Source: an uncultured Desulfospira sp.
Lineage (GTDB): Bacteria > Desulfobacterota > Desulfobacteria > Desulfobacterales > Desulfobacteraceae
DNA: 64,000 nt
Direction: 5' to 3'
NCBI GenBank assembly: GCA_963663165.1
Contig: OY760175.1
Coordinates: forward strand, 3,800,153 to 3,864,152
Under the pieces are notes generated by a model, which saw only the letters and a list, made by a program, of their open reading frames with translations, had not been told where the DNA came from and searched no databases. This document shows, in pieces, positions 1-64,000 of this stretch. Each line of letters opens with the position of its first letter. Position 1 is the stretch's first letter. The position numbers and the translations under genes were made by a program.

Positions 1-1096
1 TCAGATCATCATAAACCGCATTCATGGTTTTGGCATCTTTATGATCCGGATTTGTTTTCCATTTTACTTCAAACAGATCCAGTTTTCCGCCTGATTCAAC
101 CAGAAAATCAACTTCTCTGGCCCTGTTGTCCCGGTAAAACCAGAGGTGCGCATTGATATTCTGGTTCCTGATCCATTTTCTAAACTCTGCAAAGATAAAT
201 GTTTCCCATATATTTCCCATAAAAGCAGATGTCTGCACACTTCTGGAATCCAGACCAAGCAGAAAACAAAGCATGCCGACCTCGCTGAAATATAATTTGG
301 GAGATTTCACCACCCGCTTCCCCGTGCTCCCGAAATACGGTTCAAGAAAAGATATCTGGTTGCATGCCTCCAGGACACTTAACCACTGGTTGATGGTGTT
401 TAATGTGACACCAACATCTTTTGAAATATCGGTTTTATTTAACAACTGGCCGTTTCTGGAAGCACAAACCCGGATAAACCGTTCAAAATCCCTTAAATTA
501 CCGACATTTACTATTTGCCGGACATCCCTTTCCAGGTAGGTCGCAAGATATGTTCTGTAATAATCATGGGCATCCATTTCGGGTTTTTGCCATAGCTCGG
601 GCAGACTTCCCCGGATAAATCCATTGAACAACTGTGGTAAATCATGATGGTTAAACCCGTTTGAAGATAGTTCGAAGATGCTCAAACCTTCCAGTTCCAG
701 CCATACGGCACGCCCGGCCAGGCTGTCCGATACCTCTTTCATCAGGTTAAATTTCTGGGAACCTGTCAAGATATACTGACCTGGAATATCACGATTTTGG
801 TCAACAACCCGTTTTAAATGCCTGAACAGGCCCGGTGCATATTGGGCTTCGTCAACAATAAGCGGCGAGGGGTTCTGGAAAAGAAACTGCTGGGGATCAA
901 CTTCGGCCTGCTCGGCCAGTGAGGGAAGATCGAGACTTATATAATTGAAATCCGGGAAAACGGTTTTTAAAAGCGTTGTTTTCCCGGTCTGCCTTGCACC
1001 GGTTAAAACGATTACCGAAAATTGTTTCGATAAATTTTGAATCTTTTCAGAAATTTTTCTATAATAATAGATACTTGACAATTTTATTAATCCCAC
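1..1096 (-). CDS. AAA+ ATPase, DUF4143/COG1373-like (C-terminus runs off window)
   Basis: Own minus-strand translation gives ...FSVIVLTGARQTGKTTLLK (Walker A), ...SPLIVDEAQYAPGLF (Walker B-like) and a DUF4143-like tail. There is no ATG start; candidates are GTG at 1094-1096 or TTG at 1079-1081. Absent from the ORF track because it is open at the window edge. Confidence 0.7.
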   Translation of the reverse strand, partial: MGLIKLSSIYYYRKISEKIQNLSKQFSVIVLTGARQTGKTTLLKTVFPDFNYISLDLPSLAEQAEVDPQQFLFQNPSPLIVDEAQYAPGLFRHLKRVVDQNRDIPGQYILTGSQKFNLMKEVSDSLAGRAVWLELEGLSIFELSSNGFNHHDLPQLFNGFIRGSLPELWQKPEMDAHDYYRTYLATYLERDVRQIVNVGNLRDFERFIRVCASRNGQLLNKTDISKDVGVTLNTINQWLSVLEACNQISFLEPYFGSTGKRVVKSPKLYFSEVGMLCFLLGLDSRSVQTSAFMGNIWETFIFAEFRKWIRNQNINAHLWFYRDNRAREVDFLVESGGKLDLFEVKWKTNPDHKDAKTMNAVYDDL

Positions 1097-1170
1097 TCTG
1101 ATATTGTCAGTTTCTAATTATTTACAATAAAAGAAGTATATTGTCAATTTTTTCCTATAGAAGCGGTGGA

Positions 1171-2535
1171 TTATCCCGGTTTAATTATTTTCCTGAACCG
1201 CATCCACCATAAAGACGGACGGCCCAGATTTTTTAGCGCCTCCCGGACCTGCCGGACCTGGGCGCAGGAAAGCTTCCGGCCGCCATAGAGTTCAAGTTCA
1301 AACGCCTTAAGAATCAAGCGAATCTGGGGCTGCACTGGGGAAAAACAAAGGCAAAGCCGGGCCGCATATTCAGCCGGTGTTTCGCCGGTTCGCTGTTTTA
1401 CCCCGCTTCTTTTTCCCCACAACACCAGGCCCTGGTATACCTGTCCTGCGGTCTGGATCTTTTTAAAAACGGTTGAAAACCAGTTTTTAATCCGCCTGAA
1501 CCAAATGGCCGGACGCCAAAAAGAAAATGGAAAAAACCTTGGCCGGGAAGCTTTTTGAGATGGCTGCCGGGAAAAAAGGTATTGAACAGCCAAATACAGC
1601 AGCCAGCCCATTACCAGGATCAGCATAAGAATCAGAAGGCCTGCCAGGCCATATCCAACCAGGATTTCCAGCCACCCGGCTTCCCCGCCGTCCGTGATCG
1701 GGTTTACCCCCGAAGGGGGCCCATTCCCGGAAAGGGGTGCCCCCTTGGCTTGCATACCACGGGGTGCAAATAAGAATCTGAGGATGGCCACAAGGGGCGG
1801 CCCTAAAGGAGAAAGCCCCTGCTTTAAAAGGGTGTAGCCCGTACCGGCAAATGAAGCCATCAGCGGTCTGTACAGAAACACCAGGCCGGCCCCTGCGGCA
1901 AGGATAAGGACTATGGCCGTCAACAGGGGACCGACCAGTTGAAATCCACTGGAGAATTCTTTTTTGGACCCCGAAGGGCTCCCCGCCAGGAACAAGGCCG
2001 TTGAACCGGAAAGGAAAAACAGGAAAATGGCGTTCAGGGTCAAGGGAGAAGGGAACACAGGGCCTGCCTTGATGTGAATCAGCAGCCGGATAAACAGCAA
2101 CGCGAACAATAAAGAGAATCCGGCATCAAAATGGTTGCAGCAGGAATAATAGGTCCATTTGCGCCGGCCAAGGCTTCTTCCCCTGATCCAGAACAGACCG
2201 GTTCCGGTAAAAAAGAGAACCGCCTCATACCACTGGATGGGTGTCTGGGGGTAAAACAGGAGATTTGCCGACCGGAAAACCGTCACACACATCAGGCCAA
2301 ATCCTGACAAGTGGCCCAGCAGGGGCCATATTCGCCGCCCTCCCCTGGCTTTGAAGAAAAAGGTCACCAACACGGCCGCCCCGTAAGCTGCGATGAAGCT
2401 TTTTAACGGAACCCCCCGGCCGGTGGTTGCAACAACGATAAAGTGAAACAGGGGACACAGCCAGCACAGATCCATGACAGCCCCGAGAAAAACAATGCGG
2501 CCGGAAGCCTGGGTGACATTTTCAGTTGAACTCAT
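1171..2535 (-). CDS. Polytopic membrane protein with DUF4129-like C-terminal domain (third gene of MoxR operon)
   Basis: 454-aa ORF with many hydrophobic helices. The C-terminal GETPAEYAARL motif is typical of DUF4129/transglutaminase-associated tails. Starts 4 nt after the DUF58 gene ends. Confidence 0.6.
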   Translation of the reverse strand: MSSTENVTQASGRIVFLGAVMDLCWLCPLFHFIVVATTGRGVPLKSFIAAYGAAVLVTFFFKARGGRRIWPLLGHLSGFGLMCVTVFRSANLLFYPQTPIQWYEAVLFFTGTGLFWIRGRSLGRRKWTYYSCCNHFDAGFSLLFALLFIRLLIHIKAGPVFPSPLTLNAIFLFFLSGSTALFLAGSPSGSKKEFSSGFQLVGPLLTAIVLILAAGAGLVFLYRPLMASFAGTGYTLLKQGLSPLGPPLVAILRFLFAPRGMQAKGAPLSGNGPPSGVNPITDGGEAGWLEILVGYGLAGLLILMLILVMGWLLYLAVQYLFSRQPSQKASRPRFFPFSFWRPAIWFRRIKNWFSTVFKKIQTAGQVYQGLVLWGKRSGVKQRTGETPAEYAARLCLCFSPVQPQIRLILKAFELELYGGRKLSCAQVRQVREALKNLGRPSLWWMRFRKIIKPG

Positions 2536-2538
2536 TCT

Positions 2539-3723
2539 TTATACCCTAAGGCTGTCAAGGGTCCGGACCCGGCACGGTACGGCAGGGTCTTCCGGTCTTC
2601 CGCTTTCCAGGGTTGCCGCAATGAGCTGGAGCGGCATTCTTTTGGGCAGCAGGGCTTTTTGGAGTTTCAGATTGCCGGCATCCGGTTTATACACAAGCAA
2701 AAGGCAATTGGTCCCCCAAAGTCCCGTGGCATGCTGCTGTATGGTCTCGAAAAAAGGGGCTTTTGGGTTCATCTGCATCCTGGCAAGGACTTCAAGGATA
2801 TCCGAAAGGTTCCGGCTGTTGTTCCCTAAGGGGATAAAGCCGGTGCCGTTACCGGTGATGCCGGCATTGGTCAGAAAACCGACGGCACTGCCTTTTTGCT
2901 CAAAACATACGGCCATACCGGCTGCCGCTTCAAGCATTTGTTCAAACAGTTCCGGCTGCCGGTCAGAACAGAACCCCTCAACGTCTATGCAGATCAGAAT
3001 TTTTTCCTGGACAGACGGCTCACAGATTTTTTCCTGGAGCTTGCCCATGCGGGCGCTGGCTTTCCACTGGATGTGCCGGGCCGGGGTTTCATACCGGTAC
3101 TCCCGGGTCCCCAGGATATAGACCGGATCACGCACCGGGCTTTTTTCACCGGGCATGCCGAAAAAATGCTGTTCCGGCATTGAAAAGGGGCGGATGGTTT
3201 TCAACTTAGGAAAAATCAGCACGGGTGTACCGTGGGAGCGTCTCTTTTTTTGGGGAAAAAAATTAAACAGATCCGATGCCGTGACATAGGGCGCCCCCAT
3301 CTGCACGCACCCTCTTTTGCATGCGGTCAGTTCCCAGGTAAAGGTCGTTTTCTGATACCACAACAGGAAACCGGAAGTGGTGCCGGGCGAATTTTCGCTA
3401 AAGAAGGCATTATCAAAGAAAGGAAGGATTTCAACCCGGACCGGTAGCAGTTTTCCATTGGATAAGGTCATGGACAGCACCAGGGTTTCACCGGGAAAAA
3501 CCTTGGTCCTGTCAATGGTAAATTCAATATCCAGATGTGAGAAGGCATACCGGCTCCAGATCCAGGCCGATCCCACCATGGCGAATAATAACACCAGAAG
3601 CAGTGTCATTTCGTCCTGATGATTCAATAAGGCGGCCACAAGGAAACAAAAGGCAATTAAAAGCACCAGGCGGGAGGTAAAAATGCTGGTCAGATGATAT
3701 GGCGCCTGCCCGTCTTCGGCCAT
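2539..3723 (-). CDS. DUF58 domain protein (vWA-like, MoxR partner)
   Basis: 394 aa with an N-terminal TM pair. Carries the REYRYETPARHIQWKASARMGKL motif characteristic of DUF58. Immediately downstream of the MoxR ATPase. Confidence 0.75.
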   Translation of the reverse strand: MAEDGQAPYHLTSIFTSRLVLLIAFCFLVAALLNHQDEMTLLLVLLFAMVGSAWIWSRYAFSHLDIEFTIDRTKVFPGETLVLSMTLSNGKLLPVRVEILPFFDNAFFSENSPGTTSGFLLWYQKTTFTWELTACKRGCVQMGAPYVTASDLFNFFPQKKRRSHGTPVLIFPKLKTIRPFSMPEQHFFGMPGEKSPVRDPVYILGTREYRYETPARHIQWKASARMGKLQEKICEPSVQEKILICIDVEGFCSDRQPELFEQMLEAAAGMAVCFEQKGSAVGFLTNAGITGNGTGFIPLGNNSRNLSDILEVLARMQMNPKAPFFETIQQHATGLWGTNCLLLVYKPDAGNLKLQKALLPKRMPLQLIAATLESGRPEDPAVPCRVRTLDSLRV

Positions 3724-3731
3724 AACGGTTT

Positions 3732-4673
3732 TTACCCCGCCGCCCTGTCCGGTACAGGGGTCTGGTTAACGATACCCCATAGGATGTCCCGGGCCCGCTC
3801 CCCCCTGAGCCGTTCATTTTCATTGATAATCAGACGGTGGGACAGAACCGGTTCTGCCAGGGCCTTGACATCGTCGGGAAGCACATAATCGCGGTTTTCC
3901 ATGGCGGCCCGTGCCTGGGCGGCGCGCATCAATGCCATGGCCCCCCTGGGGCTGGCGCCGTAACGGATCTTGTCATGATGCCGGGTGGCCGCAACAAGGG
4001 TTGTGATATATTCCCGGACAGCCCCTGAGACGAGGATCTGCTTTCTGGCCTGCTGCATGGCCAAAATCTGTTCAGGTGACGCCACGGAGGATAATCCGGC
4101 AAGGGGATCATCAACCTGAAAGCGCTTTAAAATTTCCATTTCCTCTTCTTTTTTGGGATACCCCATGTCGACTTTAAGCAGAAAACGGTCCAGCTGGGCT
4201 TCAGGCAACGGGAAGGTGCCTTCCAGTTCAACGGGATTCTGGGTGGCGATGACAAAAAAGGGGGCGGGCAAGGGGTAGGTTTGGCCGTCCACCGTCACCT
4301 GGCGTTCTTCCATGCTCTCAAGAAGGCTGGACTGTGTCCGGGGAATGGTGCGGTTGATTTCATCGGCCAGCAGGATGTTTGTCATTACAGGGCCTCGCTG
4401 AAATTGGAAACAGCCCTTGTGCTGGACGTAGATATTGTACCCGGTAATATCCGAGGGCAACAGATCCGGGGTGAACTGGACCCGCCGGTACTGCCCGTCG
4501 ATGGATTTTGCCAGGGCCCTGGCCAGCATGGTCTTTCCCACCCCCGGAACATCTTCGAGCAGCACATGGCCCTCAGCCAAAAGCCCCACGATCATCAGCC
4601 GGATGCAGGTCGTTTTGCCGACAATGACCCTGGAGATGTTATCTATTATGTCGTTGCACAGGTCAAAATCCAA
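3732..4673 (-). CDS. MoxR-family AAA+ ATPase
   Basis: 313 aa. Shows GHVLLEDVPGVGKT (Walker A), ILLADEINR (Walker B) and a FFVIATQNP sensor region, matching the MoxR/RavA-like signature. Confidence 0.9.
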   Translation of the reverse strand: MDFDLCNDIIDNISRVIVGKTTCIRLMIVGLLAEGHVLLEDVPGVGKTMLARALAKSIDGQYRRVQFTPDLLPSDITGYNIYVQHKGCFQFQRGPVMTNILLADEINRTIPRTQSSLLESMEERQVTVDGQTYPLPAPFFVIATQNPVELEGTFPLPEAQLDRFLLKVDMGYPKKEEEMEILKRFQVDDPLAGLSSVASPEQILAMQQARKQILVSGAVREYITTLVAATRHHDKIRYGASPRGAMALMRAAQARAAMENRDYVLPDDVKALAEPVLSHRLIINENERLRGERARDILWGIVNQTPVPDRAAG

Positions 4674-4957
4674 AACAAAAGTTCCTTTACCAGATGGCTA
4701 AAAAAAAATGGTGCCGTCTTTCACAAGGCAGCATCCTATCCTCAATTGCCGGGCATTTCAATGGGATTCTTTGCGCCTGTTCAGGGCAATCCCAGCGCCG
4801 CCGGCATAAATTTTCAACGGCGTGACAAGCCGCCATGCCCACTGGTCAAGATATCCGGATGAACCGATAGGGTCGTTTGGGATACTCTCTCAACAGAAAA
4901 CAAAGTACATCCTGAAAGACCGGCCGCACCATCAGATATGGATGAATTTATAATGTC

Positions 4958-5003
4958 ATAATCAAGGTTTGACCCCGAACGTCCGATGACCCCGAACGTC
5001 CGA
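4958..5003. repeat. Dispersed repeat core ATAATCAAGGTTTGACCCC plus duplicated tail (GAACGTCCGA x2)
   Basis: The same 19-bp core occurs inverted at 13152-13170 and 13191-13209, and in the same orientation at 13286-13304. Confidence 0.75.
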
Positions 5004-5087
5004 AAATTTTCTTTTCATTTTCCCCAAAAAAATTTATCGTCAAATAACGCTGAAAATTTGAGATTTATCCATAAAAGGAGGATCATC

Positions 5088-8000
5088 ATGAAAATATTTT
5101 TACGATATGGAATGGTTCTGGTCACGGCATTGCTGTGCGTTTATATTCAGAATGTTCAATCAGACAGCCTTTGGAGCGACGATGTTGACTCGGTTTATTC
5201 TCCCGAGGCCCCCCTGGGTACCCTCTGGGTTGAAGCCGGCGCCCTTTTGTCTGTTTCAGCTGCGGAGGATGATCAATGGCGAATACTGAACATAGGGACC
5301 CTTTATGACTGGACCAACGCCAACGGCCTTTCTTTTGATTATGAAGGCATTCCTTACGGTGCCCTGGCAGGCCGGATCGGTGAGGATGGCGACTGGTTTT
5401 TCATTGGAAGCGATTTTTGCCAGACCGCCTCCCAAAGTGGTACGCTTTACCTGGCCTGCTGGGAGCCTTCCGGCAATTTTTCGGATAACTCGGATGCCAT
5501 CACTGTTACGGCCAGCCTGGCATCCTTTGACCCGGCCGACCTGGACCAGGACTATGACGTGGACGGAAAGGACCTGTTCCGATATCTCCAGGACCTGTCG
5601 GCCCTGGACCTGGAAAGTTTTGCCGCTATTTTCGGATGGGTCGATACCCCGGCCACCGCAGACCTTCAAACCCTGTCGGTTTCACCGGGCCGGCTTGCCT
5701 CGGTTTTTTCGGCCGACCAGAGCGATTATCTGGTGGAGGTGGAAAATGAAACCAGCGAAATCCAGGTGACCGCCCTTCCAGCAGATCCTCTGGCAACGGT
5801 CTGGATCAGCGATACCCTGGTTGATCCCGGCACCCCGTTTGCCGTATCTCTGGACCTGGGAGCCAACTATATCCCTGTGCGGGTGGTCTCCCAGAACAAC
5901 CGCACTGAAAAGACATATTCCCTGCTGGTGGCCCGAAAGGGTACGGCCGGTCTTTCCGGTCTGTCCGCAGAAGGATATGATCTGATCCCGGCATTTTCAC
6001 CGGACACTGCCGTTTATACCATTTATGCGGCATCAGATACCACAGAGGTCCAGCTGAATCTGGAACCCGGGGACGGGTCCGACCAGATTCAGGTCAACGG
6101 TACCCTCCTGGATGACCCGGCCCTTCCGGTTTACATCCCTTTAGAAAGCGAAATGACCGAAGCTCAAATCCTGGTTGCGGCCTCAGACGGATCAGAATTT
6201 GCTTATTTTGTTTATATTAAAAGGAATGCCGCGCCGTCCCAAACGGCATTTGTCAAGGACGACGCCGTTGAAGCCAATGAGTTTGAATCATTGCCTGAAG
6301 CCGTTGCGTATCTGAACACCAATCTGTTATCCGGGCAGACCGGGGAGATCAGGATTCAGACCTCCTCTGCCATGGTTGTAGACACCCTGGATCTGACCCG
6401 GAATATTATTTTGACTGTGGAACCCGGGGCCTCCAATGTTATTTTTGGGCCTTCAACCTATCCGCTGATCATTAATACATGGGCCGGTGCCGATATTTCC
6501 GGACTTTGCTTTACCGGGTCGCCGGCATTCACCATCAACTCCGGGGCCGGGCTTTGTGTTGCCGGAAGTTCTTTCTCCTCAGACACCACTGTCAACATAG
6601 AGGATTCCGTATCATCCACCGAGGCCAAGGGCGGCGGATATTACAGCCAGTTTTTAAATTTTGTGGGAAACCACCTGTCCGGTGACCTGAATATCATGAT
6701 GTCCGGTTCAGCTGACACGGATTTTGTCACATCCGGAAACCAGGCCGAAAGCATCCAGTTCGCCGGAACGGGTGAATTCTCAGGGGATGCCAACCTCAAG
6801 TTTAAAGCCAATCTCACAGATGATTTGAGCATCATGGCCACAATGAAGGGAAATACCCATGCCAGTGTTACAGGGCACCGGAACGTCGTCAATACGGATA
6901 TCGGCATCACCATGGAAGACGATGCCCGGATCAGCCTGGAACAGCATACCTCGGCCTCTGTGGGATTAAATTTCATGGGGTTGAATGGAAAGATACAACT
7001 GGACAACGTCACCACCGTCAATGCGGCCTATAAAATGGACATGGCAAAAGCCCAGTACACGGGCAGGTCCAACGCTATCACCAATTTTAATGCTTCCTTG
7101 TTATACAGCCATGGGGACAGTATCTACGGCATCACCCAGGAGGGCGGAAAATTCCTGCAAAATTATTCGATCAAGGCAGCAGGGGCCGGGCTGAACGCTA
7201 CGCTGACCCTGGGGCTGGACGGTGTTAATATTTACGGAAAATATAATCTGATTGCCGGCGGGAATGTGACCGCCAAATTTAATAACAACACGACCATTTC
7301 CCTGGATGCATACATGAAACTGCCGGGCAAGCTTGCTTCCCTGGATTTTGACCATATGACCTGCTATGGGAAATTGTCCGTGGAGCTGCCTGAATCCGGG
7401 GTCGAGGTGTATCTGAACGCACAATATGGCATCCTGGAAGAGGGGTTACTCATAAATTTTACGGACCTTGGCGGTGTCAGCGGCACCCTGGACCATATTG
7501 TCACCGTTACCGGCGGTTTAATCCTGCGCTTTGGCGCCGAGGAGCCCCCGACCCCGGAAAACAAGGCCGCGGCCTTAACCAAAGGAAACACCCTGGTTCT
7601 TAAAAACCTGGAAATTAAAGACACCAATGGACTGCCCGGCCTCTATCTGGAAAAAATCAACACGGCGGTCACCATCCAGGACAGCACCATTGAAAGCCAG
7701 AACTGGGCCATTTACTGTGCGGGCATTAATGCGGCCGTCACCATCAAGGACAACGCCAATCTGACGGGGGGCATCTTTCTTAACGGGGATCCCGACGGCA
7801 CAGGGGTCTTGATTGATCAGCCCCATGAGGTCAGCGCCAACACCATCACCCAGACCATGGCCGGCGGCGCTTGCCTCTGGTCCCATTCCATACGAAATGT
7901 CCAGGTGAGCGGCAATACCATGACCGCCGCAGCCGGTGCCCACGGGATTATGGTCAGCGGCGGAAAGCTTGTGGTAGACGGGGGCAGCATCATTGCCCCG

Positions 8001-8378
8001 GGGGCTTATACCAGCGCGGCTCTTGGCGCCGGCCCCTCATCCGGCGGAACCGTTGGGTTTCTGGATGTCAGCAATATGGAACTGATCTCCGGAGCGGTCA
8101 ACCCGGGGGATGACGGATACATCAAGCTGACCGGCAACACATTCTCCAATGCAACCGTCCATGACGTGGAGGCCGGCCGGCTGATCAATGATCCCATGGA
8201 CAACGGTAACAGCGGGCTGAACCCTGATGAGGATATTGTGGGCTGTCTCATCGACTGGAATGAGGATGACCACCATTGTCCGGATTATCCGCCTGATTGC
8301 GACCAGTGGGATGAAGACGAGAAAGAGTGCGGGTGCGGGCAGGACGGAATCGCACCGCCCAGCGAGCCGGGAATTTAA
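5088..8378 (+). CDS. Large secreted protein: cadherin-like beta-sandwich repeats, dockerin/EF-hand-like loop, beta-helix-like region, acidic Cys-rich tail
   Basis: Start chosen at the ATG at 5088, preceded by AAGGAGG at 5075-5081. Signal-like MKIFLRYGMVLVTALLCVYIQNVQS. DLDQDYDVDGKDL is a Ca-binding-like loop. Two LSxLxvSxG...F.P....Y cadherin-like repeats. Long G/N/T-rich repeats. C-terminus CLIDWNEDDHHCPDYPPDCDQWDEDEKECGCG. Confidence 0.7.
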   Translation: MKIFLRYGMVLVTALLCVYIQNVQSDSLWSDDVDSVYSPEAPLGTLWVEAGALLSVSAAEDDQWRILNIGTLYDWTNANGLSFDYEGIPYGALAGRIGEDGDWFFIGSDFCQTASQSGTLYLACWEPSGNFSDNSDAITVTASLASFDPADLDQDYDVDGKDLFRYLQDLSALDLESFAAIFGWVDTPATADLQTLSVSPGRLASVFSADQSDYLVEVENETSEIQVTALPADPLATVWISDTLVDPGTPFAVSLDLGANYIPVRVVSQNNRTEKTYSLLVARKGTAGLSGLSAEGYDLIPAFSPDTAVYTIYAASDTTEVQLNLEPGDGSDQIQVNGTLLDDPALPVYIPLESEMTEAQILVAASDGSEFAYFVYIKRNAAPSQTAFVKDDAVEANEFESLPEAVAYLNTNLLSGQTGEIRIQTSSAMVVDTLDLTRNIILTVEPGASNVIFGPSTYPLIINTWAGADISGLCFTGSPAFTINSGAGLCVAGSSFSSDTTVNIEDSVSSTEAKGGGYYSQFLNFVGNHLSGDLNIMMSGSADTDFVTSGNQAESIQFAGTGEFSGDANLKFKANLTDDLSIMATMKGNTHASVTGHRNVVNTDIGITMEDDARISLEQHTSASVGLNFMGLNGKIQLDNVTTVNAAYKMDMAKAQYTGRSNAITNFNASLLYSHGDSIYGITQEGGKFLQNYSIKAAGAGLNATLTLGLDGVNIYGKYNLIAGGNVTAKFNNNTTISLDAYMKLPGKLASLDFDHMTCYGKLSVELPESGVEVYLNAQYGILEEGLLINFTDLGGVSGTLDHIVTVTGGLILRFGAEEPPTPENKAAALTKGNTLVLKNLEIKDTNGLPGLYLEKINTAVTIQDSTIESQNWAIYCAGINAAVTIKDNANLTGGIFLNGDPDGTGVLIDQPHEVSANTITQTMAGGACLWSHSIRNVQVSGNTMTAAAGAHGIMVSGGKLVVDGGSIIAPGAYTSAALGAGPSSGGTVGFLDVSNMELISGAVNPGDDGYIKLTGNTFSNATVHDVEAGRLINDPMDNGNSGLNPDEDIVGCLIDWNEDDHHCPDYPPDCDQWDEDEKECGCGQDGIAPPSEPGI

Positions 8379-8620
8379 AAACTTCGTAAAATATCCGGAA
8401 TAGACTGCTGGGGGCCATGTCCCCAATTTCTGTTTATTCTCCATGCGCTGGTTGACAAAAAGGATGTTCCTATCCTACATTGGATTTAATGTTTGACTGC
8501 CAATCGACCTTATGCATCTTGGAAATTGAACGGGTAAGGAAATCACAAGGTCCTTTCATGCCATAGGTTTTCGCAGAGGAAGCAGGACAGGATTCGCCTT
8601 CCAAACTCAAGGAGGATTTT

Positions 8621-9205
8621 ATGAGAAAAAGAATGGTTTCCGTTGCACTGATTTTTTTTATTGGATTATCGCTTACCGGGTGTCCTAAACAGTCAAGCAC
8701 ATCGACAGCCACGAAAAGCGCACTTGAAAGTCAGATCAAAAGCATTAAACAGATGCTCACCGAGATTAAGGCGGAAATTGCCAAGCACCAAAACAATATC
8801 GAGAATATGAGAAACATACTGAGAAACGCGCAGCAAACCGGCACGACACCGAACGTCGGCGGCTTGAAAGAGTATGCCAATGCCGCCGGGGAACGGACCC
8901 CAGCTTACCACCAGGCGCCGCCCTGGAAGCAGGATCTGATCGATAAATTTGAAAATATGCACGTGTTTAATGCGATGGATGCTGCAGCCCTGGGTGCCGC
9001 GACAACGGATGGTAATGTTGAGGAAGTATATATTAAGGTTGAGATTAGGCGGACCAGCAGGTTTATCAGAATGCTTGAAGTGCTGGCAACACGGCAGGGA
9101 GAGGTCCTGGCACAGGCTGAAGCAGACCTCCAGCGCATCAACGAAACGGCAGCCCCATCTTCCACAACGACGGCTGACGAGGGGTTAAGCGATGGCGGAT
9201 ATTAG
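8621..9205 (+). CDS. Lipoprotein, coiled-coil-like, function unknown
   Basis: Lipobox LSLTGC sits after a hydrophobic leader. RBS AAGGAGG lies upstream. The mature part is Q/E/K-rich. Confidence 0.6.
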   Translation: MRKRMVSVALIFFIGLSLTGCPKQSSTSTATKSALESQIKSIKQMLTEIKAEIAKHQNNIENMRNILRNAQQTGTTPNVGGLKEYANAAGERTPAYHQAPPWKQDLIDKFENMHVFNAMDAAALGAATTDGNVEEVYIKVEIRRTSRFIRMLEVLATRQGEVLAQAEADLQRINETAAPSSTTTADEGLSDGGY

Positions 9206-9328
9206 GGTGCATCTTGGGGGCTCATGGCATAGCAGGCTGATCAGCGGCTGGAAAAGGCACCTGGACTTCGCCGCCGGATGGGTTTTCACTATCTGCCCAC
9301 GATTAAATCATTTTCAAAGCGAGGAGAA

Positions 9329-9941
9329 TATGAAGGGCTTTAAGGTCTTGATCCTGTTGATGTGTATCGCCTTTATGGCCATACCGGGTGTGCAGGCCGA
9401 ACCCGGGTGGCAGATGCAATCAATTGCTGACTTTAACGTTGCATTTTGCCGAAAAGCGGATGCCTCAGGCCTCAGCGTCTACTTTACCCCTTCGGGCGCG
9501 GTCTGGGTGTGTGTGATATTGCCGGAAGGGACAGAAAAAGTTGATCTTTCCCGGCCCATTGAGGTGCGGGTGGATCAAAGCGAACCCTTTTTAAGCTCAC
9601 AAGATGCTCTGCAGCCTGAGCAGACGGCGGTGGCCTGGCAGATTAAAGAACCGGGAAGCGGCATCATCAACGGATCGCTCCTGGATCACCTGATGAAAGG
9701 CAGCTTAGCCCATGTAAGCGGCCATGTCTCTGGCGGGCACAGGGTTAAGATGACGGTCCCGCTTAACGGGTCAAGGGATGCCATTGAGAGCCTGTTGTCC
9801 ATGCGGATGAAGAACCAGTTTTCTGATGTTCCTGCTACCAATGTTTCTCCTCCTGCCAATATTTCTCCACCGCCGGCTACGCCCGTTGTGCCCCCTAATG
9901 CTTCCCGTGTTCGCCGCATGCCAAGGGCGGGGAATCTCTGA
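9329..9941 (+). CDS. Secreted hypothetical protein with Pro-rich C-terminus
   Basis: Internal ATG at 9329 preceded by GAGGAG. Signal peptide MKGFKVLILLMCIAFMAIPGVQA. The tracked 9192 start would overlap the upstream gene. Confidence 0.5.
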
Positions 9942-9942
9942 A

Positions 9943-9991
9943 ATAAAAAAAGCACCCCCCGACAGGCACAACACATTGCGCCTGTCGGGGG
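9943..9991 (-). terminator. Rho-independent terminator (strong on minus strand, between convergent genes)
   Basis: 12-bp stem CCCCCGACAGGC (9956-9967) pairs with GCCTGTCGGGGG (9980-9991). On the minus-strand transcript the stem is followed by TGCTTTTTTTATTT. Confidence 0.75.
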
Positions 9992-10048
9992 CATATTTCA
10001 AATATGATAACTTCCCGTTATCCGTAGAATAGAAAAAATATCCCCGTA

Positions 10049-10801
10049 CTAATCTGATTTTAAGGCATCCATGTTAAAGGTTAAGGATGTCCCGTACCAG
10101 ATGATCTGCCTGTCTTTTACCGGCACCTCGATTTTAGCACTGATTAACTGGAAATTTTTATCAGACAGTGTAACGGAAAAACGGTCATCGGTCTTTACCG
10201 TTGTGAGTTTCTGGGCACCGCTGGCCTGGGTCAGGGCGGCCTCATGTATCTGCTGCCCCATAAAATAAAGCCGGACCTGCAGAGACTCGCCCTTGGCCAG
10301 TGCTGCCGGATTTTTTAACGGCACGATTTCAAACCGTTGATTCAACGGTTCCGTGACCCACGGATGCCAGCTCTCTATATGTTTCATGAACTTATAGGAG
10401 TGGCCCTCTTTGACCACATCCTTCAGGCCGGTGATTCTTTTGTTTTGCCAGCCCTGGGTTGTGTGCATCCAGTATTTGTTATAAACCAGGGCCGTTAAAA
10501 CGCTGAAGGGCTGCTGAACTTCCAGATAGGCTCCGGCACTTTCCGGCTTCCATCCAATGCTGACGGGAAGCCATTTTTTGTTTTCAAGGTGTCCGGCCGC
10601 CTGAACAACCCGCTCCGGCTCATAGGGGTCGCCTTGGGCAACCCCTTCCACCATGTGCCCCATCACAATTTCGAACCCTTTTTCCTGTGACCCGTCCAGC
10701 CACCAGTCATGGGCCATGGCCGCCGGCACGGATAAACACAGCAGAGCCGAAACCATTACCGGGATCACAACGGCTTGAAACAAACCATTCTTATTTTTCA
10801 T
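10049..10801 (-). CDS. DUF4198-like periplasmic protein (metal-uptake accessory, paired with TonB receptor)
   Basis: Signal peptide followed by AHDWWL, the usual mature N-terminus of DUF4198 proteins. Lies 23 nt downstream of the TonB-dependent receptor. Confidence 0.55.
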   Translation of the reverse strand: MKNKNGLFQAVVIPVMVSALLCLSVPAAMAHDWWLDGSQEKGFEIVMGHMVEGVAQGDPYEPERVVQAAGHLENKKWLPVSIGWKPESAGAYLEVQQPFSVLTALVYNKYWMHTTQGWQNKRITGLKDVVKEGHSYKFMKHIESWHPWVTEPLNQRFEIVPLKNPAALAKGESLQVRLYFMGQQIHEAALTQASGAQKLTTVKTDDRFSVTLSDKNFQLISAKIEVPVKDRQIIWYGTSLTFNMDALKSD

Positions 10802-10823
10802 GATTCCACCTAATTTTTGAGTA

Positions 10824-12884
10824 TCAGAATGTATACTTAACGGTCAGTTGAAGATATCTGCCATCGCTGCCTGAGTATTGATTGTACCCGCTCCAGTTGC
10901 TGACATATTCTGAATAGGTTTCATCAAACAGGTTTTTCACATCAAACGAAATGGTCCACTGATCGGAAAACGTATGGGCGATTTTAAGGTCAACCACATC
11001 GTATCCCCCGTAACTATCGGTATTATCACTTCGGGTATACCATTTTCCCACCTTGTTATACCAGACGCGCAACGAGGTGTTGGTGGGGAATATATACTCA
11101 ACCCCCAGCTTTAAGATTGATTCCGGTATGGCAGAGACATGGTTGCCGTAATATGATTTGCTATCATCTTCATAGGTGGCTTCCTGGTAGGTATAGGCCC
11201 CGAAAAACTGGAGATTTTCCAACGGCATCAGGTTTATCTCGATTTCGTGCCCTTTCCGGACCGTTTCCCCCTGGTAGCTATAGCCCCATTCGTTGGCGAT
11301 GCTGTCATAAGTACCGGTGATTTCATCATCATTTACACTGTAAAAATAAGCATAACGAATCATAATCTGTTCAATGGGGCTGGCCTTGATTCCGCCTTCA
11401 TACTGGATAAAATTGCTTTCATCGGGTGCGTCTGAGGCATATTTGGCTTCATTTTTGGGCAGCTGAAACCCAGTCCCGACATTAGCGTATATGCTGTAAT
11501 TGGGCAAAAATGTATAAATCACGCCCGCGCTGTATGTCCAGATATTATAATCGCTGAGGTCCATGGAGATGTCTGTCAGCCGGTTGGTGAAATCACCGTC
11601 AAATGTGTCAAAACGGCCCCCCGCAAACAGGCGCAGCATCTCAGACGGATCCCAGTTGGCCTTGGCGTATATCCCGAAATTGAAAAGGTTGTAATCGTAA
11701 TCCCTGGACTGAGAATCCCGGTGCTGGCTGGTGGTATTGTATTTTGTTTCATCCGTGTCATAATTTCTGTAATCAAATCCAACATCAAACCGCAGGTTCT
11801 GGCCTTGTGCCATGGGCATATCATACCCGAGGTTCATCAAGGCACCATAAACGTTGTGTTCAAAATGGCCTTCGGTCTGATTGCCGCCGTATGTTGAGAA
11901 CCGGCTGTAGTCCACATCCTGATACCAGAATTTGAACGTCAGGGGCGTGTTCTCATTGATATCCCAGTCCGCATGCAGCTGAATTTCAGCCATATCCGTA
12001 TATCCGCCGTCATCATCCATTACCGACTGGGTGGGATCGGCCTCCCACTCAGGTTCCGTCAGGTATCCGGCAGCATCCCAGTCCGCAGAAAACGCATGGG
12101 CGATCAGGCCGATCTGAAGGTCCTGGCTTGGGCGGTAGAACCACTTGCCGTATATATTCTGACGTTCATAGTCGCTGCTATCCCGGTATCCTTCCGTATC
12201 ATAGGCCTCCACGACATAAACCTGGTTGAATTTGTTATCAAAATGTTCGGAACCAATGCTGGCAAATCCCTTTTTGGTATCAAAACTGCCATAGGCCAGT
12301 TTGGCTGTTCCAAAATCTCCGCGCTTGCGGGTGTTGAAGTGAACGCTGCCAGCCCTGCACCAGTTACCGTATTGGGCGTCAATGGGGCCTTTAACAACTT
12401 CAATGCTTTCAATGTCGTCAACACTTAGCTGGGTTAAATCCGCAGCACCATCGGCCGGGCCGAACGGATAGTTGTAGGGAATTCCGTCAATGGTGATCAG
12501 GGTATGCTGCCCGTGTCCGCCGGTACCAAAGCCCCTCATGGTAAACCCATTTGGAACGCTCCCCGAATTGTAATCCCCGACTGCAAATCCGGGAACGATC
12601 CGCAAAATATCCAGCGCAGTATCGGCTTCCTGTTTAGCGATTTCATCCTCTCCGATGATATCCACTGAACCGGGCAGGTCCGCAGAATGGTTAACTTTCT
12701 TTGCTTTTACCGTCATGTCGCCGATATTCATGATCACCTGGTTTTTTTCCTCATCCGTGTCCAAGGCCTCCTGAGCCTGGCTGGTTGAAGTATCTTCAGC
12801 AGCTACCGCAAAAGGACCGGCAACAAGAATACCTGCAATAATTAAAATCCACATCCGCAGCAACCAGCTAGCTGTACCTTTCAT
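10824..12884 (-). CDS. TonB-dependent outer-membrane receptor
   Basis: Start moved to the ATG at 12884 (RBS AAGGAGA, signal MKGTASWLLRMWILIIAGILVAGPFAVAA). Plug motifs include DILRIVPGF and TMRGFG. Beta-barrel repeats present. Terminal aromatic ...LQLTVKYTF. Confidence 0.9.
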   Translation of the reverse strand: MKGTASWLLRMWILIIAGILVAGPFAVAAEDTSTSQAQEALDTDEEKNQVIMNIGDMTVKAKKVNHSADLPGSVDIIGEDEIAKQEADTALDILRIVPGFAVGDYNSGSVPNGFTMRGFGTGGHGQHTLITIDGIPYNYPFGPADGAADLTQLSVDDIESIEVVKGPIDAQYGNWCRAGSVHFNTRKRGDFGTAKLAYGSFDTKKGFASIGSEHFDNKFNQVYVVEAYDTEGYRDSSDYERQNIYGKWFYRPSQDLQIGLIAHAFSADWDAAGYLTEPEWEADPTQSVMDDDGGYTDMAEIQLHADWDINENTPLTFKFWYQDVDYSRFSTYGGNQTEGHFEHNVYGALMNLGYDMPMAQGQNLRFDVGFDYRNYDTDETKYNTTSQHRDSQSRDYDYNLFNFGIYAKANWDPSEMLRLFAGGRFDTFDGDFTNRLTDISMDLSDYNIWTYSAGVIYTFLPNYSIYANVGTGFQLPKNEAKYASDAPDESNFIQYEGGIKASPIEQIMIRYAYFYSVNDDEITGTYDSIANEWGYSYQGETVRKGHEIEINLMPLENLQFFGAYTYQEATYEDDSKSYYGNHVSAIPESILKLGVEYIFPTNTSLRVWYNKVGKWYTRSDNTDSYGGYDVVDLKIAHTFSDQWTISFDVKNLFDETYSEYVSNWSGYNQYSGSDGRYLQLTVKYTF

Positions 12885-13128
12885 CACATAGATCTCCTTT
12901 TCTAAAAAAAATCGCATTTGAATAACTTTAACGGAGTAACTGTTTGAAAATAAGCCCTTTTCCACAAATAAAAAAAAGCCATAAAGATCAACAGGATTCA
13001 GCCTGCCTGTTACCTTCATGGCTTTTTGAATATACGGATTCTACGCTTATTTTATGATTTTACTTCTTCTTCGTGAAGAGAATTGGCCCCCGTTTAGCCA
13101 ATAGTTTTTACTTTGTCAATACATTTTG

Positions 13129-13304
13129 TCAGAGTAGGGGGTCAAGAGTAGGGGGTCAAACCTTGATTATAGCATTATGTGTCAGAGTAGGGGGTCAAAC
13201 CTTGATTATAGCATTATGTGCCGACATGGATTATAAATGGGGGCTATTACTGCTCGCATACATATGCGGCTAATGCCAAAGGACAATAATCAAGGTTTGA
13301 CCCC
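13129..13304. repeat. Cluster of GGGGTCAAACCTTGATTAT-core repeats (two direct, one inverted)
   Basis: A 39-bp unit GTCAGAGTAGGGGGTCAAACCTTGATTATAGCATTATGT is tandemly repeated at 13129-13219. An inverted core lies at 13286-13304, followed by TTCTCAC x2. The tracked ORF 13073-13273 is built from these repeats. Confidence 0.8.
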
Positions 13305-13321
13305 TTCTCACTTCTCACTGC

Positions 13322-14209
13322 TTAGAAAGAGCCTTCTTCCCAGGCCACCAGCCTTACGAATCCGCCGTCAGCCATTTCACAGCGGAAGGGGAATGCGGCA
13401 ATGATCATCCGTTTGCCGGTCACCGCATCAATATCGCCGCCTGCGTTCTCAACGGTAATCACGCCGGCCTGCATGTACATCCGGTGGCAGGGTTCATAAT
13501 CGGGGAATTCCACATCCGGGTCTTTGCCGGTTGCTTTGCGGTATGCCTTGTCCAGCCACGGCATCTGCTCTTTGAGGGGGTAGTGCCAGAGCGGAGAATC
13601 TGTGGCGCCCCAGGTGCCTGAGATCCCTTTGATTTTCTTGTCATGGATCAGGTATTCGGCAATTTCAGGCCCCATGCCGGGATAGTAGTTGTAATATTTA
13701 TCGTTATTGATTCTCCAATAATCTTGGAAACCGGTGTTGATCACCACCCAGTCATTTTCCCGGATATCCAGGCCGTCTTTTGCACAGGCTTTGTCCACAT
13801 CTTCGGGCATGATGATTTTCCACAAATCGGGTTCAAAACCGGTTTTCCAGGTCGCCTCAAACTCCTCTTTTAAATGACGCATATCCAGAATGACGCCGGT
13901 CCCCACGCAGTACTCTAACGGCAGCTCATTGAGTGAATACCCGTTGCGCTCACGGTCCACTTCCTCTTCATGGAGGACATGGTTGGGGGCATCCATATGG
14001 GTGCCGGCATGGAGGGTGCCGGTATAGGTCATGGTCCGCTTATGGAAACGGCCCAGATACTGTCCTCTCGGGAATGCAAGGTCCTGGCGAGGTCCGGGGA
14101 AAGGCCATAACGGCGTATCAACTCCCCAGGGTTGAGAAAGATCATAAATCTTGGTCATTTTGTTTTTGTCAAGGTACATTCTGCTTTTATCTAGCGGCAT
14201 ATATGCCAT
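13322..14209 (-). CDS. Cyclase-family (PF04199-like, kynurenine formamidase fold) metal hydrolase
   Basis: 295 aa. HAGTHMDAPNH matches the HxGTHxDxPxH metal motif. RBS AAGGAG lies 9 nt upstream of the ATG. Confidence 0.8.
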   Translation of the reverse strand: MAYMPLDKSRMYLDKNKMTKIYDLSQPWGVDTPLWPFPGPRQDLAFPRGQYLGRFHKRTMTYTGTLHAGTHMDAPNHVLHEEEVDRERNGYSLNELPLEYCVGTGVILDMRHLKEEFEATWKTGFEPDLWKIIMPEDVDKACAKDGLDIRENDWVVINTGFQDYWRINNDKYYNYYPGMGPEIAEYLIHDKKIKGISGTWGATDSPLWHYPLKEQMPWLDKAYRKATGKDPDVEFPDYEPCHRMYMQAGVITVENAGGDIDAVTGKRMIIAAFPFRCEMADGGFVRLVAWEEGSF

Positions 14210-14433
14210 GGCTTCTGTCTCCTTTTATTTTATTCTAGTTGAAACCGGCCAAAGCCGGCGGCCAAGAAGATACGGTTTTGTATATATTGTGGGCCGGTAT
14301 TTCATATTCTCAAATATATAGGACGGAAATATATGTCAAGAAAAAAAACATTTTTGTGCAAAATTTATGGTTTTAGGCCAAAAATTTAGAAAAATTAATT
14401 GACATATTACCGATAATTTGCAACATTGCGCCA

Positions 14434-15351
14434 ATGAATAATACTGATCTAAAATTGATGAAAGAACTCCAAAAAAATGGGGCGGTTAGCTACTCAGAAC
14501 TGTCCACCATACTTGGGGTTACCCCGAAAACTGTGGGCAAACGGGTTGAAAAGCTGATCCAGTCGAGGATCATATCGGTCAGGGCACAGCCGAACCCTTA
14601 CAAACTCGGGCTGTCCGCCTGTGCCATTGTGGCCATTAAAGCCAATGCCACCGCCGTTGAAGGAATATGTGATCATCTGGCCGGCTTCTTTCATGTTAAT
14701 CTGGTTCAGGTCTTTTTCGGAAGATTTGATATCATGGCCATTGTCTATTTTCCCGATTTTGAGATGCTGCATCAGTTTATTGATAATGAGTTGTATACCA
14801 TCGAAGGCGTCACCCAGCTCGAACTATTCTTTGTCCATGAAATTTTCAAACGGTATGATCGTTTTTTTAAAAAAGAACCGTTCCAGAAAGAACCGGTAAA
14901 ATTATCCCAGAACGACTGGGAGCTTATTTCAGAACTGTCCAAAGACGGGCGTTTAAACCCTTCTGTCCTGGCTGAAAAACTCGGCATCCATGTAACCACG
15001 GTCTACCGCAGAATCTCGGCTTTAACCGAAGGGGATATTATTAAAATAAGCGGGGTGCCCAACCCGCTGAAGTTTGCTTACTCGGCCAGTGCTTATATAA
15101 TGTTGGACGTCAATCCCAATAATGTACAGCAGATCTGTAAAAAACTGCTCCCTTATAAGGAAGTTCATTTCATCATGACACTGGGCAGGCGGTCAGGAAT
15201 GATTATCTGTGTTCATTCCACGGATACGGCATCGCTGCATCAGTTTCTTCAAAAGGTGATCATCCCCTTAGACGGTATCATTGATACGGAAACCTTAATC
15301 GGGGCATCGGTGAAAAAAACATATTACGGATGGCTGATCGGAATCGGATAG
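14434..15351 (+). CDS. Tandem (duplicated) Lrp/AsnC-family transcriptional regulator
   Basis: 305 aa with two HTH_AsnC-like modules (LMKELQKNGAVSYSELSTILGVTPKTVGKRVEKL and LISELSKDGRLNPSVLAEKLGIHVTTVYRRISAL). Each is followed by a RAM-like domain. Paralog of 47214-48206. Confidence 0.8.
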   Translation: MNNTDLKLMKELQKNGAVSYSELSTILGVTPKTVGKRVEKLIQSRIISVRAQPNPYKLGLSACAIVAIKANATAVEGICDHLAGFFHVNLVQVFFGRFDIMAIVYFPDFEMLHQFIDNELYTIEGVTQLELFFVHEIFKRYDRFFKKEPFQKEPVKLSQNDWELISELSKDGRLNPSVLAEKLGIHVTTVYRRISALTEGDIIKISGVPNPLKFAYSASAYIMLDVNPNNVQQICKKLLPYKEVHFIMTLGRRSGMIICVHSTDTASLHQFLQKVIIPLDGIIDTETLIGASVKKTYYGWLIGIG

Positions 15352-15360
15352 GCGGCCCTG

Positions 15361-15544
15361 CATAACGGCCACGGGCCGCCTTGGTTATCCAACCGAGAGC
15401 CGCCCACAACGAATAAGGAAAGTCTTCTCAGGACGTTAGTGAGACTTTTATATAACGGCCACGGGCCGTCTTGGTTATCCAACCAAGAACCGCCCACAAC
15501 AAATATTGAAAGTCTTATCAGGATGTTAGTGAGACTTTCATATA
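15361..15544 (+). repeat. Two tandem copies of a 90-bp structured repeat
   Basis: ATAACGGCCACGGGCCG.CTTGGTTATCCAACC...GAAAGTCTT.TCAGGA.GTTAGTGAGACTTT starts at 15362 and again at 15452. A third, inverted copy lies at 28696-28790. Confidence 0.85.
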
Positions 15545-15658
15545 AAACGAAATACCGGCGTCTGCATTTTTTTAAGGCAGATGCCCAGGCTATAGACAAG
15601 CCCCGGCAGGGGTTAATTTTAATTAACAGAATGCAAATGACTAGGAGGCTTAAGGAAT

Positions 15659-15985
15659 ATGAAAGTTGTCAAAAATGCACAAGGTACGCCTTACGAAGCG
15701 CCTAAACATTTTGGTGTTTACGGAATTCAAAAATTTGTAGAAGAATCAAAACGGGTCAAGGTATTTTACTCATACTTTCAACCCAACGGCGGGGCTGACA
15801 TGTCCGGGTCCCCCACCGAAAAAATATACTATCTGGTCAGCGGCAGTATTACCGTAAAAGGCACATCAGAAGAACACGTTATGAACCAGGGCGATATCAT
15901 TTTTATCGACGCCGGCGAAGAACGTGAAATCACCATCAACGACGGCAAACCGGCCGAGCTGCTGGTGTTTATTATCACGCCTTAA
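15659..15985 (+). CDS. Cupin-domain small protein
   Basis: 108 aa. The pattern EKIYYLVSGSITV...GDIIFIDAGEEREI is typical of a single cupin barrel. RBS AGGAGG upstream. Confidence 0.6.
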   Translation: MKVVKNAQGTPYEAPKHFGVYGIQKFVEESKRVKVFYSYFQPNGGADMSGSPTEKIYYLVSGSITVKGTSEEHVMNQGDIIFIDAGEEREITINDGKPAELLVFIITP

Positions 15986-16036
15986 CAGAGGTTTAACAAA
16001 GCGTAACCATTCAACAAATATTGAAAAGGATGACCA

Positions 16037-16804
16037 ATGACAGATATATTCAGATTAGACAATAAAGTCGCTGTGGTTATCGGTGGGGCCGGCGGAATCG
16101 GAGAAGCCTGTTCTGTTGGACTGGCAAAACAGGGCGCCACCACCATTATTGCCAGCCGGAACCTGGAAAAGGTTCAGGCCGTTGCCGATGACATCGCATC
16201 CAAAACCGGGGCCACAACCGGCGCCTTTCAGGTGGATGCCACGGATGAAGCCAGCGTCACCAAGCTGGCCGCAGATATTGCCGAAAAATACGGCAAAATA
16301 GACATCCTGGTCAACACCCACGGCATGAACAAAAAAGGCGCGCCCCTGGAATTTGACATGAATGACTGGGACCACTTGTTTTCCGTCAACGTCAAAGGGG
16401 TCATGATGGCCTGCCGGGCCTTTGCCAAATACATGATTGACCAGGGAAAAGGCAAAATCATTAACATGTCCTCTGTCCGGGGCATCCGGGGCACCGGCGG
16501 CGGCAATGTGGCCTATGGTGCCACCAAAGGCGCCGTAGACATGATCACCCGTATGCTGGCTGCCGAATGGGCACCGTACAACATCAATGTCAATGCCATG
16601 GCCCCCTCTCTGGTCCTGACAGACACCATTAAAAAAGCCGTGGCCCCGGACCGCCTGGAAATGCTGGCCAAAAGCAGCCTTTTCAAACGCCTGGGCACCC
16701 CGGAGGAAATGGCAGGGGCCTGTGTGTTCCTGGCCTCTGAGGCATCAGATTTCATGACCGGCCAGATTCTTTATGTAGACGGCGGACTGACAGCTGTGGG
16801 ATAG
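16037..16804 (+). CDS. Short-chain dehydrogenase/reductase (classical SDR)
   Basis: 255 aa. GGAGGIGEA is the TGxxxGxG-type NAD(P) motif, and SS...YGATKGA is the catalytic S-YxxxK. C-terminus is ...ILYVDGGLTA. Confidence 0.9.
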   Translation: MTDIFRLDNKVAVVIGGAGGIGEACSVGLAKQGATTIIASRNLEKVQAVADDIASKTGATTGAFQVDATDEASVTKLAADIAEKYGKIDILVNTHGMNKKGAPLEFDMNDWDHLFSVNVKGVMMACRAFAKYMIDQGKGKIINMSSVRGIRGTGGGNVAYGATKGAVDMITRMLAAEWAPYNINVNAMAPSLVLTDTIKKAVAPDRLEMLAKSSLFKRLGTPEEMAGACVFLASEASDFMTGQILYVDGGLTAVG

Positions 16805-16940
16805 AAACACACCTGCCTTGCGTAACTTAAGTTCTTAACCATTGTCCTGATTGCCCCATGGGTTGGTAAAATTCAACCCCCAGGGTCATCAGGACAATGG
16901 TGTTGCATTGGACAATCTTATAATATAAGGAGAAGGGTTC

Positions 16941-18140
16941 ATGCGCTTCCGGGTTACGGCCATTATCATTGCAGGGTTTACCACTATATTTGCCGCCTTC
17001 GGCATCCGGTATTCATACGGTGTCTTACTGCCGGAAATGCTTTCCTCTCTGGCCATCTCCAACACCGAGGCCGGTATCATCTACTCTTCCTATTTTCTGA
17101 TCTATACCTTGAGTTCTCCCGTGCTGGGGTTGATGGTGGACCGGACCAATGCACGGGTTCTGCTGACTGTTTTTGTCGCTCTGCTGGGCCTTGGCGGCTG
17201 CCTGATGTCAACGGCATCAACCGTTTTAACGGCCAGTTTCTTTTTTGCCATTGCCGGGCTTGGCCATTCCGCATGCTGGGCCCCCGTGGTCACCGTGGTC
17301 ATGCGATGGGTAAGCCGGGAAAGAAGGGGAATCGTTCTGTCCGTCGTCGACCTGGGAAGCGCCAGCAGCATCGCCTTCTGGAGCTTTTTGATTCCCATTA
17401 TCATCGGTTCATTCGAGTGGCGGCTGGTCTGGGTTTTACTCGGGTTAACCGCCCTGATGGCGGCGGGGTTGAACTTTTTTGCCATCAAGGACCGGCCTTC
17501 CTGCCCCACCGGACCTGAAGAAACATTGAAAAAGCCCAGTGCCTCCATCCGGGATACCTACCGGATCATTTTTTCATACCGTAGCTTTCACCTGATTGCC
17601 CTGTCCTACATGATGATCAGTTTTGCCATCCTCATTCCCTTTACCTTTTTGACCGCCTACAGCACCCAGAAGCTCAATATTCCTTATTCATCGGCAGCCC
17701 TTCTCATAGCGGTCATCGGCATTTCAGGATCTGTGGGCAAACTGATTCTCGGCTATGTCTCCGATCAGGTCGGCCGCATCCGGATCATGATGCTTTGCGG
17801 TGTCCTGGTGGGGTTAGGGGGGGTGGGGCTGGCGTTTGTACAGAATTTTTCCCTGCTGGTGATATCAACCATCATTTTCGGTGCCGGATACGGGACCATC
17901 TGGCCCCAGTACGCCGCTGCGGCCAGGGATTTGTTTTCCGAAGAATACTCGGGCAGCGTCATCGGCCTTTGGACACTGTACCATGGCTTTGGCTCCGTAC
18001 TGGCCCCGATCATTGCCGGCTGGAGCATCGATGCCACCGGGACCTACTTTTATGCCTTTATCATGACCATTGCCAGCGCGGTCCTTGCCCTGGTGCTGCT
18101 GCTGCCGCTAAGTGCCGGCAAAACAGCCGTAAACAAATGA
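16941..18140 (+). CDS. MFS transporter
   Basis: 399 aa with about 12 predicted helices and a GxxxDRxxxR-like loop (GLMVDRTNAR). RBS AAGGAGAAGG upstream. Confidence 0.8.
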   Translation: MRFRVTAIIIAGFTTIFAAFGIRYSYGVLLPEMLSSLAISNTEAGIIYSSYFLIYTLSSPVLGLMVDRTNARVLLTVFVALLGLGGCLMSTASTVLTASFFFAIAGLGHSACWAPVVTVVMRWVSRERRGIVLSVVDLGSASSIAFWSFLIPIIIGSFEWRLVWVLLGLTALMAAGLNFFAIKDRPSCPTGPEETLKKPSASIRDTYRIIFSYRSFHLIALSYMMISFAILIPFTFLTAYSTQKLNIPYSSAALLIAVIGISGSVGKLILGYVSDQVGRIRIMMLCGVLVGLGGVGLAFVQNFSLLVISTIIFGAGYGTIWPQYAAAARDLFSEEYSGSVIGLWTLYHGFGSVLAPIIAGWSIDATGTYFYAFIMTIASAVLALVLLLPLSAGKTAVNK

Positions 18141-18206
18141 AAAGCACTGATGAACAGTTACGGGTCCTGATTTTTGCTCATTTTTCAGCATCAGCTGAAT
18201 AGTCAC
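18130..18206 (+). mobile_element. Half copy (right half) of the 152-bp MITE seen at 37122 and 39554
   Basis: AAACAAATGAAAAGCACTGATGAACAGTTACGGGTCCTGATTTTTGCTCATTTTTCAGCATCAGCTGAATAGTCAC aligns to 37196-37273. It overlaps the MFS stop codon. Confidence 0.7.
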
Positions 18207-18214
18207 AAAACCGG

Positions 18215-18787
18215 TTAAGTTTCAGAAGGAATCATGATGTCATAATAATTTTTGTCCTTGGAAGTTTTTTTATAGCTTGCCTCTCCCTTTAATGCATCTA
18301 TGGCCGCTTGAAATTCATCTCCCAGTCCGGCCGGGTCAGAAATAGAATCAGAGTCCCGGTAAATGATACAAAGATGAGACTGCAGCATGGATGTATTGAT
18401 ATAAATAACGGGGCCGCTTCCATTGTCCGTAATAGAGCTTTGAACCAGGCTTTTGATAAGTTTGAAAACCTTATCGTAATTCCCCTTGAATGCCTCTCCG
18501 CTGGGGTTTGAAAAGGATGTTTTAAGATTGTATCTGCTAAACCGGCGCTCTATGTTGGATAACAATTCCTCAATGTCAATGGGGCCGGGTTTGAACGGCA
18601 CCCGGTTTTCCCCATACAGGGCATCTATCATGTCTTCCTCAAATTCAAAAATTTTTGTACTGAGCGAATCAGGGATGACCATGATGTCTTTGTTCTCGTC
18701 ATCAAGAGACCCCATTGTCAGTGTTCCCTGCTGTTCCTTGATCCAGATACCCCTTTTTAATAATGAGGGATTTTGGTTGTTATCCAT
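18215..18787 (-). CDS. Hypothetical protein (possibly a degenerate GHKL/HATPase-like domain)
   Basis: 190-aa ORF with RBS GGGAGA. Weak resemblance of IDIEELLSNIERRF...LIKSLVQSSITDNGSGPVIYINT to kinase ATPase N/G boxes. Lies downstream of the PAS-LuxR gene. Confidence 0.35.
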   Translation of the reverse strand: MDNNQNPSLLKRGIWIKEQQGTLTMGSLDDENKDIMVIPDSLSTKIFEFEEDMIDALYGENRVPFKPGPIDIEELLSNIERRFSRYNLKTSFSNPSGEAFKGNYDKVFKLIKSLVQSSITDNGSGPVIYINTSMLQSHLCIIYRDSDSISDPAGLGDEFQAAIDALKGEASYKKTSKDKNYYDIMIPSET

Positions 18788-18837
18788 GCGTTATCTCCCA
18801 AGGTCAATAATTTATGAAAAGCCACCCATCTGCTGCG

Positions 18838-18928
18838 TTTCAGAAAAATTTGTAATCCTCAAACCCTTTATGGTTGCTCCGCTTGCAAATTTTTCTGCGC
18901 CTTGAATCTGGGCAACTTTTCACCCAAA
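18838..18928. repeat. About 90-bp dispersed repeat (copy A)
   Basis: ...TGTAATCCTCAAA...TTGCAAATTTTTCTGCGCCTTGAATCTGGGCAACTTTTCACCCAAA aligns by eye with 43192-43286. Confidence 0.6.
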
Positions 18929-19122
18929 CACGGGTTTTCGCTCAGGCACAAATTAGGTGAGCCAAATCTGATGTCTTAATCCAAATGTTTTTAAAATCTA
19001 TCTGTTATTTAAAAGAATCGCAAGAATTTTATCCATGGCCACGCAAGAAGGTTGGATGGATATAAAGAAATACCGATCCAAGGGCAGAATCCGGGCCGCC
19101 GGGGTTATCCTCCTTTTTTTGG

Positions 19123-20799
19123 CTATCTGCCCGTCCCGCTGGAAAAATCAATGGACAACAGATAGGACCTTAAATTTTTCTTTTTGTTTTTGATCCCGAG
19201 CTTCTTTCTTAAATTGTGGCGATGGATCTGAATGGTGTTTACCGACAGGTTCATCAGGTCGGCAATATCTTTGTTGGTTTTGCCTTCCCGGACCAGGGCG
19301 GCGACCTCGATTTCCCTGGCGGTCATGTCCGGATGATCCGTTACCACCCGCCTCATGAAGGGTGTAATGATATCATTGAGGTGGGATTCAAGAATCTCAA
19401 GGTAGTTCAGCTGGTTCATGTTCAGGCCCATTTTTTTGAGCTGGTATACATAGGGAAGGGCCAGCTCCTTGACGTTCATGATGATTCGCCTTTCCATCTC
19501 TTTTTGATCGTCCTCCCGCTGGGCCAGCAGCACCTTTAAAGCGGTATTGGTTTCTTCTAAGCGAATAGATTTTCTTTCAAGCTCAGCCTCCCTTGATTCA
19601 AGCTCTTTCTCGGCCAGTTTTCTGGCCGTATGGTCCATGGAGATCATCCCGACCACCAGGCGATTCCGGGTATCCCGCAAAGGAAATTTAACCGTATGAA
19701 AATAGTGGAACCCGCCGGGGAAATTCATGGTTTCTTCCAGCTCCAGTGATTTTCCCTGCCTGAGGATTTCCTGATTGGACCGGCTGATTTTTTGAGCGGT
19801 TTCAGATGAGAAGATATCTTCAAATCGTTTCCCCAGAACCAGATCCGCTTTTAACCCCACCAGGTTTTCCCATGCCGGATTGACCAGTTCAATGGTTCCG
19901 TCGGCACTGAAGACACTGATGGGCGCCGGCAGATTTTTTAAAAAAGAATGGAGGTATTCATGGGTTTGCCGGTAATTTTGCTCAATCTTGCGCTGCTGGG
20001 TAATATTCAAGGTGATGAAAACCACCCCCTGGACCCTGCCATCCTCATCTTTCACAGGGCTTGCCACTTCAATAAATGTCCTGCCGTCCTCCAGGAGGGT
20101 TTCCTTTTTTTTAACTTCGCCGGCCTTAAAGGTTTCCAGAGGAGAGCACTCTTTTATGCACGGGGTGGACCGCCCCCAGATCAATTCATAGCAATATGGG
20201 TGGATGGGGCTTTCAGAACGGCTCCGGCCCAGCAAACCGGCGTTATCCCAAACGATACGGCGATCCGGGTCCAGGTACTTGATGTCGACCAGCCCTTCCA
20301 GTGCGTCCAGGATCGCCTGCTTTTCAGATTCTGACTGTTTCAGGGCCTGCAGGGCGGCCTGGTGTCCGGAGAGCTGTTCTTCTTGTTGTTCTTTTTCCCG
20401 GGTAATGTCCAGAAGAATACCGGCCACGGTCTGCAAGGGGTTGCGATCGCTGCGCTTAACCATGGCAAAGCGATCCCGGACCCAGCGAAATCCTTTGTTT
20501 TTCAACTTTACCCGGTATTCGATTTCACAGGGTTGATTTTCAAGGTCTGTACAATGGGTTATGATCTCGGGGGTTATGATTTTGGCAACCCGTTCCCTAT
20601 CGTCTTTATGGATCATTTTTTTCCACGTGGAACGGCTGTATTGAACGCTTCCCGGTGTTTCTTCCAGCATCCCTGAACAATCATCAAAAATCATCATCCC
20701 GGTTGCCACATCCCACTCATAAACCGTTAGTCCTGTGCCACAGACAGCCTGGAATACTCTTTTTCTGGCCTTGGAATCGACCTGGTTAATGGATACCAT
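19123..20799 (-). CDS. Multi-PAS sensor fused to LuxR/GerE-type HTH regulator
   Basis: 558 aa with several PAS-like blocks and coiled coils. C-terminal TAREIEVAALVREGKTNKDIADLMNLSVNTIQIHRHNLRKKLG is a GerE HTH. Confidence 0.85.
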   Translation of the reverse strand: MVSINQVDSKARKRVFQAVCGTGLTVYEWDVATGMMIFDDCSGMLEETPGSVQYSRSTWKKMIHKDDRERVAKIITPEIITHCTDLENQPCEIEYRVKLKNKGFRWVRDRFAMVKRSDRNPLQTVAGILLDITREKEQQEEQLSGHQAALQALKQSESEKQAILDALEGLVDIKYLDPDRRIVWDNAGLLGRSRSESPIHPYCYELIWGRSTPCIKECSPLETFKAGEVKKKETLLEDGRTFIEVASPVKDEDGRVQGVVFITLNITQQRKIEQNYRQTHEYLHSFLKNLPAPISVFSADGTIELVNPAWENLVGLKADLVLGKRFEDIFSSETAQKISRSNQEILRQGKSLELEETMNFPGGFHYFHTVKFPLRDTRNRLVVGMISMDHTARKLAEKELESREAELERKSIRLEETNTALKVLLAQREDDQKEMERRIIMNVKELALPYVYQLKKMGLNMNQLNYLEILESHLNDIITPFMRRVVTDHPDMTAREIEVAALVREGKTNKDIADLMNLSVNTIQIHRHNLRKKLGIKNKKKNLRSYLLSIDFSSGTGR

Positions 20800-20830
20800 T
20801 GAATAGGTCCTGTTTAGATTTTCTACTATA

Positions 20831-20855
20831 AAACAGCTATATTTATTAGCTGTTT
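20831..20855. promoter_or_regulatory. Perfect 9-bp palindrome AAACAGCTA-N7-TAGCTGTTT upstream of the PAS-LuxR gene
   Basis: Located 32 nt upstream of the minus-strand start at 20799, in the divergent intergenic region shared with dctP. Candidate operator. Confidence 0.3.
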
Positions 20856-21108
20856 TTTTAATGTTGAATCAATATATTCAGTTAAGATAAGTATAACTAC
20901 ACTGAGCAAGAGATAATGGCAAGACAATTTACGTTTGATTGGTAAGCACCATACCATGTTCCAAAGCACTTAAACGGGGCCATCACAGCGGAAGGCAGGC
21001 CGATGCCGATTTTTTAACAGACGATGAGAAATGCGGCCTTATATTCAAATTATTCAGGAATAAGACCGGGTCAGCAATAAAAACCGTTTTAGCAAAAGGA
21101 GATTGAGT

Positions 21109-22122
21109 ATGAGCAAAACAGTTAAAGTATTCATGTGTGTCTTGTTGTCCATCGGCTTTGTTTCGTCAAGCGCGTTTTGCGGCCCCATGGTTATAAAAGG
21201 CATAACTGCCTTTCCCAAAAACCATCTGTCCAATGATCCGGTCCACATTTTCGTAGAAAAAATAAACCAGCGGGCCCAGGGGAAATTAAAAATAGACTGG
21301 GTAGGGGGGCCTGAAGTTCTGAAGTCCTTTGATCAGATTCACGCCCTGAAAGCCGGAACCATTGATATGCTGTTATATTATCCCTTTCCTTATATGAAGT
21401 CCCTGGTGCCGGTGGCTGAGGCCAAAGCGTTAAGCGAACTCACCCAGTGGGAAGAACGCGAATCCGGCGCTTTTGACCTGTTAAGTGAAATCCTGGCGAA
21501 AAAGGCCAATGCAAAATATATCGGCAGCCCTCACAGTTTTCTGGGCTACCATATTTACACCAATAAAAAAATCCTGAGCATTGATGATTTCAAAGGCTTA
21601 AAAATCCGGGCTCAGCCCCTTTATGTCCCGTTGCTCAAGGCCCTTGGGGCCACCCCCCTGACCATGCCGGCACCGGAAATATACACAGCCATGGAACGGG
21701 GTGTGGTGGACGGGTTTATGTGGCCCAAAGTCGGCATGATCAGCTGGGGCCTCCAGGAGGTCACCAAGTACGTGGTTGAGCCGTCTATTTTTCGTATGGG
21801 CCAGGCCGTTCTCATGAACATGGACAAATGGAACAAGCTGCCCAAAGATATGCAGGACCTTTTCAGCGAGGTGATGCAGGATATTGAATACATTGGGACC
21901 ATGAGAAACATCATGATCGGCGAATATGAAGACAACGTCCGAAGACAGGCCGGGATGGAATATCTTAAACTCTCACCGGCCGATGCTGAAACGTTCGTTA
22001 AGACAGCTTATGAAAAAACATGGGAACTGGTATTGAAAAAAGCACCCGAATACGGCCCAAAGCTTCAACAGCTGTCTTCAAAACAGGCCGTGCCCAAAGG
22101 CAAATTTCCCTGGAAAAACTAA
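21109..22122 (+). CDS. dctP: TRAP transporter substrate-binding protein (DctP family)
   Basis: ATG at 21109 after AAAGGAG. Signal peptide present. The block ...KIDWVGGPEVLKSFDQIHALKAGTIDM... is shared with the other two binding proteins in this window. Confidence 0.85.
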   Translation: MSKTVKVFMCVLLSIGFVSSSAFCGPMVIKGITAFPKNHLSNDPVHIFVEKINQRAQGKLKIDWVGGPEVLKSFDQIHALKAGTIDMLLYYPFPYMKSLVPVAEAKALSELTQWEERESGAFDLLSEILAKKANAKYIGSPHSFLGYHIYTNKKILSIDDFKGLKIRAQPLYVPLLKALGATPLTMPAPEIYTAMERGVVDGFMWPKVGMISWGLQEVTKYVVEPSIFRMGQAVLMNMDKWNKLPKDMQDLFSEVMQDIEYIGTMRNIMIGEYEDNVRRQAGMEYLKLSPADAETFVKTAYEKTWELVLKKAPEYGPKLQQLSSKQAVPKGKFPWKN

Positions 22123-22288
22123 TCCTCCCCCCTGCCAAAGCCGGTCTCCCTGACGGGTTTGGCAGGCAATGCATTCTGGTTATTTACCGGAAAGCCCAAA
22201 ACAGCCCCTTGCAGGGGATTTGAAACATTTATGACGGATGGTTTGGATTTTATACCCCAAGGGATGGACTGTTTACGAAAGGTGACTC

Positions 22289-22777
22289 ATGAAGCAAAAA
22301 TTCTTTGATCCAATTATCAATTTCATGGCGTTTCTGGCCGGAACCGCTCTGGTTGCGGCGGTAGTGATTGTCTGTTTTGAAATCTGCATGCGGTACTTTT
22401 TTCACCGGCCCCAGATATGGACCGTTGAAGTCTGTGAGTATATCCTTTTTGGCATGACGTTTCTGGGTGCTCCCTGGCTGCTTAAAACCGGGGGCCACGT
22501 CAACATTGACGTTGTCATGTCCCAATTTGGGGCCAGGGGCCAGGCCGGTTTTAAGCTGTTCTATTCGGGCATGGGGATTTTAACCTGTCTTATCATCAGC
22601 TGGTTTTCCATTGCAACAGCCATTGAGTGCTATGAATCATCTGTTCTGATCATTAAAGCCTTAAGCCTGCCCAAGCATTATTTCATCATATTAATGGCCG
22701 TGAGCTATTTTTTACTTTTTGTTGAATTTACAGGAACGTTCCTGGACAGCCTGAAACAGATAAGAAAGGACATTTAA
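22289..22777 (+). CDS. dctQ: TRAP transporter small permease (DctQ)
   Basis: 162 aa with 4 TM helices. Sits directly upstream of and abutting dctM. Confidence 0.85.
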   Translation: MKQKFFDPIINFMAFLAGTALVAAVVIVCFEICMRYFFHRPQIWTVEVCEYILFGMTFLGAPWLLKTGGHVNIDVVMSQFGARGQAGFKLFYSGMGILTCLIISWFSIATAIECYESSVLIIKALSLPKHYFIILMAVSYFLLFVEFTGTFLDSLKQIRKDI

Positions 22778-24085
22778 ATGGAATGGTGGTTGATTCTCCT
22801 GTTGATCGTCGGTGGATTCTTGTGTCTTCTGGCATCGGGCATGCCGGTATTTCTTGCGTTTACCCTCATTGATATTCTTGGCATCTATTTTTTATGGGGC
22901 GGCAGTGCAGGCCTGGGCCAGCTGATCCACTCCATTTTCTCTTCCACGTGCAGTTTTGTTTTACTGCCGGTCCCTTTGTTCGTCCTGATGGGAGAACTAC
23001 TGTTCTATTCGGGCGCCTTTATCCGGGCCATTGACACCCTGGACAAATGGATGGGACGGCTGCCGGGCAGGCTGTGCATTCTCAGCGTGGGAGGGGCCAC
23101 TATTTTTTCAACCCTGAGCGGATCAAGCATGGGAACGGCTGCCATGCTGGGCTCTTTGCTGCTTCCGGATATGATGGAAAGGGGATATCACAAGCACATT
23201 TCCATTGGCGCCTGCATGAGCGGCTCCCTGGCCATGATTATCCCGCCGAGCGCCCTGGCAGTCATTTTAGGGTCCCTGGCCGAGGTATCCATCGGGAAGC
23301 TGCTGATTTCCGGGATTGTACCGGGACTGCTCATCGCCTCCCTGTATATTGCCTATATCGTCATCCGGTGCATGATTCAGCCCCACCTGGCGCCGGCCTA
23401 TGAAACCGAAAAAGTCCCCTGGCCGGAAAAAATCACCTCTTTGATGAAAAATGTGATGCCCTTTACCATTATTATATTTATTGTCACCGGCCTGATCTTT
23501 GCCGGCCTTGCAACACCGACAGAATCGGCGGCCATGGGGGTTGTGGCCACCATAGCCGTCATTTTTTTCTACGGCAGACTGACCATGGATGTTTTAAAGA
23601 AATCCATCATTGCCACCCTTAAAATAACGGTGATGATGCTGATGATTTTAACCGGATCTACCGCTTTCAGCCAAATTCTGGCATTTACCGGTGCCGGCCG
23701 GGGGCTTGTGGAGCTGGTGGTCGGTTTTCAGATGCCGGACCTGTCCATTATTATCATGATGCAGCTGATGATGATTCTTCTGGGAACCTTTATGGAACAG
23801 GTCTCCATCATGATGATCACCTTCCCGATTTTCATGCCCATTGTTCTGGCTTTGGGATTTGACCCGGTCTGGTTCGGACTGCTGGTTCTGATCAATATGC
23901 AGATCGGAATGACAACCCCGCCTTTCGGGTTATGCCTGTTTGTCATGAGAGGGGTGGCCCCGCCCGGAATTCAGATGATGGATATTTATAAATCGGTCCT
24001 GCCCTTTATCACCATTGATATGATGACCATGCTGCTGATCATGTTTTTCCCCGGGATTGCTTTGTTTTTAACTCATTTCATGTGA
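22778..24085 (+). CDS. dctM: TRAP transporter large permease (DctM)
   Basis: 435 aa, polytopic. Shows the conserved GxxxGxPVAFxL-type N-terminus and the SGSS..TAAMLG motif. Confidence 0.9.
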   Translation: MEWWLILLLIVGGFLCLLASGMPVFLAFTLIDILGIYFLWGGSAGLGQLIHSIFSSTCSFVLLPVPLFVLMGELLFYSGAFIRAIDTLDKWMGRLPGRLCILSVGGATIFSTLSGSSMGTAAMLGSLLLPDMMERGYHKHISIGACMSGSLAMIIPPSALAVILGSLAEVSIGKLLISGIVPGLLIASLYIAYIVIRCMIQPHLAPAYETEKVPWPEKITSLMKNVMPFTIIIFIVTGLIFAGLATPTESAAMGVVATIAVIFFYGRLTMDVLKKSIIATLKITVMMLMILTGSTAFSQILAFTGAGRGLVELVVGFQMPDLSIIIMMQLMMILLGTFMEQVSIMMITFPIFMPIVLALGFDPVWFGLLVLINMQIGMTTPPFGLCLFVMRGVAPPGIQMMDIYKSVLPFITIDMMTMLLIMFFPGIALFLTHFM

Positions 24086-24141
24086 ACCGCTTCTAAACTG
24101 ATGAAGATAAGCGTTTAAGCCATTTTTTTAAATTTTAACCG

Positions 24142-26295
24142 ATGGGTATAAGGAATATGCGAAACCGCACAATAACCACAAATGACCTGATCAAAGCCAA
24201 AATTCCCGGAAAGGATACCGGGATTGATATCCGGCCGACCAACTGCGCCATCTGCACCCAGAACTGCGGCATTAATGCCTATGTCAAAGACGGTATGGTG
24301 GTTAAAATTGAAGGGACCCCTGAAAACAGCGCCACCGGGGGAAAACTCTGCTGCAAAGGCGCGGCAAACCGGCAGTATATCTACCATAACGACCGCATCC
24401 GATCCCCCATGTTAAGGAAGGGGAAATCCGGTACGTTAACAGCCGTCTCCTGGGATGAGGCCATGGATTTTTTTGCCCGGAACCTGCTGAAAATCAAGGC
24501 AGAATCCGGACCTGAATCCGTGGTTTTCTTCGCCGGATATCCCAAGCGGTTCCGGCCTTTTCTAAAAAGGCTTGCCCTTGGGTTCGGCAGTCCCAATTAC
24601 TGTTCAGAGTCCAGCACCTGCTTTTTTGCAACGGTCATGGCCAATAAACTCAACTACGGCATGGGCGGCGGGCCGGATATGGCCCATACCCAGTGTCTGA
24701 TGGTCTGGAGCGCCAATCCCTTTCATTCTAAAACATCGGCAGCCAAAAGCCTGGTCACCGCCATTGAAAACGGCCTGAAAATCATAGAGGTCGGGCCAAT
24801 GATCACCCCGATCTCCCGCCACGCACAGTTTCATCTTAAGCTGCGGCCCGGCACATCCGGGGCATTGGCCCTGGGGATGGCCCATGTGATCATGGAAGAA
24901 AATCTCTATGACCGCGACTTCATTGAGAACTGGACCGTTGGGTTTGATGAGTTTAAAGCCTATGCCAAAGAATTTACCCCGGCGGCTGTCCAACAGATCA
25001 CATCGGTCCCGGCCAAGGATATCATCGGGGCGGCACGGCTTTTTGCCACCGTAAAACCCGCGGCCATCCTGAGTGGGGCCAGCCCCACGGTTCACCACAC
25101 CAATGGCGTCCAGAATCACCGGGCCATCACGGCCCTCATCGGCCTGACCGGGAATTTTGACCGGCCCGGCGGCAATCACCCGGTTCCCACATCCTATTAT
25201 CACCAGCCCACAGGCCTGGTCACCCGGGAACATGAATTTGAACAGGTCCGGCCCTTTGAAGAGATGCCGCCGAGAATCGGCCAGGATGTTCATCCGGTCT
25301 GGTGTAAACTGGTCCACGAAGCCCAGTCCATGCATATCCCCTTTCAGATCAACAGCCAAAAGCCCTATCCCATCAAGGCCATGGTGGGGTTTGGCTTGAA
25401 TTACCGCATGTGGCCCGGCTCTGATCATATGCGGGACAGCCTGAAAAAACTGGATTTTCTGGTGGTCACAGACCTTTTCATGACCGATACGGCAAAGCTT
25501 GCGGACCTGGTGCTTCCGGCATGCAGCTCTTTTGAAAAAAGTGATCTTCGCATCTGGCCCAACCGGTACGCCCTCTGGTCCCAGCCGGCCATTGATCCGG
25601 TAGGAGAATCCCGGCCCGACGCGGATATCATTATTGAAATGGCGGACCGGCTCGGCCTGAAGGATGAGCTGATGCAAAAGGGCCCAGAGGCCTGTCTGGA
25701 CTGGATGTTTAAACCTTCGGGCATCACCGTTGAACAGATCCGAAAACACCCCAAAGGGTGTCAGATCGACCGCCCCATGCCAGGGTATGAAAAATACAAA
25801 AAAACCGGCTTTCCCACCCCCTCGGGGAAGATGGAATTTTCATCGTCCATTCTCAAAGAGGCCGGGGTTGACCCCCTTCCCACATATACGGAGCCCAAGC
25901 ACAGCCCGGTATCAACGCCTGACATTGCCCGGGATTTCCCCTTTATCCTGTCCACGGGCTCCCGGCTGCCCATGTTTGTCCACTCCAGAACCTTCCGGCT
26001 TTCCTCAACCCGGCGGCTTCGGCCGGACCCCATGGTGGACATCAATCCCACAGATGCCAAAGCCAAAGGGATATCCCAGGCAGATCCGGTGATATTGTCC
26101 ACCCCCCGGGCTTCCATGACCGTGAAAGCCAACCTCACCCAACGGGTGCCGCCCGGGGTGCTGGCCATGCTTCACGGATACCCGGAAGCGGATATTAATG
26201 AGCTCATTGACCCGGACTACCGGGACCCTGTTTCAGGGTTTCCGGGATTCAAGTCCCTGTTAGGCAATATTGAAAAGATAGAGAATGGAGAGTAA
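24142..26295 (+). CDS. Molybdopterin (bis-MGD) oxidoreductase catalytic subunit with N-terminal [4Fe-4S] motif, no Tat leader
   Basis: 717 aa. CAICTQNCGINAYVKDG...CCKG is the CxxCxxxC...C cluster motif. ISWDEAMDF-type block and C-terminal beta-barrel domain present. An alternative start at 24157 is possible. Confidence 0.85.
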   Translation: MGIRNMRNRTITTNDLIKAKIPGKDTGIDIRPTNCAICTQNCGINAYVKDGMVVKIEGTPENSATGGKLCCKGAANRQYIYHNDRIRSPMLRKGKSGTLTAVSWDEAMDFFARNLLKIKAESGPESVVFFAGYPKRFRPFLKRLALGFGSPNYCSESSTCFFATVMANKLNYGMGGGPDMAHTQCLMVWSANPFHSKTSAAKSLVTAIENGLKIIEVGPMITPISRHAQFHLKLRPGTSGALALGMAHVIMEENLYDRDFIENWTVGFDEFKAYAKEFTPAAVQQITSVPAKDIIGAARLFATVKPAAILSGASPTVHHTNGVQNHRAITALIGLTGNFDRPGGNHPVPTSYYHQPTGLVTREHEFEQVRPFEEMPPRIGQDVHPVWCKLVHEAQSMHIPFQINSQKPYPIKAMVGFGLNYRMWPGSDHMRDSLKKLDFLVVTDLFMTDTAKLADLVLPACSSFEKSDLRIWPNRYALWSQPAIDPVGESRPDADIIIEMADRLGLKDELMQKGPEACLDWMFKPSGITVEQIRKHPKGCQIDRPMPGYEKYKKTGFPTPSGKMEFSSSILKEAGVDPLPTYTEPKHSPVSTPDIARDFPFILSTGSRLPMFVHSRTFRLSSTRRLRPDPMVDINPTDAKAKGISQADPVILSTPRASMTVKANLTQRVPPGVLAMLHGYPEADINELIDPDYRDPVSGFPGFKSLLGNIEKIENGE

Positions 26296-26297
26296 CC

Positions 26298-26822
26298 ATG
26301 GCCCAACTGACCTTTACATTTGATTTTTCAAGGTGTTCCGGATGCTATGCCTGTGTGACGGCCTGTCAGGACCAGAATGATTTTACGGGCAATGAAACGG
26401 CCTTCAGACATGTGACCGCTTTAGAAACTGGGGAGTTCCCCGATGCCCGGATTTCATATTTTTCCATATCCTGTCTGCATTGCGGAGACCCCCAGTGTCT
26501 TACGGTCTGCCCGGTGAATGCCATTTATAAAGATGAAAAGAACGGCATTGTCCGGGTAGAGCGGGATCTGTGCATCGGATGCCGCAGCTGTGAGCTGGTC
26601 TGTCCTTTCGGGGCGCCCAAGTTTGCCCATGACCGGCTGATGGCAAAGTGTGACATGTGTACCCTGAGAATGAAACACAACCTGGCCCCGGCCTGTGTTC
26701 GTGCCTGCCCCACAGAAGCGTTGGGCATCCAGGCCGTTGATGATGCATCAGAACAAAAGGCGGAATCGGCATCCATCCAGATCCTCAAAGCGGCGGCGGC
26801 CGGCACCCTGGGGAAAGACTAA
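26298..26822 (+). CDS. 4Fe-4S dicluster electron-transfer subunit (DmsB-like)
   Basis: 174 aa with four Cys groups: CSGCYACVTAC, CLHCGDPQCLTVCP, CIGCRSCELVCP and CDMC...C. Starts 2 nt after the Mo subunit stop. Confidence 0.85.
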   Translation: MAQLTFTFDFSRCSGCYACVTACQDQNDFTGNETAFRHVTALETGEFPDARISYFSISCLHCGDPQCLTVCPVNAIYKDEKNGIVRVERDLCIGCRSCELVCPFGAPKFAHDRLMAKCDMCTLRMKHNLAPACVRACPTEALGIQAVDDASEQKAESASIQILKAAAAGTLGKD

Positions 26823-26823
26823 A

Positions 26824-28047
26824 ATGGAATCACACGGCCCCATGGTCATCATCGGGAACGGCGGTGCCGGGATAGCGGCCGTTAAGGCGTTGCGGTCCGC
26901 CGGGTTTTCAGGCGAGATCTGTATGGTGTCCAACACAAAGGGACCGGCCTTTAACCCCATGCTGGCACCGTATTTTTTAAAAGGGGCCATTCCCTGGGAC
27001 AGGTGTTTCCCCTTAGCAAAGGATTTTTATAACACATACCAGGTCAATTGCTGCTTTGGCAACCCCGTCAGCCACATGGATACTACGGCCAATGTTATTT
27101 TTCTGGCCGACAATTCAGTTGTGCCATATGGCAAATGCCTGATTGCCACCGGGGCTAACCCTGTGATCCCCCCGGTGCCCGGGCTTGCTGAATCTTCAAA
27201 GGCCTTTGCCTTGCGCACCGCAGCCCATACCCGGGTCCTTGGAAAAGAGATGGCATCAGCCAAAACCGTGGTGATCATGGGGGCCTCCCTTGTGGGCCTT
27301 AAGCTTGCCGAAATCCTGACCAAAAGAAAGATCAGGGTGATCTTAGTGGATATTGCGCCCCAAATGTTTGCTCAAGGGGCCCACCCCGAAACGGCGGCGC
27401 ACCTTGAAACCTATTTTAAACAGCACGGGGTAGATACCCGATTGGGATGCGGCATTGACCAGCTTGAAGATACCCCCAAAGGGGTTATCTGTTCCATCTG
27501 CGAAGAGGCGGTTGCGGCGGATTTGGTGGCGGTCTGCACGGGCATTCGCCCCAATATGGACTTTTTAAGCGATTCGTCCCTGGTTACGGAACAGGCCATC
27601 TGTGTGGATGAAAGCATGCAGACCAGTATTCAGGGAATATATGCGGCCGGGGATGTCTGCCAGGGCAATCACCTTCTTTCCGGCGAGAGCCAATGGCTCG
27701 GGACTTGGGGAAACGCCTGTCTCCAGGGCCGAACGGCCGGCTTGAACATGGCCGGAGCCGATAAAAAATATTTTGGCAACATCCCCCAGCATATCAGCCC
27801 GATTTTTGACTGGAACTATGCCCAGATGGGACAGGTGAATTTCAAAACCGACGATGTTGAACTCATCCGCCGGGGAAATCCCTTTAAGGGCCCCTACTAC
27901 CTGCTGGCATTCCTAAACCATGTCCTGGTCGGTGCCAATCTCATCAACTGCACCCATCAGGCCGGTATCATCCGGGGGCTGATCCTGCGACAGGAAAGCT
28001 TTCACAAGAGGGATAAACAAACATTTTTTCAGCGTCTGTTCAGCTGA
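26824..28047 (+). CDS. FAD-dependent pyridine-nucleotide-disulfide-type oxidoreductase
   Basis: ATG at 26824 gives MESHGPMVIIGNGGAGIAAVKALR (GxGxxG). A second dinucleotide fold is VVIMGASLVGLKLAE, followed by GIYAAGDV. The tracked 26695 start overlaps the ferredoxin gene and is rejected. Confidence 0.85.
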   Translation: MESHGPMVIIGNGGAGIAAVKALRSAGFSGEICMVSNTKGPAFNPMLAPYFLKGAIPWDRCFPLAKDFYNTYQVNCCFGNPVSHMDTTANVIFLADNSVVPYGKCLIATGANPVIPPVPGLAESSKAFALRTAAHTRVLGKEMASAKTVVIMGASLVGLKLAEILTKRKIRVILVDIAPQMFAQGAHPETAAHLETYFKQHGVDTRLGCGIDQLEDTPKGVICSICEEAVAADLVAVCTGIRPNMDFLSDSSLVTEQAICVDESMQTSIQGIYAAGDVCQGNHLLSGESQWLGTWGNACLQGRTAGLNMAGADKKYFGNIPQHISPIFDWNYAQMGQVNFKTDDVELIRRGNPFKGPYYLLAFLNHVLVGANLINCTHQAGIIRGLILRQESFHKRDKQTFFQRLFS

Positions 28048-28058
28048 CAGCAAATGGG

Positions 28059-28093
28059 ATCAAAATGGGGCCGCTAAGAGTAGTTTTGGCAAA
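28059..28093 (+). repeat. 35-bp repeat ATCAAAATGGGGCCGCTA.GAG.A.TTT..GCAAA
   Basis: A second copy lies at 39506-39540. Shorter inverted matches (GGCCCCATTTGATAC) lie at 39756-39770 and 39904-39919. Confidence 0.6.
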
Positions 28094-28106
28094 TGATGAA
28101 AGGTTT

Positions 28107-28496
28107 TTAACATACTTGGTTCGACCCTGTTTTAAAACACAGCAAATTGTGCACAGGTTCATGCAAATACCCTAACCTTAATTTTTTTTCATTTTGCATT
28201 GCCTGCCATAAATCATACTGAGTTTGTTGGATAAGCCAGCTTTCTGCGCTTCCGCCAAAAGCCTTGGAAAGCCTTATGGCCATTTCCGGTGAAATCCCTG
28301 CATGACCATTAAGCAAAGCGGATGGTGAAGCCTCAATCCCGGCAAATCCATATCATCAGTACATTGGCTTGCGTCCAATCTTGCAAGGATAATTCTCAAT
28401 CGATTCGCATATTCCGGATTAATCCCCTGGTGATTTCCAGCCTGATAAAATTTTTTAAGTCCGTCCGGGAATGAGAAATTAAGGATAATCTCCAAA
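28107..28496 (-). pseudogene. higB-higA toxin-antitoxin remnant fused by an internal deletion
   Basis: The N-terminal part (TTG at 28496) reads EIILNFSFPDGLKKFYQAGNHQGINPEYANRLRIILARLDA...DMDLPGLRLH (HigB-like). It switches frame near 28320-28335 into ...ALLNGHAGISPEMAIRLSKAFGGSAESWLIQQTQYDLWQA (HigA HTH C-terminal half). Confidence 0.55.
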
Positions 28497-28501
28497 AAAT
28501 T

Positions 28502-28584
28502 GGACTTGGGACTTGGGATATGGGACTTGGGGATTGCAGTATCCACGGCCTACCCAAGTCCCATATCCCATATCCCAAGTCCCC
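28502..28584. repeat. Imperfect roughly 30-bp inverted repeat built from GGGACTTG/GGGATAT units
   Basis: GGACTTGGGACTTGGGATATGGGACTTGGGG faces CCCAAGTCCCATATCCCATATCCCAAGTCCCC across a 20-nt loop. Confidence 0.7.
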
Positions 28585-28695
28585 ATTTTATACATTATTA
28601 TCCTTATCATCGAAATTGAAATCACCGGCAGGCAAGTTACGTGCGATCACCCTGGCGTTTAACTGATCAAGGATTCTATTCCGTATCTTTTTATT

Positions 28696-28790
28696 TATAT
28701 GAAAGTCTCACTAAGGTCCTGAAAAGACTTTCAATATTTGTTGTGGGCGGCTCTTGGTTGGATAACCAAAGCGGCCCGTGGCCGTTATAT
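28696..28790 (-). repeat. Inverted copy of the 90-bp structured repeat
   Basis: Reverse complement of the 15362/15452 unit: TATATGAAAGTCTCACTAAGGTCCTGAAAAGACTTTCAATATTTGTTGTGGGCGGCTCTTGGTTGGATAACCAAAGCGGCCCGTGGCCGTTATAT. Confidence 0.85.
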
Positions 28791-28919
28791 GATAGACAAT
28801 TGATTTCATGAGGGTTAAACGGTGAGGTTTCACCATGTCGTCTTCCCAAGAGTTTTCTACAAAACAATCGGTAAATATACTACTTGATAAAATCCGACTA
28901 AACTGAAAAACTATCCGGC

Positions 28920-31715
28920 ATGAAAACCGAACAACAGACAAGAGCACAGTTGATTGACAAGCAGCTTGAAAGGGCAGGATGGAATATTGATGACCCTGCT
29001 CAGGTTGTACAGGAATACGATATCCTTGTTGATCTTCCTGAAGGCGTTGCCGAGGCCCAAACACCATACCAGGGCCATCAGTTCAGCGACTATGTTCTTT
29101 TAGGGAAAAACGGCAAACCTCTGGCTGTTGTGGAAGCAAAAAAAACCAGTAAAAATGCTAGAATTGGCAGGGAGCAGGCAAAACAGTACTGCTACAATAT
29201 CCAGAAGCGAACCGGTGGCTCTTTGCCTTTCTGTTTTTATACAAACGGATTGGAAACTTATTTCTGGGACCTTGAGAACTATCCCCCCCGGAAAGTGGTC
29301 GGCTACCCCACATTGGATGATCTGGAGCGGCTGAATTATATCCGGCAGAATCGTAAACCGCTGACCCGGGAATTGATCAACACCGATATTGCCGGACGGG
29401 ACTATCAGATCCGGGCCATCCGTTCCGTTCTTGAAGGGATGGAAAGAAAGAGACGATCGTTTCTGCTGGTCATGGCCACCGGAACCGGGAAAACCCGGAC
29501 CAGCATTGCGCTGGTCGATGCCCTGATGCGTGCCGGCCATGCGGAAAGAATCCTGTTTCTCGTGGATCGTATCGCATTGCGGGAGCAGGCATTAAATGCC
29601 TTTAAAGAGCATCTGCCCAACGAACCCAGATGGCCTAATGTGGGTGAGAAGCTGATCCGTGTGGATCGCAGAATTTATGTCTCCACATATCCCGGCATGC
29701 TCAACATCATCCGCAATGAGAGCCGGTATTTATCCCCCTATTTTTTTGATTTTATTTTTATTGATGAAAGCCATCGCTCCATTTACAACACCTACGGCGA
29801 AATCCTGGACTATTTCAAGACCATTCACTTAGGGATGACAGCAACCCCCACAAGTCTCATTGATCACAACACCTTTTCCCTGTTTGATTGTGAGGATGGA
29901 CTGCCGACATTTGCCTATACATTTGAAGAGGCTGTCAACAACACGCCCCCGTACCTGAGCAACTTCCAGGTGATGAAAATCCAGACCAGATTCCAGGCGG
30001 ACGGTATCAGTAAGCGAACCATTGCCCTGGAGGACCAGAAAAAACTGATGCTGGACGGGGTGGATATCGAAGAGATCAATTTTGAAGGCACCCAGCTTGA
30101 GAAAAAGGTGATCAACCGGGGAACCAACACCCTGATTGTAAAAGAATTCATGGAAGAATGCATCAAAGATCAAAACGGAGTGCTGCCGGGCAAGACCATC
30201 TTCTTTTGCTCTTCAAAAGCCCATGCCCGGCGCATGGAAGAGGTGTTTGATGCCCTTTTCCCGCAATATAACGGGGAACTTGCCAAGGTCATGGTGTCTG
30301 ATGACCCCAGGGTGTACGGCAAAGGAGGGCTGTTAGACCAGTTCACCAACCAGGATATGCCCCGGGTTGCCATCAGTGTGGATATGCTGGACACAGGCAT
30401 TGATGTCCGGGAGATCGTCAATCTCTGTTTTGCCAAACCAGTCTATTCCTACACCAAATTCTGGCAGATGATCGGCCGGGGCACCCGTCTTCTGGAACCT
30501 GCCAAAGCCAAGCCCTGGTGCATTGAAAAGCAGCTCTTTTTGATCATGGACTGCTGGGATAATTTTGAGTATTTCAAGCTGACGCCGGACGGCAAACAAA
30601 TTGATCCGGGCCTGCCGCTGCCGGTCAGGCTGTTCGGTATCAGGCTGGACAAGATTGAAACAGCCATGCACCTTGCCGAAGAAGATATTACCCAAAAAGA
30701 GATTAAGGCCCTTCGCGGGCAAGTCGATCAACTGCCGGCCTCCTCTGTGGTCATTAAAGAGGCGGCAGAGCCATTGGATCGCCTGGCAGAAGACAATTTC
30801 TGGATTCATCTGGATCAGGAGAAATTTGAATTTCTGCGCACCCGTATCAAACCGCTGTTCAGAACCGTTTCCGATACGGACTTCAAGGCCATGCGGTTTG
30901 AAAAGGATGTGCTTGAGGTCTCCATTGCCCGGCTTTCAAACGACAAAAAACGGTTTGAGGCCTTAAGATCCGGTGTCATCGCCCAGATCGGTGAACTGCC
31001 TTTGTCCGTACATATTGTAAGAAGGCAACAGGCATTGATTGAAAAATCCCAGAAAGAAAGCTTCTGGGCCGATGTCTCTGACGGCGCACTGGATCTTCTT
31101 GTGGAAAAGCTTGGCCCTTTGATGAAGTTCAGGGAAAAGGAGAACCCTTCTTCCCCCATTGAACTGGATCTCAAAGACAAGGTAAAGCAAAAAGAGTATG
31201 TTGAATTCGGGCCCCAGCATGAAGCCGTCAGCATTACCCGGTATAAGGAGATGGTGGAAGCCGGAATCCTGGCTTTGATGGAAAACAACCCGGTGCTGTT
31301 GAAAATTAAGGAAAACAAACCGGTTTCCCCAACCGATATCCAGACCCTGGCCGAGGTTCTGACCAACACCCATCCCCACATTACCGAAGCGTTGTTGAAA
31401 AAAGTGTATCAGCGGCCCAATGCCAGATTTATCCAGTTCATCCGCCATATCTTGGGGGTGGAACACCTTGAATCCTTCTCCCACACCGTTACAAAAGCCT
31501 TTGATCAGTTCATTCATTCCCACTCGGATTTGAACTCCAGGCAACTGGAATTTTTAAGGCTGCTCAAGGAGTTCATCCTTGAACGGGAAAAAGTAGAGAA
31601 AAAAGATTTGATCCAGTCTCCTTTTACCGTGATTCATCCCCAGGGTATCCGGGGGGTATTCAGTCCGGCCGTTATCAATGAGATCCTGGCACTGACCCGG
31701 GAGCTGGCCGCATGA
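28920..31715 (+). CDS. hsdR: Type I restriction enzyme R subunit (COG4096/EcoEI-like HsdR)
   Basis: 931 aa with an HSDR_N-like N-terminus (QLIDKQLERAGW...DYVLLGKNGKPLAVVEAKK). Helicase motifs VMATGTGKT and FIDESH. EcoEI_R_C-like tail (NSRQLEFLRLLKEFI...SPFTVIHPQGIRGVF). Confidence 0.9.
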   Translation: MKTEQQTRAQLIDKQLERAGWNIDDPAQVVQEYDILVDLPEGVAEAQTPYQGHQFSDYVLLGKNGKPLAVVEAKKTSKNARIGREQAKQYCYNIQKRTGGSLPFCFYTNGLETYFWDLENYPPRKVVGYPTLDDLERLNYIRQNRKPLTRELINTDIAGRDYQIRAIRSVLEGMERKRRSFLLVMATGTGKTRTSIALVDALMRAGHAERILFLVDRIALREQALNAFKEHLPNEPRWPNVGEKLIRVDRRIYVSTYPGMLNIIRNESRYLSPYFFDFIFIDESHRSIYNTYGEILDYFKTIHLGMTATPTSLIDHNTFSLFDCEDGLPTFAYTFEEAVNNTPPYLSNFQVMKIQTRFQADGISKRTIALEDQKKLMLDGVDIEEINFEGTQLEKKVINRGTNTLIVKEFMEECIKDQNGVLPGKTIFFCSSKAHARRMEEVFDALFPQYNGELAKVMVSDDPRVYGKGGLLDQFTNQDMPRVAISVDMLDTGIDVREIVNLCFAKPVYSYTKFWQMIGRGTRLLEPAKAKPWCIEKQLFLIMDCWDNFEYFKLTPDGKQIDPGLPLPVRLFGIRLDKIETAMHLAEEDITQKEIKALRGQVDQLPASSVVIKEAAEPLDRLAEDNFWIHLDQEKFEFLRTRIKPLFRTVSDTDFKAMRFEKDVLEVSIARLSNDKKRFEALRSGVIAQIGELPLSVHIVRRQQALIEKSQKESFWADVSDGALDLLVEKLGPLMKFREKENPSSPIELDLKDKVKQKEYVEFGPQHEAVSITRYKEMVEAGILALMENNPVLLKIKENKPVSPTDIQTLAEVLTNTHPHITEALLKKVYQRPNARFIQFIRHILGVEHLESFSHTVTKAFDQFIHSHSDLNSRQLEFLRLLKEFILEREKVEKKDLIQSPFTVIHPQGIRGVFSPAVINEILALTRELAA

Positions 31716-33115
31716 TCCACAGGAAAACAACGCCTGAAGAACTGGCCCTGGTGCTTGAAGAAGGGGAAGGCTACACCCTGGAATTCAAACAGAATGTAAA
31801 CGCTGATCTGGCAAAGGAACTTGTGGCCTTTGCCAATGCCTCCGGCGGCCGGATTTTGATCGGTGTCAATGACGACAACCGGATTGTGGGCTGCAAATTC
31901 TCAAATGTCCTTTTTTCCAATATCGAAACCATGGCAGCGGCCTGCGATCCGCCGGTGACCATCTTCATTGAAAAACTGCCGGATCAAAAAATCATTGTCA
32001 TCCATGTACCCGAAGGGGCCAACCGCCCCCACCGGTGCACCAAGGGGTTTTATCTAAGAAACGGGGCCAGTTCCCATAAGATGAGTACCGCCGACATCAC
32101 CGCTTTTATCCAGTCCGAAGGAAAGGTCCGGTTTGATCAGCAGCTAAGGATGGACCTGGATTGGAAAGAGGTGCTTGACCCATCCCGCCTGGAACACTTT
32201 TTGTCCCTCACCGGCATTACCCAGAGAACAGGTGCTCAAAACCTGCTGTTCAATCTGGGGGCGGGTGATGAAAAAGAGGGACAGTTCTACCTGAACCAAA
32301 CCGGCATTCTCTTTTTTGCCAAAGATCCGGCCGCAAGACAGCCCTTTGTCAATGTGGTCTGTGCCCTGTTTAAAGGCACCACCAAAGCCTATATCCTGGA
32401 CCGTAAGGAACTTGCCGGCAATATCCTTGAAAATGTTGAAGATGCCCTGCTGTTTTTAAAAAAGCATCTCCAGCTTCGATGGGAGATCACCAGCGACAGC
32501 CCCCGCCGCCGGGAGATCCTGGAGCTGCCGGAAGTGGCCCTGCGAGAAGCCGTGGTCAATGCTGTCTGCCACCGGGATTATTTTGAGCAGGGTGCCCAGG
32601 TCATGGTGGAGATTTTTGATGACCGGGTGGAGATCCACAACCCCGGCGGTCTGCCAAGGGGGTTGCCGGAAAAGGATTTCGGCAAACGAAGTGTCTGCCG
32701 CAACCCCAATATCGCAGCCCTGCTGTTGCGGTGCGACTATATTGAAAAGATGGGCACCGGCATTGAGCGCATCTATGACGCCCTTAAAAATGAAAACTGC
32801 CCCCCGGTAAAAATCGAATACGACAGGTTGTTTTCCCTTGTATTTTCAAGGCCAAGTTATATAACCCCACGGGATGCGGAAAAAACTAGGGACAAACCTG
32901 GGGAGACCCCCCGGGAGAAAACTAGGAAGAAAACCCGGGAGATCATTCTTGAGTTAATCCGCAAAACGCCGGATATCACCATGGCCCGGCTGGCTGAACA
33001 GACCGGGTTGACACCCAAGGGCATCGAATGGCAGATTGCACAGCTCAAAAAAAACGGTCTTCTTGAGCGGGTGGGGCCGGATAAAGGCGGGTACTGGAAA
33101 ATAAAAGAGAGCTAA
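31712..33115 (+). CDS. AlbA_2 (Schlafen-like) + HATPase_c_4-like + winged-HTH protein embedded in the R-M operon
   Basis: 467 aa. EGEGYTLEFKQNV...LVAFANASGGRILIGVNDDNRIVG is the AlbA_2 hallmark. REAVVNAVCHRDY...VEIFDDRVEIHNPGG is HATPase_c_4-like. C-terminal wHTH present. ATGA overlap with the hsdR stop. Confidence 0.8.
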   Translation: MIHRKTTPEELALVLEEGEGYTLEFKQNVNADLAKELVAFANASGGRILIGVNDDNRIVGCKFSNVLFSNIETMAAACDPPVTIFIEKLPDQKIIVIHVPEGANRPHRCTKGFYLRNGASSHKMSTADITAFIQSEGKVRFDQQLRMDLDWKEVLDPSRLEHFLSLTGITQRTGAQNLLFNLGAGDEKEGQFYLNQTGILFFAKDPAARQPFVNVVCALFKGTTKAYILDRKELAGNILENVEDALLFLKKHLQLRWEITSDSPRRREILELPEVALREAVVNAVCHRDYFEQGAQVMVEIFDDRVEIHNPGGLPRGLPEKDFGKRSVCRNPNIAALLLRCDYIEKMGTGIERIYDALKNENCPPVKIEYDRLFSLVFSRPSYITPRDAEKTRDKPGETPREKTRKKTREIILELIRKTPDITMARLAEQTGLTPKGIEWQIAQLKKNGLLERVGPDKGGYWKIKES

Positions 33116-33124
33116 GAAAACACC

Positions 33125-34792
33125 ATGCTTCGATATAATCCTGAGTTAAAATCACAGATCGACCAGCTCTGGAACAAGTTCTGGGCCGGCGGGATCTCCA
33201 ATCCCCTCACCGCCATCGAACAGATCACCTATCTGTTGTTCATGAAACGGCTGGATGAGATGGATTTGAAAAATCAATCTGATGCCGAATTTACCGGAGA
33301 GTCTTATAACTCCAGGTTTGAGGGCGACTGGGTGCCGCCCGAGCACAGGGACAAGCCTGAAGAGGATCAGGAACCCCATAAGGTGAACCGGAGCATTCTG
33401 CGCTGGAGCCATTTTAAGCGGATGAAAGCCGAAGAGATGCTGGCCCATGTCCAGACAAAGGTCTTTCCGTTTTTAAAGGACATGAACGGGGCGGAGTCCG
33501 GCTTTACCCACCACATGAAAAATGCTGTGTTCATCATCCCCAAACCCATGCTGCTGGTGGAAGCGGTCAAAACCATTGATGAGATTTTCCGGATCATGGA
33601 AAAGGATTCTTCGGACAAAGGCCAGGCCTTTCAGGATATCCAGGGGGATGTCTATGAGTACCTGCTCTCTGAAATTGCATCAGCCGGGAAAAACGGGCAG
33701 TTTCGAACCCCCCGCCACATCATTAAATTGATCGCAGAACTGGTCCGGCCCCAACTTGGAAACCGGATCGGTGATCCGGCATGTGGCACGGCCGGCTTCC
33801 TTCTCGGCGCCTATCAATACATCGTGGCAGACCTGGCAATGAAAAAGGGGCGACAGGATCTAAAACCGGATGAGGACGGCTTTATCAGAACCTCGGTCAG
33901 TGCCGACTATGATCAGAAATCCAAAGAAGTTCTGGACCAGAGCCTTTACGGCTATGATATCGACAGCACCATGATCCGTCTGGGCATGATGAACCTGATG
34001 ATGCACGGCATTGACGAGCCGTTGCTGGATTATAAAGATACCCTGAGCAAAGGGTTTAACGAACCCAACCAGTACCAGATCATCATGGCCAACCCGCCTT
34101 TTACCGGCTCCATTGACAAGGGGGACATCAATGAGGCGTTAACCCTGTCCACCACCAAGACCGAACTCTTGTTTGTGGAAACCATGGTGCGGATGCTCAG
34201 AAAAGGGGGCACGGCCGGTGTCATTGTACCCCAGGGCGTGCTGTTCGGCTCGGGCAAAGCCTTTGTGGCGGCCAGGAAGATCTTGGTGGACCGCTGCGAA
34301 CTCAAAGCCGTCATCACCATGCCCAGCGGGGTCTTCAAACCCTATGCCGGGGTCAGCACCGCCATCCTGGTCTTCACCAAGGTCTATGACAAGGAGGATA
34401 AAGTCACGGAACCCGCCACCCAGAATGTCTGGTTTTATGAAATGGAGTCAGACGGCTATTCCCTGGATGACAAACGAAACAAGCTTGATACTTCCGGCGA
34501 TCTCCAGGATATCGTGGCTAAATTCAACGCCCGTGATCCTGAAACGGACACGGACCGCAAAAATCCCAAAGGCTTTTTTGTCCCCTACCAGGAGATCAAG
34601 GATGAGAAGTATGATCTGTCTCCCAGCCGGTACAAGGAGATGGTTTTTGAAGAGATCGAATATGAAAAACCGTCCGTAATTCTGAACCGGCTGATTGCCA
34701 ATGAAGTGGGGGAGATGGCTGAAAAGGATCTGGTCAAGGTAGAGAGTGGGATTGTGCGGGAGTTGTTGGAGTTGAAGGGGATGGTGGGGTGA
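33125..34792 (+). CDS. hsdM: Type I R-M N6-adenine DNA methyltransferase subunit
   Basis: 555 aa with an HsdM_N-like N-terminus. DPACGTAGFL is motif I and IIMANPPFTG is motif IV (NPPF). Confidence 0.92.
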   Translation: MLRYNPELKSQIDQLWNKFWAGGISNPLTAIEQITYLLFMKRLDEMDLKNQSDAEFTGESYNSRFEGDWVPPEHRDKPEEDQEPHKVNRSILRWSHFKRMKAEEMLAHVQTKVFPFLKDMNGAESGFTHHMKNAVFIIPKPMLLVEAVKTIDEIFRIMEKDSSDKGQAFQDIQGDVYEYLLSEIASAGKNGQFRTPRHIIKLIAELVRPQLGNRIGDPACGTAGFLLGAYQYIVADLAMKKGRQDLKPDEDGFIRTSVSADYDQKSKEVLDQSLYGYDIDSTMIRLGMMNLMMHGIDEPLLDYKDTLSKGFNEPNQYQIIMANPPFTGSIDKGDINEALTLSTTKTELLFVETMVRMLRKGGTAGVIVPQGVLFGSGKAFVAARKILVDRCELKAVITMPSGVFKPYAGVSTAILVFTKVYDKEDKVTEPATQNVWFYEMESDGYSLDDKRNKLDTSGDLQDIVAKFNARDPETDTDRKNPKGFFVPYQEIKDEKYDLSPSRYKEMVFEEIEYEKPSVILNRLIANEVGEMAEKDLVKVESGIVRELLELKGMVG

Positions 34793-36012
34793 TCAAAAAA
34801 TACCATTTCCTTGATATCGTAACCGATATCACCTCAAAGTTTAAAAAAGTAAAAAATAGGGATTATTTATCTGAAGGGCAAATTAGAATCATTGATCAAG
34901 GTCAAGATCAAATAGCGGGCTATTCTGATGATGTATCTCTTGTTAGGCCCGAATTATCTCCAGTGATTATTTTTGGTGATCATACAAAAGTATTCAAATA
35001 TGAAAAAGGTCCTCTGATATTAGGAGCAGATGGCACAAAAGCTCTTAAAGTAAATACAAATATAGCTCATGATTTGTATATCTATTACTTTTTGAAAACG
35101 ATAATTTTTCAAGATGCTGGGTACTCAAGATATTTTAAATTTTTAAAAAAAATAAAAATACCAATTCCGGTGGATGGCGATGGTAAGCCGAAAATAGACG
35201 ACCAAATCAGAATCGCCACCCTGCTCTCCAAAGTCGAATCCCTGATTGCCAAACGCAAAAAGAGCATCGCAGATCTGGATGAGCTGTTGAAAAGCACTTT
35301 TCTGGAGATGTTTGGTGATCCGGTTCGGAATGAAATGGGGTGGGAGAAAAAAATGCTTTCAAAAGTCGCCTCGTCAAGGCTTGGGAAAATGCGGGATAAA
35401 AAATTCATAACTGGAGCACACCTACGACCATATTTGGGAAATTCCAATATTATTTAGTTTGATTTCGTATTAGATGGTCTTCTGGAAATGGATTTCAATA
35501 AAAAAGATCGCAAGATATTTTCTTTACAATATGGGGACTTATTAGTCTGTGAAGGGGGAGAGATCGGGAGATGCGCTATTTGGAGAAATCAACTGGAAGA
35601 ATGCTATTTTCAAAAAGCCCTTCATAGAGTCAGAGTCAAAGACTCATTAACGCCACAGTTTCTTCAATACGTATTTTGGTATTACGCACATTATGGCGGT
35701 TTTAAAAATGTTTCCAATCGGGCCACTGTTTTACACCTAACTGGCGAGAAATTAAAAGAAACCGAAATTCCAGTTCCTCCTATAGCTCTCCAAAATAAAT
35801 TTGCTACCATTGTTGAAAAAGTTAGAACCCTTAAAGAAAAATATAAAAACAGCCTCAAAGATCTTGAAACCCTGTATGGCGCACTGAGCCATAAAGCCTT
35901 TAAAGGCGAACTGGACCTCAGCCGGATTCCAATCACGGCGGAGTTGCAACCAAAGGATATCATAACGGGCGTGCCTCAAGTCGGGGAACCGGTACTGACT
36001 TTATCTGAATGA
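34789..36012 (+). pseudogene. hsdS: Type I R-M specificity subunit interrupted by one in-frame TAG (35455-35457)
   Basis: ORFs 34789-35457 and 35488-36012 are in the same frame (...LGNSNII*FDFVLDGLLEMDFNKKD...). Both carry conserved-region motifs (LIAKRKKSIADLDELLKSTFLEMFG and LKDLETLYGALSHKAFKGEL). ATGA overlap with hsdM. Confidence 0.8.
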
Positions 36013-36013
36013 A

Positions 36014-36346
36014 ACCGTACCTCTTCCGGCTTCGGATGAGCCGATCATCCGGTTTGAAGATCTGGCCCTGTTCAAACAAGGGGTGACTGATCCTGTTTAT
36101 GCCAAATCTCTCTCCGACGGGGAACATCAATTCCTGCACACCCTGGGGATATGCCTGCTGTTCAAAGATAAAAATGCACTGTTCCTGCTGGACGAGCCGG
36201 AAACCCATTTCAATCCGGACTGGCGGTCAAAGTTGATTTCACGGATCGGGGAGTGTTTTGCCTTGTCCCATCCAAAGACCATCCGGGAGATGCTGATCAC
36301 CACCCATACCCCGTTTCTGATATCAGACAGCGAGCCTGAAAAAATG
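36014..36346 (+). pseudogene. Fragment of a restriction-system-associated AAA/ABC-type ATPase (C-terminal region only)
   Basis: SLSDGEHQFLHTLG (signature-like), ALFLLDEPETHFNP (Walker B) and ITTHTPFLISD. No N-terminal Walker A region exists upstream, and homology stops near 36346. Confidence 0.6.
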
Positions 36347-37107
36347 AATTGTGATTCGGAAGGGTTGCCCTCATCGAAGATTAAAACTTGTTGCAAGGGC
36401 ACTTTATCAAACTCTTTTTCAAGACGTTCCAAAGCGTTTTTAGTATAGTCCCAAAACCGATATTTGAGTTCCTCAAGCTGCCGTTCAAACCCTCCGGCAT
36501 CAGGTTTATAATCCCACAAAAAGCCTTCTTTGTCGGGAACTCCGTGGTTTTTCCCCTGAACATATTCATGAGGTATGAGTTCTTTAATATAATCCTGGCC
36601 GTATTCGTCAAGTTTGGAATAAATATATCCGGAAGCCATGGTCAACCTAGCATAATAGAACTGCTTTTTGATCATCAAACGAGCCCAGATAAAATAAAGA
36701 GACCCTCTGTAAGCCTTTTTTTGGTAACCTTTGAGATCCTTTTCTTTGGCTTCCTGTTGGAACTGATGATCCTGGAAATCATAATCATAAAGCGTTTCAA
36801 AAGAAAGGAGGGTTTTGGATTCAGGGAAGTATTCATTCAGCCAAAAATAATTCTCGCCAATACCCTGAAGGGGAAGTAGTGTGGCATTGAATTTTGTTGA
36901 CTGGACATCAGTCAGATCGCCTTTTACCTCATCCATCTGGTCTTTATCGGTTACGGTGATATCGAAAAGTGCCTTCAGCAGGAACTGTTCGACCTTTAAG
37001 TAGTCTTGTTCGGGTATATTAACCCGGTATTGTTCCTGGCGGTCCTGATCCCAGCTAAAATAATCGGGGAGATGTTTTATGATGGCCTGCTTTAGTTCCG
37101 GGAGCAT
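36127..37107 (-). CDS. Hypothetical protein, probably 3'-truncated (native coding about 36350-37107)
   Basis: 326-aa ORF whose last roughly 73 codons are antisense to the recognisable ATPase fragment. The N-terminal roughly 250 aa are rich in Y/F/W/D/E/K, and I recognise no family. Confidence 0.4.
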   Translation of the reverse strand: MLPELKQAIIKHLPDYFSWDQDRQEQYRVNIPEQDYLKVEQFLLKALFDITVTDKDQMDEVKGDLTDVQSTKFNATLLPLQGIGENYFWLNEYFPESKTLLSFETLYDYDFQDHQFQQEAKEKDLKGYQKKAYRGSLYFIWARLMIKKQFYYARLTMASGYIYSKLDEYGQDYIKELIPHEYVQGKNHGVPDKEGFLWDYKPDAGGFERQLEELKYRFWDYTKNALERLEKEFDKVPLQQVLIFDEGNPSESQFIFSGSLSDIRNGVWVVISISRMVFGWDKAKHSPIREINFDRQSGLKWVSGSSSRNSAFLSLNSRHIPRVCRN

Positions 37108-37121
37108 GTGTTATATTCTTT

Positions 37122-37273
37122 GTAACTGTTCAGCAGTGCCCCATCTTCGCTCATTCAGGCCTTCTCACATAGCAACAGTATGCTACGAAGTCCTGACTAA
37201 ACAAATATGAAGCACTGATGAACAGTTACGGACCCTGGTTTTGCTTAGTTTTCAGCATTAGCTGAATAGTTAC
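37122..37273 (+). mobile_element. 152-bp MITE, copy 1 (TIR GTAACTRTTCAGC, TSD TATTCTTT)
   Basis: 13-bp terminal inverted repeats. An identical 8-bp direct repeat TATTCTTT lies at 37114-37121 and 37274-37281. Near-identical inverted copy at 39554-39705. Confidence 0.8.
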
Positions 37274-37311
37274 TATTCTTTTTTTAATCTTTTGTTGAAA
37301 ATAAAGAACGG

Positions 37312-37653
37312 TCATGCGGCTTCCAGCACAAAATTCACATGGATAGCGTCAAAAGGAAATTCTATTTGGCCGCTTTGCGTTTTTATCAAAATCCCGGCTT
37401 TTAAAAGCGCATGGACGTCACCATGGACGGCTTTAACATCCCGGCCCAATCGTCTGGCTACCTCACGGATAGACAAAGATCCGGCCCCGGTCATGTTCTG
37501 AATAAGTTCCCACCGCTTGCCGGAAATAATTTTAAAAAGCAGAGCAGGGGTCTCAAAACTGATAAAAGCACCTTGAGCCTCGCCGTCAAAAGCGGCCAGA
37601 AACCGATTCTCAATTTCTTTTCGTGATGATATTCCTAATGTCACGGTTTTCAT
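37312..37653 (-). CDS. HVO_A0114-like wHTH DNA-binding protein (TumA-like antitoxin)
   Basis: 113 aa. ...ISFETPALLFKIISGKRWELIQNMTGAGSLSIREVARRLGRDVKAVHGDVHALLKAGIL... Starts 1 nt after the upstream gene stop. Confidence 0.55.
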   Translation of the reverse strand: MKTVTLGISSRKEIENRFLAAFDGEAQGAFISFETPALLFKIISGKRWELIQNMTGAGSLSIREVARRLGRDVKAVHGDVHALLKAGILIKTQSGQIEFPFDAIHVNFVLEAA

Positions 37654-37654
37654 T

Positions 37655-37936
37655 TTATCCCCTCCAGGCGTCTACATCTTTCCAAAAATCCTGAATTAAA
37701 ATTTTTGGAGTTGTAAATTCATACGGCATTTCTTTATCTCCAATATGCTTATGATCCCCTTTGCCTGTTTCACTGTCGTATCGAAGAACACAGAGGCTCT
37801 CTACTATGAACGCCAGGCGATATTTAAAATTATATCTGCTCCCGGAAAGCGGTGTTGGCAGACGCCATACAATCAACTCCACAAAAGATGTTTCCGAGAT
37901 TATATGACGGTCTTTTAATATCAATTCTGCTTTCAT
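37655..37936 (-). CDS. DUF6516/TumE-like toxin-family protein
   Basis: 93 aa. Family-like pattern ...ELIVWRLP...GSRYNFKYRLAFIVESLCVLRYDSETGKGDHKHIGDKE.PYEF. Confidence 0.5.
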   Translation of the reverse strand: MKAELILKDRHIISETSFVELIVWRLPTPLSGSRYNFKYRLAFIVESLCVLRYDSETGKGDHKHIGDKEMPYEFTTPKILIQDFWKDVDAWRG

Positions 37937-38239
37937 GTTGGATATAATACCAACACCTATAGAGTGTTGTCAATGACACCAACATGACATTGTATTATTA
38001 TTCACTCGCCAAAAATTGCTCCCTGAAAATCAGGGTGATGTTCTATAAAATGGGTTCTTGATTTTCAAAACAGACACCCCATATAGTGGCCGAATATTTT
38101 TCAAAAAATCGGACTTATAGACACCGTCAACGTTTTCTGATACCTTATTACCCCTATGAATCTTAGGACTTTTCTCAAATCATCCTAAAAATGACTAACC
38201 GGAATATTTCATGAATTCTCGGGGTACAAAGAAAAAACA

Positions 38240-39313
38240 ATGAATTTTACAATGGACCACTTGCTTTACCTTCTGGCCAAAATCGCACCCAACATCTATC
38301 TTCAAGCCGTTTTAATCATCATTCTGTTTATGTGTGCCGCAAAAACGGTAGATATTTTGATCAACCGCATTTTCAAAAAATGGACAGAAAAAACAAGACT
38401 GGATATTGACGACGATCTCCTTGATATCCTGCATCGACCGGTTTACATCAGTATCATCCTATTCGGCCTCGGCCTTGCCACCCGGCGCATGGAATTTAAA
38501 GAAATCATCAATTTCATCACTATCGGCAGCCTGAAAACCATTGCCCTTGTCTACTGGGCCTTTGCGGCTGCCCGGTTTTTCCGATTGATTCTGAATGTCC
38601 TGAGCAATGACCGGACCCGGTTCAAAATTATCCAGGACCGTACCCTTCCCTTGTTTCAAAATCTTTTGATTATCATTGTCAGTGTCCTTTCCATTTACCT
38701 GATGTTTCTGGTATGGGATATCGATCTGACGGCGTGGGTCGCCTCGGCAGGGATTATTGGTCTTGCTGTGTCCTTTGCGGCCAAGGACACCCTGGCAAAT
38801 CTGTTTTCCGGCGTATTCATCATGGCGGATGCACCATATCAGCTCGGGGACTATATCGTGCTTGAATCCGGTGAAAGAGGGGCCGTCACCAACATCGGAA
38901 TCAGAAGTACCCGTCTTCTGACACGGGATGATATCGAAATCACCGTGCCCAACTCCATCATGGGGAATTCAAAAATTACAAATGAAGCCGGGGGAAGGCA
39001 TGAAAAATACCGGATCAGGGTTAAAGTTGGGGTTTCCTACGGTTCAAACATTGATCAAGTGCATCAGGTCCTGCTGGATATTGCAAAAAATTGCCAGGAT
39101 GTATGTAAATATCCAGCACCACGGGTCAGATTCAGGGCTTTTGGGGATTCAAGCCTTGACCATGAACTGCTCTGCTGGGTGGAGAGACCCGTGATGAGAG
39201 GCCGGGCCCTGCATTTGCTGAACTGTGAAGTTTACAAACGGTTTCAAGAAGAACAGATTGAAATACCGTTTCCCCAGCGTGATATACACATTCATACCGA
39301 TAAACCTGTGTAA
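38240..39313 (+). CDS. Mechanosensitive ion channel (MscS family)
   Basis: 357 aa with N-terminal TM helices. Conserved pore/beta domain AAKDTLANLFSGVFIMADAPYQLGDYIVLESGERGAVTNIGIRSTRL. Confidence 0.9.
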   Translation: MNFTMDHLLYLLAKIAPNIYLQAVLIIILFMCAAKTVDILINRIFKKWTEKTRLDIDDDLLDILHRPVYISIILFGLGLATRRMEFKEIINFITIGSLKTIALVYWAFAAARFFRLILNVLSNDRTRFKIIQDRTLPLFQNLLIIIVSVLSIYLMFLVWDIDLTAWVASAGIIGLAVSFAAKDTLANLFSGVFIMADAPYQLGDYIVLESGERGAVTNIGIRSTRLLTRDDIEITVPNSIMGNSKITNEAGGRHEKYRIRVKVGVSYGSNIDQVHQVLLDIAKNCQDVCKYPAPRVRFRAFGDSSLDHELLCWVERPVMRGRALHLLNCEVYKRFQEEQIEIPFPQRDIHIHTDKPV

Positions 39314-39505
39314 TTCTGATCCGTTATGGGGTGACTATCCGGCGATCTTAAATTTTCAGCCAGGCATACCAGAACGGTGTCTCCCCCCTGTAAAATCGTG
39401 GGCACTGATTTTAGATAGACATCATCAACACGCGGATATTGAACATCTGCGGCTCGCCTGGACCAGGTTGCCCTTTATGGATTCTCTTAAACGGTCTATT
39501 TCGGC

Positions 39506-39540
39506 ATCAAAATGGGGCCGCTAGGAGCATTTTCTGCAAA
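39506..39540 (+). repeat. Second copy of the 35-bp ATCAAAATGGGGCCGCTA... repeat
   Basis: See 28059-28093. Confidence 0.6.
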
Positions 39541-39553
39541 CCATAAAAAAACT

Positions 39554-39705
39554 GTAACTATTCAGCTAATGCTGAAGACTAAGCAACAACAGGGTCCGTA
39601 ACTGTTTATCAGTGTTTCATATTTGTTTAGTCAGGACTTCGTAGCATACTTTTGCTATGTGAGAAGGCCTGAATGAGCGAAGATGGGGCACTGCTGAACA
39701 GTTAC
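39554..39705 (-). mobile_element. 152-bp MITE, copy 2 (inverted relative to copy 1, TSD AAAAAACT)
   Basis: Reverse complement of 37122-37273 with few mismatches. The 8-bp direct repeat AAAAAACT lies at 39546-39553 and 39706-39713. Confidence 0.8.
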
Positions 39706-39777
39706 AAAAAACTTTACCATTTAAAAACAGTTGGCTGCAATGATATGCCAGGTCCGGCCCCATTTGATACCCCCCAT

Positions 39778-39903
39778 TCAATGTCATTAACTTAAGCGTT
39801 AATACAAGAAACTGGAAACAAGAGACAAGAGGGTGAAGCGCCGTTGGCGCCCATTTTATAACCCCTGCGCGCTATGCCAAATTTCTTAAGTTAATGGCAT
39901 TGA
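39778..39903. mobile_element. 126-bp MITE of a second family (19-bp TIR TCAATGYCATTAACTTAAG, TSD CCCCCCAT)
   Basis: TIRs at 39778-39796 and 39885-39903 with 1 mismatch. The 8-bp direct repeat CCCCCCAT abuts both ends (39770-39777 and 39904-39911). Confidence 0.7.
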
Positions 39904-39989
39904 CCCCCCATTTGATACCGATGATGGACGAACGGTGACGGCCTGATAGCCTTCAGTCTTAAACAACCTTCAGCCTTTCCTGAAAACAA

Positions 39990-40030
39990 CTGCGGGCCGA
40001 TCCGGATGATACATCCGATTCGGCCCGCAG
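39990..40030 (-). terminator. Rho-independent terminator downstream of minus-strand dctM
   Basis: A 19-bp imperfect stem CTGCGGGCCGATCCGGATG / CATCCGATTCGGCCCGCAG. On the minus transcript it is followed by TTGTTTT. Confidence 0.65.
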
Positions 40031-40074
40031 CAAGATCAAACCGCTAATGGCTAATAGCTAACAGCTTTTCCCCA

Positions 40075-41385
40075 TCACAACGCATGCTCAGGAAGCCATA
40101 TCACGATGTCCGGGAAGAGCAGCATCAGGATAATTACCGACACGTCAATGATGATAAAGGGCAGCGTGGCCTTATAAATGGTCGCCATGGTGATGTTTTC
40201 CGGCACCACGCCTTTCATGACAAAGAGCAGGAATCCGAACGGCGGGCTTTCCATGGCCACTTCCAGGTTCACCAGCATGATCAGGGCGAACCAGATTTCA
40301 TTGAATCCCAGGGCCTGGACCATGGGCATGAAGATGGGCAGGGTGATGAGCATGATGGAAACCTGCTCCATAAACATGCCAAGGATAAGGATGACCCCCT
40401 GCATGGCGATCATCAGTACCAGGGGCGGCAGGGGAAGTGAGGTAACAACTTCCACCATGCTCGAGGTGGCGCCGGAGTATGCCAGGATCTGGCTGAAGGC
40501 CAGGGAGCCGGTGACGATCAAAAACATCATCACCGTGATTTTCATTGTCCCGGCAAGGGATTTCTTGACCAGGTCCATGTTGAGCCGCCCATAGCAGGCA
40601 GACAGGATAAAGGTGGACAGGGCACCCATGGCGGCAGATTCCGTCGGAGTGGCAATGCCAAGGAAAATCAGGCCGATGACCGAAAAAATAACCACACTTA
40701 ACGGCAGGATGTACTTAACTGTCACCCGCATCTTTTCTTTAAAGGAAACCGGCTCCGGTGTGTAGGAAGGCGCCATCTCGGGCTGAATGATACACCGGCC
40801 GACAATGTAGCCAATATAAAGGACCGCCAGCAGCAGTCCGGGCATGATCCCGCCGATGAGCATCTTGCCAACGGACACATTGGCTATGGCCGCCAGAATA
40901 ACGGCTAGGGCACTGGGCGGTATGATCATGGCCAGGGCCCCGCACATGCAGGAGCCAATGGAAATACAGGGATGATACCCGCGTTTTTCCATATCCGGAA
41001 TCATGATGGACCCCAGCATGGCCGTGGTCCCGATACTGGACCCGCTCAAACAGGAAAACATGGTGCCCGATGCCAGGGCCAGCACCCCCAGACGTCCGGG
41101 CACCCGGCCCAGCCATTTATCCACAACGTCTATGGCCTTTAAGGCCAGCTGCGAGTGAAACAGCACCTCCCCCATGATGACAAACAGCGGCACCGGCAGC
41201 AGGGAAAAGGTCGACACTGAACTGAAGATACTGTCGGCTAGCTGATAAAATCCGACTACCCCGTCCCAGTAAAAATAGGCCCCGACCAGATTGACCACCA
41301 GAAAGCAGAACGCCACAGGCATGCCCGTAACCAGCAATAACATTAGCCCGCCGATAATCAGCGTTAACGCAGTATACCATTCCAT
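40075..41385 (-). CDS. dctM: TRAP transporter large permease (DctM)
   Basis: Start at the ATG at 41385 (MEWYTALTLIIGG...), adjacent to the dctQ stop. 436 aa, clearly paralogous to 22778-24085. Confidence 0.9.
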   Translation of the reverse strand: MEWYTALTLIIGGLMLLLVTGMPVAFCFLVVNLVGAYFYWDGVVGFYQLADSIFSSVSTFSLLPVPLFVIMGEVLFHSQLALKAIDVVDKWLGRVPGRLGVLALASGTMFSCLSGSSIGTTAMLGSIMIPDMEKRGYHPCISIGSCMCGALAMIIPPSALAVILAAIANVSVGKMLIGGIMPGLLLAVLYIGYIVGRCIIQPEMAPSYTPEPVSFKEKMRVTVKYILPLSVVIFSVIGLIFLGIATPTESAAMGALSTFILSACYGRLNMDLVKKSLAGTMKITVMMFLIVTGSLAFSQILAYSGATSSMVEVVTSLPLPPLVLMIAMQGVILILGMFMEQVSIMLITLPIFMPMVQALGFNEIWFALIMLVNLEVAMESPPFGFLLFVMKGVVPENITMATIYKATLPFIIIDVSVIILMLLFPDIVIWLPEHAL

Positions 41386-41386
41386 A

Positions 41387-41950
41387 TCACATAGCCTCCG
41401 TTTCTGATGATGAGAAGGAAGTCCCCTGTTCGTCCTCGTCTGATTGACCATGCTTTGAGCCCCACAGCTCGTTATAAAACTGCCGGAAGGCTTCAATGCA
41501 AAGGAAAAAACTGCCAAAGGGAATCACCCAGACCACCGACCATTTCGGAAGGGTCAGCATTTTGATCATAACGATATCACGCTGGAACAAATCCCATGTG
41601 GCGCCGCAGGTTGAAAGAAAGAGAACCAAAATGGCAATGGCCGCCACAAAAGATGCAAATATTTTGAATTTGCGGGTGATATGGGTAGGGCAAAAGAAAA
41701 ACAGGATATCCACATTAACATGCCCTTTTTCCCTTAAAAGCCAAGGACTTCCCAGAAAGGTAAGATAAACCAGCAGATACTCACACACCTCCATGGCCCA
41801 TCCTGTGGGATTACGAAAAAGGTAGCGCATTACAACATCATAACAAATTAAAAGCATCATAAAGAGTAATATGGCACCGGACACAACGGCCATTGCGTTG
41901 AGTATGCCATCGAACCATCGTCCGGACCTGTTCAGCAGTGTCGTCATCAT
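41387..41950 (-). CDS. dctQ: TRAP transporter small permease (DctQ)
   Basis: 187 aa with 4 TM helices. The position and the CYDVVMRYLFRNP motif parallel 22289-22777. Confidence 0.85.
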   Translation of the reverse strand: MMTTLLNRSGRWFDGILNAMAVVSGAILLFMMLLICYDVVMRYLFRNPTGWAMEVCEYLLVYLTFLGSPWLLREKGHVNVDILFFFCPTHITRKFKIFASFVAAIAILVLFLSTCGATWDLFQRDIVMIKMLTLPKWSVVWVIPFGSFFLCIEAFRQFYNELWGSKHGQSDEDEQGTSFSSSETEAM

Positions 41951-42075
41951 TACCTTCCATTTTCTTTCTTGTTGGGGGATATTCCGGCTGCCTCGCTTAG
42001 GGGTTGCCTAAAGGGACCGGCAGCCGGAGCTTAAACCTTACTTAACGTTTACTTATTTGCTTATTGTTAACTTCC

Positions 42076-43098
42076 TTATTTCTTCAATGGTTTTGAAATC
42101 AATTCTTTGAGCTTGGCGCCGCCCTCAGGGGCTTCTTTAATCACCGTGGCCCAGGTTTCATCATAGGCCATGTTGCTGTATACTTCAGCTTCTTCAGGTG
42201 ACAGATGAACTTCCTGAACACCGGCCGCCTTCATAATTTCCCAGGCATGTTCCTTTTCACGCAGAACCCGGACCGTATCCACCCCCTCAAAGACTTCCAC
42301 ACAATGTTCAAGTATTTCCTGAAGGTCTTTGGGCAGGCTGTTATACTTGGTCAGGTTGACGAGCAAAGCGTTTTCCAGCTGGAACACGCCGGGCAAAATT
42401 TTATACTTGGTCACCTCGTGCCATCCCCAGTCGGGAATCTCAAAATCCGAGGTCCACATATACCCGTCCACAACGCCCCGCTGCATGGCCGTGTAAACAT
42501 CCGTGGGCGGAATGATGATGGGCTTGGCACCCAATTTTTTGATAAACGGGATGTAAAGGGGCATGGCCCGGATTTTCAGGCCTTTGAAATCCTCAAGTTT
42601 TTCTACTTTCTTAGAGGTGTAGATGTTAAAGTCAATAACGGACTGAATGGTGCCGATGTACTTTGCATTGATCTTTTCCTGACAAATTTTATCCCAGATG
42701 TCATGGACCCCTGTCAGCCGTTCCTCCCAGGCCGCCAGCCGGGAAAGGCCTTTTGCCTGAAGTTCGGGCGCAAAGGCTTTAAGATAAGCAAAGGGCGTAT
42801 GCAGAATCATGTCGATGGTGCCCCGCCGGACCGCCTCGCCCTGGTCAAATGACTTGACCACTTCCGGACCGCCCACATAATTGATTTTCAACCGTCCGTC
42901 GGACTGTTTTTCAATCATCTTGATCAGATCGGGCAGGGCCCGGTTGACCATGGCGGTTTTGGGAAAGGCCGTCACCGCCTTGAGCGTAATTGTGTCTGAG
43001 GCCATAGAAGCCCCCGGTGCGGACAACATCGCACCCATTACCATTAGAAGAGCTGCAGCAGGAAGCCAAATCCAGGAATTTCTCATTTTCATGTCCAT
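42076..43098 (-). CDS. dctP: TRAP transporter substrate-binding protein (DctP family)
   Basis: 340 aa with a signal peptide. The ATG at 43092 is better spaced from the AAGGAG RBS. Close paralog of 53406-54419. Confidence 0.88.
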   Translation of the reverse strand: MDMKMRNSWIWLPAAALLMVMGAMLSAPGASMASDTITLKAVTAFPKTAMVNRALPDLIKMIEKQSDGRLKINYVGGPEVVKSFDQGEAVRRGTIDMILHTPFAYLKAFAPELQAKGLSRLAAWEERLTGVHDIWDKICQEKINAKYIGTIQSVIDFNIYTSKKVEKLEDFKGLKIRAMPLYIPFIKKLGAKPIIIPPTDVYTAMQRGVVDGYMWTSDFEIPDWGWHEVTKYKILPGVFQLENALLVNLTKYNSLPKDLQEILEHCVEVFEGVDTVRVLREKEHAWEIMKAAGVQEVHLSPEEAEVYSNMAYDETWATVIKEAPEGGAKLKELISKPLKK

Positions 43099-43191
43099 TC
43101 TCCTTTTCAGTGTTTATGGTTTGGGTTGGCATTAAGACGGATCAAGCACAGCTGAATCCGTTTCCATTTACATTTTGACTCAACACCTGTC

Positions 43192-43286
43192 TTTCAAAAA
43201 AAAATGCAATCCTTACAAATTAAGAGATTGCTTGGGGTTGCAATTTTTTTGCGCCTTGCATCTCGAGCTGCTTTACATCCAAAATT
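43192..43286. repeat. About 90-bp dispersed repeat (copy B)
   Basis: Aligns with 18838-18928. In both places it lies just upstream of a minus-strand gene start. Confidence 0.6.
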
Positions 43287-43342
43287 GGTGGGGCCGGTCA
43301 CATTTTCCCGGCCCCGGTTTTATTCATGTTGGCCAGTAATGG

Positions 43343-44176
43343 TTACTTGGCCAATACAATGGTTCCCATGTTTCTATCAACATCGGTTTTGATATCAATG
43401 GTCTGGGTTTTATAGCCGTCATATTCAACATTGATCTGAAATGTTTTGCCGGCTTCAAGGCCCTTAAATTCAAAATCACCCAGAAAATCCGTTGTGCTGG
43501 TCATTTCGGTGCCGTCGCCTTTAAGGGTTACCTTAACCCCCTGGCTGCAAACATCCTGCTGATCTTCAAGCAGGACTTCGCCCATGACCACCCGCTTGGG
43601 AACATTCCGGTAAACCACGTTGGAATGCAATCCAAATGCGGGATTCAGTTGCTCGGTGGGGGCCGATGCAATGTCCTTTGAAAGCGCGCTGTTGGGATCA
43701 TCAAGGTCACCAAACAAGATGGCGCCGCTCGGACATGCCTCAGCGCATCTGGGCTCTTTTGCGCCCTTTTCGAGTAAATGGACACAAAAGCTGCATTTCT
43801 GGGGAACATCCAGAACCGCATTCCAGGAAATGGCCCGGTAGGGGCAATAGGTCATGATGTCTCTGTTGCCTTTTGCCTTTTCAGGGTCAATCACGACGAT
43901 ACCGTCATCCCGGCGGTAAACCTCTCCGTCTACGGCCTTGGCCACACAAGGAGCATCCTTACACTGAAGGCATGGCATGGCAATGTAATCCACCTTAACC
44001 TTGGGGCAGGTTCCCATTTCTTTTTCCGTGACCTTCATAAAGGGTTTGCTGTCATGGGGAATGGCTAACGAAAAGGGCGGATAATCGTTTCCGGAATATT
44101 CGTCCTTGCATGCCAGAAAGCAATTATAGCAGCCATTGCATTTGTTTACATCTATTCTCATTCCATATTTGGCCAT
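43343..44176 (-). CDS. Transhydroxylase-like Mo enzyme, FeS beta subunit 1 (BthL-like)
   Basis: ATG at 44176 (RBS GGAGGG inside the alpha 3' end) gives MAKYGMRIDVNKCNGCYNCFLACKDE... Three ferredoxin Cys groups. C-terminal TDFLGDFEFKGLEAG beta-sandwich tail. Confidence 0.85.
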   Translation of the reverse strand: MAKYGMRIDVNKCNGCYNCFLACKDEYSGNDYPPFSLAIPHDSKPFMKVTEKEMGTCPKVKVDYIAMPCLQCKDAPCVAKAVDGEVYRRDDGIVVIDPEKAKGNRDIMTYCPYRAISWNAVLDVPQKCSFCVHLLEKGAKEPRCAEACPSGAILFGDLDDPNSALSKDIASAPTEQLNPAFGLHSNVVYRNVPKRVVMGEVLLEDQQDVCSQGVKVTLKGDGTEMTSTTDFLGDFEFKGLEAGKTFQINVEYDGYKTQTIDIKTDVDRNMGTIVLAK

Positions 44177-44180
44177 TGGT

Positions 44181-46697
44181 TTAACCCTCCCATTTTCCAA
44201 TTTCAATCAGACAGGTATTTGGTGTCATCCCCGGTACATTCTGGGACATCATGGTGGATGATGTAAGGATATTGACACATCCGCCCCTGTCTACCGAGTC
44301 TGCTTTGCCGGGTTCCAACGGATCATAATTGGCGGCTGATCCATAGCTGTGAACCACCCCTTCGGGAACCCTTTCGGTAATCACTGCGGCACACAGAACC
44401 GTGCCCCGGTCATTGTAGAGTTTAACGATATCTTCCTGCCGAATTCCGCGTTTGGCGGCATCGGCCGGGTTGATCCTCACCGGCCAGTAGGCATAGCCGT
44501 CCTTTTTGATCCGGTGGGTGGGGATATCATTGAGCCAGTCCGTGTGTTTATCATACATGGTATGGAAACTGAACCGCGGATGGGGGCTGATGATCTGAAG
44601 CGGGTATTTTTCCCGGATGGGGCTCTTATGACCTTCCCAGCTTTCAATGTAATGGGGCACAACAGGCCTTTCCTGGTCATCGGGAAGATTTGCTTTAAGG
44701 CTCTGAGAGGCAAATTCAAACTTTCCGCTGTAGGTACTCAGCTCATTGGCTTTGTCTGTTCCCCGTTTGGGATTCATGGAATCCGGGGTATCGCAGGCGC
44801 GGCCTTCATTGAACCAGCGCAATGCCGGGGTCGCCTTGTAATCATCGGACGGGCTGATAATAATGTAGCCTTTTTTATCAAACTCTTCCCAGCTCATGAT
44901 TTTGGGCAGGTCTGAAATTTCATAATAGGCCTTGGCCCAGTCCATGGTCGTTCTGCCACCGTCGGTATAAAGGTCCTTTTTACCCAGTTTTTCAGAAAGC
45001 GCCGTAAAAATTTCATAGTCAGGCCTTGACTCCCACAGGGGCTCAATGGCTTTTTGCTGGCGGACAATGATCCGGTAGTTGCACCCATTGTTGCCATGGT
45101 TGCTGTAGCCGCCGGCGGCGGCCCATTCTGCCCAGTCATCTCTTTCAAGGGCCGTACAGGCCGGAAAGATGATGTCGGCAAACTTGGTTTCACTGCAGTA
45201 CCAGCAATCCTGGTTAACCACGAATTCCAGGTTCGGGCTCTGGTACATCTTTACCCATTTGCTGGTATCGCTCATGGTCCCGATGAAGCTACCGCCGTAT
45301 CTGTAGAACATCTTTATGTCGGAATACCCTTCCAGGGGATAGGTGAATTTCTGGAACTGCATTTCAAGGTTCTGACCGCAGAAACCGGCACCGGTCCAGG
45401 CATCTTTCTTATTTATAATGGCATCGGGAAGGGTCAGTCTGTAAAGGCGCTGCTTGGTGGGGTTGGTGATCTTGGTCCGGGCGGCTCTGGTAATGGCCAT
45501 CCGGGTGTCGAGATCCGCATATCCGGGAACATAAAAAGAGGTGTCGGCCGGACAGCCCATGGTGGTTCCCCAAATGGAGGTACCGGGTTTGCCAAGTCCC
45601 TGCATGGCTTGAAGAAGAACCATCAGTCTGGCCCACTCCGTTCCGAAAGCAGTTCGGCACGCCCCGCCTTCACCGCCCCTGGTACCGGCGGAAAGGATGG
45701 TCTTTTTGGCAGCCCACTCTTTGGCCAGGGACCGAATCTTTCTGGCGGGAATTCCGGACTCTTCTGAAGCCCACTCAGGGGTTTTGGCCTGGCCGTCTTC
45801 TTTTCCGGTGACGTATTCTTTGAACTCGTCAAACCCCACGGTCCTGTTTTCAACAAAGTCCTTGTCATAGGTATCGTCTTCAATCCAGGTGTAGGCGATG
45901 GCCAGGGCAACCGCGGCGTTTGAATCCGGGTTGGGGGGCAGCCAGGTGCCGTCCATATGAGCTGCGGTATAGTTGAAGTAAGGATCAAGGAAAACCATTT
46001 TAACGCCTTTTTCCTTGAGCCACTGCCGCCAGATAACAGAATCCTGGCCGCAGTAAATGGCATGGGTCGTATCCGGGTCATTGGACCAGAAAACGATCAT
46101 CTCAGCATTCTGCATGGCATCTTCAAGAAGGTCATACTGCTCGGGCATGCCCAGGCGCCAGAAAAATCCCCAGGCATGGGTGGCACCCCAGTGCCAGCCT
46201 TCCCAGGAGTCCGGGTTGTCCAGTACCGGCGTAAATTCCAGCATGTCCATGAAGCGGGGGAAGGGTCCCATTTTATAGCCGACAATACCCCAGTTATGGT
46301 GGGATGATGTGATGCCGGTAATGGCAGATCCGCCGTATTCGCCCTGGATTCTCTTGATCTCATTGGCCGTAATATCCAGCGCCTCTTCCCAGCTGATCCG
46401 TTCGTAGCCGGACTTGCCCCTGTTCTGGGGATTTCTCTCCCCATTGGGATCAAAATCCACTCGTTTCATGGGGTATTTAATTCTGTCAGCGGAATACAGG
46501 CGGGTCCTTTCGGCATGGACAAAAGGCGCCAGGTTTGCCTTTAACGGCGGGCTGTATTTTTTTCCATCGGCCTCAATTGTCCAGGGTTTAAAATCCTCTT
46601 CCTGCATAATCAAAGGCTGAACCCTGGTAACTTTTCCGTCGGTTACCGTTACTGATATTGGCCCTTCATTTGTGCAGCTTGAATAGACTTTTTCCAT
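44181..46697 (-). CDS. Pyrogallol-phloroglucinol transhydroxylase-like Mo enzyme, alpha subunit 1 (AthL-like)
   Basis: 838 aa with no N-terminal Cys cluster and no RR leader. Shows RIKYPMKRVDFDPNGERNPQNRGKSGYERISWEEALD, GITSSHHNWG, DNPDSWEGWHWG and RLGMPEQYDLLEDAMQNAEMIVFWSNDP, as I recall for AthL. Confidence 0.85.
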   Translation of the reverse strand: MEKVYSSCTNEGPISVTVTDGKVTRVQPLIMQEEDFKPWTIEADGKKYSPPLKANLAPFVHAERTRLYSADRIKYPMKRVDFDPNGERNPQNRGKSGYERISWEEALDITANEIKRIQGEYGGSAITGITSSHHNWGIVGYKMGPFPRFMDMLEFTPVLDNPDSWEGWHWGATHAWGFFWRLGMPEQYDLLEDAMQNAEMIVFWSNDPDTTHAIYCGQDSVIWRQWLKEKGVKMVFLDPYFNYTAAHMDGTWLPPNPDSNAAVALAIAYTWIEDDTYDKDFVENRTVGFDEFKEYVTGKEDGQAKTPEWASEESGIPARKIRSLAKEWAAKKTILSAGTRGGEGGACRTAFGTEWARLMVLLQAMQGLGKPGTSIWGTTMGCPADTSFYVPGYADLDTRMAITRAARTKITNPTKQRLYRLTLPDAIINKKDAWTGAGFCGQNLEMQFQKFTYPLEGYSDIKMFYRYGGSFIGTMSDTSKWVKMYQSPNLEFVVNQDCWYCSETKFADIIFPACTALERDDWAEWAAAGGYSNHGNNGCNYRIIVRQQKAIEPLWESRPDYEIFTALSEKLGKKDLYTDGGRTTMDWAKAYYEISDLPKIMSWEEFDKKGYIIISPSDDYKATPALRWFNEGRACDTPDSMNPKRGTDKANELSTYSGKFEFASQSLKANLPDDQERPVVPHYIESWEGHKSPIREKYPLQIISPHPRFSFHTMYDKHTDWLNDIPTHRIKKDGYAYWPVRINPADAAKRGIRQEDIVKLYNDRGTVLCAAVITERVPEGVVHSYGSAANYDPLEPGKADSVDRGGCVNILTSSTMMSQNVPGMTPNTCLIEIGKWEG

Positions 46698-47145
46698 AAC
46701 ATTTCCTTTTAAAAGTCAATTAATATTAATTGGTATAAAATTACCCATAAATGTTAATTTTTTTGCCAATCTATTTTTCTTATGCTAATGATAAGCATTT
46801 TGTCAATAAAAAACCGGCTTATCATTGACATCTTGGTCAAAAAGCCGGGCTTATTTACACATTATCGCTGTGGTGAGACCGTGTTTCCCTTTTTTACAGC
46901 TTTCCCCACAGTACCGGAGGGTACCGGGAAAAGTCGCACAAATTGATTTGGATCTGAACTGATTACGCCTGTAGTATTCCCAGGTAACATAACGCATCCT
47001 TTATAAATAATGCCATTAAAGAAGCATTTACTGTCCCAGCGATTTAGACTGAACCGATCATTATAGATCGAAATAAATATGTCAATATAAAAAAGCCTTT
47101 TTTTTCAAAATTTTATTCAAACTGAAAAAAAAATGGAATTTTATA

Positions 47146-47173
47146 TTGACAGATTTCCTAATATTCGTAGTAT
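47146..47173 (+). promoter_or_regulatory. Candidate sigma70-type promoter for the tandem-Lrp regulator
   Basis: TTGACA (47146-47151), a 16-nt spacer, then TAGTAT (47168-47173), about 40 nt upstream of the ATG at 47214. Confidence 0.35.
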
Positions 47174-47213
47174 CATGGTATAAATTCACTTCTATCAGGA
47201 CAAAAATTAAAAA

Positions 47214-48206
47214 ATGAAACTCAACAAAACCGACTTTCTGTTGATCAAGGCACTTCAAAAAAACGGCAGCGCCAGCTATTCGGATCTTGCCGGGGAACTG
47301 GGCATTACCGCCAAAACCGTTGCCAAAAAAACCGACCGGCTGCTGAAGAACAAAGTGATCTCCATCATTGCGCGACCCAACCCATACAGGCTCGGGCTTT
47401 TGGAAAGCGCCTTCATTGCCCTGAAAACCAACTTGTTAAAAAACGGGGAAATCTGCCGCTATCTGTCGGATAACTTTAATGTCAACCTGGTCCAGACCGT
47501 GTTCGGCAGCTATGACATCATAGCCGTTGTCTATTTTCAAGACCTGCAGCAGCTTCACAAGTTCATTGATGAAGAACTGTATACCCTGGACGGGGTCATC
47601 AAGGTGAAGACCTATTTCATTAAAGACACCTATAAACGGTACGATCGTTTTTTTGAAAAAGAATCCTTTTCCCAGGAGCCCGTTAAGATGAAAGAGACGG
47701 ACTGGGAGCTTGTCAAAACCCTGTCCTGTGACGCCCGGGCCAACCCGGCCCATTTGGCGGAGGCTTTCGGGATTCACTTATCCACGGTCTACCGGCGCAT
47801 TGAAACCCTGCAGAAAACCGGGGCCATCAGTATCAGTGCCGTGCCCAACCCGTCGCGCCTGACCCCCCATTCATCCAATGCCTTTGTTATTTTAGAAACC
47901 CCTCCCCAGGAGGTGACGCTGCTCTTTAAAAAGCTGCGGGATTGCCCTGAAGTCCATTTTCTGATGACCACCAACACCCACTCCGGCCTGATCGCCTGCA
48001 TCCACTCAAGGGACAATGCCTCGCTGTTTCAATTCATCCAGCAGTATATCTCATCTCCCAACGGGCTTCTCAATGCGGATGTCTTTATCCGGGCCATGGT
48101 CCATAAAACTTATTACAACTGGTTTAAGGATGATGCTGTCCCGGTGGACGGTGAAAAAACTGTGGAACTGGTAGATTCGGGCCTTGAATTGTCAAAAGGG
48201 CTTTAA
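47214..48206 (+). CDS. Tandem (duplicated) Lrp/AsnC-family transcriptional regulator, paralog 2
   Basis: 330 aa, colinear with 14434-15351. Shared blocks include LIKALQKNGSASYSDLAGELGITAKTV, YKRYDRFFEKE and LAEAFGIHLSTVYRRIETL. Confidence 0.8.
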   Translation: MKLNKTDFLLIKALQKNGSASYSDLAGELGITAKTVAKKTDRLLKNKVISIIARPNPYRLGLLESAFIALKTNLLKNGEICRYLSDNFNVNLVQTVFGSYDIIAVVYFQDLQQLHKFIDEELYTLDGVIKVKTYFIKDTYKRYDRFFEKESFSQEPVKMKETDWELVKTLSCDARANPAHLAEAFGIHLSTVYRRIETLQKTGAISISAVPNPSRLTPHSSNAFVILETPPQEVTLLFKKLRDCPEVHFLMTTNTHSGLIACIHSRDNASLFQFIQQYISSPNGLLNADVFIRAMVHKTYYNWFKDDAVPVDGEKTVELVDSGLELSKGL

Positions 48207-48480
48207 CTGCCTGAACTATCAGTTAAAAAATAATGGCAATATCTTGTCTTTGAATTGGCGGTTTTTTTTAAAAATAGAGAAAAAAAAGAAAATTTAGAAT
48301 TTTCTCTTTACTTTTTGTTCAATTTATCTTATTCGCTGTAATCAATGGCCTCGCTCATGTTGCCCTGCTTATCTTGACTACTTTATGTTAACTGGCCTTG
48401 CTTTGCTGATGTTGTCGTGTGTCGTGGATTTGGTTTTGCCGGATCCTTATCGAAATAATTTTTTCAACGGGGAGAAATGA

Positions 48481-51123
48481 ATGGCAGCAAAAAAAATTGA
48501 CGAATCAAAAATGAAAGTCGACAAAACGGTTTACAAAGCCTTAGGGCTTAGTGGCGGGATCTTCGGTGCCTCGCCTTGTGCCGTGGACGTGAAAGACGGG
48601 AAAGTTATTCGTATCAGACCGATGCATTGGGCTGAAAAATACGATTATAACAGCTTTAATCCCTGGAAGATCGAGCGGAACGGAAAGCTGTTTGAACCCC
48701 TTCACAAATCCGTACCTTCACCGTGGAGTCTGGCTTACAAAAAGCGGACCTATTCGCCAAACCGGGTCAAGTACCCCTTAAAACGCGTTGACTGGGACCC
48801 TAAGGGGGATCGGAACACCCAAAACCGCGGCAAAAGTAAATTCGTACGGATCTCCTGGGACGAAGCCACTGATCTTATTGCAGATGAAATCAAACGGGTT
48901 CACAAAGAGTACGGCCCATTGAGCATCCTGGTCCAAGGCGACGGACACGGTGAATGTAAGATGCTTCACGCGCCTCATGGTTGCTCCACCCTGCTGTTCG
49001 ACAAGATGGGCGGTTTTACTCAGCAAGTGCGAAATCCTGACTCCTGGGAAGGCTGGTACTGGGGTGCCAAGCACGTCTGGGGAAAAGGCTTCATCGGCAT
49101 GATGGCCCCGGCTGAAAACGTGGTAAAAGATATCTGCGAAAACAGCGACATGGTTGTCGTCTGGGGCGGTGACCCGGAAACCACCCACTGGGGCTTCCGC
49201 GGCCAGCTGGCCAGCCGTCTGCTCTATTACTGGACGGAAATCGGTATCAAACAGGTCTATATCTGTCCGGACCTGAACTACTCCGCCTGTATCCACGCCG
49301 ACAAGTGGATCCCGGTCCTGCCCAACACAGATGCGGCCCTTCAGCTGGCCATCATCTACCTGTGGGTGACCGAAGACACCTATGACAAAGAATATGTCAA
49401 AACCCACTGCATCGGCATGGACAAAATCGAAGACTATGTCCTGGGTAAAGTAGACGGCGTCGTCAAAACACCGAAGTGGGCATCAGAAAAATGCGGCGTT
49501 CCGCCATGGACCATCAAAGCCCTGGCCCGCGACTGGGCCAAGAAGATTGTCACCATCGGCCATTACTTTGCCGGCGGTATGGCCAGAGGGCCCTTCTCTC
49601 ACGAACCGGCCCGCCTTGAATGTATCTTGCTGGGCATGCAGGGCCTGGGTAAACCCGGCGTTCATCAGGCCCAGATCGCTTACACGGGCATGCCTAAAAA
49701 TGTCACTGCCGGCGGCGCCGACCATATGGGCACCTTTGGCAACCTTGAAGGCACACCGGCAGGCGAACGTATCCTGAAACCCCACCGGGGCACACCCACC
49801 GCCTGGGGCAAACAGATGATTCCCAAAACCCTTATCGAAAAGGCCATCAAAGAGGGCACCGTGGAATTCTGGGGCACTGGCGGCCATGAAGAAGATTCCA
49901 CGAACCAATACGTAAAATATACCTATCCCATCCCCAAGGAAGAAGGCGGGACAGAAGTCCACTTTTTCTGGACAGACACCCCCTGCCGCCAGACCTGCTG
50001 GGGCCATGGCAATGATATCGCCGATACGGTCCGTGATCCCAAGATTGAAACCGTTGTCGCCCAGCATCCCTGGCTGGAAAACGACTGCCTGTTCGCCGAT
50101 ATCATTCTGCCCACCAACACCACCCTTGAGGTGGATGACATTTCTCCTTGTCTTCGTGACGGCGACAGCTTCCAGAGCGTTATCAACATGCGCAAGGCCG
50201 TTGAGCCTGTGGGCGAATCAAAGTCTGACTTTGAAGCCATTGTTGAAGTGGCCAAAAAGCTGGGTATGGAAGAAGCGGTTACCGAAGGTTTCACCATTGA
50301 CGACCTGATCCGGGAAACTTATCTGGGCATGAAGTTTGACAAAGTCATTCCTTTTGAAGAGTTCCTGGAAAAAGACTATGTGATTCTGCCGGTTGCCAAA
50401 AACTGGGAAGAGCATCCTGCAGGTCTTTACAAGTTCTACGAAGATCCGGAAGCCAACCCGCTTCCCACACCAACCGGAAAGCTTGAGTTCTACTCAAAAA
50501 GCCTTGAGGAAGCCTTCCCCTGTGACGAAGAACGTCCTCCCTTCCCCAAATGGCTGGAGAAAACCATCACCCATGATGAAAGAACCTCCAGTTACCGCGC
50601 CAAGAAATACCCGCTGCTCGTACTGTCCAACCACGGCCGGTGGAGAGTTCATGCCCAGGCCGATGATATCCCCTGGAGCAAGGAAGCCATGACCGGTAAG
50701 GTCAGAGGGTTTGACGGCTATCTGTATGAACCCTGCTGGATCAATACCCAGGACGCTGAAGCCCGCGGCATCAAGTTTGGTGATATTGTCCGGGTCTACA
50801 ACGAACGCGGCAGCGTTCTGTGCGGTGCCCTGGCTTACGAACGGGTCATGCCCGGAGCCGTCTCCATCGATCACGGTGCCCGGGTGGATTTCATTATCCC
50901 CGGAGAACTGGATCGCGGTGGCGCCATCAACCTGATCACCCCGGGCGGTTTAACATCAAAACATGCAGCCGGTCAGGCCACCACTGCCTTCCTGGTAGAG
51001 GTTGAAAGGGTCAGCATGCAGCAAATGGATGAATGGCGGCAGAAATATCCGGAAGCCTTTGAAAGACAGTATGATTATGCGTCAGGCCTGCACTTTAACG
51101 GATGGATCGAGGAGGAAAAATAG
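48481..51123 (+). CDS. Transhydroxylase-family Mo enzyme, alpha subunit 2 (divergent subgroup)
   Basis: 880 aa. Shows YSPNRVKYPLKRVDWDPKGDRNTQNRGKSKFVRISWDEATD, QGDGHGECK and RNPDSWEGWYWG. No Cys cluster and no Tat leader. RBS GGGGAG. Confidence 0.85.
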   Translation: MAAKKIDESKMKVDKTVYKALGLSGGIFGASPCAVDVKDGKVIRIRPMHWAEKYDYNSFNPWKIERNGKLFEPLHKSVPSPWSLAYKKRTYSPNRVKYPLKRVDWDPKGDRNTQNRGKSKFVRISWDEATDLIADEIKRVHKEYGPLSILVQGDGHGECKMLHAPHGCSTLLFDKMGGFTQQVRNPDSWEGWYWGAKHVWGKGFIGMMAPAENVVKDICENSDMVVVWGGDPETTHWGFRGQLASRLLYYWTEIGIKQVYICPDLNYSACIHADKWIPVLPNTDAALQLAIIYLWVTEDTYDKEYVKTHCIGMDKIEDYVLGKVDGVVKTPKWASEKCGVPPWTIKALARDWAKKIVTIGHYFAGGMARGPFSHEPARLECILLGMQGLGKPGVHQAQIAYTGMPKNVTAGGADHMGTFGNLEGTPAGERILKPHRGTPTAWGKQMIPKTLIEKAIKEGTVEFWGTGGHEEDSTNQYVKYTYPIPKEEGGTEVHFFWTDTPCRQTCWGHGNDIADTVRDPKIETVVAQHPWLENDCLFADIILPTNTTLEVDDISPCLRDGDSFQSVINMRKAVEPVGESKSDFEAIVEVAKKLGMEEAVTEGFTIDDLIRETYLGMKFDKVIPFEEFLEKDYVILPVAKNWEEHPAGLYKFYEDPEANPLPTPTGKLEFYSKSLEEAFPCDEERPPFPKWLEKTITHDERTSSYRAKKYPLLVLSNHGRWRVHAQADDIPWSKEAMTGKVRGFDGYLYEPCWINTQDAEARGIKFGDIVRVYNERGSVLCGALAYERVMPGAVSIDHGARVDFIIPGELDRGGAINLITPGGLTSKHAAGQATTAFLVEVERVSMQQMDEWRQKYPEAFERQYDYASGLHFNGWIEEEK

Positions 51124-51125
51124 AT

Positions 51126-51947
51126 ATGGGAAAAAAAGTATTTGTAATTGATTTGTCTATCTGTAACGGATGTTATACCTGCCAGTTTGCCTGCAAAGAC
51201 GAACATTGCGGCAATGACTGGTCGCCAATTGCCAAATCCCAGCCCGAAATCGGGCAGTTCTGGGTAAAGCTGACCGAAGAGGTTCGCGGTACGGTTCCCA
51301 AGGTCAAGGTAGCATACCGTCCCCATATGTGCATGCATTGCGACAATGCCGCCTGCATGGCTTCCTGCCCCACTGAAGGTGCCATCTACAAACGCGACGA
51401 CGGGCTGGTCATCATTGATGCTGAAGCCTGCACCGGATGCCGGAACTGCATGGACGCATGCCCTTATGACGCTATCTATTTCAATGAAGACCTCAACCTG
51501 GCACAGAAATGCACCGGTTGCGCCCACCTGCTGGACAGCGGATGGGAAGAACCCAGATGCGTGGATGCATGCCCGACCCTGGCCCTCAAGTTTGTGGATG
51601 AAGACGAAGCAAAAGATATAATTGCCGCGTCTGAAGTCTGGAAACCCGAGTTAAAAGACACGGCCAAACCCCGGGTCTACTATCAGAATGTGCCGGGACA
51701 GTTTATTGCCGGCACCCTGTATGACCCTGCCGAGGAAGAAGTGATCATCGGTGCTGTCGCCAACTTGACCGGCAGCGACGGAAAGGCGTTGACCGCAGAA
51801 ACCGACGCCTATGGCGATTTCTGGTTTGAAGGGCTTGACAAAGGGGTTTTTGACCTTGAGCTGAAAAGTAATGGAAAGGTCAAAAGCTTTACCGGGCTCG
51901 ACATAACTCAAAAAGACTTGAACCTCGGGGATATTCCCTTAGTATAA
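51126..51947 (+). CDS. FeS beta subunit 2
   Basis: ATG at 51126, just after the alpha stop: MGKKVFVIDLSICNGCYTCQFACKDEHCGNDW... Tail TDAYGDFWFEGLDKG. Confidence 0.85.
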   Translation: MGKKVFVIDLSICNGCYTCQFACKDEHCGNDWSPIAKSQPEIGQFWVKLTEEVRGTVPKVKVAYRPHMCMHCDNAACMASCPTEGAIYKRDDGLVIIDAEACTGCRNCMDACPYDAIYFNEDLNLAQKCTGCAHLLDSGWEEPRCVDACPTLALKFVDEDEAKDIIAASEVWKPELKDTAKPRVYYQNVPGQFIAGTLYDPAEEEVIIGAVANLTGSDGKALTAETDAYGDFWFEGLDKGVFDLELKSNGKVKSFTGLDITQKDLNLGDIPLV

Positions 51948-52237
51948 CGGCCGCGGCCGGCCTGGATGGAGAAACCAACACTTCCCCTTCCAGGCTGGCC
52001 TGCTGGTAAAGCCATTGCGCAACACCGGATGGCTGACGGCTAAAAACCATAGTTTATTGCAAATGAATTAATCCATAGCTGGACTTCTTAATTTTGGCTC
52101 TTGCTCAAGACCATAAATTCAGGTAAGAGCAAGATGACGCGCAGGAGAAACAGATCTAGTCATTTGCGGCAGACTATAGCAGCTTTTACATAAACTGTTC
52201 TGTGCTGGGAGCAACGGCCCCTGACATAGGAGAATTG

Positions 52238-53263
52238 ATGATGCTGACAAGGGAAACCCCTAACGCCTTCTTCCTGAAACCAGGTTCAGTAAGCCAGTCC
52301 ATCGGCGTCACCACAGGGGGATATCGAAATATCCGGGAACTTTTACACCATTCCTGCCCCGGGCTGATGGCCTCGGCAAGAAAGGTGATTGAAGACTCGG
52401 AATTTACCTATTGCAACAATGCCAGAAAAGAGAGCTTTTTATGGCAGCATACGGTATACGTTGCCTCCATGGCCATGACCCTCTCATATAAAGAAGGCAT
52501 TGATCCGCTGTTTCCGGTTCTAATATCCCTGTTCCATGACAGTGGAAAATTTGATAAGGGTAAATTTCATTCAGGCAACACACCGGAAGAAGAAAAAGGC
52601 GCCGCTATTGCGATAGACCTGATGAAGGCGGCAGGCTTTTCCCGGGAAGCATGCGGGCAGGTCAGGAGCAGCCTTTTGGCGCTGCACAATGATAATGTAA
52701 AAGGAGATATCAACACCCGTATCGTTAATGACGCTGATTTTCTAGTCAAATTCGGGCATATGGGATTTGCCAATTTTTTTGAAAAATCCGTACTCAGGGG
52801 CATGGTGATCCGCAGCAGTATCCTTAAAACCCTAAGCAAGGAACTGACTTATGCGGCAAGCCTTGCCACCCATATGCATACCCGGTCCGGAAAGGCCATG
52901 GCCCGAAAAAAAGCGGCCGTGTCCATTTCCCTGTTCCGCAATTACCTTGAGGAGTTAAGGATTGCCGGGATTGCCGATTATGAGATCCGGAAAACCAGGG
53001 TTTCCTGGTGTAAGGATATCCGGATTTTTCTGGTTTTGCCCAGGGTTTGCGAGCATTGCTTTGGCAGGCTTTCGGCAAGCTTTGGCCGGGAAAAGGGGAT
53101 CAAGCGTGAACGGTTGGTGGTTCATATCGACTGCCCTGTGTGCAAGGGGAACAACCGGTATGGGTTTTCCTTTTGTTTGCCCCGGATAGATTCTCACCGG
53201 ACCATCACCAGCGGATCTGATTTTGAAACCACCGGCTTTTGTCCACAACTGCAAGGAGGATGA
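52238..53263 (+). CDS. HD-domain protein with C-terminal Cys4 zinc-ribbon-like motif
   Basis: ATG at 52238 after AGGAG. H...HD motif (LWQHTVYVA...LISLFHDSGKF). CEHCFG...CPVCKG near the C-terminus. Confidence 0.6.
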   Translation: MMLTRETPNAFFLKPGSVSQSIGVTTGGYRNIRELLHHSCPGLMASARKVIEDSEFTYCNNARKESFLWQHTVYVASMAMTLSYKEGIDPLFPVLISLFHDSGKFDKGKFHSGNTPEEEKGAAIAIDLMKAAGFSREACGQVRSSLLALHNDNVKGDINTRIVNDADFLVKFGHMGFANFFEKSVLRGMVIRSSILKTLSKELTYAASLATHMHTRSGKAMARKKAAVSISLFRNYLEELRIAGIADYEIRKTRVSWCKDIRIFLVLPRVCEHCFGRLSASFGREKGIKRERLVVHIDCPVCKGNNRYGFSFCLPRIDSHRTITSGSDFETTGFCPQLQGG

Positions 53264-53405
53264 CCGCTAAAAGCTACCGGCTAAATGCCAATAGCGAATA
53301 GCTTGCAAAATAAACATTTAGCAATGAAAGGAGGTGAACTTCCCGGCAGTACCGTTTCAAGATGGCGAAAATTGGGTAACACTAAACTAAAGAAAGGAGA
53401 AGTAA

Positions 53406-54419
53406 ATGCAAAAGAATCGTTTGATGGTTAGATTATTGTTCGCAGCTCTTTTCATTATGGCCGGAGTGTTTTCTACTACATTCCTTTCACCTGCAACCTC
53501 TCAAGCCGCCGATGTCATAGAGCTCAAAGCGGTAACCTCTTTTCCCAAAAGTGCAGTTGACAACCTGGCACTGCCCGACCTGATTAAACTGGTTGAAAAA
53601 AAGACCAATGGGCAGATCAAAATCAAATATGTGGGTGGCCCTGAAGTTGTTAAGACCTTTGACCAGGCCGAAGCACTCCGTCGCGGCAACATTGACATGA
53701 TTTTGTTTACCCCGCTGGGGTATTTAAAGTCCCTTGCGCCTGAACTCCAGGCCAAAGGCCTTTCAAAACTGACCGCCTGGGAAGAGCGTAAAAAAGGGGT
53801 TAATGAGATCTGGGATAAAATCCTTCAGGAAAAAGTCGGTGCCAAATACCTGGGGAACATCCACTCTGTGGTCGATTTCAGTATTTATACCAATAAAAAG
53901 GTATCCGGACTTGCCGATTTTAAAGGCCTGAAAATCCGGGCCATGCCGCTGTATACTGCCTTCCTCCAGAAATTGGGGGCCAAACCCATCATTATCCCGC
54001 CCACCGATATCTATACCGCCATGCAGCGCGGCGTTGTGGACGGATTTATCTTCTCAACCGACTTCGAGGTTCCCAACTGGGGATGGCACGAAGTCAGCAA
54101 GTACAAAATCGTTCCAGGCTTTTTCCAGCTTGAAAACGGTACGTTGATCAACTTGAAAAAATTCAACTCGCTTCCCAAAGACTGTCAGGAAGCCCTTGAA
54201 ACTTGTGTAGAAATTTTTGAAGGCATTGATACCGTCCGGATCATCCAGACCAAGGACAAGGCCTGGGAGATCATGAAGGCCGCTGGTGTTCAGGAGATCG
54301 TACTGCCTGATGAAGACGCCAAGAAACTGGTAGAAATTGCCGAATCAGCGACCTGGGAAGCAGTTCTCAAGGATGCGCCTGAAATGGCAGAAGTAAAAGA
54401 GCTGATTACCACGAAATAA
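53406..54419 (+). CDS. dctP: Orphan TRAP substrate-binding protein (DctP family), paralog of 42076-43098
   Basis: 337 aa with a signal peptide. Long identical stretches to the 42076 protein (LKAVT.FPK, LPDLIK, YVGGPEVVK.FDQ.EA.RRG.IDMIL, APELQAKGLS.L.AWEER). No dctQM follows. Confidence 0.88.
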   Translation: MQKNRLMVRLLFAALFIMAGVFSTTFLSPATSQAADVIELKAVTSFPKSAVDNLALPDLIKLVEKKTNGQIKIKYVGGPEVVKTFDQAEALRRGNIDMILFTPLGYLKSLAPELQAKGLSKLTAWEERKKGVNEIWDKILQEKVGAKYLGNIHSVVDFSIYTNKKVSGLADFKGLKIRAMPLYTAFLQKLGAKPIIIPPTDIYTAMQRGVVDGFIFSTDFEVPNWGWHEVSKYKIVPGFFQLENGTLINLKKFNSLPKDCQEALETCVEIFEGIDTVRIIQTKDKAWEIMKAAGVQEIVLPDEDAKKLVEIAESATWEAVLKDAPEMAEVKELITTK

Positions 54420-54648
54420 TTTTCGTGTTGTACAACGCTTTTTTAAGGCGTTAAATATAACGCCGGCTGATACCTTGCTGTTGACCTCCACTATCTGAAC
54501 TGAATCTCTTATCAGCACCTTTATATTAACCCGGCAACTTCTCGTTTACGGTTGCTGGTCTCGGTTTTCTATGTCTCTACGGATCTTGTAGTAGAATTGC
54601 CGGGTTAATAAACGCCTTTGAATCCGGGTTTTACCCGAACCTTAATGA

Positions 54649-54901
54649 AAAAGGGATATGGCCGAGAAAGACCGGACCTATTCCCACCACAGGATAAAAT
54701 ATCCAATGGTTCGTGAGGATTTTGATCCCAATGGAGAAACGAAATACCGAGAACCGCGGAAAATCAGGCTGCCGCCGGGTTAGCTGGAACGAAGCATTGG
54801 ATATGGTATCCTCTGAAATCAAGCGGGTCCAGGACACTTATGGTAAGGGTTTGGCGATTTTGAATTTGAAAACCTGCCCAAGGGAAATGAATATACATTA
54901 A
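54649..54901 (+). pseudogene. Decayed alpha-subunit fragment A (frameshifted, truncated)
   Basis: ...DRTYSHHRIKYPMVREDFDPNGE then a +1 shift into NTENRGKSGCRRVSWNEALDMVSSEIKRVQDTYGKG. This matches the conserved N-terminal block of the intact alphas, and the rest is missing. Confidence 0.75.
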
Positions 54902-55087
54902 AAATAGAACTAGAACTGCCCGGGTATTTGCCCTGGGAGACCATTTTAACAACAGATGAGCATTGGGTTGACGGCCGGATTCAATTGACCAGGCAGTAAG
55001 CAAACCTTAAGGTTAAAGATACCGGCCCGTCATCGTCCATGTTTTAAAGACGACTGGAAAAAAATTATTTGACGAAAATTAACATTG

Positions 55088-55170
55088 ATTGTCGTCTTCA
55101 GTACAGTCACAGAATTTTATTTCTGAGAAGATCTTAAATCATCACGGTTAAAGAAGTTCTCGGCAATAAT
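55088..55170 (+). promoter_or_regulatory. Duplicated leader motif (copy 1): ATTGTCGTCTTCAGTACAGTCA...TTTCTGAGAAGAT...AAGAAGTTCYCGGCAATAAT
   Basis: Three conserved blocks are shared with 61071-61166. They contain the TGTCG-N6-GTACA palindrome and a TCTTCAG/CTGAGAAGA stem. Confidence 0.4.
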
Positions 55171-55262
55171 ACCGGGTATGCGCGCTGCCCATGAAACGGG
55201 TTGATTGGAACCCAAACGGTGAACGGAACCCCCAAAACAGGGGGAAAAACAAATATGAATGA
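55171..55262 (+). pseudogene. Decayed alpha-subunit fragment B
   Basis: MKRVDWNPNGERNPQNRGKNKYE* is joined directly to the leader motif. In the intact gene at 61194 this block lies about 280 nt into the CDS. Confidence 0.7.
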
Positions 55263-55341
55263 ATCAGTTAGGCAAAAGCTGCAAAAATCGCATTAAATGA
55301 GATTGACCGCTTTACGCCTGGGTTGTGGGAGGTGACAAATT

Positions 55342-56163
55342 ATGAAAGTATTTGCTATTGACTTATCCATGTGCAACGGATGCTATTGCTGTCAGATTGC
55401 CTGCAAAGACGAACATGTGGGCAATGACTGGGCGCCTTATGCCAAACCCCAGCCCGATACAGGACAATTTTGGATCGGCTTGGAAGAACAGGTTCGCGGC
55501 CAGGTGCCCAAGGTCATGGTGACCTACATTCCCCACCTTTGTCAGCATTGCGACGATGCGCCGTGTATCAAGCAGTGCGAAGTGGGTGCCATCCTGAAAC
55601 GGGACGACGGCATTGTGTTGATTGAACCTGATTTATGCACCGGCTGCCAGCTGTGCGTCAGCACTTGTCCTTACAATGCCATTTTCTTTAATGAAGATTT
55701 GAACATTGCCCAGAAATGCACGGGATGCAGCCATCTGCGGGACAATGAACCCGATGAATGGACCGTGCCGCGCTGCGTGGACCAGTGCCCCACCGACGCC
55801 CTTCGTTTCGGTGAAGAGGAAGAGTTTGCCGATTTTATCAAAGACGCCCAACAGTTGAACCCGGATGCCGGCACCAAGGGCCGGGTCTATTACAAAAATC
55901 TTCCTAAAAAGTTCATTGGCGGCACCATCTACGATCCCAGCGAAAAAGAGGTGATCATCGGCGCCGCATGCACGCTAAAGGACAACGATTCCGGCCAAAG
56001 CTTTTCCACTGAAACGGACAACTTTGGTGACTTTTGGTTTCGAGGGCTGGACGATGACCGCAGTTTTACCCTGACCTTTGAAAAGAACGGTAAAACCCAT
56101 ACTATCGACGGCATATCCACGGATAAGGATCTTTCTTTGGGGGATATCCCTATAACCTTTTAA
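55342..56163 (+). CDS. FeS beta subunit 3
   Basis: 273 aa. MKVFAIDLSMCNGCYCCQIACKDEHVGNDW... Tail TDNFGDFWFRGLDDD. RBS GGGAGG. Confidence 0.85.
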   Translation: MKVFAIDLSMCNGCYCCQIACKDEHVGNDWAPYAKPQPDTGQFWIGLEEQVRGQVPKVMVTYIPHLCQHCDDAPCIKQCEVGAILKRDDGIVLIEPDLCTGCQLCVSTCPYNAIFFNEDLNIAQKCTGCSHLRDNEPDEWTVPRCVDQCPTDALRFGEEEEFADFIKDAQQLNPDAGTKGRVYYKNLPKKFIGGTIYDPSEKEVIIGAACTLKDNDSGQSFSTETDNFGDFWFRGLDDDRSFTLTFEKNGKTHTIDGISTDKDLSLGDIPITF

Positions 56164-56219
56164 TTTAATATAAGAAATTCTTATTCGATCAATTACAATG
56201 CTGGAGGCAAATATACGTT

Positions 56220-58820
56220 ATGGCAACAATAAAAACCAAAGATAAAACAGTTCTCAGGAGTCTCGGATTAGGTGGTTTTTTCGGGGGCGGTGCCGAAGGG
56301 ATGGTGGATGTTAAAAACGGCAAGATCGTCCGCGTTCGCCCCATGAGATACGGCTGGAAATACAAAGAAGACGATGTCCGGCAGTGGACCATTACCAAAG
56401 ACGGCAAATCCATTGGGCCCGGCTGGAAAAGCCTTCCCGGCCCCTTTTCCCTGGCTTACAAAAAACGGGTTTATTCCCCCAACCGGATCCTGTTCCCCCT
56501 AAAACGGGTGGACTGGGACCCCAACGGCGAACGCAACACCCAGAACCGGGGAAAAAGCAAATATAAACGGATTTCCTGGGATGAGGCCTCAGATCTGATT
56601 GCATCTGAAATCAAACGAATTCATAAAAAATACGGGGTCCACGCCATCCTGATGCAGGGTGACGGCCATGGCGAGTGCAAGTCTATTAACACCCCCCACG
56701 GCCATCCGGGAAACCTTCTGGACCACATGGGCGGGTTTACCCTTCAGGTCCGTAACCCGGACTCCTGGGAGGGCTGGTACTGGGGGGCCAAACATGTCTG
56801 GGGCCACGGGGTCCAGGGCAACATGTGGCCGGCCGCCAATACGGTAAAAGACTGTACCGAACACTCTGAAATGGTCCTGTTCTGGGGATGTGATCCCGAG
56901 ACCACGCCCTGGGGCTTTGCCGGACAGTTTGCCAGCCGGCTGTGCTATTTCTGGGAACAACTGGGAATCAAACAGGTCTATATCTGCCCGGACTTAAACT
57001 ATGGGGCTGCGGTTCATGCGGACAAGTGGATCCCCATCCTTCCCAATACGGACGCGGCCCTGCAACTGGCCATTGCCCATGTCTGGATCACTGAAAATCT
57101 TTATGACAAGGCTTATGTGGACACCCATGTGGTGGGCATGCAGGAATTTGCCGAGTATGTTCTGGGCGAAGAGGACGGCATTGAAAAAACACCGGAATGG
57201 GCATCCAGAAAATGCGGCATCCCGGAATGGACCATCAAAGCCTTAGCCCGGGAATTTGCCCGGAAGATTACCTCTATTGCCCATTATTTCGGCGGCGGAC
57301 TCATCAGGGGACCCTTTTCCCATGAAAACGCCCGTCTTGAGGTGGTTCTGCTGAGCATGCAGGGCCTTGGCGGCCCCGGGGTTCACCAGCTTCAGTTCAC
57401 CTATTTTGGCATGCCCAGAAAAGAGAACCTGGCCGGCGGTATCTGGAATCCGGATATTGAAGAACGGCTCTCCATCCCGGTCATGTCATCCATCAGCTCC
57501 TGGCAGAAACAGGCGCTTCCCAAATGCCTGGTCCATAAGGCCATCCAGGCTGAAGGGCCTATTACCTTCTGCGGGACCGGGGCCATTGAGGGGTTGACCC
57601 GGGACCAGTTCAACGAATACACCTTTCCCATCCCCAAAGAAGAAGAAGGCAGTGAGATCCACATGATGTGGACCGACACCCCCTGCCGGATCACCTGCTG
57701 GAACGGCGGCAATGAGACCGAGGTGGCGTTACGTAACCCTAAGGTTGAAACCATTGTGGCCCAGCACCCCTGGCTTGAAAATGACTGCCTCTACGCGGAC
57801 ATTATCCTGCCGTCCAACACCTCCTTTGAAGTGGATGACATTGTCACCAACGTGCGCCAGGGAACGCCCCAGCCCAATATCATGATCCAGGACAAGGCCA
57901 TTGAGCCCATCGGGGAATCCAAGAGTGACTTTGAGGTGGTGGTTGAAGTGGCCAAGAAAGTCGGCCTGGAAAAAGAGATGACCCAGGAACTGACCATTGC
58001 CGATCTGCAAAAGCGGATCTGGCATCACATGGGCGGCGAAAAGCTGCTTCCCTGGGAGCAGTTGGAAGAAAAGAAGTACTGGATGTACAATACCGCCAAA
58101 GACTGGGAAAATGATCCTCCGGGGCTGCGGCAGTTTTATGAAGACCCGGAACGGCATCGCCTGGGCACCCCCAGCGGCAAACTCGAATTTTATTCCGAGT
58201 CCCTGGCTGCCCGGTTTCCCGATGACCAGGAAAGACCGCCCATCCCCAAATGGATCGAAAAAAGCACCATGCACGACGAGCGCCTTTCCAGCAACCGCTC
58301 CAAAGTCTACCCCCTGCTGCTCATGTCCAACCACGGCCGCTGGCGGGTTCACTCCCAGTGCGACGACATTACCTGGACCAGGGAAGTGGGCACCTGCAAG
58401 GTTACCGGACCGGACGGGTACAAATACGAACCCTTATGGATGCACACCTCTGAAGCGGCAAAACGCGGCATAAAGAACGGGGACATCGTCAAAATCTTTA
58501 ATGAACGGGGAATTGTTCTGGCCGGCGCCTTTGTCACGGAACGCTTACGTCCCGGTGTTGTCTATATTGACCACGGTGCCCGTGCCGACGCCATCAAGGT
58601 CGGGGAAATTGACCGGGGCGGTGCCATCAACACCATATCCCCTGACGGCATCATCTCAAAGAACTGTGTGGGCCAGGCCACCAGCGGTTATCTGGTTCAG
58701 ATCGAGAAGCTCAGCGGGCATGAGATGGAACAATGGCGCAATGATTACCCGGATGCCTTTGAAAGGAAATATGATCCAGCCGCAGGTCTCAGGTTTGACG
58801 CATGGGTTGTAAAAGACTAA
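56220..58820 (+). CDS. Transhydroxylase-family Mo enzyme, alpha subunit 3 (divergent subgroup)
   Basis: 866 aa. Shows YSPNRILFPLKRVDWDPNGERNTQNRGKSKYKRISWDEASD, QGDGHGECK and RNPDSWEGWYWG. Colinear with alpha 2 and alpha 4. Confidence 0.85.
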   Translation: MATIKTKDKTVLRSLGLGGFFGGGAEGMVDVKNGKIVRVRPMRYGWKYKEDDVRQWTITKDGKSIGPGWKSLPGPFSLAYKKRVYSPNRILFPLKRVDWDPNGERNTQNRGKSKYKRISWDEASDLIASEIKRIHKKYGVHAILMQGDGHGECKSINTPHGHPGNLLDHMGGFTLQVRNPDSWEGWYWGAKHVWGHGVQGNMWPAANTVKDCTEHSEMVLFWGCDPETTPWGFAGQFASRLCYFWEQLGIKQVYICPDLNYGAAVHADKWIPILPNTDAALQLAIAHVWITENLYDKAYVDTHVVGMQEFAEYVLGEEDGIEKTPEWASRKCGIPEWTIKALAREFARKITSIAHYFGGGLIRGPFSHENARLEVVLLSMQGLGGPGVHQLQFTYFGMPRKENLAGGIWNPDIEERLSIPVMSSISSWQKQALPKCLVHKAIQAEGPITFCGTGAIEGLTRDQFNEYTFPIPKEEEGSEIHMMWTDTPCRITCWNGGNETEVALRNPKVETIVAQHPWLENDCLYADIILPSNTSFEVDDIVTNVRQGTPQPNIMIQDKAIEPIGESKSDFEVVVEVAKKVGLEKEMTQELTIADLQKRIWHHMGGEKLLPWEQLEEKKYWMYNTAKDWENDPPGLRQFYEDPERHRLGTPSGKLEFYSESLAARFPDDQERPPIPKWIEKSTMHDERLSSNRSKVYPLLLMSNHGRWRVHSQCDDITWTREVGTCKVTGPDGYKYEPLWMHTSEAAKRGIKNGDIVKIFNERGIVLAGAFVTERLRPGVVYIDHGARADAIKVGEIDRGGAINTISPDGIISKNCVGQATSGYLVQIEKLSGHEMEQWRNDYPDAFERKYDPAAGLRFDAWVVKD

Positions 58821-58874
58821 TATAGAGGCAGTCAGTGAAACAACTTACGCCTAAGAGACAAATAAGGAGATAAA

Positions 58875-59696
58875 ATGGCCATTATAACAATTACAAAAGC
58901 CTCATACAGCAGCGGTGAACAAATTGCCGAACGTCTCTCCAAACGGTTAAAATACCCCTGGATGGGAAGACGGGAACTGTTTGCCCGTGCGTCTGAAGAT
59001 TTTCATTTTCCTGAAAAAGACCTGGTCGAGGCCGTGGAAGAACCGGCCAAGATCTGGCAGCAGGACCGTGAAAAGCAGGCGGCCAACTACAATTTAATCC
59101 GGGCAACCTTTCTCAAACGGTGCAGCGAAGAAAAAGGGAATCTCGTTTACCACGGCCATGCCGGCCCGGAATTTGTCAGACGGATTCCCCATGCCTTGCG
59201 GATACTGGTGGTCGGAGAAATGGAATACCGGATTGAACAGGCCATGAAAATAGACGGCCTGGACCGGGACAAGGCGATTGAAACCATTCACAAAAACGAC
59301 AAACGGGTCACCAAATGGTCCCAGCAGATGCATACCGTCAACTGGCGGGATTTCTCCTGGTACGATATGGTCTTTCACCTTGGCCGCCTGAGCGCCGAAA
59401 GCGCGGAAGAAGCGGTGGTTGGCATCATCGAATCCGGCGGGTTTAACATTACGGAAGAGTCTAAAAAAGCCTTTTATGATGAATATCTGGGCAGCGTTGT
59501 CTGGACCAAGCTGACCAATAATGATGAGACCAGCAGCGCCGTTATTGAGACCATTGCCGAACATGGCCGGGTTACCATTTCAGGGGTGGCGCGCTCTAAA
59601 GAGCAAAAAGAGGCCATCACGGCTTTGACCGCTTCCATCGAAGGGGTTGAAAGTGTGCAGAACAACGTCGGCATCGGCGCCATCTGGCGCTCCTAA
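58875..59696 (+). CDS. Cytidylate-kinase-like (P-loop-like) domain fused to a BON domain
   Basis: 273 aa. The N-terminal MAIITITKASYSSGEQIAERLSKRL resembles the cytidylate kinase-like family. The C-terminal GRVTISGVARSKEQKEAITALTASIEGVESVQNNV is BON-like. Confidence 0.55.
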   Translation: MAIITITKASYSSGEQIAERLSKRLKYPWMGRRELFARASEDFHFPEKDLVEAVEEPAKIWQQDREKQAANYNLIRATFLKRCSEEKGNLVYHGHAGPEFVRRIPHALRILVVGEMEYRIEQAMKIDGLDRDKAIETIHKNDKRVTKWSQQMHTVNWRDFSWYDMVFHLGRLSAESAEEAVVGIIESGGFNITEESKKAFYDEYLGSVVWTKLTNNDETSSAVIETIAEHGRVTISGVARSKEQKEAITALTASIEGVESVQNNVGIGAIWRS

Positions 59697-59876
59697 GCAA
59701 AAAGCGTTAAGGCCTTTCCTAAAAAAGAGGCCGGACATGAATTGTGCCGGTATCTTAACGGTGCTGGATGGATCTGTTTTTTAAACCATGAAGAACAAGG
59801 AGAGCATGAAGCAACAAATACTTCATGCTCTTCATGTTCCGGGTAAATATTTTGACTCATGAATTTGGAGATAAGT

Positions 59877-60395
59877 ATGATAAAACCCATTCAATCGATT
59901 CTTTTTGCCACAAATTTGAACAAAACCTGTATCCCGGCTCTTGAAATGGCCGCCGCCATGGCCACCCGGCATCAGGCCACCCTGGTGCTGATGCACGTGG
60001 TGGAACAGATGCCCGAATACATTGAAACCCGCCTCAAAGGGCTGTTCGGCGAACAGGAGTATGAGGATATGGTTCAAAAAAAATCCAATACCGCCCGTGC
60101 GGCCCTGATCGGCAAAATCTCTGCTTCCGGCCTTGTCCGGGAGGCCCTTGAACAATTTTGCGCCAATGCCGGCATAGATGATGATGCCTGTGATTACCAG
60201 GCCAGGGAAATTGTGGTGACCGGGGGCAATCTGGTGGAAGAAATCATTGCCACCTCAAAAAAATACGATTGCGGTTTCATTGTCATGGGGGCAAGAGAAG
60301 GGTTCCTTACCGACAATTCCATCGGCCATACCATCAAATCGGTCATGCGCCGGTCTAAAATTCCGGTAATGATGGTCCCCCCGCCCCAGGAATAA
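59877..60395 (+). CDS. Universal stress protein (UspA family)
   Basis: ATG at 59877 after GGAG. IQSILFATNL...ATLVLMHVV...CGFIVMGAREG...IGHTIKSVMRRSKIPVMMV is the USP pattern. Confidence 0.75.
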   Translation: MIKPIQSILFATNLNKTCIPALEMAAAMATRHQATLVLMHVVEQMPEYIETRLKGLFGEQEYEDMVQKKSNTARAALIGKISASGLVREALEQFCANAGIDDDACDYQAREIVVTGGNLVEEIIATSKKYDCGFIVMGAREGFLTDNSIGHTIKSVMRRSKIPVMMVPPPQE

Positions 60396-60413
60396 TGGGC
60401 TTGTTACAGGTAA

Positions 60414-61061
60414 ATGGGGATGGATAAAATTAAATTAGATACCGTTTTATCCCGGGTTGGGAGGTTAAAGGAATATGCCAGAAATCAGATCATTTATCGG
60501 CAGATGGAAGAACCTTCCGGACTCTTTTTTATCAAAAAGGGCAAGGTCAGAAATTATATTGTCACTGAAGACGGAAAAGAGAAGACCTGTACCATATCCA
60601 TTGAGGGGGAATTTTTCGGGCTGGCCTATTTTTTCGATGACGGATTAAACGATACATCGGCCCATGCCATGGAAAAGTCCCAGATTTATACCATCGGCCA
60701 TGACGGGATGGAGCATATCTATCGCCATGAGCATGATGTGGTGGTACAGATCCTCAAATCAATGGCCCAGAAAATGCGGTTCCTCTCTTTTCAGATGACC
60801 AGCCTGGCCTTCCTGTCTGCTGACCGGAAAATTGCACAAATGCTGGTTCACCTTGCCGAGCGGTTCCATCCCCCAGAGCCGGACCCGTTCCCGATTACCA
60901 TCAACTGTACCCATGAAGATATCGCCCTGCTGTCCAGCACCTCCCGGACAACGGTTACCCAGGTGCTCAACGACCTGGAAAAAAGGCATCTGGTTTCAAA
61001 AGGATACCGGTCTGTCATTATCCATGATCTGGAAACCATGAAACGCATTATTTTTGAATAA
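60414..61061 (+). CDS. Crp/Fnr-family transcriptional regulator
   Basis: 215 aa with a cNMP-binding-like beta-roll (LFFIKKGKVRNYIVTEDGKEKT...GEFFG). C-terminal HTH (THEDIALLSSTSRTTVTQVLNDLEKRHLV). Confidence 0.8.
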   Translation: MGMDKIKLDTVLSRVGRLKEYARNQIIYRQMEEPSGLFFIKKGKVRNYIVTEDGKEKTCTISIEGEFFGLAYFFDDGLNDTSAHAMEKSQIYTIGHDGMEHIYRHEHDVVVQILKSMAQKMRFLSFQMTSLAFLSADRKIAQMLVHLAERFHPPEPDPFPITINCTHEDIALLSSTSRTTVTQVLNDLEKRHLVSKGYRSVIIHDLETMKRIIFE

Positions 61062-61070
61062 TCGGCTGTA

Positions 61071-61166
61071 ATTGTCGTCTTCAGTACAGTCATGGCGCCC
61101 CGTTTCTGAGAAGATGATAACCATCAGCATAGCAAATTAAAAATTTAAGAAGTTCCCGGCAATAAT
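61071..61166 (+). promoter_or_regulatory. Duplicated leader motif (copy 2) upstream of alpha 4
   Basis: Same three blocks as 55088-55170. TGTCGTCTTCAGTACA lies at 61073-61088, 10 nt after the Crp/Fnr gene stop and about 105 nt before the ATG at 61194. Confidence 0.4.
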
Positions 61167-61193
61167 CTCTTTTAATGATAGGAGTACCATCTT

Positions 61194-63779
61194 ATGCCCA
61201 GTCAAGACAAAGAGCACGAGATTGAGAAATCAATATTCAGAGGGCTTGGCTTTTGTTCAATCACCGCAGATGCCAACAGTGTCCAGGTGGACTGCAACAA
61301 AGGCAAAATCATCCGAATACGCCCCCTTCGCTATGATTTAAAATACCCGGACATCACCCCATGGGAAATCAAAGCAAAGGGAAAGAGTTTTTCCCCGTTG
61401 AAAAAATCACTGATTCCCCCCTACAGCCTGGGATACAAGAACCGGGTATATTCCCCCAACCGGGTTCTGTTCCCCATGAAACGGGTGGACTGGGACCCCA
61501 ATGGCAACCGCAATCCCCAGAACAGGGGAAAAAGCAAATACGAGCGGATCAGCTGGGAAGACGCCATTGAGATCATGTACAACGAAATCAACCGGGTAAA
61601 AGAAACCCACGGTATGGAGGCGATCCTGTCCCAGTCCGACGGCCACGGGGAAACCAAATGCGTCCACTCGGCCCATGGCTGCCACAGACGGTTGTTAAGC
61701 CTTCTGGGCGGATACACCCTCCAGACCCGGAATACCGACTCCTGGGAAGGCTGGGTATGGGGCGCCAAACATGTCTGGGGCTGTGAGAACTTAGGCGAAA
61801 TGGTACCGGTCAACAACGTTATCGAGGATGTGGCCAACAATTGTGACGCGGTCTTCTACTGGGGCTGCGACCCTGAGACCACCCCCTGGGGCTTTGACGG
61901 ACAGCTGGCCAGCCGCATCTGCTACTGGTTTACCGAAGTGGGTGTTAAATCCCTTTATGTGTGTCCGGACCTGAACTACGGGGCAGCGGTTCATTCAGAC
62001 AAGTGGGTTCCCATCTACCCCAACACCGACGCCGCCCTTTACCTTGCCATCGCTTACATGTGGATGATTGAAGGCACTTACAACAAAGAATATATCAAGA
62101 CCCACGCCGTGGGATTTGACAAGTTTGAAGAATATGTCCTGGGCAAAGAAGACGGGATTGCCAAAACCCCCAAATGGGCCGCTGAAATTACCGGCATTCC
62201 CTCTTACACCATCAAGGCTTTGGCCCGGTACTGGGGAAAGAAAACCGTGTCCATTGCCATTGGCAACGGCGGCCCGGGCATCCGGGGACCCTATGCCACG
62301 GAACCTGCCCGGCTCCAGGTGCTGCTGCTGGCCATGCAGGGTCTTGGCGGCCCCGGGGTTCACCAGTTCAAAATGATCGAATGGGGCATTTACAATAAAA
62401 AGCACAATATCCCGTTGCCCCCGCCGTCCAAATATATCCCCGTACTTTTGGACGCCAACCGGGGATGGAAGTATCAGGATACCCCCCGGCAGTTTATTCC
62501 CAAAAACCGGATCCACGACGCCATCCTGAACCCGCCCATCACCTGGTACGGCACAGGCCTGTCTCGGGACAGTGTAGAACAGCAGTTCATCCCCTACAAA
62601 TATCCCCTTGACGATGCCCCGGAAGTTCACATGATCTGGACTGACTCCCCCTCATGGATGAGCTGCTGGAACGATACCAACATGCTGGTCAAAGCATTTA
62701 GAAGTGAAAAAATTGAATTTATTGTGGCCCAGCATCCATGGATTGAAAACGACTGCCAGCTGGCCGACCTGATCCTGCCCTCGGCCACGGTCATGGAAGT
62801 TAAAGACATTGGTGTGGAAACTATGAGCGGCCAGTTCTCCTGCGTCTTTTATGAAGACCAGGCCATCCGTCTGCGGGGAGAATCCAAAAGCGATTATGAA
62901 ATCGTCTGCGCCATTGCCGAGCGGTTCGGCATCCTGGATGAATACACCCAGGGCAAAAGCGTGGATGAATGGATTGAACGCGGCCATGAGACCTCAGGGG
63001 CCGGCGATGAAATCACTTTTGAAGAGCTCAAGGAAAAAGGCTACTACGTGGTTCCGCCCGACACCAGCGAACGGGGAACCAAGGCCGGAAAGTACGAATT
63101 CTATGAAGACCCGGAAAAATATCCCCTGTCAACGCCGTCGGGAAAAATCGAGTTTTACTCAGAACGGCTGGCCACCCATTTCCCCGATGACAACGAACGT
63201 CCGCCGGTGCCCCGGTATATTGCCTCAGGCGAATCCCATCAGGAAGACCGCTTAGGGCCCCGGGGAAAAGCGTATCCGCTGCTGGTGGTCTCCAACCACC
63301 CCAAATGGCGGGTCCACTCCCAGCATGACGACATGACCTGGCTTAGAGAAATCCATACCTGCAAGGTTAAAGGTCCGGACGGCTACCAGTACGAACCGGC
63401 CTGGCTCCACCCGGTGGAAGCTGAAAAAAGAGGCATCAAAGACGGCGATGTTGTGATCATCCGCAATGAGCGCGGTAGTGTCATGGCCGGTGCCTGGGTT
63501 ACCGAACGGCTGCGGCCGGATGTGGTTTACATTGACCATGGCGCCCGCTGGGATCCCATTGTCCCGGGCGAACTTGACCGGGGCGGTGCCATCAACACCA
63601 TCACCCCCCATAACGTGACCTCAAAACATGCCGGCGGCATGGTGAGCAGCGGCTTTCTGGTTGAGGTGGAAAAAGCCGACTTGGATGAGCTGCGCAAGCA
63701 ATATCCGGAAAGCTTTAACCAACCCTACCATGACGGGGCAGGACTGCACTCACAGCGCATTATCAATGGAGGAGAGTAA
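61194..63779 (+). CDS. Transhydroxylase-family Mo enzyme, alpha subunit 4 (divergent subgroup)
   Basis: 861 aa. Shows YSPNRVLFPMKRVDWDPNGNRNPQNRGKSKYERISWEDAIE, QSDGHGETKC and RNTDSWEGWVWG. RBS AGGAG. Confidence 0.85.
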   Translation: MPSQDKEHEIEKSIFRGLGFCSITADANSVQVDCNKGKIIRIRPLRYDLKYPDITPWEIKAKGKSFSPLKKSLIPPYSLGYKNRVYSPNRVLFPMKRVDWDPNGNRNPQNRGKSKYERISWEDAIEIMYNEINRVKETHGMEAILSQSDGHGETKCVHSAHGCHRRLLSLLGGYTLQTRNTDSWEGWVWGAKHVWGCENLGEMVPVNNVIEDVANNCDAVFYWGCDPETTPWGFDGQLASRICYWFTEVGVKSLYVCPDLNYGAAVHSDKWVPIYPNTDAALYLAIAYMWMIEGTYNKEYIKTHAVGFDKFEEYVLGKEDGIAKTPKWAAEITGIPSYTIKALARYWGKKTVSIAIGNGGPGIRGPYATEPARLQVLLLAMQGLGGPGVHQFKMIEWGIYNKKHNIPLPPPSKYIPVLLDANRGWKYQDTPRQFIPKNRIHDAILNPPITWYGTGLSRDSVEQQFIPYKYPLDDAPEVHMIWTDSPSWMSCWNDTNMLVKAFRSEKIEFIVAQHPWIENDCQLADLILPSATVMEVKDIGVETMSGQFSCVFYEDQAIRLRGESKSDYEIVCAIAERFGILDEYTQGKSVDEWIERGHETSGAGDEITFEELKEKGYYVVPPDTSERGTKAGKYEFYEDPEKYPLSTPSGKIEFYSERLATHFPDDNERPPVPRYIASGESHQEDRLGPRGKAYPLLVVSNHPKWRVHSQHDDMTWLREIHTCKVKGPDGYQYEPAWLHPVEAEKRGIKDGDVVIIRNERGSVMAGAWVTERLRPDVVYIDHGARWDPIVPGELDRGGAINTITPHNVTSKHAGGMVSSGFLVEVEKADLDELRKQYPESFNQPYHDGAGLHSQRIINGGE

Positions 63780-63781
63780 CT

Positions 63782-64000
63782 ATGGCGAAAGTATTAATCT
63801 TTGATGTAAATAAGTGCAACGGCTGTCATAACTGCCAGATCGCCTGCAAGGATGAACACTGCGGCAATGACTGGCAGCCCATAGCCGCCCCGCAACCGCT
63901 GACCGGCCAGTTCTGGTGTAAAATCCATGATAAGGTAAGGGGCCAGGTGCCCAAGGTCAAAGTGGCCTATACCCTGAACATCTGCCGGCATTGCGACGAT
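63782..64000 (+). CDS. FeS beta subunit 4 (5' part only, runs off window)
   Basis: Own translation: MAKVLIFDVNKCNGCHNCQIACKDEHCGNDWQPIAAPQPLTGQFWCKIHDKVRGQVPKVKVAYTLNICRHCDD. The ATG lies 2 nt after the alpha 4 stop. Confidence 0.8.
   Translation, partial: MAKVLIFDVNKCNGCHNCQIACKDEHCGNDWQPIAAPQPLTGQFWCKIHDKVRGQVPKVKVAYTLNICRHCDD

Follow-up and report, generated by a model that had tools for sequence, protein, structure and literature searches.

A candidate module for phloroglucinol reduction and ring opening in an uncultured Desulfospira sp.

On balance, the locus at positions 13322-18140 of the window (the whole stretch of 64,000 nucleotides analysed from an uncultured Desulfospira sp., GCA_963663165.1 OY760175.1:3800153-3864152) appears to encode the opening half of an anaerobic pathway for phloroglucinol-type degradation, with enzymes from lineages that are sisters to the characterised ones. 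A candidate module of phloroglucinol reductase and ring-opening enzyme had been proposed here in the first-pass annotation, and this is supported by synteny around the cyclase genes of 80 species and by the phylogeny of the short-chain dehydrogenase/reductase (SDR), the substrate itself being unproven. Comparative genomics supports the phloroglucinol reading despite a background level of pairwise similarity to the characterised proteins.

Gene content and layout of the locus

The five ORFs originally called at the locus are real, an ORF check returning exactly the same coordinates (Table 1). Locus L007 of a Desulfospira MAG has the same five genes in the same order, the proteins being 95-99% identical, and they are therefore genes rather than chance frames.

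Table 1. Features of the locus and linked features elsewhere in the window
Feature	Position	Strand	Evidence
Cyclase-family (PF04199) metal hydrolase, 295 aa	13322..14209	-	Pfam Cyclase, E 5.5e-29
Divergent cyclase/regulator intergenic region, 224 bp, AT-rich	14210..14433	.	Sequence
Tandem (two-module) Lrp/AsnC-family regulator, 305 aa	14434..15351	+	Pfam and NCBIfam in both halves
89-bp dispersed intergenic repeat, two tandem copies	15361..15538	+	Sequence
Small single-domain cupin, 108 aa	15659..15985	+	Pfam Cupin_2
Classical SDR, 255 aa	16037..16804	+	Pfam adh_short_C2, E 1.3e-61
MFS transporter, 399 aa, oxalate/formate-monocarboxylate type	16941..18140	+	Pfam MFS_1 and NCBIfam, below curated cut-offs
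Transhydroxylase-like beta 1 and alpha 1 (outside the locus)	43343..46697	-	Functionally linked; alpha 1 matched in L033 and L009
Paralogous tandem-Lrp regulator beside alpha 1	47214..48206	+	49% identity over 302 residues to the 14434-15351 product
Transhydroxylase-like alpha 4	61194..63779	+	Orthologue closes compact cluster in L033

The regulator contains the HTH and RAM (AsnC_trans_reg) domains twice in one chain, its two halves being 28% identical (E 4e-22); domain duplication of this kind within a single chain is atypical of the Lrp/AsnC family. As the first-pass annotation had claimed, it is a paralogue, over its full length, of the regulator beside transhydroxylase-like alpha 1. Two further paralogues are present in the genome, one of which adjoins another AthL-like gene at 4.39 Mb, making two AthL-like genes that have a member of this regulator family alongside. 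The region between the divergent cyclase and regulator genes is presumed to be their shared promoter/operator, the promoter matches within it being at consensus level only. A pair of 89-bp repeats, a sequence with about 250 copies of 88-97% identity genome-wide, separates the regulator gene from the cupin, SDR and MFS genes; each copy opens with a GC-rich hairpin, giving terminator-like hairpins at 15366 and 15455.

The cupin, for which structure prediction gives a confident cupin model, is without the usual histidine metal ligands, its invariant residues being Y12, A14, H17, F40, P42, G44, E54, Y57, G62 and V103. A homologue (40% identity, E 6e-22) lies upstream of the reductase resembling that of Clostridium scatologenes (CsPGR-type) in locus L108, a close relative of the C. 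scatologenes phloroglucinol cluster. Cupin genes are present at 20 of the 80 loci with a window-type cyclase and at three of the four intact loci of the C. scatologenes (Cs) type, mostly directly upstream of the SDR, and the small cupin is a conserved companion of phloroglucinol-type clusters of both types. The MFS protein is proposed as a candidate substrate importer. Among the loci compared its gene is retained in that of the Desulfospira MAG only, with a sodium:solute symporter in its place at others; the C. scatologenes cluster also includes a major-facilitator transporter (PMC10470551).

Comparison with the characterised enzymes

The dihydrophloroglucinol cyclohydrolase (DPGC) that has been characterised, from C. 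scatologenes, belongs to the cyclase family and depends on Mn2+ (Zhou et al., mBio 2023, PMC10470551), which bears out the statement in the first-pass annotation that this enzyme is a metal-dependent member of that family. It produces (S)-3-hydroxy-5-oxohexanoate from dihydrophloroglucinol, and its gene (product A0A0E3JZE4) is clustered with those for the SDR reductase PGR (A0A0E3M5A2), a 3-hydroxyacyl-CoA-dehydrogenase-family TfD, a beta-keto-acid cleavage enzyme (BKACE; TAL), a transporter and a regulator (PMC10470551). The window locus resembles this cluster in combining a classical SDR with a PF04199 cyclase bearing HxGTHxDxPxH, a transporter and a regulator. It differs in that the regulator is a tandem Lrp protein and in that neither TfD nor TAL was found within the locus, the SDR being the sole member of the PGR-type SDR, TfD and BKACE trio present in the window.

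In the window cyclase the motif HAGTHMDAPNH supplies the metal residues H67, H71, D73 and H77, which are invariant, along with E254 and E239-P-C-H242, in an alignment of 81 orthologues. These four residues and E254 also line up with the Cs-type proteins, and the C-terminal EPCH and VENxGGDxD are common to DPGC-type proteins. Trp20 and Tyr22 are substrate-pocket residues of CsDPGC (PMC10470551). At the corresponding W-P-Y of the Cs-type proteins the window cyclase has W35-P-F37 (W35 in 80 of the 81 orthologues, P36 and F37 in all), such that the tryptophan is kept and the tyrosine is replaced by phenylalanine. It is further distinguished from CsDPGC by the absence of two Cs-type insertions, and by an N-terminal extension and a 20-27-residue insert of its own.

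Pairwise similarity to the characterised enzymes was at background level for both proteins, an outcome that the first-pass annotation had listed as counting against its own reading. The window cyclase is 25% identical to the E. ramulus member of the CsDPGC type (P0274) and 28% identical to that of L108, and it matches CsDPGC peptides at 19 of 67 residues, as against 48 of 67 for P0274. Membership of the CsDPGC lineage itself (UniRef50_E3PU66; approximately 50% identity, 310-345 aa) was rejected on these identities and on its placement in a separate clade, and its lineage is absent from the six UniRef50 DPGC clusters given in PMC10470551. That clade nevertheless falls within a DPGC-like superclade (support 98, starred) that includes the CsDPGC-type proteins. 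The window cyclase belongs to a DPGC-like sister lineage and is proposed as a candidate dihydrophloroglucinol ring-opening enzyme.

The only PDB matches of the window cyclase are to isatin hydrolase (5NNA/5NNB; E 2.5e-5) and kynurenine formamidase (4CO9; E 0.0085), and relatives have been named 'kynurenine formamidase' by JGI. These proteins have the Pfam family and the metal-binding motif in common with it, but the matches are very weak, the genomic context differs and the two C-terminal motifs set the window cyclase apart. An identity as kynurenine formamidase or arylformamidase was rejected: no NCBIfam model, TIGR03035 for arylformamidase included, matched at E up to 0.001, and a tryptophan-catabolic context was found neither at the locus nor at 80 related loci.

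The window SDR has the features of a classical SDR, with a glycine-rich GGAGGIG, the S145/Y160/K164 triad and, after strand 2, a basic residue (Arg41) suited to NADPH that aligns with an arginine of the protein used as CsPGR proxy. Identity to this proxy is 33%, and in the genome from which the proxy was taken (G348) it is only the third-best match of the window SDR; the SDR of L108 agrees with CsPGR peptides at 67 of 78 residues. The structures 5G4K/5G4L, which carry a generic molecule name in the PDB and which we take to be the phloroglucinol reductase of Clostridium sp. ATCC BAA-442 (Conradt et al. 2016), likewise have a classical SDR fold, Ser-Tyr-Lys and a post-strand-2 arginine fitting NADPH use. 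The proxy matches 5G4K at E 2e-104 and the window SDR at 2e-35; for the latter, 5G4K ranks about 38th, below about 37 other SDR structures and well under those resembling gluconate 5-dehydrogenase. The window SDR is, however, the best match of the SDRs adjoining orthologous cyclase genes in Desulfobacterota, Peptococcaceae and Synergistaceae, to which it is 55-74% identical. In the phylogeny it forms a clade with these cluster SDRs (support 95-96, starred), apart from an outgroup of 27 other SDRs from five genomes, and the sister group is that of the CsPGR-type SDRs (SH-aLRT 92, unstarred). The window SDR is proposed as a candidate NADPH-dependent phloroglucinol-type reductase.

Cyclase loci in other genomes and the rest of the Desulfospira genome

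Orthologues of the window cyclase, at 76-98% identity, are found in 80 species of several phyla, and in most of these the orthologue lies in a C. scatologenes-like cluster with SDR, TfD-like, BKACE, CoA-transferase and thiolase genes. Counting genes within 10 kb of the orthologue, TfD-like dehydrogenases are present at 58 of the 80 loci, SDRs at 42, BKACE at 39, CoA-transferase A/B at 31, thiolase at 27 and AthL/BthL-like (transhydroxylase-like) genes at 23-25; TfD-like, SDR and BKACE genes occur together at 25. Among loci of at least 18 kb, the TfD-like gene is found in 30 of 37. Ten of 39 genomes, Sporomusa silvacetica DSM 10669 among them, have the window-type cyclase as their sole PF04199 gene, and a TfD-like gene adjoins it in all ten.

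The transhydroxylase-like genes lie 30 kb from the locus, and the functional tie that had been suggested between the two is supported by compact clusters in two relatives. In L033, an AthL-like gene with 73% identity to window alpha 1 directly adjoins BKACE-cyclase-SDR-TfD, downstream of which lies an 862-aa AthL-like gene 72% identical to window alpha 4. In L009, an AthL-like gene 87% identical to alpha 1 adjoins cyclase-SDR-cupin.

The downstream genes that the first-pass annotation had suggested looking for in the genome were less evident: a search for TfD and BKACE/TAL returned no clear orthologue, the best candidates having 36% and 37% identity and lying in unrelated contexts. A second, parallel cupin-SDR-cyclase module, with its own AthL-like gene, is present at 1.09 Mb and might be the one that serves for phloroglucinol, in place of the window locus. 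In all, the genome has eight or more AthL-like alpha genes. For Pelobacter acidigallici a CoA-dependent downstream route has been proposed (Brune and Schink 1992, as cited in PMC10470551), and a route of this kind that needs no BKACE would be consistent with the genes present in the Desulfospira genome. P. acidigallici is likewise a member of the Desulfobacterota with AthL/BthL transhydroxylase-type molybdenum enzymes and reductive phloroglucinol ring opening; the Desulfospira genome differs in belonging to a sulfate reducer and in its many paralogues of AthL type.

Alternative substrates and the proposed route

The strongest alternative, unlikely but deserving consideration, is that the same chemistry acts on another, related polyhydroxybenzene ring, the candidates being phloroglucinol with substituents and a ring that originates from hydroxyhydroquinone or tetrahydroxybenzene. 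True phloroglucinol would then be left to a CsDPGC-type enzyme in genomes that have one, or to the 1.09 Mb module in the Desulfospira genome. A CsDPGC-type gene accompanies the window-type cyclase in 16 of 41 genomes, and therefore the two types may not be isofunctional, their substrate specificity being unproven; together with the three module types found in each of the genomes G415 and G362, this disfavours simple redundancy. The paired modules and numerous AthL-like genes of the Desulfospira genome, and the W-P-F at the position of CsDPGC Trp20/Tyr22, point the same way. Against this, the TfD-like, BKACE, CoA-transferase and thiolase neighbours are exactly the set needed for 3-hydroxy-5-oxohexanoate, the window-type cyclase is the only cyclase-family gene in ten genomes with an otherwise complete set, and aromatic catabolism commonly involves isofunctional duplicates that are separately regulated.

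Also in favour of another substrate, reduction of hydroxyhydroquinone has been reported for sulfate reducers such as Desulfovibrio inopinatus, by enzymes whose genes are not known to have been assigned. It is conceivable, if decidedly doubtful, that the window-type SDR and cyclase, rather than duplicating PGR and DPGC, form a separate system that reduces and hydrolyses some other polyhydroxybenzene ring, for instance in this reductive hydroxyhydroquinone route. The cupin that lacks metal ligands would then be a true fifth catalytic member of these pathways, perhaps handling keto-enol tautomers for the reductase. An unrelated small-molecule module, comprising a gluconate 5-dehydrogenase-type sugar-acid or polyol dehydrogenase and a kynurenine formamidase/isatin hydrolase-type amidohydrolase, is highly improbable, although automatic annotation points that way. 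The SDR does have gluconate 5-dehydrogenase- and glucose 1-dehydrogenase-like proteins as its top matches in the PDB and NCBIfam, none of them reaching a curated cut-off, and the structural matches and JGI naming of the cyclase agree. But the cyclase matches no NCBIfam model, neither a tryptophan nor a sugar-acid context exists at the locus or the 80 related loci, the genes conserved nearby are transhydroxylase-like or belong to families of the phloroglucinol pathway, and the phylogeny separates the SDR from the 27 others.

Under the preferred phloroglucinol reading, the genes observed, their orthology and synteny and the conservation of their catalytic motifs would fit the following route, whose substrate, cofactor, regulation and downstream steps are proposals. 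The transhydroxylase-like molybdenum enzymes of the window would convert pyrogallol or other trihydroxybenzenes to phloroglucinol, which might alternatively be imported, possibly via the MFS protein. The SDR would use NADPH to reduce phloroglucinol to dihydrophloroglucinol, and the cyclase-family enzyme, with a divalent metal held by H67/H71/D73/H77/E254, would then hydrolyse a ring C-C bond in a retro-Claisen reaction to give 3-hydroxy-5-oxohexanoate. The cupin, translated immediately before the SDR, would serve as a conserved accessory. Breakdown of the C6 acid would have to proceed through genes elsewhere, either by CoA-dependent beta-oxidation-like steps or by a lone BKACE. Both divergent units would be controlled by the tandem Lrp regulator, and since this regulator shares a paralogue family with those beside two transhydroxylase-like genes, the route as a whole may follow a single regulatory logic. 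If this reading is true, a sulfate reducer would take up phloroglucinol, a product of plant-phenol breakdown, and reduce and open its ring without oxygen.

Gene order and regulation of the module

The locus probably encodes a phloroglucinol reductase and a dihydrophloroglucinol ring hydrolase of sister lineages to the characterised enzymes. A tandem-Lrp regulator, a transporter and a conserved cupin complete the module, which is probably linked with the transhydroxylase-like genes elsewhere in the window. The window covers C1:3800153-3864152 of a 6.74 Mb, single-contig genome, and an ORF check finds the five genes exactly where the first-pass annotation had placed them. Their order is repeated, at protein identities of 95-99%, in a MAG labelled Desulfospira (locus L007). 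This is the only locus in which the flanking genes are kept with the module, these being a TonB-dependent receptor gene and a DUF4198 gene 5' of the cyclase, and a 190-aa ORF of no family and a PAS-LuxR regulator gene 3' of the MFS gene.

Coordinates of the module, the paralogous second module and related features (window positions unless a contig or fetched locus is named)
Feature	Position	Strand	Description
Cyclase	13322-14209	-	PF04199, 295 aa
Regulator			Lrp/AsnC, 305 aa; two HTH plus RAM modules in one protein
89-bp element, two tandem copies	15361-15538		Between regulator and cupin genes; GC-rich hairpin begins each copy
Cupin	15659-15985		Cupin_2, 108 aa
SDR	16037-16804		Classical SDR, 255 aa
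MFS transporter			399 aa
Tandem-Lrp beside alpha 1	47214-48206		Paralogue of the regulator
Second module, own genome (L005)	C1:1084048-1094294		Cupin, SDR (1085116-1085883), hydratase, AthL/BthL-like, cyclases (1092690-1094294), MoeA
3HCDH-family gene region, own genome	C1:1701500-1704500 (L113:8353-11495)		322-aa protein
Cupins, fetched loci	L108:8347-8688; L110:11507-11857; L112:14333-14680
Cyclase orthologues, most of L007-L086	about 10001-10900
Fused cyclase domains, two relatives	G409:C181:3016-4239; G419:C7:215606-216829

Within the regulator, one half shares 28% identity with the other. Its suggested paralogy with the regulator beside the transhydroxylase-like gene alpha 1 is borne out by 49% identity over the whole protein. 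Besides the present regulator and the one next to alpha 1, the genome encodes two more tandem-Lrp proteins, one next to a third AthL-like gene at 4.39 Mb and the other at 0.08 Mb, making four paralogues in all. The family would add a regulatory link between the module and the transhydroxylase-like genes. When the intergenic regions were inspected for a shared regulator site, the conspicuous repeat proved to be a dispersed element with approximately 250 copies genome-wide, in either orientation and at 88-97% identity, a pattern similar to that of REP or MITE-type intergenic repeats.

Comparison with the characterised enzymes

The pathway of Clostridium scatologenes, characterised in 2023 (mBio; PMC10470551), uses an NADPH-dependent SDR of 262 aa as phloroglucinol reductase (PGR) and a Mn2+-dependent 'cyclase'-family enzyme of 312 aa as dihydrophloroglucinol cyclohydrolase (DPGC), the closest characterised relative of which is isatin hydrolase, at 25% identity. 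It also includes TfD, of the 3-hydroxyacyl-CoA-dehydrogenase family, the BKACE TAL, a transporter and a regulator, and the cluster is present too in Gram-negative sulfate reducers (PMC10470551). These enzyme families bear out the first-pass statement that the ring-opening enzyme is a metal-dependent member of the cyclase family. The comparison was made against proxies of the C. scatologenes proteins (CsDPGC and CsPGR), recognised by mass-spectrometry peptides (PMC10470551 supplement). The CsDPGC proxy, P0274 of Eubacterium ramulus (336 aa), matches 48 of 67 peptide residues, and its species and length agree with an entry in the CsDPGC UniRef50 cluster. The CsPGR proxy matches 67 of 78, and is the SDR encoded directly 5' of a 312-aa CsDPGC-type cyclase at the fetched locus L108.

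The window cyclase is 25% identical to P0274 and 28% to the L108 cyclase, and the window SDR is 33% identical to the CsPGR proxy; on that measure alone, both have just the background similarity to characterised enzymes that the first-pass annotation had named as evidence against its proposal. The PDB entries 5G4K and 5G4L, codes for which a literature search returned no match, are matched at 2e-104 by the CsPGR proxy but at 2e-35 by the window SDR, which ranks gluconate 5-dehydrogenase-like and FabG-like structures above them. Furthermore, none of the six UniRef50 clusters given as DPGC homologues in PMC10470551 contains the window cyclase lineage (295-301 aa). Comparative genomics reverses the impression left by these pairwise values.

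Among the 48 cyclase-family proteins of a phylogenetic tree, those of the window lineage group tightly (starred support of 100) and form a separate deep branch within a superclade (starred support of 98) shared with the Cs-type, i.e. the lineage of CsDPGC, and two lineages of paired cyclases. Across 81 orthologues, 125 of the 295 positions are invariant, among them P36, F37, H67, H71, D73, H77, E239-P-C-H242 and E254, and W35 is retained in 80. The W-P-F of the window lineage lines up in the alignment with the Cs-type W-P-Y, within which lie Trp20 and Tyr22, substrate-pocket residues of CsDPGC (PMC10470551). Distinctive of the window lineage are an N-terminal extension and an insert of 20-27 residues, and two insertions found in the Cs-type are missing from it.

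The window SDR has a Ser-Tyr-Lys triad, and the Arg after its strand 2 aligns with an Arg in the CsPGR proxy, consistent with NADPH as cofactor. In four of five genomes searched, the best match of the window SDR comes from the local window-type cluster (47-71% identity); the remaining SDRs of these genomes reach at most 39%, save for one 54% match in G415 that adjoins a second cyclase-family gene. The CsPGR proxy is the third-best match of the window SDR in G348, a genome without a window-type cluster. A tree that also contained 27 outgroup SDRs places the cyclase-adjacent SDRs in one clade (starred support of 95), joined by the second SDR of the own genome (starred support of 96). This clade is placed as sister to the CsPGR-type SDRs with an SH-aLRT of 92, which is not starred, so that this sister position is suggestive.

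Neighbourhoods of the cyclase orthologues

With each species represented by one genome, a scan found 80 loci encoding a cyclase orthologue, and the neighbouring ORFs were clustered and representatives annotated. Their hosts belong to the Desulfobacterota, Peptococcaceae, Oscillospiraceae, Spirochaetia, Synergistaceae and others, and include Sporobacter termitidis DSM 10068 (Oscillospiraceae) and Sporomusa silvacetica DSM 10669. The most frequent neighbour is a TfD-like 3HCDH gene (58 of the 80 loci, and 30 of the 37 that are at least 18 kb long), followed by an SDR (42), a sodium:solute symporter (40), a BKACE (39), a MerR regulator (37), CoA-transferase A and B (31), a thiolase (27), BthL-like and AthL-like genes (25 and 23, respectively) and a small cupin (20). 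TfD, SDR and BKACE genes occur all together at 25 of the 80 loci, and this neighbourhood equals the published phloroglucinol gene set. With identities of 76-98% across Desulfobacterota, Firmicutes, Spirochaetia and Synergistaceae, the cyclase lineage shows unusual conservation, which would point to strong constraint and to horizontal transfer of the cluster.

The main rival explanation is that the same chemistry is carried out on a related ring as substrate. A Cs-type cyclase is also present in 16 of the 41 genomes with a window-type cyclase, hence the two lineages may differ in substrate, or just in regulation. Bearing on the question from the other side, the window-type cyclase is the sole PF04199 gene in ten of 39 genomes examined; it is adjoined by a TfD-like gene in all ten, with the full set at loci L046 and L052. 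If these clusters degrade phloroglucinol, the window-type lineage must provide the ring opening. A related ring is considered a rather unlikely substrate, and phloroglucinol reduction and ring hydrolysis remains the preferred reading.

As well as at the window-type loci, the small cupin is found at three of the four intact Cs-type loci fetched and in both modules of the own genome, mostly directly 5' of the SDR or reductase gene. The window cupin is 40% identical to that 5' of the CsPGR proxy; it has no His-rich cupin metal motif, and the invariant residues are Y12, A14, H17, F40, P42, G44, E54, Y57, G62 and V103. Its AlphaFold model is confident (pLDDT 88.6), and with it Foldseek retrieved generic small cupins only (TM1459, RemF, DddK), giving no functional lead; a PDB sequence search retrieved weak generic cupins only. 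A complex prediction of SDR and cupin, scoring 0.01, neither supports nor opposes binding. The NCBIfam neighbour of the cupin is a Mycobacterium tuberculosis 'beta-D-galactosidase' model (E 1e-12, below cut-off). The DPGC homologue of that species is presumably Rv1716. The model represents Rv1717, in the predicted operon Rv1714-Rv1718 (PMC7873859, PMC2724278); an M. tuberculosis DPGC homologue is listed in the 2023 paper, which does not mention the small cupin (PMC10470551).

Transhydroxylase-like genes, parallel modules and downstream steps

The proposed link between the module and the transhydroxylase-like genes is supported by relatives. In a Desulfobacteraceae MAG (L033) the order is AthL-like (838 aa), BthL, BKACE, cyclase, SDR, TfD, AthL-like (862 aa) and BthL, and the best own-genome matches of the two molybdenum subunits are alpha 1 (73%) and alpha 4 (72%) of the window. 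At locus L009, an AthL-like gene sharing 87% identity with alpha 1 is found within 7 kb of the cyclase, SDR and cupin genes. These compact arrangements imply that the window holds, dispersed, a gene set that relatives keep in one cluster. At least eight AthL-like alpha genes are present in the own genome, at 1.09, 1.11, 1.14, 1.15 and 4.39 Mb and in the window.

The second module of the genome combines a 110-aa cupin, an SDR 52% identical to that of the window, an enoyl-CoA hydratase, a divergent AthL/BthL-like pair (886 and 280 aa), a 254-aa protein, a GntR regulator, MoeA and two adjacent cyclases (259 and 267 aa, 42% mutual identity). The paired cyclases recur in Desulfospira and Desulfatiglandales MAGs, and their lengths and pairing appear to resemble two UniRef50 clusters of PMC10470551. 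Two or three module types (window-type, CsDPGC-type and paired) occur in single genomes, such as G362 (L040, L109) and G415 (L033, L119, L129). Among relatives there are also proteins in which two cyclase-family domains share one frame of 516-524 aa (524 aa in P0125), and may be a fused version of the paired cyclases.

No TfD or TAL gene is found at the present locus, and the genome search proposed at first pass for the downstream dehydrogenase and BKACE gave a best TfD match of 36% and a sole BKACE of 37%, both in other contexts. The former, a 3HCDH-family gene, adjoins an FAA-hydrolase-family gene and a DctPQM TRAP transporter; the latter lies at 3.40 Mb, and its neighbours are a TAXI-TRAP transporter, an RpiR regulator and an aminotransferase. 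As the true Cs-type TfD and TAL are themselves 33-42% identical to their counterparts in window-type clusters, identity alone cannot decide orthology. NCBIfam has no model naming PGR, DPGC, TfD or TAL, and cannot tell whether the lone BKACE is TAL, because CsTAL-type, window-type-cluster and own-genome BKACEs all score alike as sub-threshold Kce-like. The 3HCDH and FAA-hydrolase pair at 1.70 Mb, considered as 'TfD plus triacetate hydrolase', could be another way to oxidise and cleave the C6 keto acid, but the idea has no backing from the 80 related loci, none of which contains an FAA hydrolase. Alternatively, the downstream half may follow a CoA-dependent route of the kind proposed for Pelobacter acidigallici.

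The pathway type itself is already published. Phloroglucinol is the hub of tannin and flavonoid mineralisation without oxygen, and the pathway escapes annotation pipelines; the JGI label for the cyclase is 'kynurenine formamidase'. In anaerobes from termite guts, digesters and sediments, the window-type cyclase sits at the DPGC position of the cluster. Given this lineage, more organisms become scorable as polyphenol degraders, and sulfate reducers are indicated as sinks for plant phenolics in sediments.

Follow-up and report, generated by a model that had tools for sequence, protein, structure and literature searches.

The window, by which we mean the whole stretch of 64,000 nucleotides analysed here, contains an array of four intact alpha genes of the transhydroxylase family, namely alpha1 (44181-46697, minus strand, 838 aa), alpha2 (48481-51123, plus strand, 880 aa), alpha3 (56220-58820, plus strand, 866 aa) and alpha4 (61194-63779, plus strand, 861 aa), matching the lengths given in the initial annotation. 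That annotation had also listed four beta genes of about 273-277 aa, but only three are complete within the window: beta1 (43343-44176, minus strand, 277 aa), beta2 (51126-51947, plus strand, 273 aa) and beta3 (55342-56163, plus strand, 273 aa). The fourth, beta4 (63782-64000, plus strand), is cut off by the window end after its first 73 codons; on the source contig (L001 12589-13413) the gene is complete and encodes 274 aa with 16 Cys. Beta3 lies upstream of alpha3, the opposite of the gene order in the other pairs. Another open reading frame of 273 aa, at 58875-59696 (plus strand), was ruled out as a beta subunit by its Pfam matches to Cytidylate_kin2 (E 2e-30) and BON, and this cytidylate-kinase-like gene follows alpha3 in the sister genome L089 too.

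The array also holds gene remnants, although the single decayed pair described earlier resolved into two pieces of alpha sequence plus a weak match to the beta tail. Using six-frame translation and tblastn, we found that remnant A (54625-54960, plus strand) consists of a frameshifted alpha fragment (54625-54895, residues ~62-150) followed by a weak match to the beta C-terminal tail (54850-54960, E 0.006). Remnant B (55185-55313, plus strand) is an alpha fragment covering residues ~92-134, with in-frame stop codons in its translation and 54-69% identity to alpha1-4 (tblastn). The genes themselves are far beyond chance (E-values of 0), and comparison with the sister genome revealed purifying selection, with dN/dS values of 0.015-0.11 for the alpha1-3, beta1-3, TRAP and regulator genes tested (alpha3, 0.015; DctM, 0.037; DctP2, 0.052). 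Judged by these ratios, all genes of the array are functional.

Pfam searches recovered the full complement of transport and regulatory genes that had been proposed for the array: a TRAP transporter DctPQM, a second DctP, a double Lrp/AsnC regulator and a Crp-family regulator. The TRAP genes are encoded together at 40075-43098 on the minus strand and comprise DctM, the large membrane subunit (40075-41385, Pfam DctM, E 3e-74), DctQ, the small membrane subunit (41387-41950, Pfam DctQ, E 5e-24), and the solute-binding protein DctP1 (42076-43098, Pfam DctP). Counted from its ATG, DctM has 436 aa, as does its L089 ortholog, while the listed reading frame begins earlier at a TTG. The best solved structure for DctP1 is the TRAP binding protein 4mnc (Polaromonas Bpro_4736; E 1e-52). 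An orphan solute-binding protein, DctP2 (53406-54419, plus strand, Pfam DctP), is 65% identical to DctP1; both score above the NCBIfam TRAP_S1 cut-off, and Arg177 of the GLKIR motif is invariant across the three binding proteins of the window. The tandem Lrp/AsnC regulator (47214-48206, plus strand), with two HTH_AsnC/HTH_24 stretches plus AsnC_trans_reg, is divergent from alpha1 and upstream of alpha2. Between alpha3 and alpha4, in addition to the cytidylate-kinase-like gene, lie genes for a universal stress protein (59859-60395, plus strand, Pfam Usp) and the Crp-family regulator (60414-61061, plus strand, cNMP_binding plus HTH_Crp_2). An open reading frame of 341-353 aa at 52202-53263 (plus strand), predicted as a gene in both L001 and L089 and conserved in the latter, gave no Pfam or NCBIfam match.

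Assignment to the transhydroxylase family

Several lines of sequence evidence place all four alphas in the pyrogallol-transhydroxylase (AthL/BthL) family. PF21423 (AhtL-like domain 1) scored 34-56 bits in all four against a threshold of 27, and the Molybdopterin and Molydop_binding domains were above the gathering threshold in each. The N-terminus matched Pfam AhtL-like_1st, with no Molybdop_Fe4S4 match in any of the four. Consistent with the claim that the alphas lack both an N-terminal Cys cluster and a twin-arginine leader, we found 0-2 Cys in the first 90 residues and no RR in the first 60. The shared sequence blocks noted earlier are likewise present throughout, in the forms YP(M/L)KRVD(F/W)DP(N/K)G.RN(P/T)QNRGKS...RISW and N(P/T)DSWEGW, where alpha4 has NT. 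In an alignment of family sequences, H144 and the D174, S175, W, E and G of the Mo-ligand motif NPDSWEGW were invariant in 136/136, the leading N-P and the last W varied in a few, and the whole segment was gapped in TorA and BisC.

The betas have a Fer4_11 and an Ig-like domain (Pfam; Fer4_11 plus CarboxypepD_reg in beta1 and beta3) and align with BthL through to its end. Matches to PF13620, an Ig-like, carboxypeptidase-regulatory-like domain, were found in beta1-3, with that of beta2 below the gathering score, and in beta4 as encoded on L001. The TDxxGDFxFxGL tail previously attributed to all betas occurs in beta1-3, but beta4 has TDEFGDFMKDSL instead. Direct structure searches covered alpha2 and beta2, for which the best solved structures were 4v4c_A (E 7e-128, 431 bits versus 256 for the next match) and 4v4c_B (E 2e-52), respectively; for alpha1, alpha3 and alpha4, closeness to 4v4c is judged via identity and the tree. 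An AlphaFold model of alpha2 (pLDDT 85.6) also had 4v4c_A as its top fold match in Foldseek (TM 0.83). The array thus shares with AthL/BthL of Pelobacter acidigallici (4v4c) a cytoplasmic alpha/beta organization, a bis-MGD alpha with an FeS-free N-terminal PF21423 domain, the NPDSWEGW motif with Asp174-Ser175, and a ferredoxin-like beta with a C-terminal Ig-like domain.

Two enzyme types in the array

The array is not homogeneous, and alpha1/beta1 differ from alpha2-4/beta2-4 in both phylogeny and architecture. Two major clades, I and II, were each recovered in 93/93 bootstraps. Alpha1 falls in clade I together with AthL, to which it is 50% identical, whereas alpha2, alpha3 and alpha4 belong to clade II and share only 35-37% identity with AthL. 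Within clade I, the AthL-type ortholog clade comprises 24 sequences (93/93), including that of Holophaga foetida (86% identity), and alpha1-4 all lie outside it. On this tree alpha1 belongs to a sister group of the AthL orthologs (support for the alpha1-type clade 79/93) and is not itself an AthL ortholog; beta1 is 37% identical to BthL.

We next compared the residues around the active site. Alpha1 retains H144, H145, W147, Y152, D174, S175, C358, Y404 and Y560, while W354, H154 and R153 of AthL are E, M and K in alpha1, respectively. Of these positions, we take H145, W147, Y152, R153, C358, Y404 and Y560 to be active-site residues common to the AthL orthologs; the roles of Tyr404, Tyr152, Arg153 and Tyr560 were reportedly described by Messerschmidt et al. 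in 2004. Alpha2-4 instead carry G145, C/T147, A/T/S152 and P/A153, so that Tyr152 is missing; the loops of Tyr404 and Tyr560 have been lost or could not be aligned, and there is a C-terminal extension of ~35 aa. The betas diverge in parallel. Beta1 is ferredoxin-like with an Ig-like tail and has 12 Cys in the BthL pattern (group II lacking its fourth Cys and group III its first three), with three [4Fe-4S] clusters predicted. Beta2, beta3 and beta4 have four complete groups with 16 Cys, from which four clusters are predicted. Hence the three ferredoxin Cys groups of the initial annotation describe beta1 and not beta2-4, and its match to the Pelobacter enzyme holds at the level of the family (PF21423, 4v4c), but neither for the architecture of alpha2-4/beta2-4 nor, given the position of alpha1, for orthology. 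The extra four Cys were absent in 59/59 betas paired with clade I alphas and kept in beta2-4 and in 8/12 clade II partners elsewhere.

Each paralog has its own orthologs in other genomes (79-97% identity), such as those of alpha3 in Desulfobacter L005 (79%) and of alpha4 in L090 (84%), and beta3 is 75% identical to the beta downstream of the alpha3 ortholog in L005. Clade II is widespread, its several thousand sequences coming from Desulfobacterota, Firmicutes, Chloroflexota, Actinomycetota and other groups. Taken with its relatives, the array shows at the sequence level that the transhydroxylase family comprises three or more well-populated groups; no characterised member was found for the alpha1-type or clade II groups, RhL and DbhL having been compared by description only. 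The literature assigns the resorcinol hydroxylase RhLS of Aromatoleum/Azoarcus anaerobium and the 3,5-dihydroxybenzoate hydroxylase DbhLS of Thauera aromatica AR-1 to this same family, RhL/PgtL, whose members coordinate Mo through Ser and hydroxylate phenolic rings (PMC10100899). When an alpha1-type sequence from a betaproteobacterium served as protein query, none of the matches was named RhL or DbhL.

This diversity makes it extremely improbable that all four pairs are mutually redundant forms of the classical pyrogallol-phloroglucinol transhydroxylase, as their common family and domain architecture and the frequent public annotation as pyrogallol hydroxytransferase might suggest. The alphas are only 35-59% identical to one another (alpha2 and alpha3, 59%; alpha4 to alpha2 or alpha3, 49-52%), none is an AthL ortholog, the clade II pairs lack the three tyrosine positions and have a different beta, and orthologs elsewhere are paralog-specific.

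The pairs, or at least those of clade II, could alternatively be cytoplasmic S- or N-oxide reductases (of DMSO, TMAO, methionine sulfoxide or biotin sulfoxide) that receive electrons via the beta subunit, an arrangement that a four-cluster beta would fit. TMAO/DMSO reductases and MtsZ are the next-best sequence and fold matches, and many homologs are named 'trimethylamine-N-oxide reductase' by JGI. DorA, TorA, BisC and MtsZ resemble the alphas in fold (TM 0.74-0.76) and in the absence of an N-terminal FeS cluster, but are not known to have an Ig-tailed FeS beta, and TorA and DorA reach the periplasm through Tat. The type III enzymes of the DMSO-reductase family also coordinate Mo through Ser (PMC10100899). 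Nevertheless, the JGI names are automatic, and the alphas scored 349-366 bits on bisC_fam (TIGR00509) against a cut-off of 1017.55, about one third of what this curated family requires, and were far below the curated NCBIfam cut-offs for TorA and DmsA. In addition, the AhtL-like N-terminal domain, NPDSWEGW and the Ig-tailed beta are transhydroxylase-family features, and in all 93 bootstraps of the rooted tree the family stayed apart from TorA and BisC of E. coli. We therefore regard this alternative as very unlikely, and the phylogeny that the initial annotation had put forward as its own refutation test does not refute its family assignment.

Genomic context of the array and its relatives

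Approximately 27 kb from alpha1, the window contains genes of a type associated with ring cleavage. These encode a 'Cyclase'-family protein (13322-14209, minus strand, PF04199), a second tandem Lrp/AsnC regulator (14434-15351, plus strand, Pfam), which is a paralog of the regulator at 47214-48206 (49% identity), and a short-chain dehydrogenase/reductase (SDR; 16037-16804, plus strand, Pfam adh_short), a candidate ring reductase. In L090, 130 nt separate a 93% ortholog of the cyclase from the alpha2 ortholog downstream of it, and cyclase orthologs (64-66%) sit beside alpha1-type genes in L029, L036 and L038. By analogy with these loci, the window cyclase is probably a ring-opening hydrolase of the same system as the alpha/beta pairs. 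The SDR is 65%, 63% and 52% identical to the cluster SDRs of L090, L029 and L005, respectively. Both regulators recur as well: a 62% ortholog of the second is upstream of an alpha1-type gene in L008, and orthologs of the first (52-62%) immediately precede an alpha1-type gene in L008 and open the L090 cluster. A structure search singled out no solved SDR as particularly close to that of the window, and for the cyclase neither solved nor curated relatives were found.

Gene order in other genomes extends this association. In Desulfobacter L005, orthologs of alpha3/beta3 and alpha1/beta1 lie near two cyclases, a cupin, an SDR and an ADP-forming CoA ligase, in a cluster that also includes ECH, an OB-fold protein, a thiolase and a TRAP system. 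The L090 run consists of an Lrp regulator, SDR, CoA ligase, ECH, thiolase, cyclase, alpha2/beta2, Usp and alpha4/beta4, with the Usp gene again between the two orthologous pairs. Among 80 loci with clade I relatives, the SDR was present in 21, the cupin in 13 and a cyclase in 10. On megaplasmids of Burkholderia and rhizobia, more distant members of the family adjoin other ring-cleavage-type genes (VOC and FAH families). The presence of four paralogs within 20 kb, singled out in the initial annotation, is less unusual than it appeared, since 17/79 other loci have two full-length alphas, and with partial copies included the number per locus reaches 3 or 4. Multi-copy arrays of this family have been reported earlier.

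The SDR/cyclase/CoA ligase/thiolase cluster resembles a phloroglucinol-type ring-cleavage module, and this likeness supports phenolic substrates. Together with the Lrp-type regulators in other genomes, it lends weight to the link with phenolic catabolism suggested at the outset. In the characterised phloroglucinol pathway the first two enzymes are an SDR and a cyclase-family hydrolase, and the Clostridium scatologenes cluster comprises PGR, DPGC, TfD and TAL (PMC10470551). The window and its orthologous clusters share with the latter an SDR reductase, a 'cyclase' hydrolase, a transporter and a regulator; the window SDR and cyclase may be equivalents of phloroglucinol reductase and dihydrophloroglucinol cyclohydrolase by analogy rather than by demonstrated orthology. 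In contrast to C. scatologenes, no TAL or TfD was seen here, and the Desulfobacterota clusters carry CoA ligase, ECH and thiolase. This brings them nearer to the CoA-dependent route that has reportedly been found in extracts of P. acidigallici. The TRAP transporter beside alpha1/beta1 has a counterpart in the DbhLS cluster, which includes one for a hydroxybenzoate. The RhLS and DbhLS pathways, however, continue oxidatively via hydroxyhydroquinone dehydrogenase in denitrifiers, whereas the conserved neighbours of the array's relatives point to a route that is reductive and hydrolytic.

Elsewhere, clade II genes mostly form lone alpha-beta operons, indicating that an aromatic context is not universal. 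When neighbours were clustered without bias across 82 clade II loci, beta was the sole recurrent neighbour and the next family reached 8/82. This raises the alternative that clade II pairs have non-aromatic substrates, for example aliphatic or alicyclic acids bearing hydroxyl or oxo groups, and lie near aromatic genes only sometimes. Firmicutes operons with no aromatic genes nearby, beta as the one conserved partner, and the replacement or deletion in clade II of pocket residues shared by AthL and alpha1 would all agree with it. Conversely, clade II members occur within 10 kb of clade I alphas in 13/79 genome loci and 12/80 metagenome loci, two independent samples, and the L090 clade II genes are directly within the SDR/cyclase/thiolase cluster. 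Occasional clade II neighbours (Amidohydro_2, a family that includes hydroxybenzoate decarboxylases, and IclR and sigma-54 regulators) are moreover typical of aromatic catabolism. We consider non-aromatic substrates unlikely.

Discussion

The explanation we favour overall, with reasonable rather than strong confidence, is that of a phenolic catabolic island with two transhydroxylase-family enzyme types. The locus would be a piece of such an island in a Desulfobacterium-like sulfate reducer, importing phenolic compounds that are probably carboxylated. Several cytoplasmic Mo-bis-MGD/iron-sulfur heterodimers would then rearrange, add or remove ring hydroxyls until the ring pattern is reducible and hydrolysable, and the products would pass to the SDR ring reductase and the cyclase-family ring hydrolase, followed by CoA activation and thiolysis. 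With its AthL-like residues and three-cluster beta, alpha1/beta1 would most likely catalyse transhydroxylation or hydroxylation of a di- or trihydroxybenzene or hydroxybenzoate, in a reaction other than the classical pyrogallol one. The alpha2-4/beta2-4 pairs, which have a remodelled pocket and a complete four-cluster wire, would most likely carry out net redox reactions with an external electron partner, either reductive dehydroxylation or water-dependent hydroxylation, with a different substrate for each paralog. No electron partner for the four-cluster betas was evident.

Since a changed active site and an extra FeS cluster coincide in a large unstudied branch, the alpha2-4 pairs probably perform different chemistry on plant phenolics. 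We propose more tentatively, as a possibility that falls somewhat short of an even prospect, that they represent a distinct functional class, in which an active site without the AthL/alpha1 tyrosines and a beta retaining an ancestral fourth cluster would point to net redox hydroxyl editing of a kind not yet described for the family. Examples would be ferredoxin-dependent reductive dehydroxylation or water-dependent hydroxylation. If this were true, clade II enzymes would be candidates for the long-missing anaerobic hydroxyhydroquinone, gentisate or protocatechuate steps.

Anoxic sediments, peat and guts hold a large pool of carbon in the form of polyphenols. The studied enzymes of this Mo family number three: pyrogallol transhydroxylase, resorcinol hydroxylase and 3,5-dihydroxybenzoate hydroxylase. 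The features that separate the groups, a three- or four-cluster beta and the presence or absence of tyrosine-bearing loops, predict differing chemistry and warn against the blanket annotation 'pyrogallol hydroxytransferase' in metagenome studies. The conserved link to SDR, cyclase, CoA ligase and thiolase suggests candidate pathways and organisms in which to test them, for instance Desulfobacter and Desulfobacterium relatives.

A functional analogy for the redox role proposed for clade II is provided by the gut catechol dehydroxylases Dadh, Cldh and Hcdh, bis-MGD enzymes that edit ring hydroxyls (PMC7028382). Unlike the array enzymes, these dehydroxylases and acetylene hydratase belong to another branch of the superfamily and have an N-terminal [4Fe-4S] domain, and alpha1-4 match acetylene hydratase weakly. 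A separate acetylene-hydratase-like Mo enzyme of 717 aa is encoded at 24142-26295 in the same island.

The transhydroxylase-like array

The four long alpha reading frames described in the initial annotation were recovered by ORF listing and translation: alpha1 (44181-46697, minus strand, 838 aa), alpha2 (48481-51123, plus strand, 880 aa), alpha3 (56220-58820, plus strand, 866 aa) and alpha4 (61194-63779, plus strand, 861 aa). Alignment confirmed that all four carry the reported blocks YP(M/L)KRVD(F/W)DP(N/K)G.RN(P/T)QNRGKS..RISW and N(P/T)DSWEGW, and an N-terminal Cys cluster and a twin-arginine motif are absent from all of them. The claim of four accompanying beta genes holds within the window for the first three only. 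The ferredoxin-like beta1 (43343-44176, 277 aa counted from the ATG) and beta2 (51126-51947, 273 aa) follow alpha1 and alpha2, and beta3 (55342-56163, 273 aa) lies upstream rather than downstream of alpha3, while beta4 starts at 63782 and runs past the window end after 73 codons, being complete (274 aa) on the source contig. A further 273-aa ORF directly after alpha3 (58875-59696) may have been counted as a beta in the initial annotation; Pfam identifies it as a cytidylate-kinase-like and BON protein, ruling it out as the fourth beta. Its position after alpha3 is kept in a sister genome, with a dN/dS of 0.065. Pfam also agreed with the reported TRAP genes, extra binding protein and Lrp- and Crp-type regulators, showed that the Lrp/AsnC regulator is a tandem one, and additionally identified a Usp in the array.

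Between the second binding-protein gene (dctP2) and beta3 lie a decayed, frameshifted alpha fragment (54625-54895), a weak match to the beta tail (54850-54960) and a second alpha fragment with internal stop codons (55185-55313). The gap between beta3 and alpha3 is 56 nt. This is the only pair in which beta precedes alpha; every other pair, and the orthologs of alpha3 (79%) and beta3 (75%) in Desulfobacter, have alpha first. Of the two alpha fragments, the one immediately before beta3 has 58% identity to alpha3, compared with 69% to alpha4 and 68% to alpha1, so it is no closer to alpha3 and gives no lead on how this rearrangement arose. An origin of the array by recent tandem duplication was rejected, as identity between the paralogs is as low as 35-59% and every one of them has separate orthologs in other genomes. 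The ORF at 52202-53263 (341-353 aa), between beta2 and dctP2, gave no Pfam or NCBIfam match; judged by eye it contains the HD-like motifs HDSGK and NDADF and a C-terminal Cys-rich stretch, and it is retained in the sister genome.

Family assignment and phylogeny

All four alphas scored above threshold for PF21423 (pyrogallol hydroxytransferase large subunit-like domain 1) together with two molybdopterin domains, and the betas matched Fer4_11 and a carboxypeptidase-regulatory-like Ig domain in Pfam. Against the NCBIfam S/N-oxide reductase family the alphas reached only 349-366 bits compared to a cut-off of 1017, and no NCBIfam family cut-off was passed by any of the four. The best PDB match of alpha2 was AthL, the large subunit of the Pelobacter acidigallici pyrogallol-phloroglucinol transhydroxylase (E 7e-128, 431 bits), followed by TMAO reductase (256 bits), and beta2 matched the corresponding small subunit, BthL (E 2e-52). 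An AlphaFold model of alpha2 (pLDDT 85.6) likewise had 4v4c_A as its top fold match (TM 0.83), ahead of DMSO and TMAO reductases (TM 0.74-0.76). Taken together, the Pfam, NCBIfam, PDB and fold results uphold the assignment to the transhydroxylase family, and the clustering inside DMSO/TMAO or tetrathionate reductases that had been named as grounds for abandoning it does not occur.

Alpha1 shares 50% identity with AthL. In contrast, alpha2, alpha3 and alpha4 are 49-59% identical to one another and only 35-38% identical to alpha1 and AthL, and the beta identities follow the same pattern. We built a neighbour-joining tree of 138 alphas (93 bootstrap replicates) from 80 relatives found in species-representative genomes, database homologs and the transcribed AthL sequence, with E. 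coli TorA and BisC as outgroups. The whole family was monophyletic in 93/93 bootstraps, as were clade I, which unites AthL-type and alpha1-type alphas, and clade II, which includes alpha2-4. Within clade I, the AthL-type group was recovered in 93/93 and the alpha1-type group in 79/93 replicates. The AthL-type group includes Holophaga foetida (86% to AthL) and Desulfosporosinus fructosivorans (63%). Alpha1 therefore represents a sister lineage, not an ortholog, of the characterised AthL, while alpha2-4 fall in a deep branch of the family.

Literature searches found no characterised member of the alpha1-type group or of clade II. When proteins were searched with an alpha1-type sequence from a betaproteobacterium, all matches were unnamed 'molybdopterin-dependent oxidoreductase' entries at identities of at least 68%, with no named large subunit of resorcinol hydroxylase (RhL) or 3,5-dihydroxybenzoate hydroxylase (DbhL). 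Both groups are large and well conserved across phyla: alpha1-type and alpha2-type queries each gave >5600 matches at E 1e-20, and orthologs at 65-84% identity, under generic names only, occur in Desulfobacterota, Firmicutes, Chloroflexota, Acidobacteria and Actinomycetota. Relatives with 43-47% identity are also present on nine megaplasmids of rhizobia and Burkholderiaceae, labelled only 'molybdopterin-dependent oxidoreductase' where annotated. On one of these, Burkholderia stagnalis plasmid NZ_CP156687.1 (L171 11593-15454), the annotation gives the alpha an N-terminal extension of ~135 residues without a Tat motif, and the gene neighbours VOC-family, fumarylacetoacetate-hydrolase-family, acyl-CoA synthetase, amidohydrolase, MFS and IclR genes. 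A similar N-terminal addition of ~100 residues is seen in many representatives of clusters formed at 50% identity.

Active-site residues and iron-sulfur clusters

Across 136 aligned family members, His144, Arg359 and the Asp174-Ser175-Trp-Glu-Gly core of NPDSWEGW never vary. AthL-type and alpha1-type alphas additionally have H145, W147, Y152, R/K153, C358, Y404 and Y560 in common, the alpha1-type departures being W354 to E and H154 to M. In clade II, the aligned positions read G145, C/T147, A/T/S152 and P/A153, the loops bearing Y404 and Y560 are deleted or unalignable, and the alphas carry a ~35-residue C-terminal extension. According to work by Messerschmidt and colleagues from 2004, these tyrosines, Arg153 and His144 reportedly line the pyrogallol and cosubstrate sites in AthL.

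The beta subunits differ along the same line. Beta1, BthL and every one of the 59 betas that partner a clade I alpha are without four Cys residues, namely the final one in group II and the initial three in group III, while all 16 Cys are kept in beta2, beta3, beta4 and, among the clade II partners from other loci, in 8 of 12. In the usual ligation of four-cluster ferredoxin subunits, these four residues hold the cluster that is most distant from Mo. With these ligands present, clade II would keep the complete electron wire that has been lost by the redox-neutral transhydroxylase, and because such a wire is predicted in the clade II betas, we propose that alpha2-4 with beta2-4 may carry out net redox chemistry.

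Association with SDR, cyclase, CoA-ligase and thiolase genes

In Desulfobacterota, the alpha1-type gene heads a conserved run of alpha, beta, cupin, SDR, ATP-grasp/CoA-ligase, ECH, OB-fold protein and thiolase genes (L005, L008, L010, L011, L022 and L068), often with cyclase-family genes and a TRAP system nearby; the Desulfobacter locus L005 also has the alpha3 and beta3 orthologs. Another locus, L090, combines in a single cluster an Lrp-type regulator, SDR, CoA ligase, ECH, thiolase and cyclase with an alpha2 ortholog (91%) and its beta, a Usp, an alpha4 ortholog (84%) and its beta, and a conserved 100-aa ORF. The L090 cyclase, directly upstream of the alpha2 ortholog, is 93% identical to the window cyclase at 13322-14209. 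In a Dehalococcoidales genome (L029), a cyclase gene and an SDR gene lie side by side shortly before an alpha1-type gene, and their identities to this window cyclase and to the window SDR (16037-16804) are 64% and 63%, respectively. Through L005, L090 and L029, genes of the window are connected with the module.

In the window, the segment 13322-18140 comprises the cyclase-family gene (minus strand), a second tandem Lrp regulator, the SDR and an MFS transporter, a layout similar to that of the phloroglucinol cluster, with its phloroglucinol reductase (PGR), dihydrophloroglucinol cyclohydrolase (DPGC), transporter and regulator. The first two steps of the characterised anaerobic phloroglucinol pathway are catalysed by an SDR, PGR, and a cyclase-family hydrolase, DPGC (PMC10470551). 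The window SDR gave generic SDR matches only and no specific solved homolog, and for the cyclase neither a solved relative nor one in NCBIfam was found, so the link of the two genes to PGR and DPGC stays an analogy.

In a clade II-centred metagenome scan of 80 further loci, a clade I alpha was also present in 12, a window-type cyclase and SDR in three, and alpha1-type operon genes (SDR, cupin, ATP-grasp, DctP) in one. Unbiased neighbour clustering of 82 clade II loci revealed no conserved partner besides the beta (57/82); the next families were SDR (8), radical SAM (7) and MFS (6), followed by Pyr_redox_2-rhodanese, sigma-54 activators and IclR (5 each), and Amidohydro_2 and class II aldolase (4 each). 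In Firmicutes the alpha2-type pair stands alone. Clade II can therefore plausibly, but not securely, be assigned to phenolics.

Transport and regulation

Identity is 65% between the two binding proteins of the array, DctP1 and DctP2, and 45% between DctP1 and its counterpart in a second TRAP system (21103-24085). The closest solved relative of DctP1 is Polaromonas Bpro_4736 (4mnc; E 1e-52), which also remained the top Foldseek match of a poor AlphaFold model made from three sequences (pLDDT 53.8). The 4mnc structure reportedly contains benzoyl formate. Arg177, in a GLKIR motif, is invariant across the three window binding proteins and presumably corresponds to the carboxylate-clamping Arg147 of SiaP.

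The two tandem Lrp regulators are paralogs (49%). Orthologs of them in other genomes immediately precede clusters of the alpha1 or alpha2 type, a position that supports a regulatory role dedicated to these clusters. A consensus promoter and terminator scan of 40000-59900 gave counts at the shuffled expectation (22 vs 20.2 and 24 vs 27.0, respectively) and hence no evidence on operons.

Sister genome and edges of the island

The sister genome, L089, from the same sample, has an identical gene order, remnants included, at 91-96% nucleotide identity. Between the two genomes, dN/dS values of 0.015-0.11 indicate purifying selection on alpha1-3, beta1-3, both binding proteins, DctM and the regulators. 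A 12-kb segment (28039-40039) is missing from L089, where the ferredoxin and flavoprotein genes directly abut dctM. It contains hsdR, a Schlafen/AlbA_2 protein, hsdM and an hsdS fragment (type I restriction-modification), a small HTH protein and an MscS channel. The segment is an insertion relative to L089, or a deletion in L089, and divides an otherwise contiguous catabolic island that extends from ~13 kb to past the window end.

Beyond the window end, on the source contig (L001 13432-19521), beta4 is followed by a conserved 100-aa ORF and a gene for an HbpS/GlcG-like protein, after which come transposase genes of the DDE and IS21 types. The 100-aa ORF has no family match and is 54% identical to the ORF at the same position in L090. 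There the next genes encode an OYE-like flavoenzyme and an SDR instead, so the array here may have been truncated by insertion sequences.

Relation to earlier reports

Genes for 'pyrogallol hydroxytransferase' in multiple copies have been described from single-cell genomes of Dehalococcoidia, with a suggested link to TRAP transporters, and from Chloroflexi MAGs (PMC4959651). Pyrogallol hydroxytransferase is also one class in the annotation of the 53 molybdopterin oxidoreductases encoded by Desulfitobacterium hafniense DCB-2 (PMC3306737). The characterised members named in reviews are PgtL and RhL alone (PMC10100899). In our own comparison, 17 of 79 genome loci contain two full-length alphas, with up to three or four per locus when partial copies are counted. 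Given these reports and counts, the array as such is not new. Two things that we did not find described are the split between an AthL-like clade and a clade with a remodelled site and a predicted four-cluster beta, and the conserved association of both clades with an SDR/cyclase/CoA-ligase/thiolase module. The initial observation is partly confirmed and its interpretation partly supported. With the functions that we infer for the alpha/beta pairs, the array offers concrete candidates for long-unassigned anaerobic hydroxyl-editing steps, with no surprise in kind.

A second molybdoenzyme cluster

A separate cluster at 19123-28047 consists of a PAS-LuxR regulator (19123-20799, minus strand), the second DctPQM system (21103-24085), a Mo enzyme of 717 aa that has an Fe4S4 domain at its N-terminus (24142-26295), a ferredoxin (26298-26822) and a Pyr_redox_2 flavoprotein (26695-28047). 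The best solved match of the Mo enzyme was acetylene hydratase (2e7z, 249 bits), barely ahead of FdhF (241 bits); acetylene hydratase is also the closest characterised relative of the gut catechol dehydroxylases. Full-length homologs of the 717-aa enzyme (30-36% identity) adjoin AhtL-like genes in ~10 of 80 other loci.
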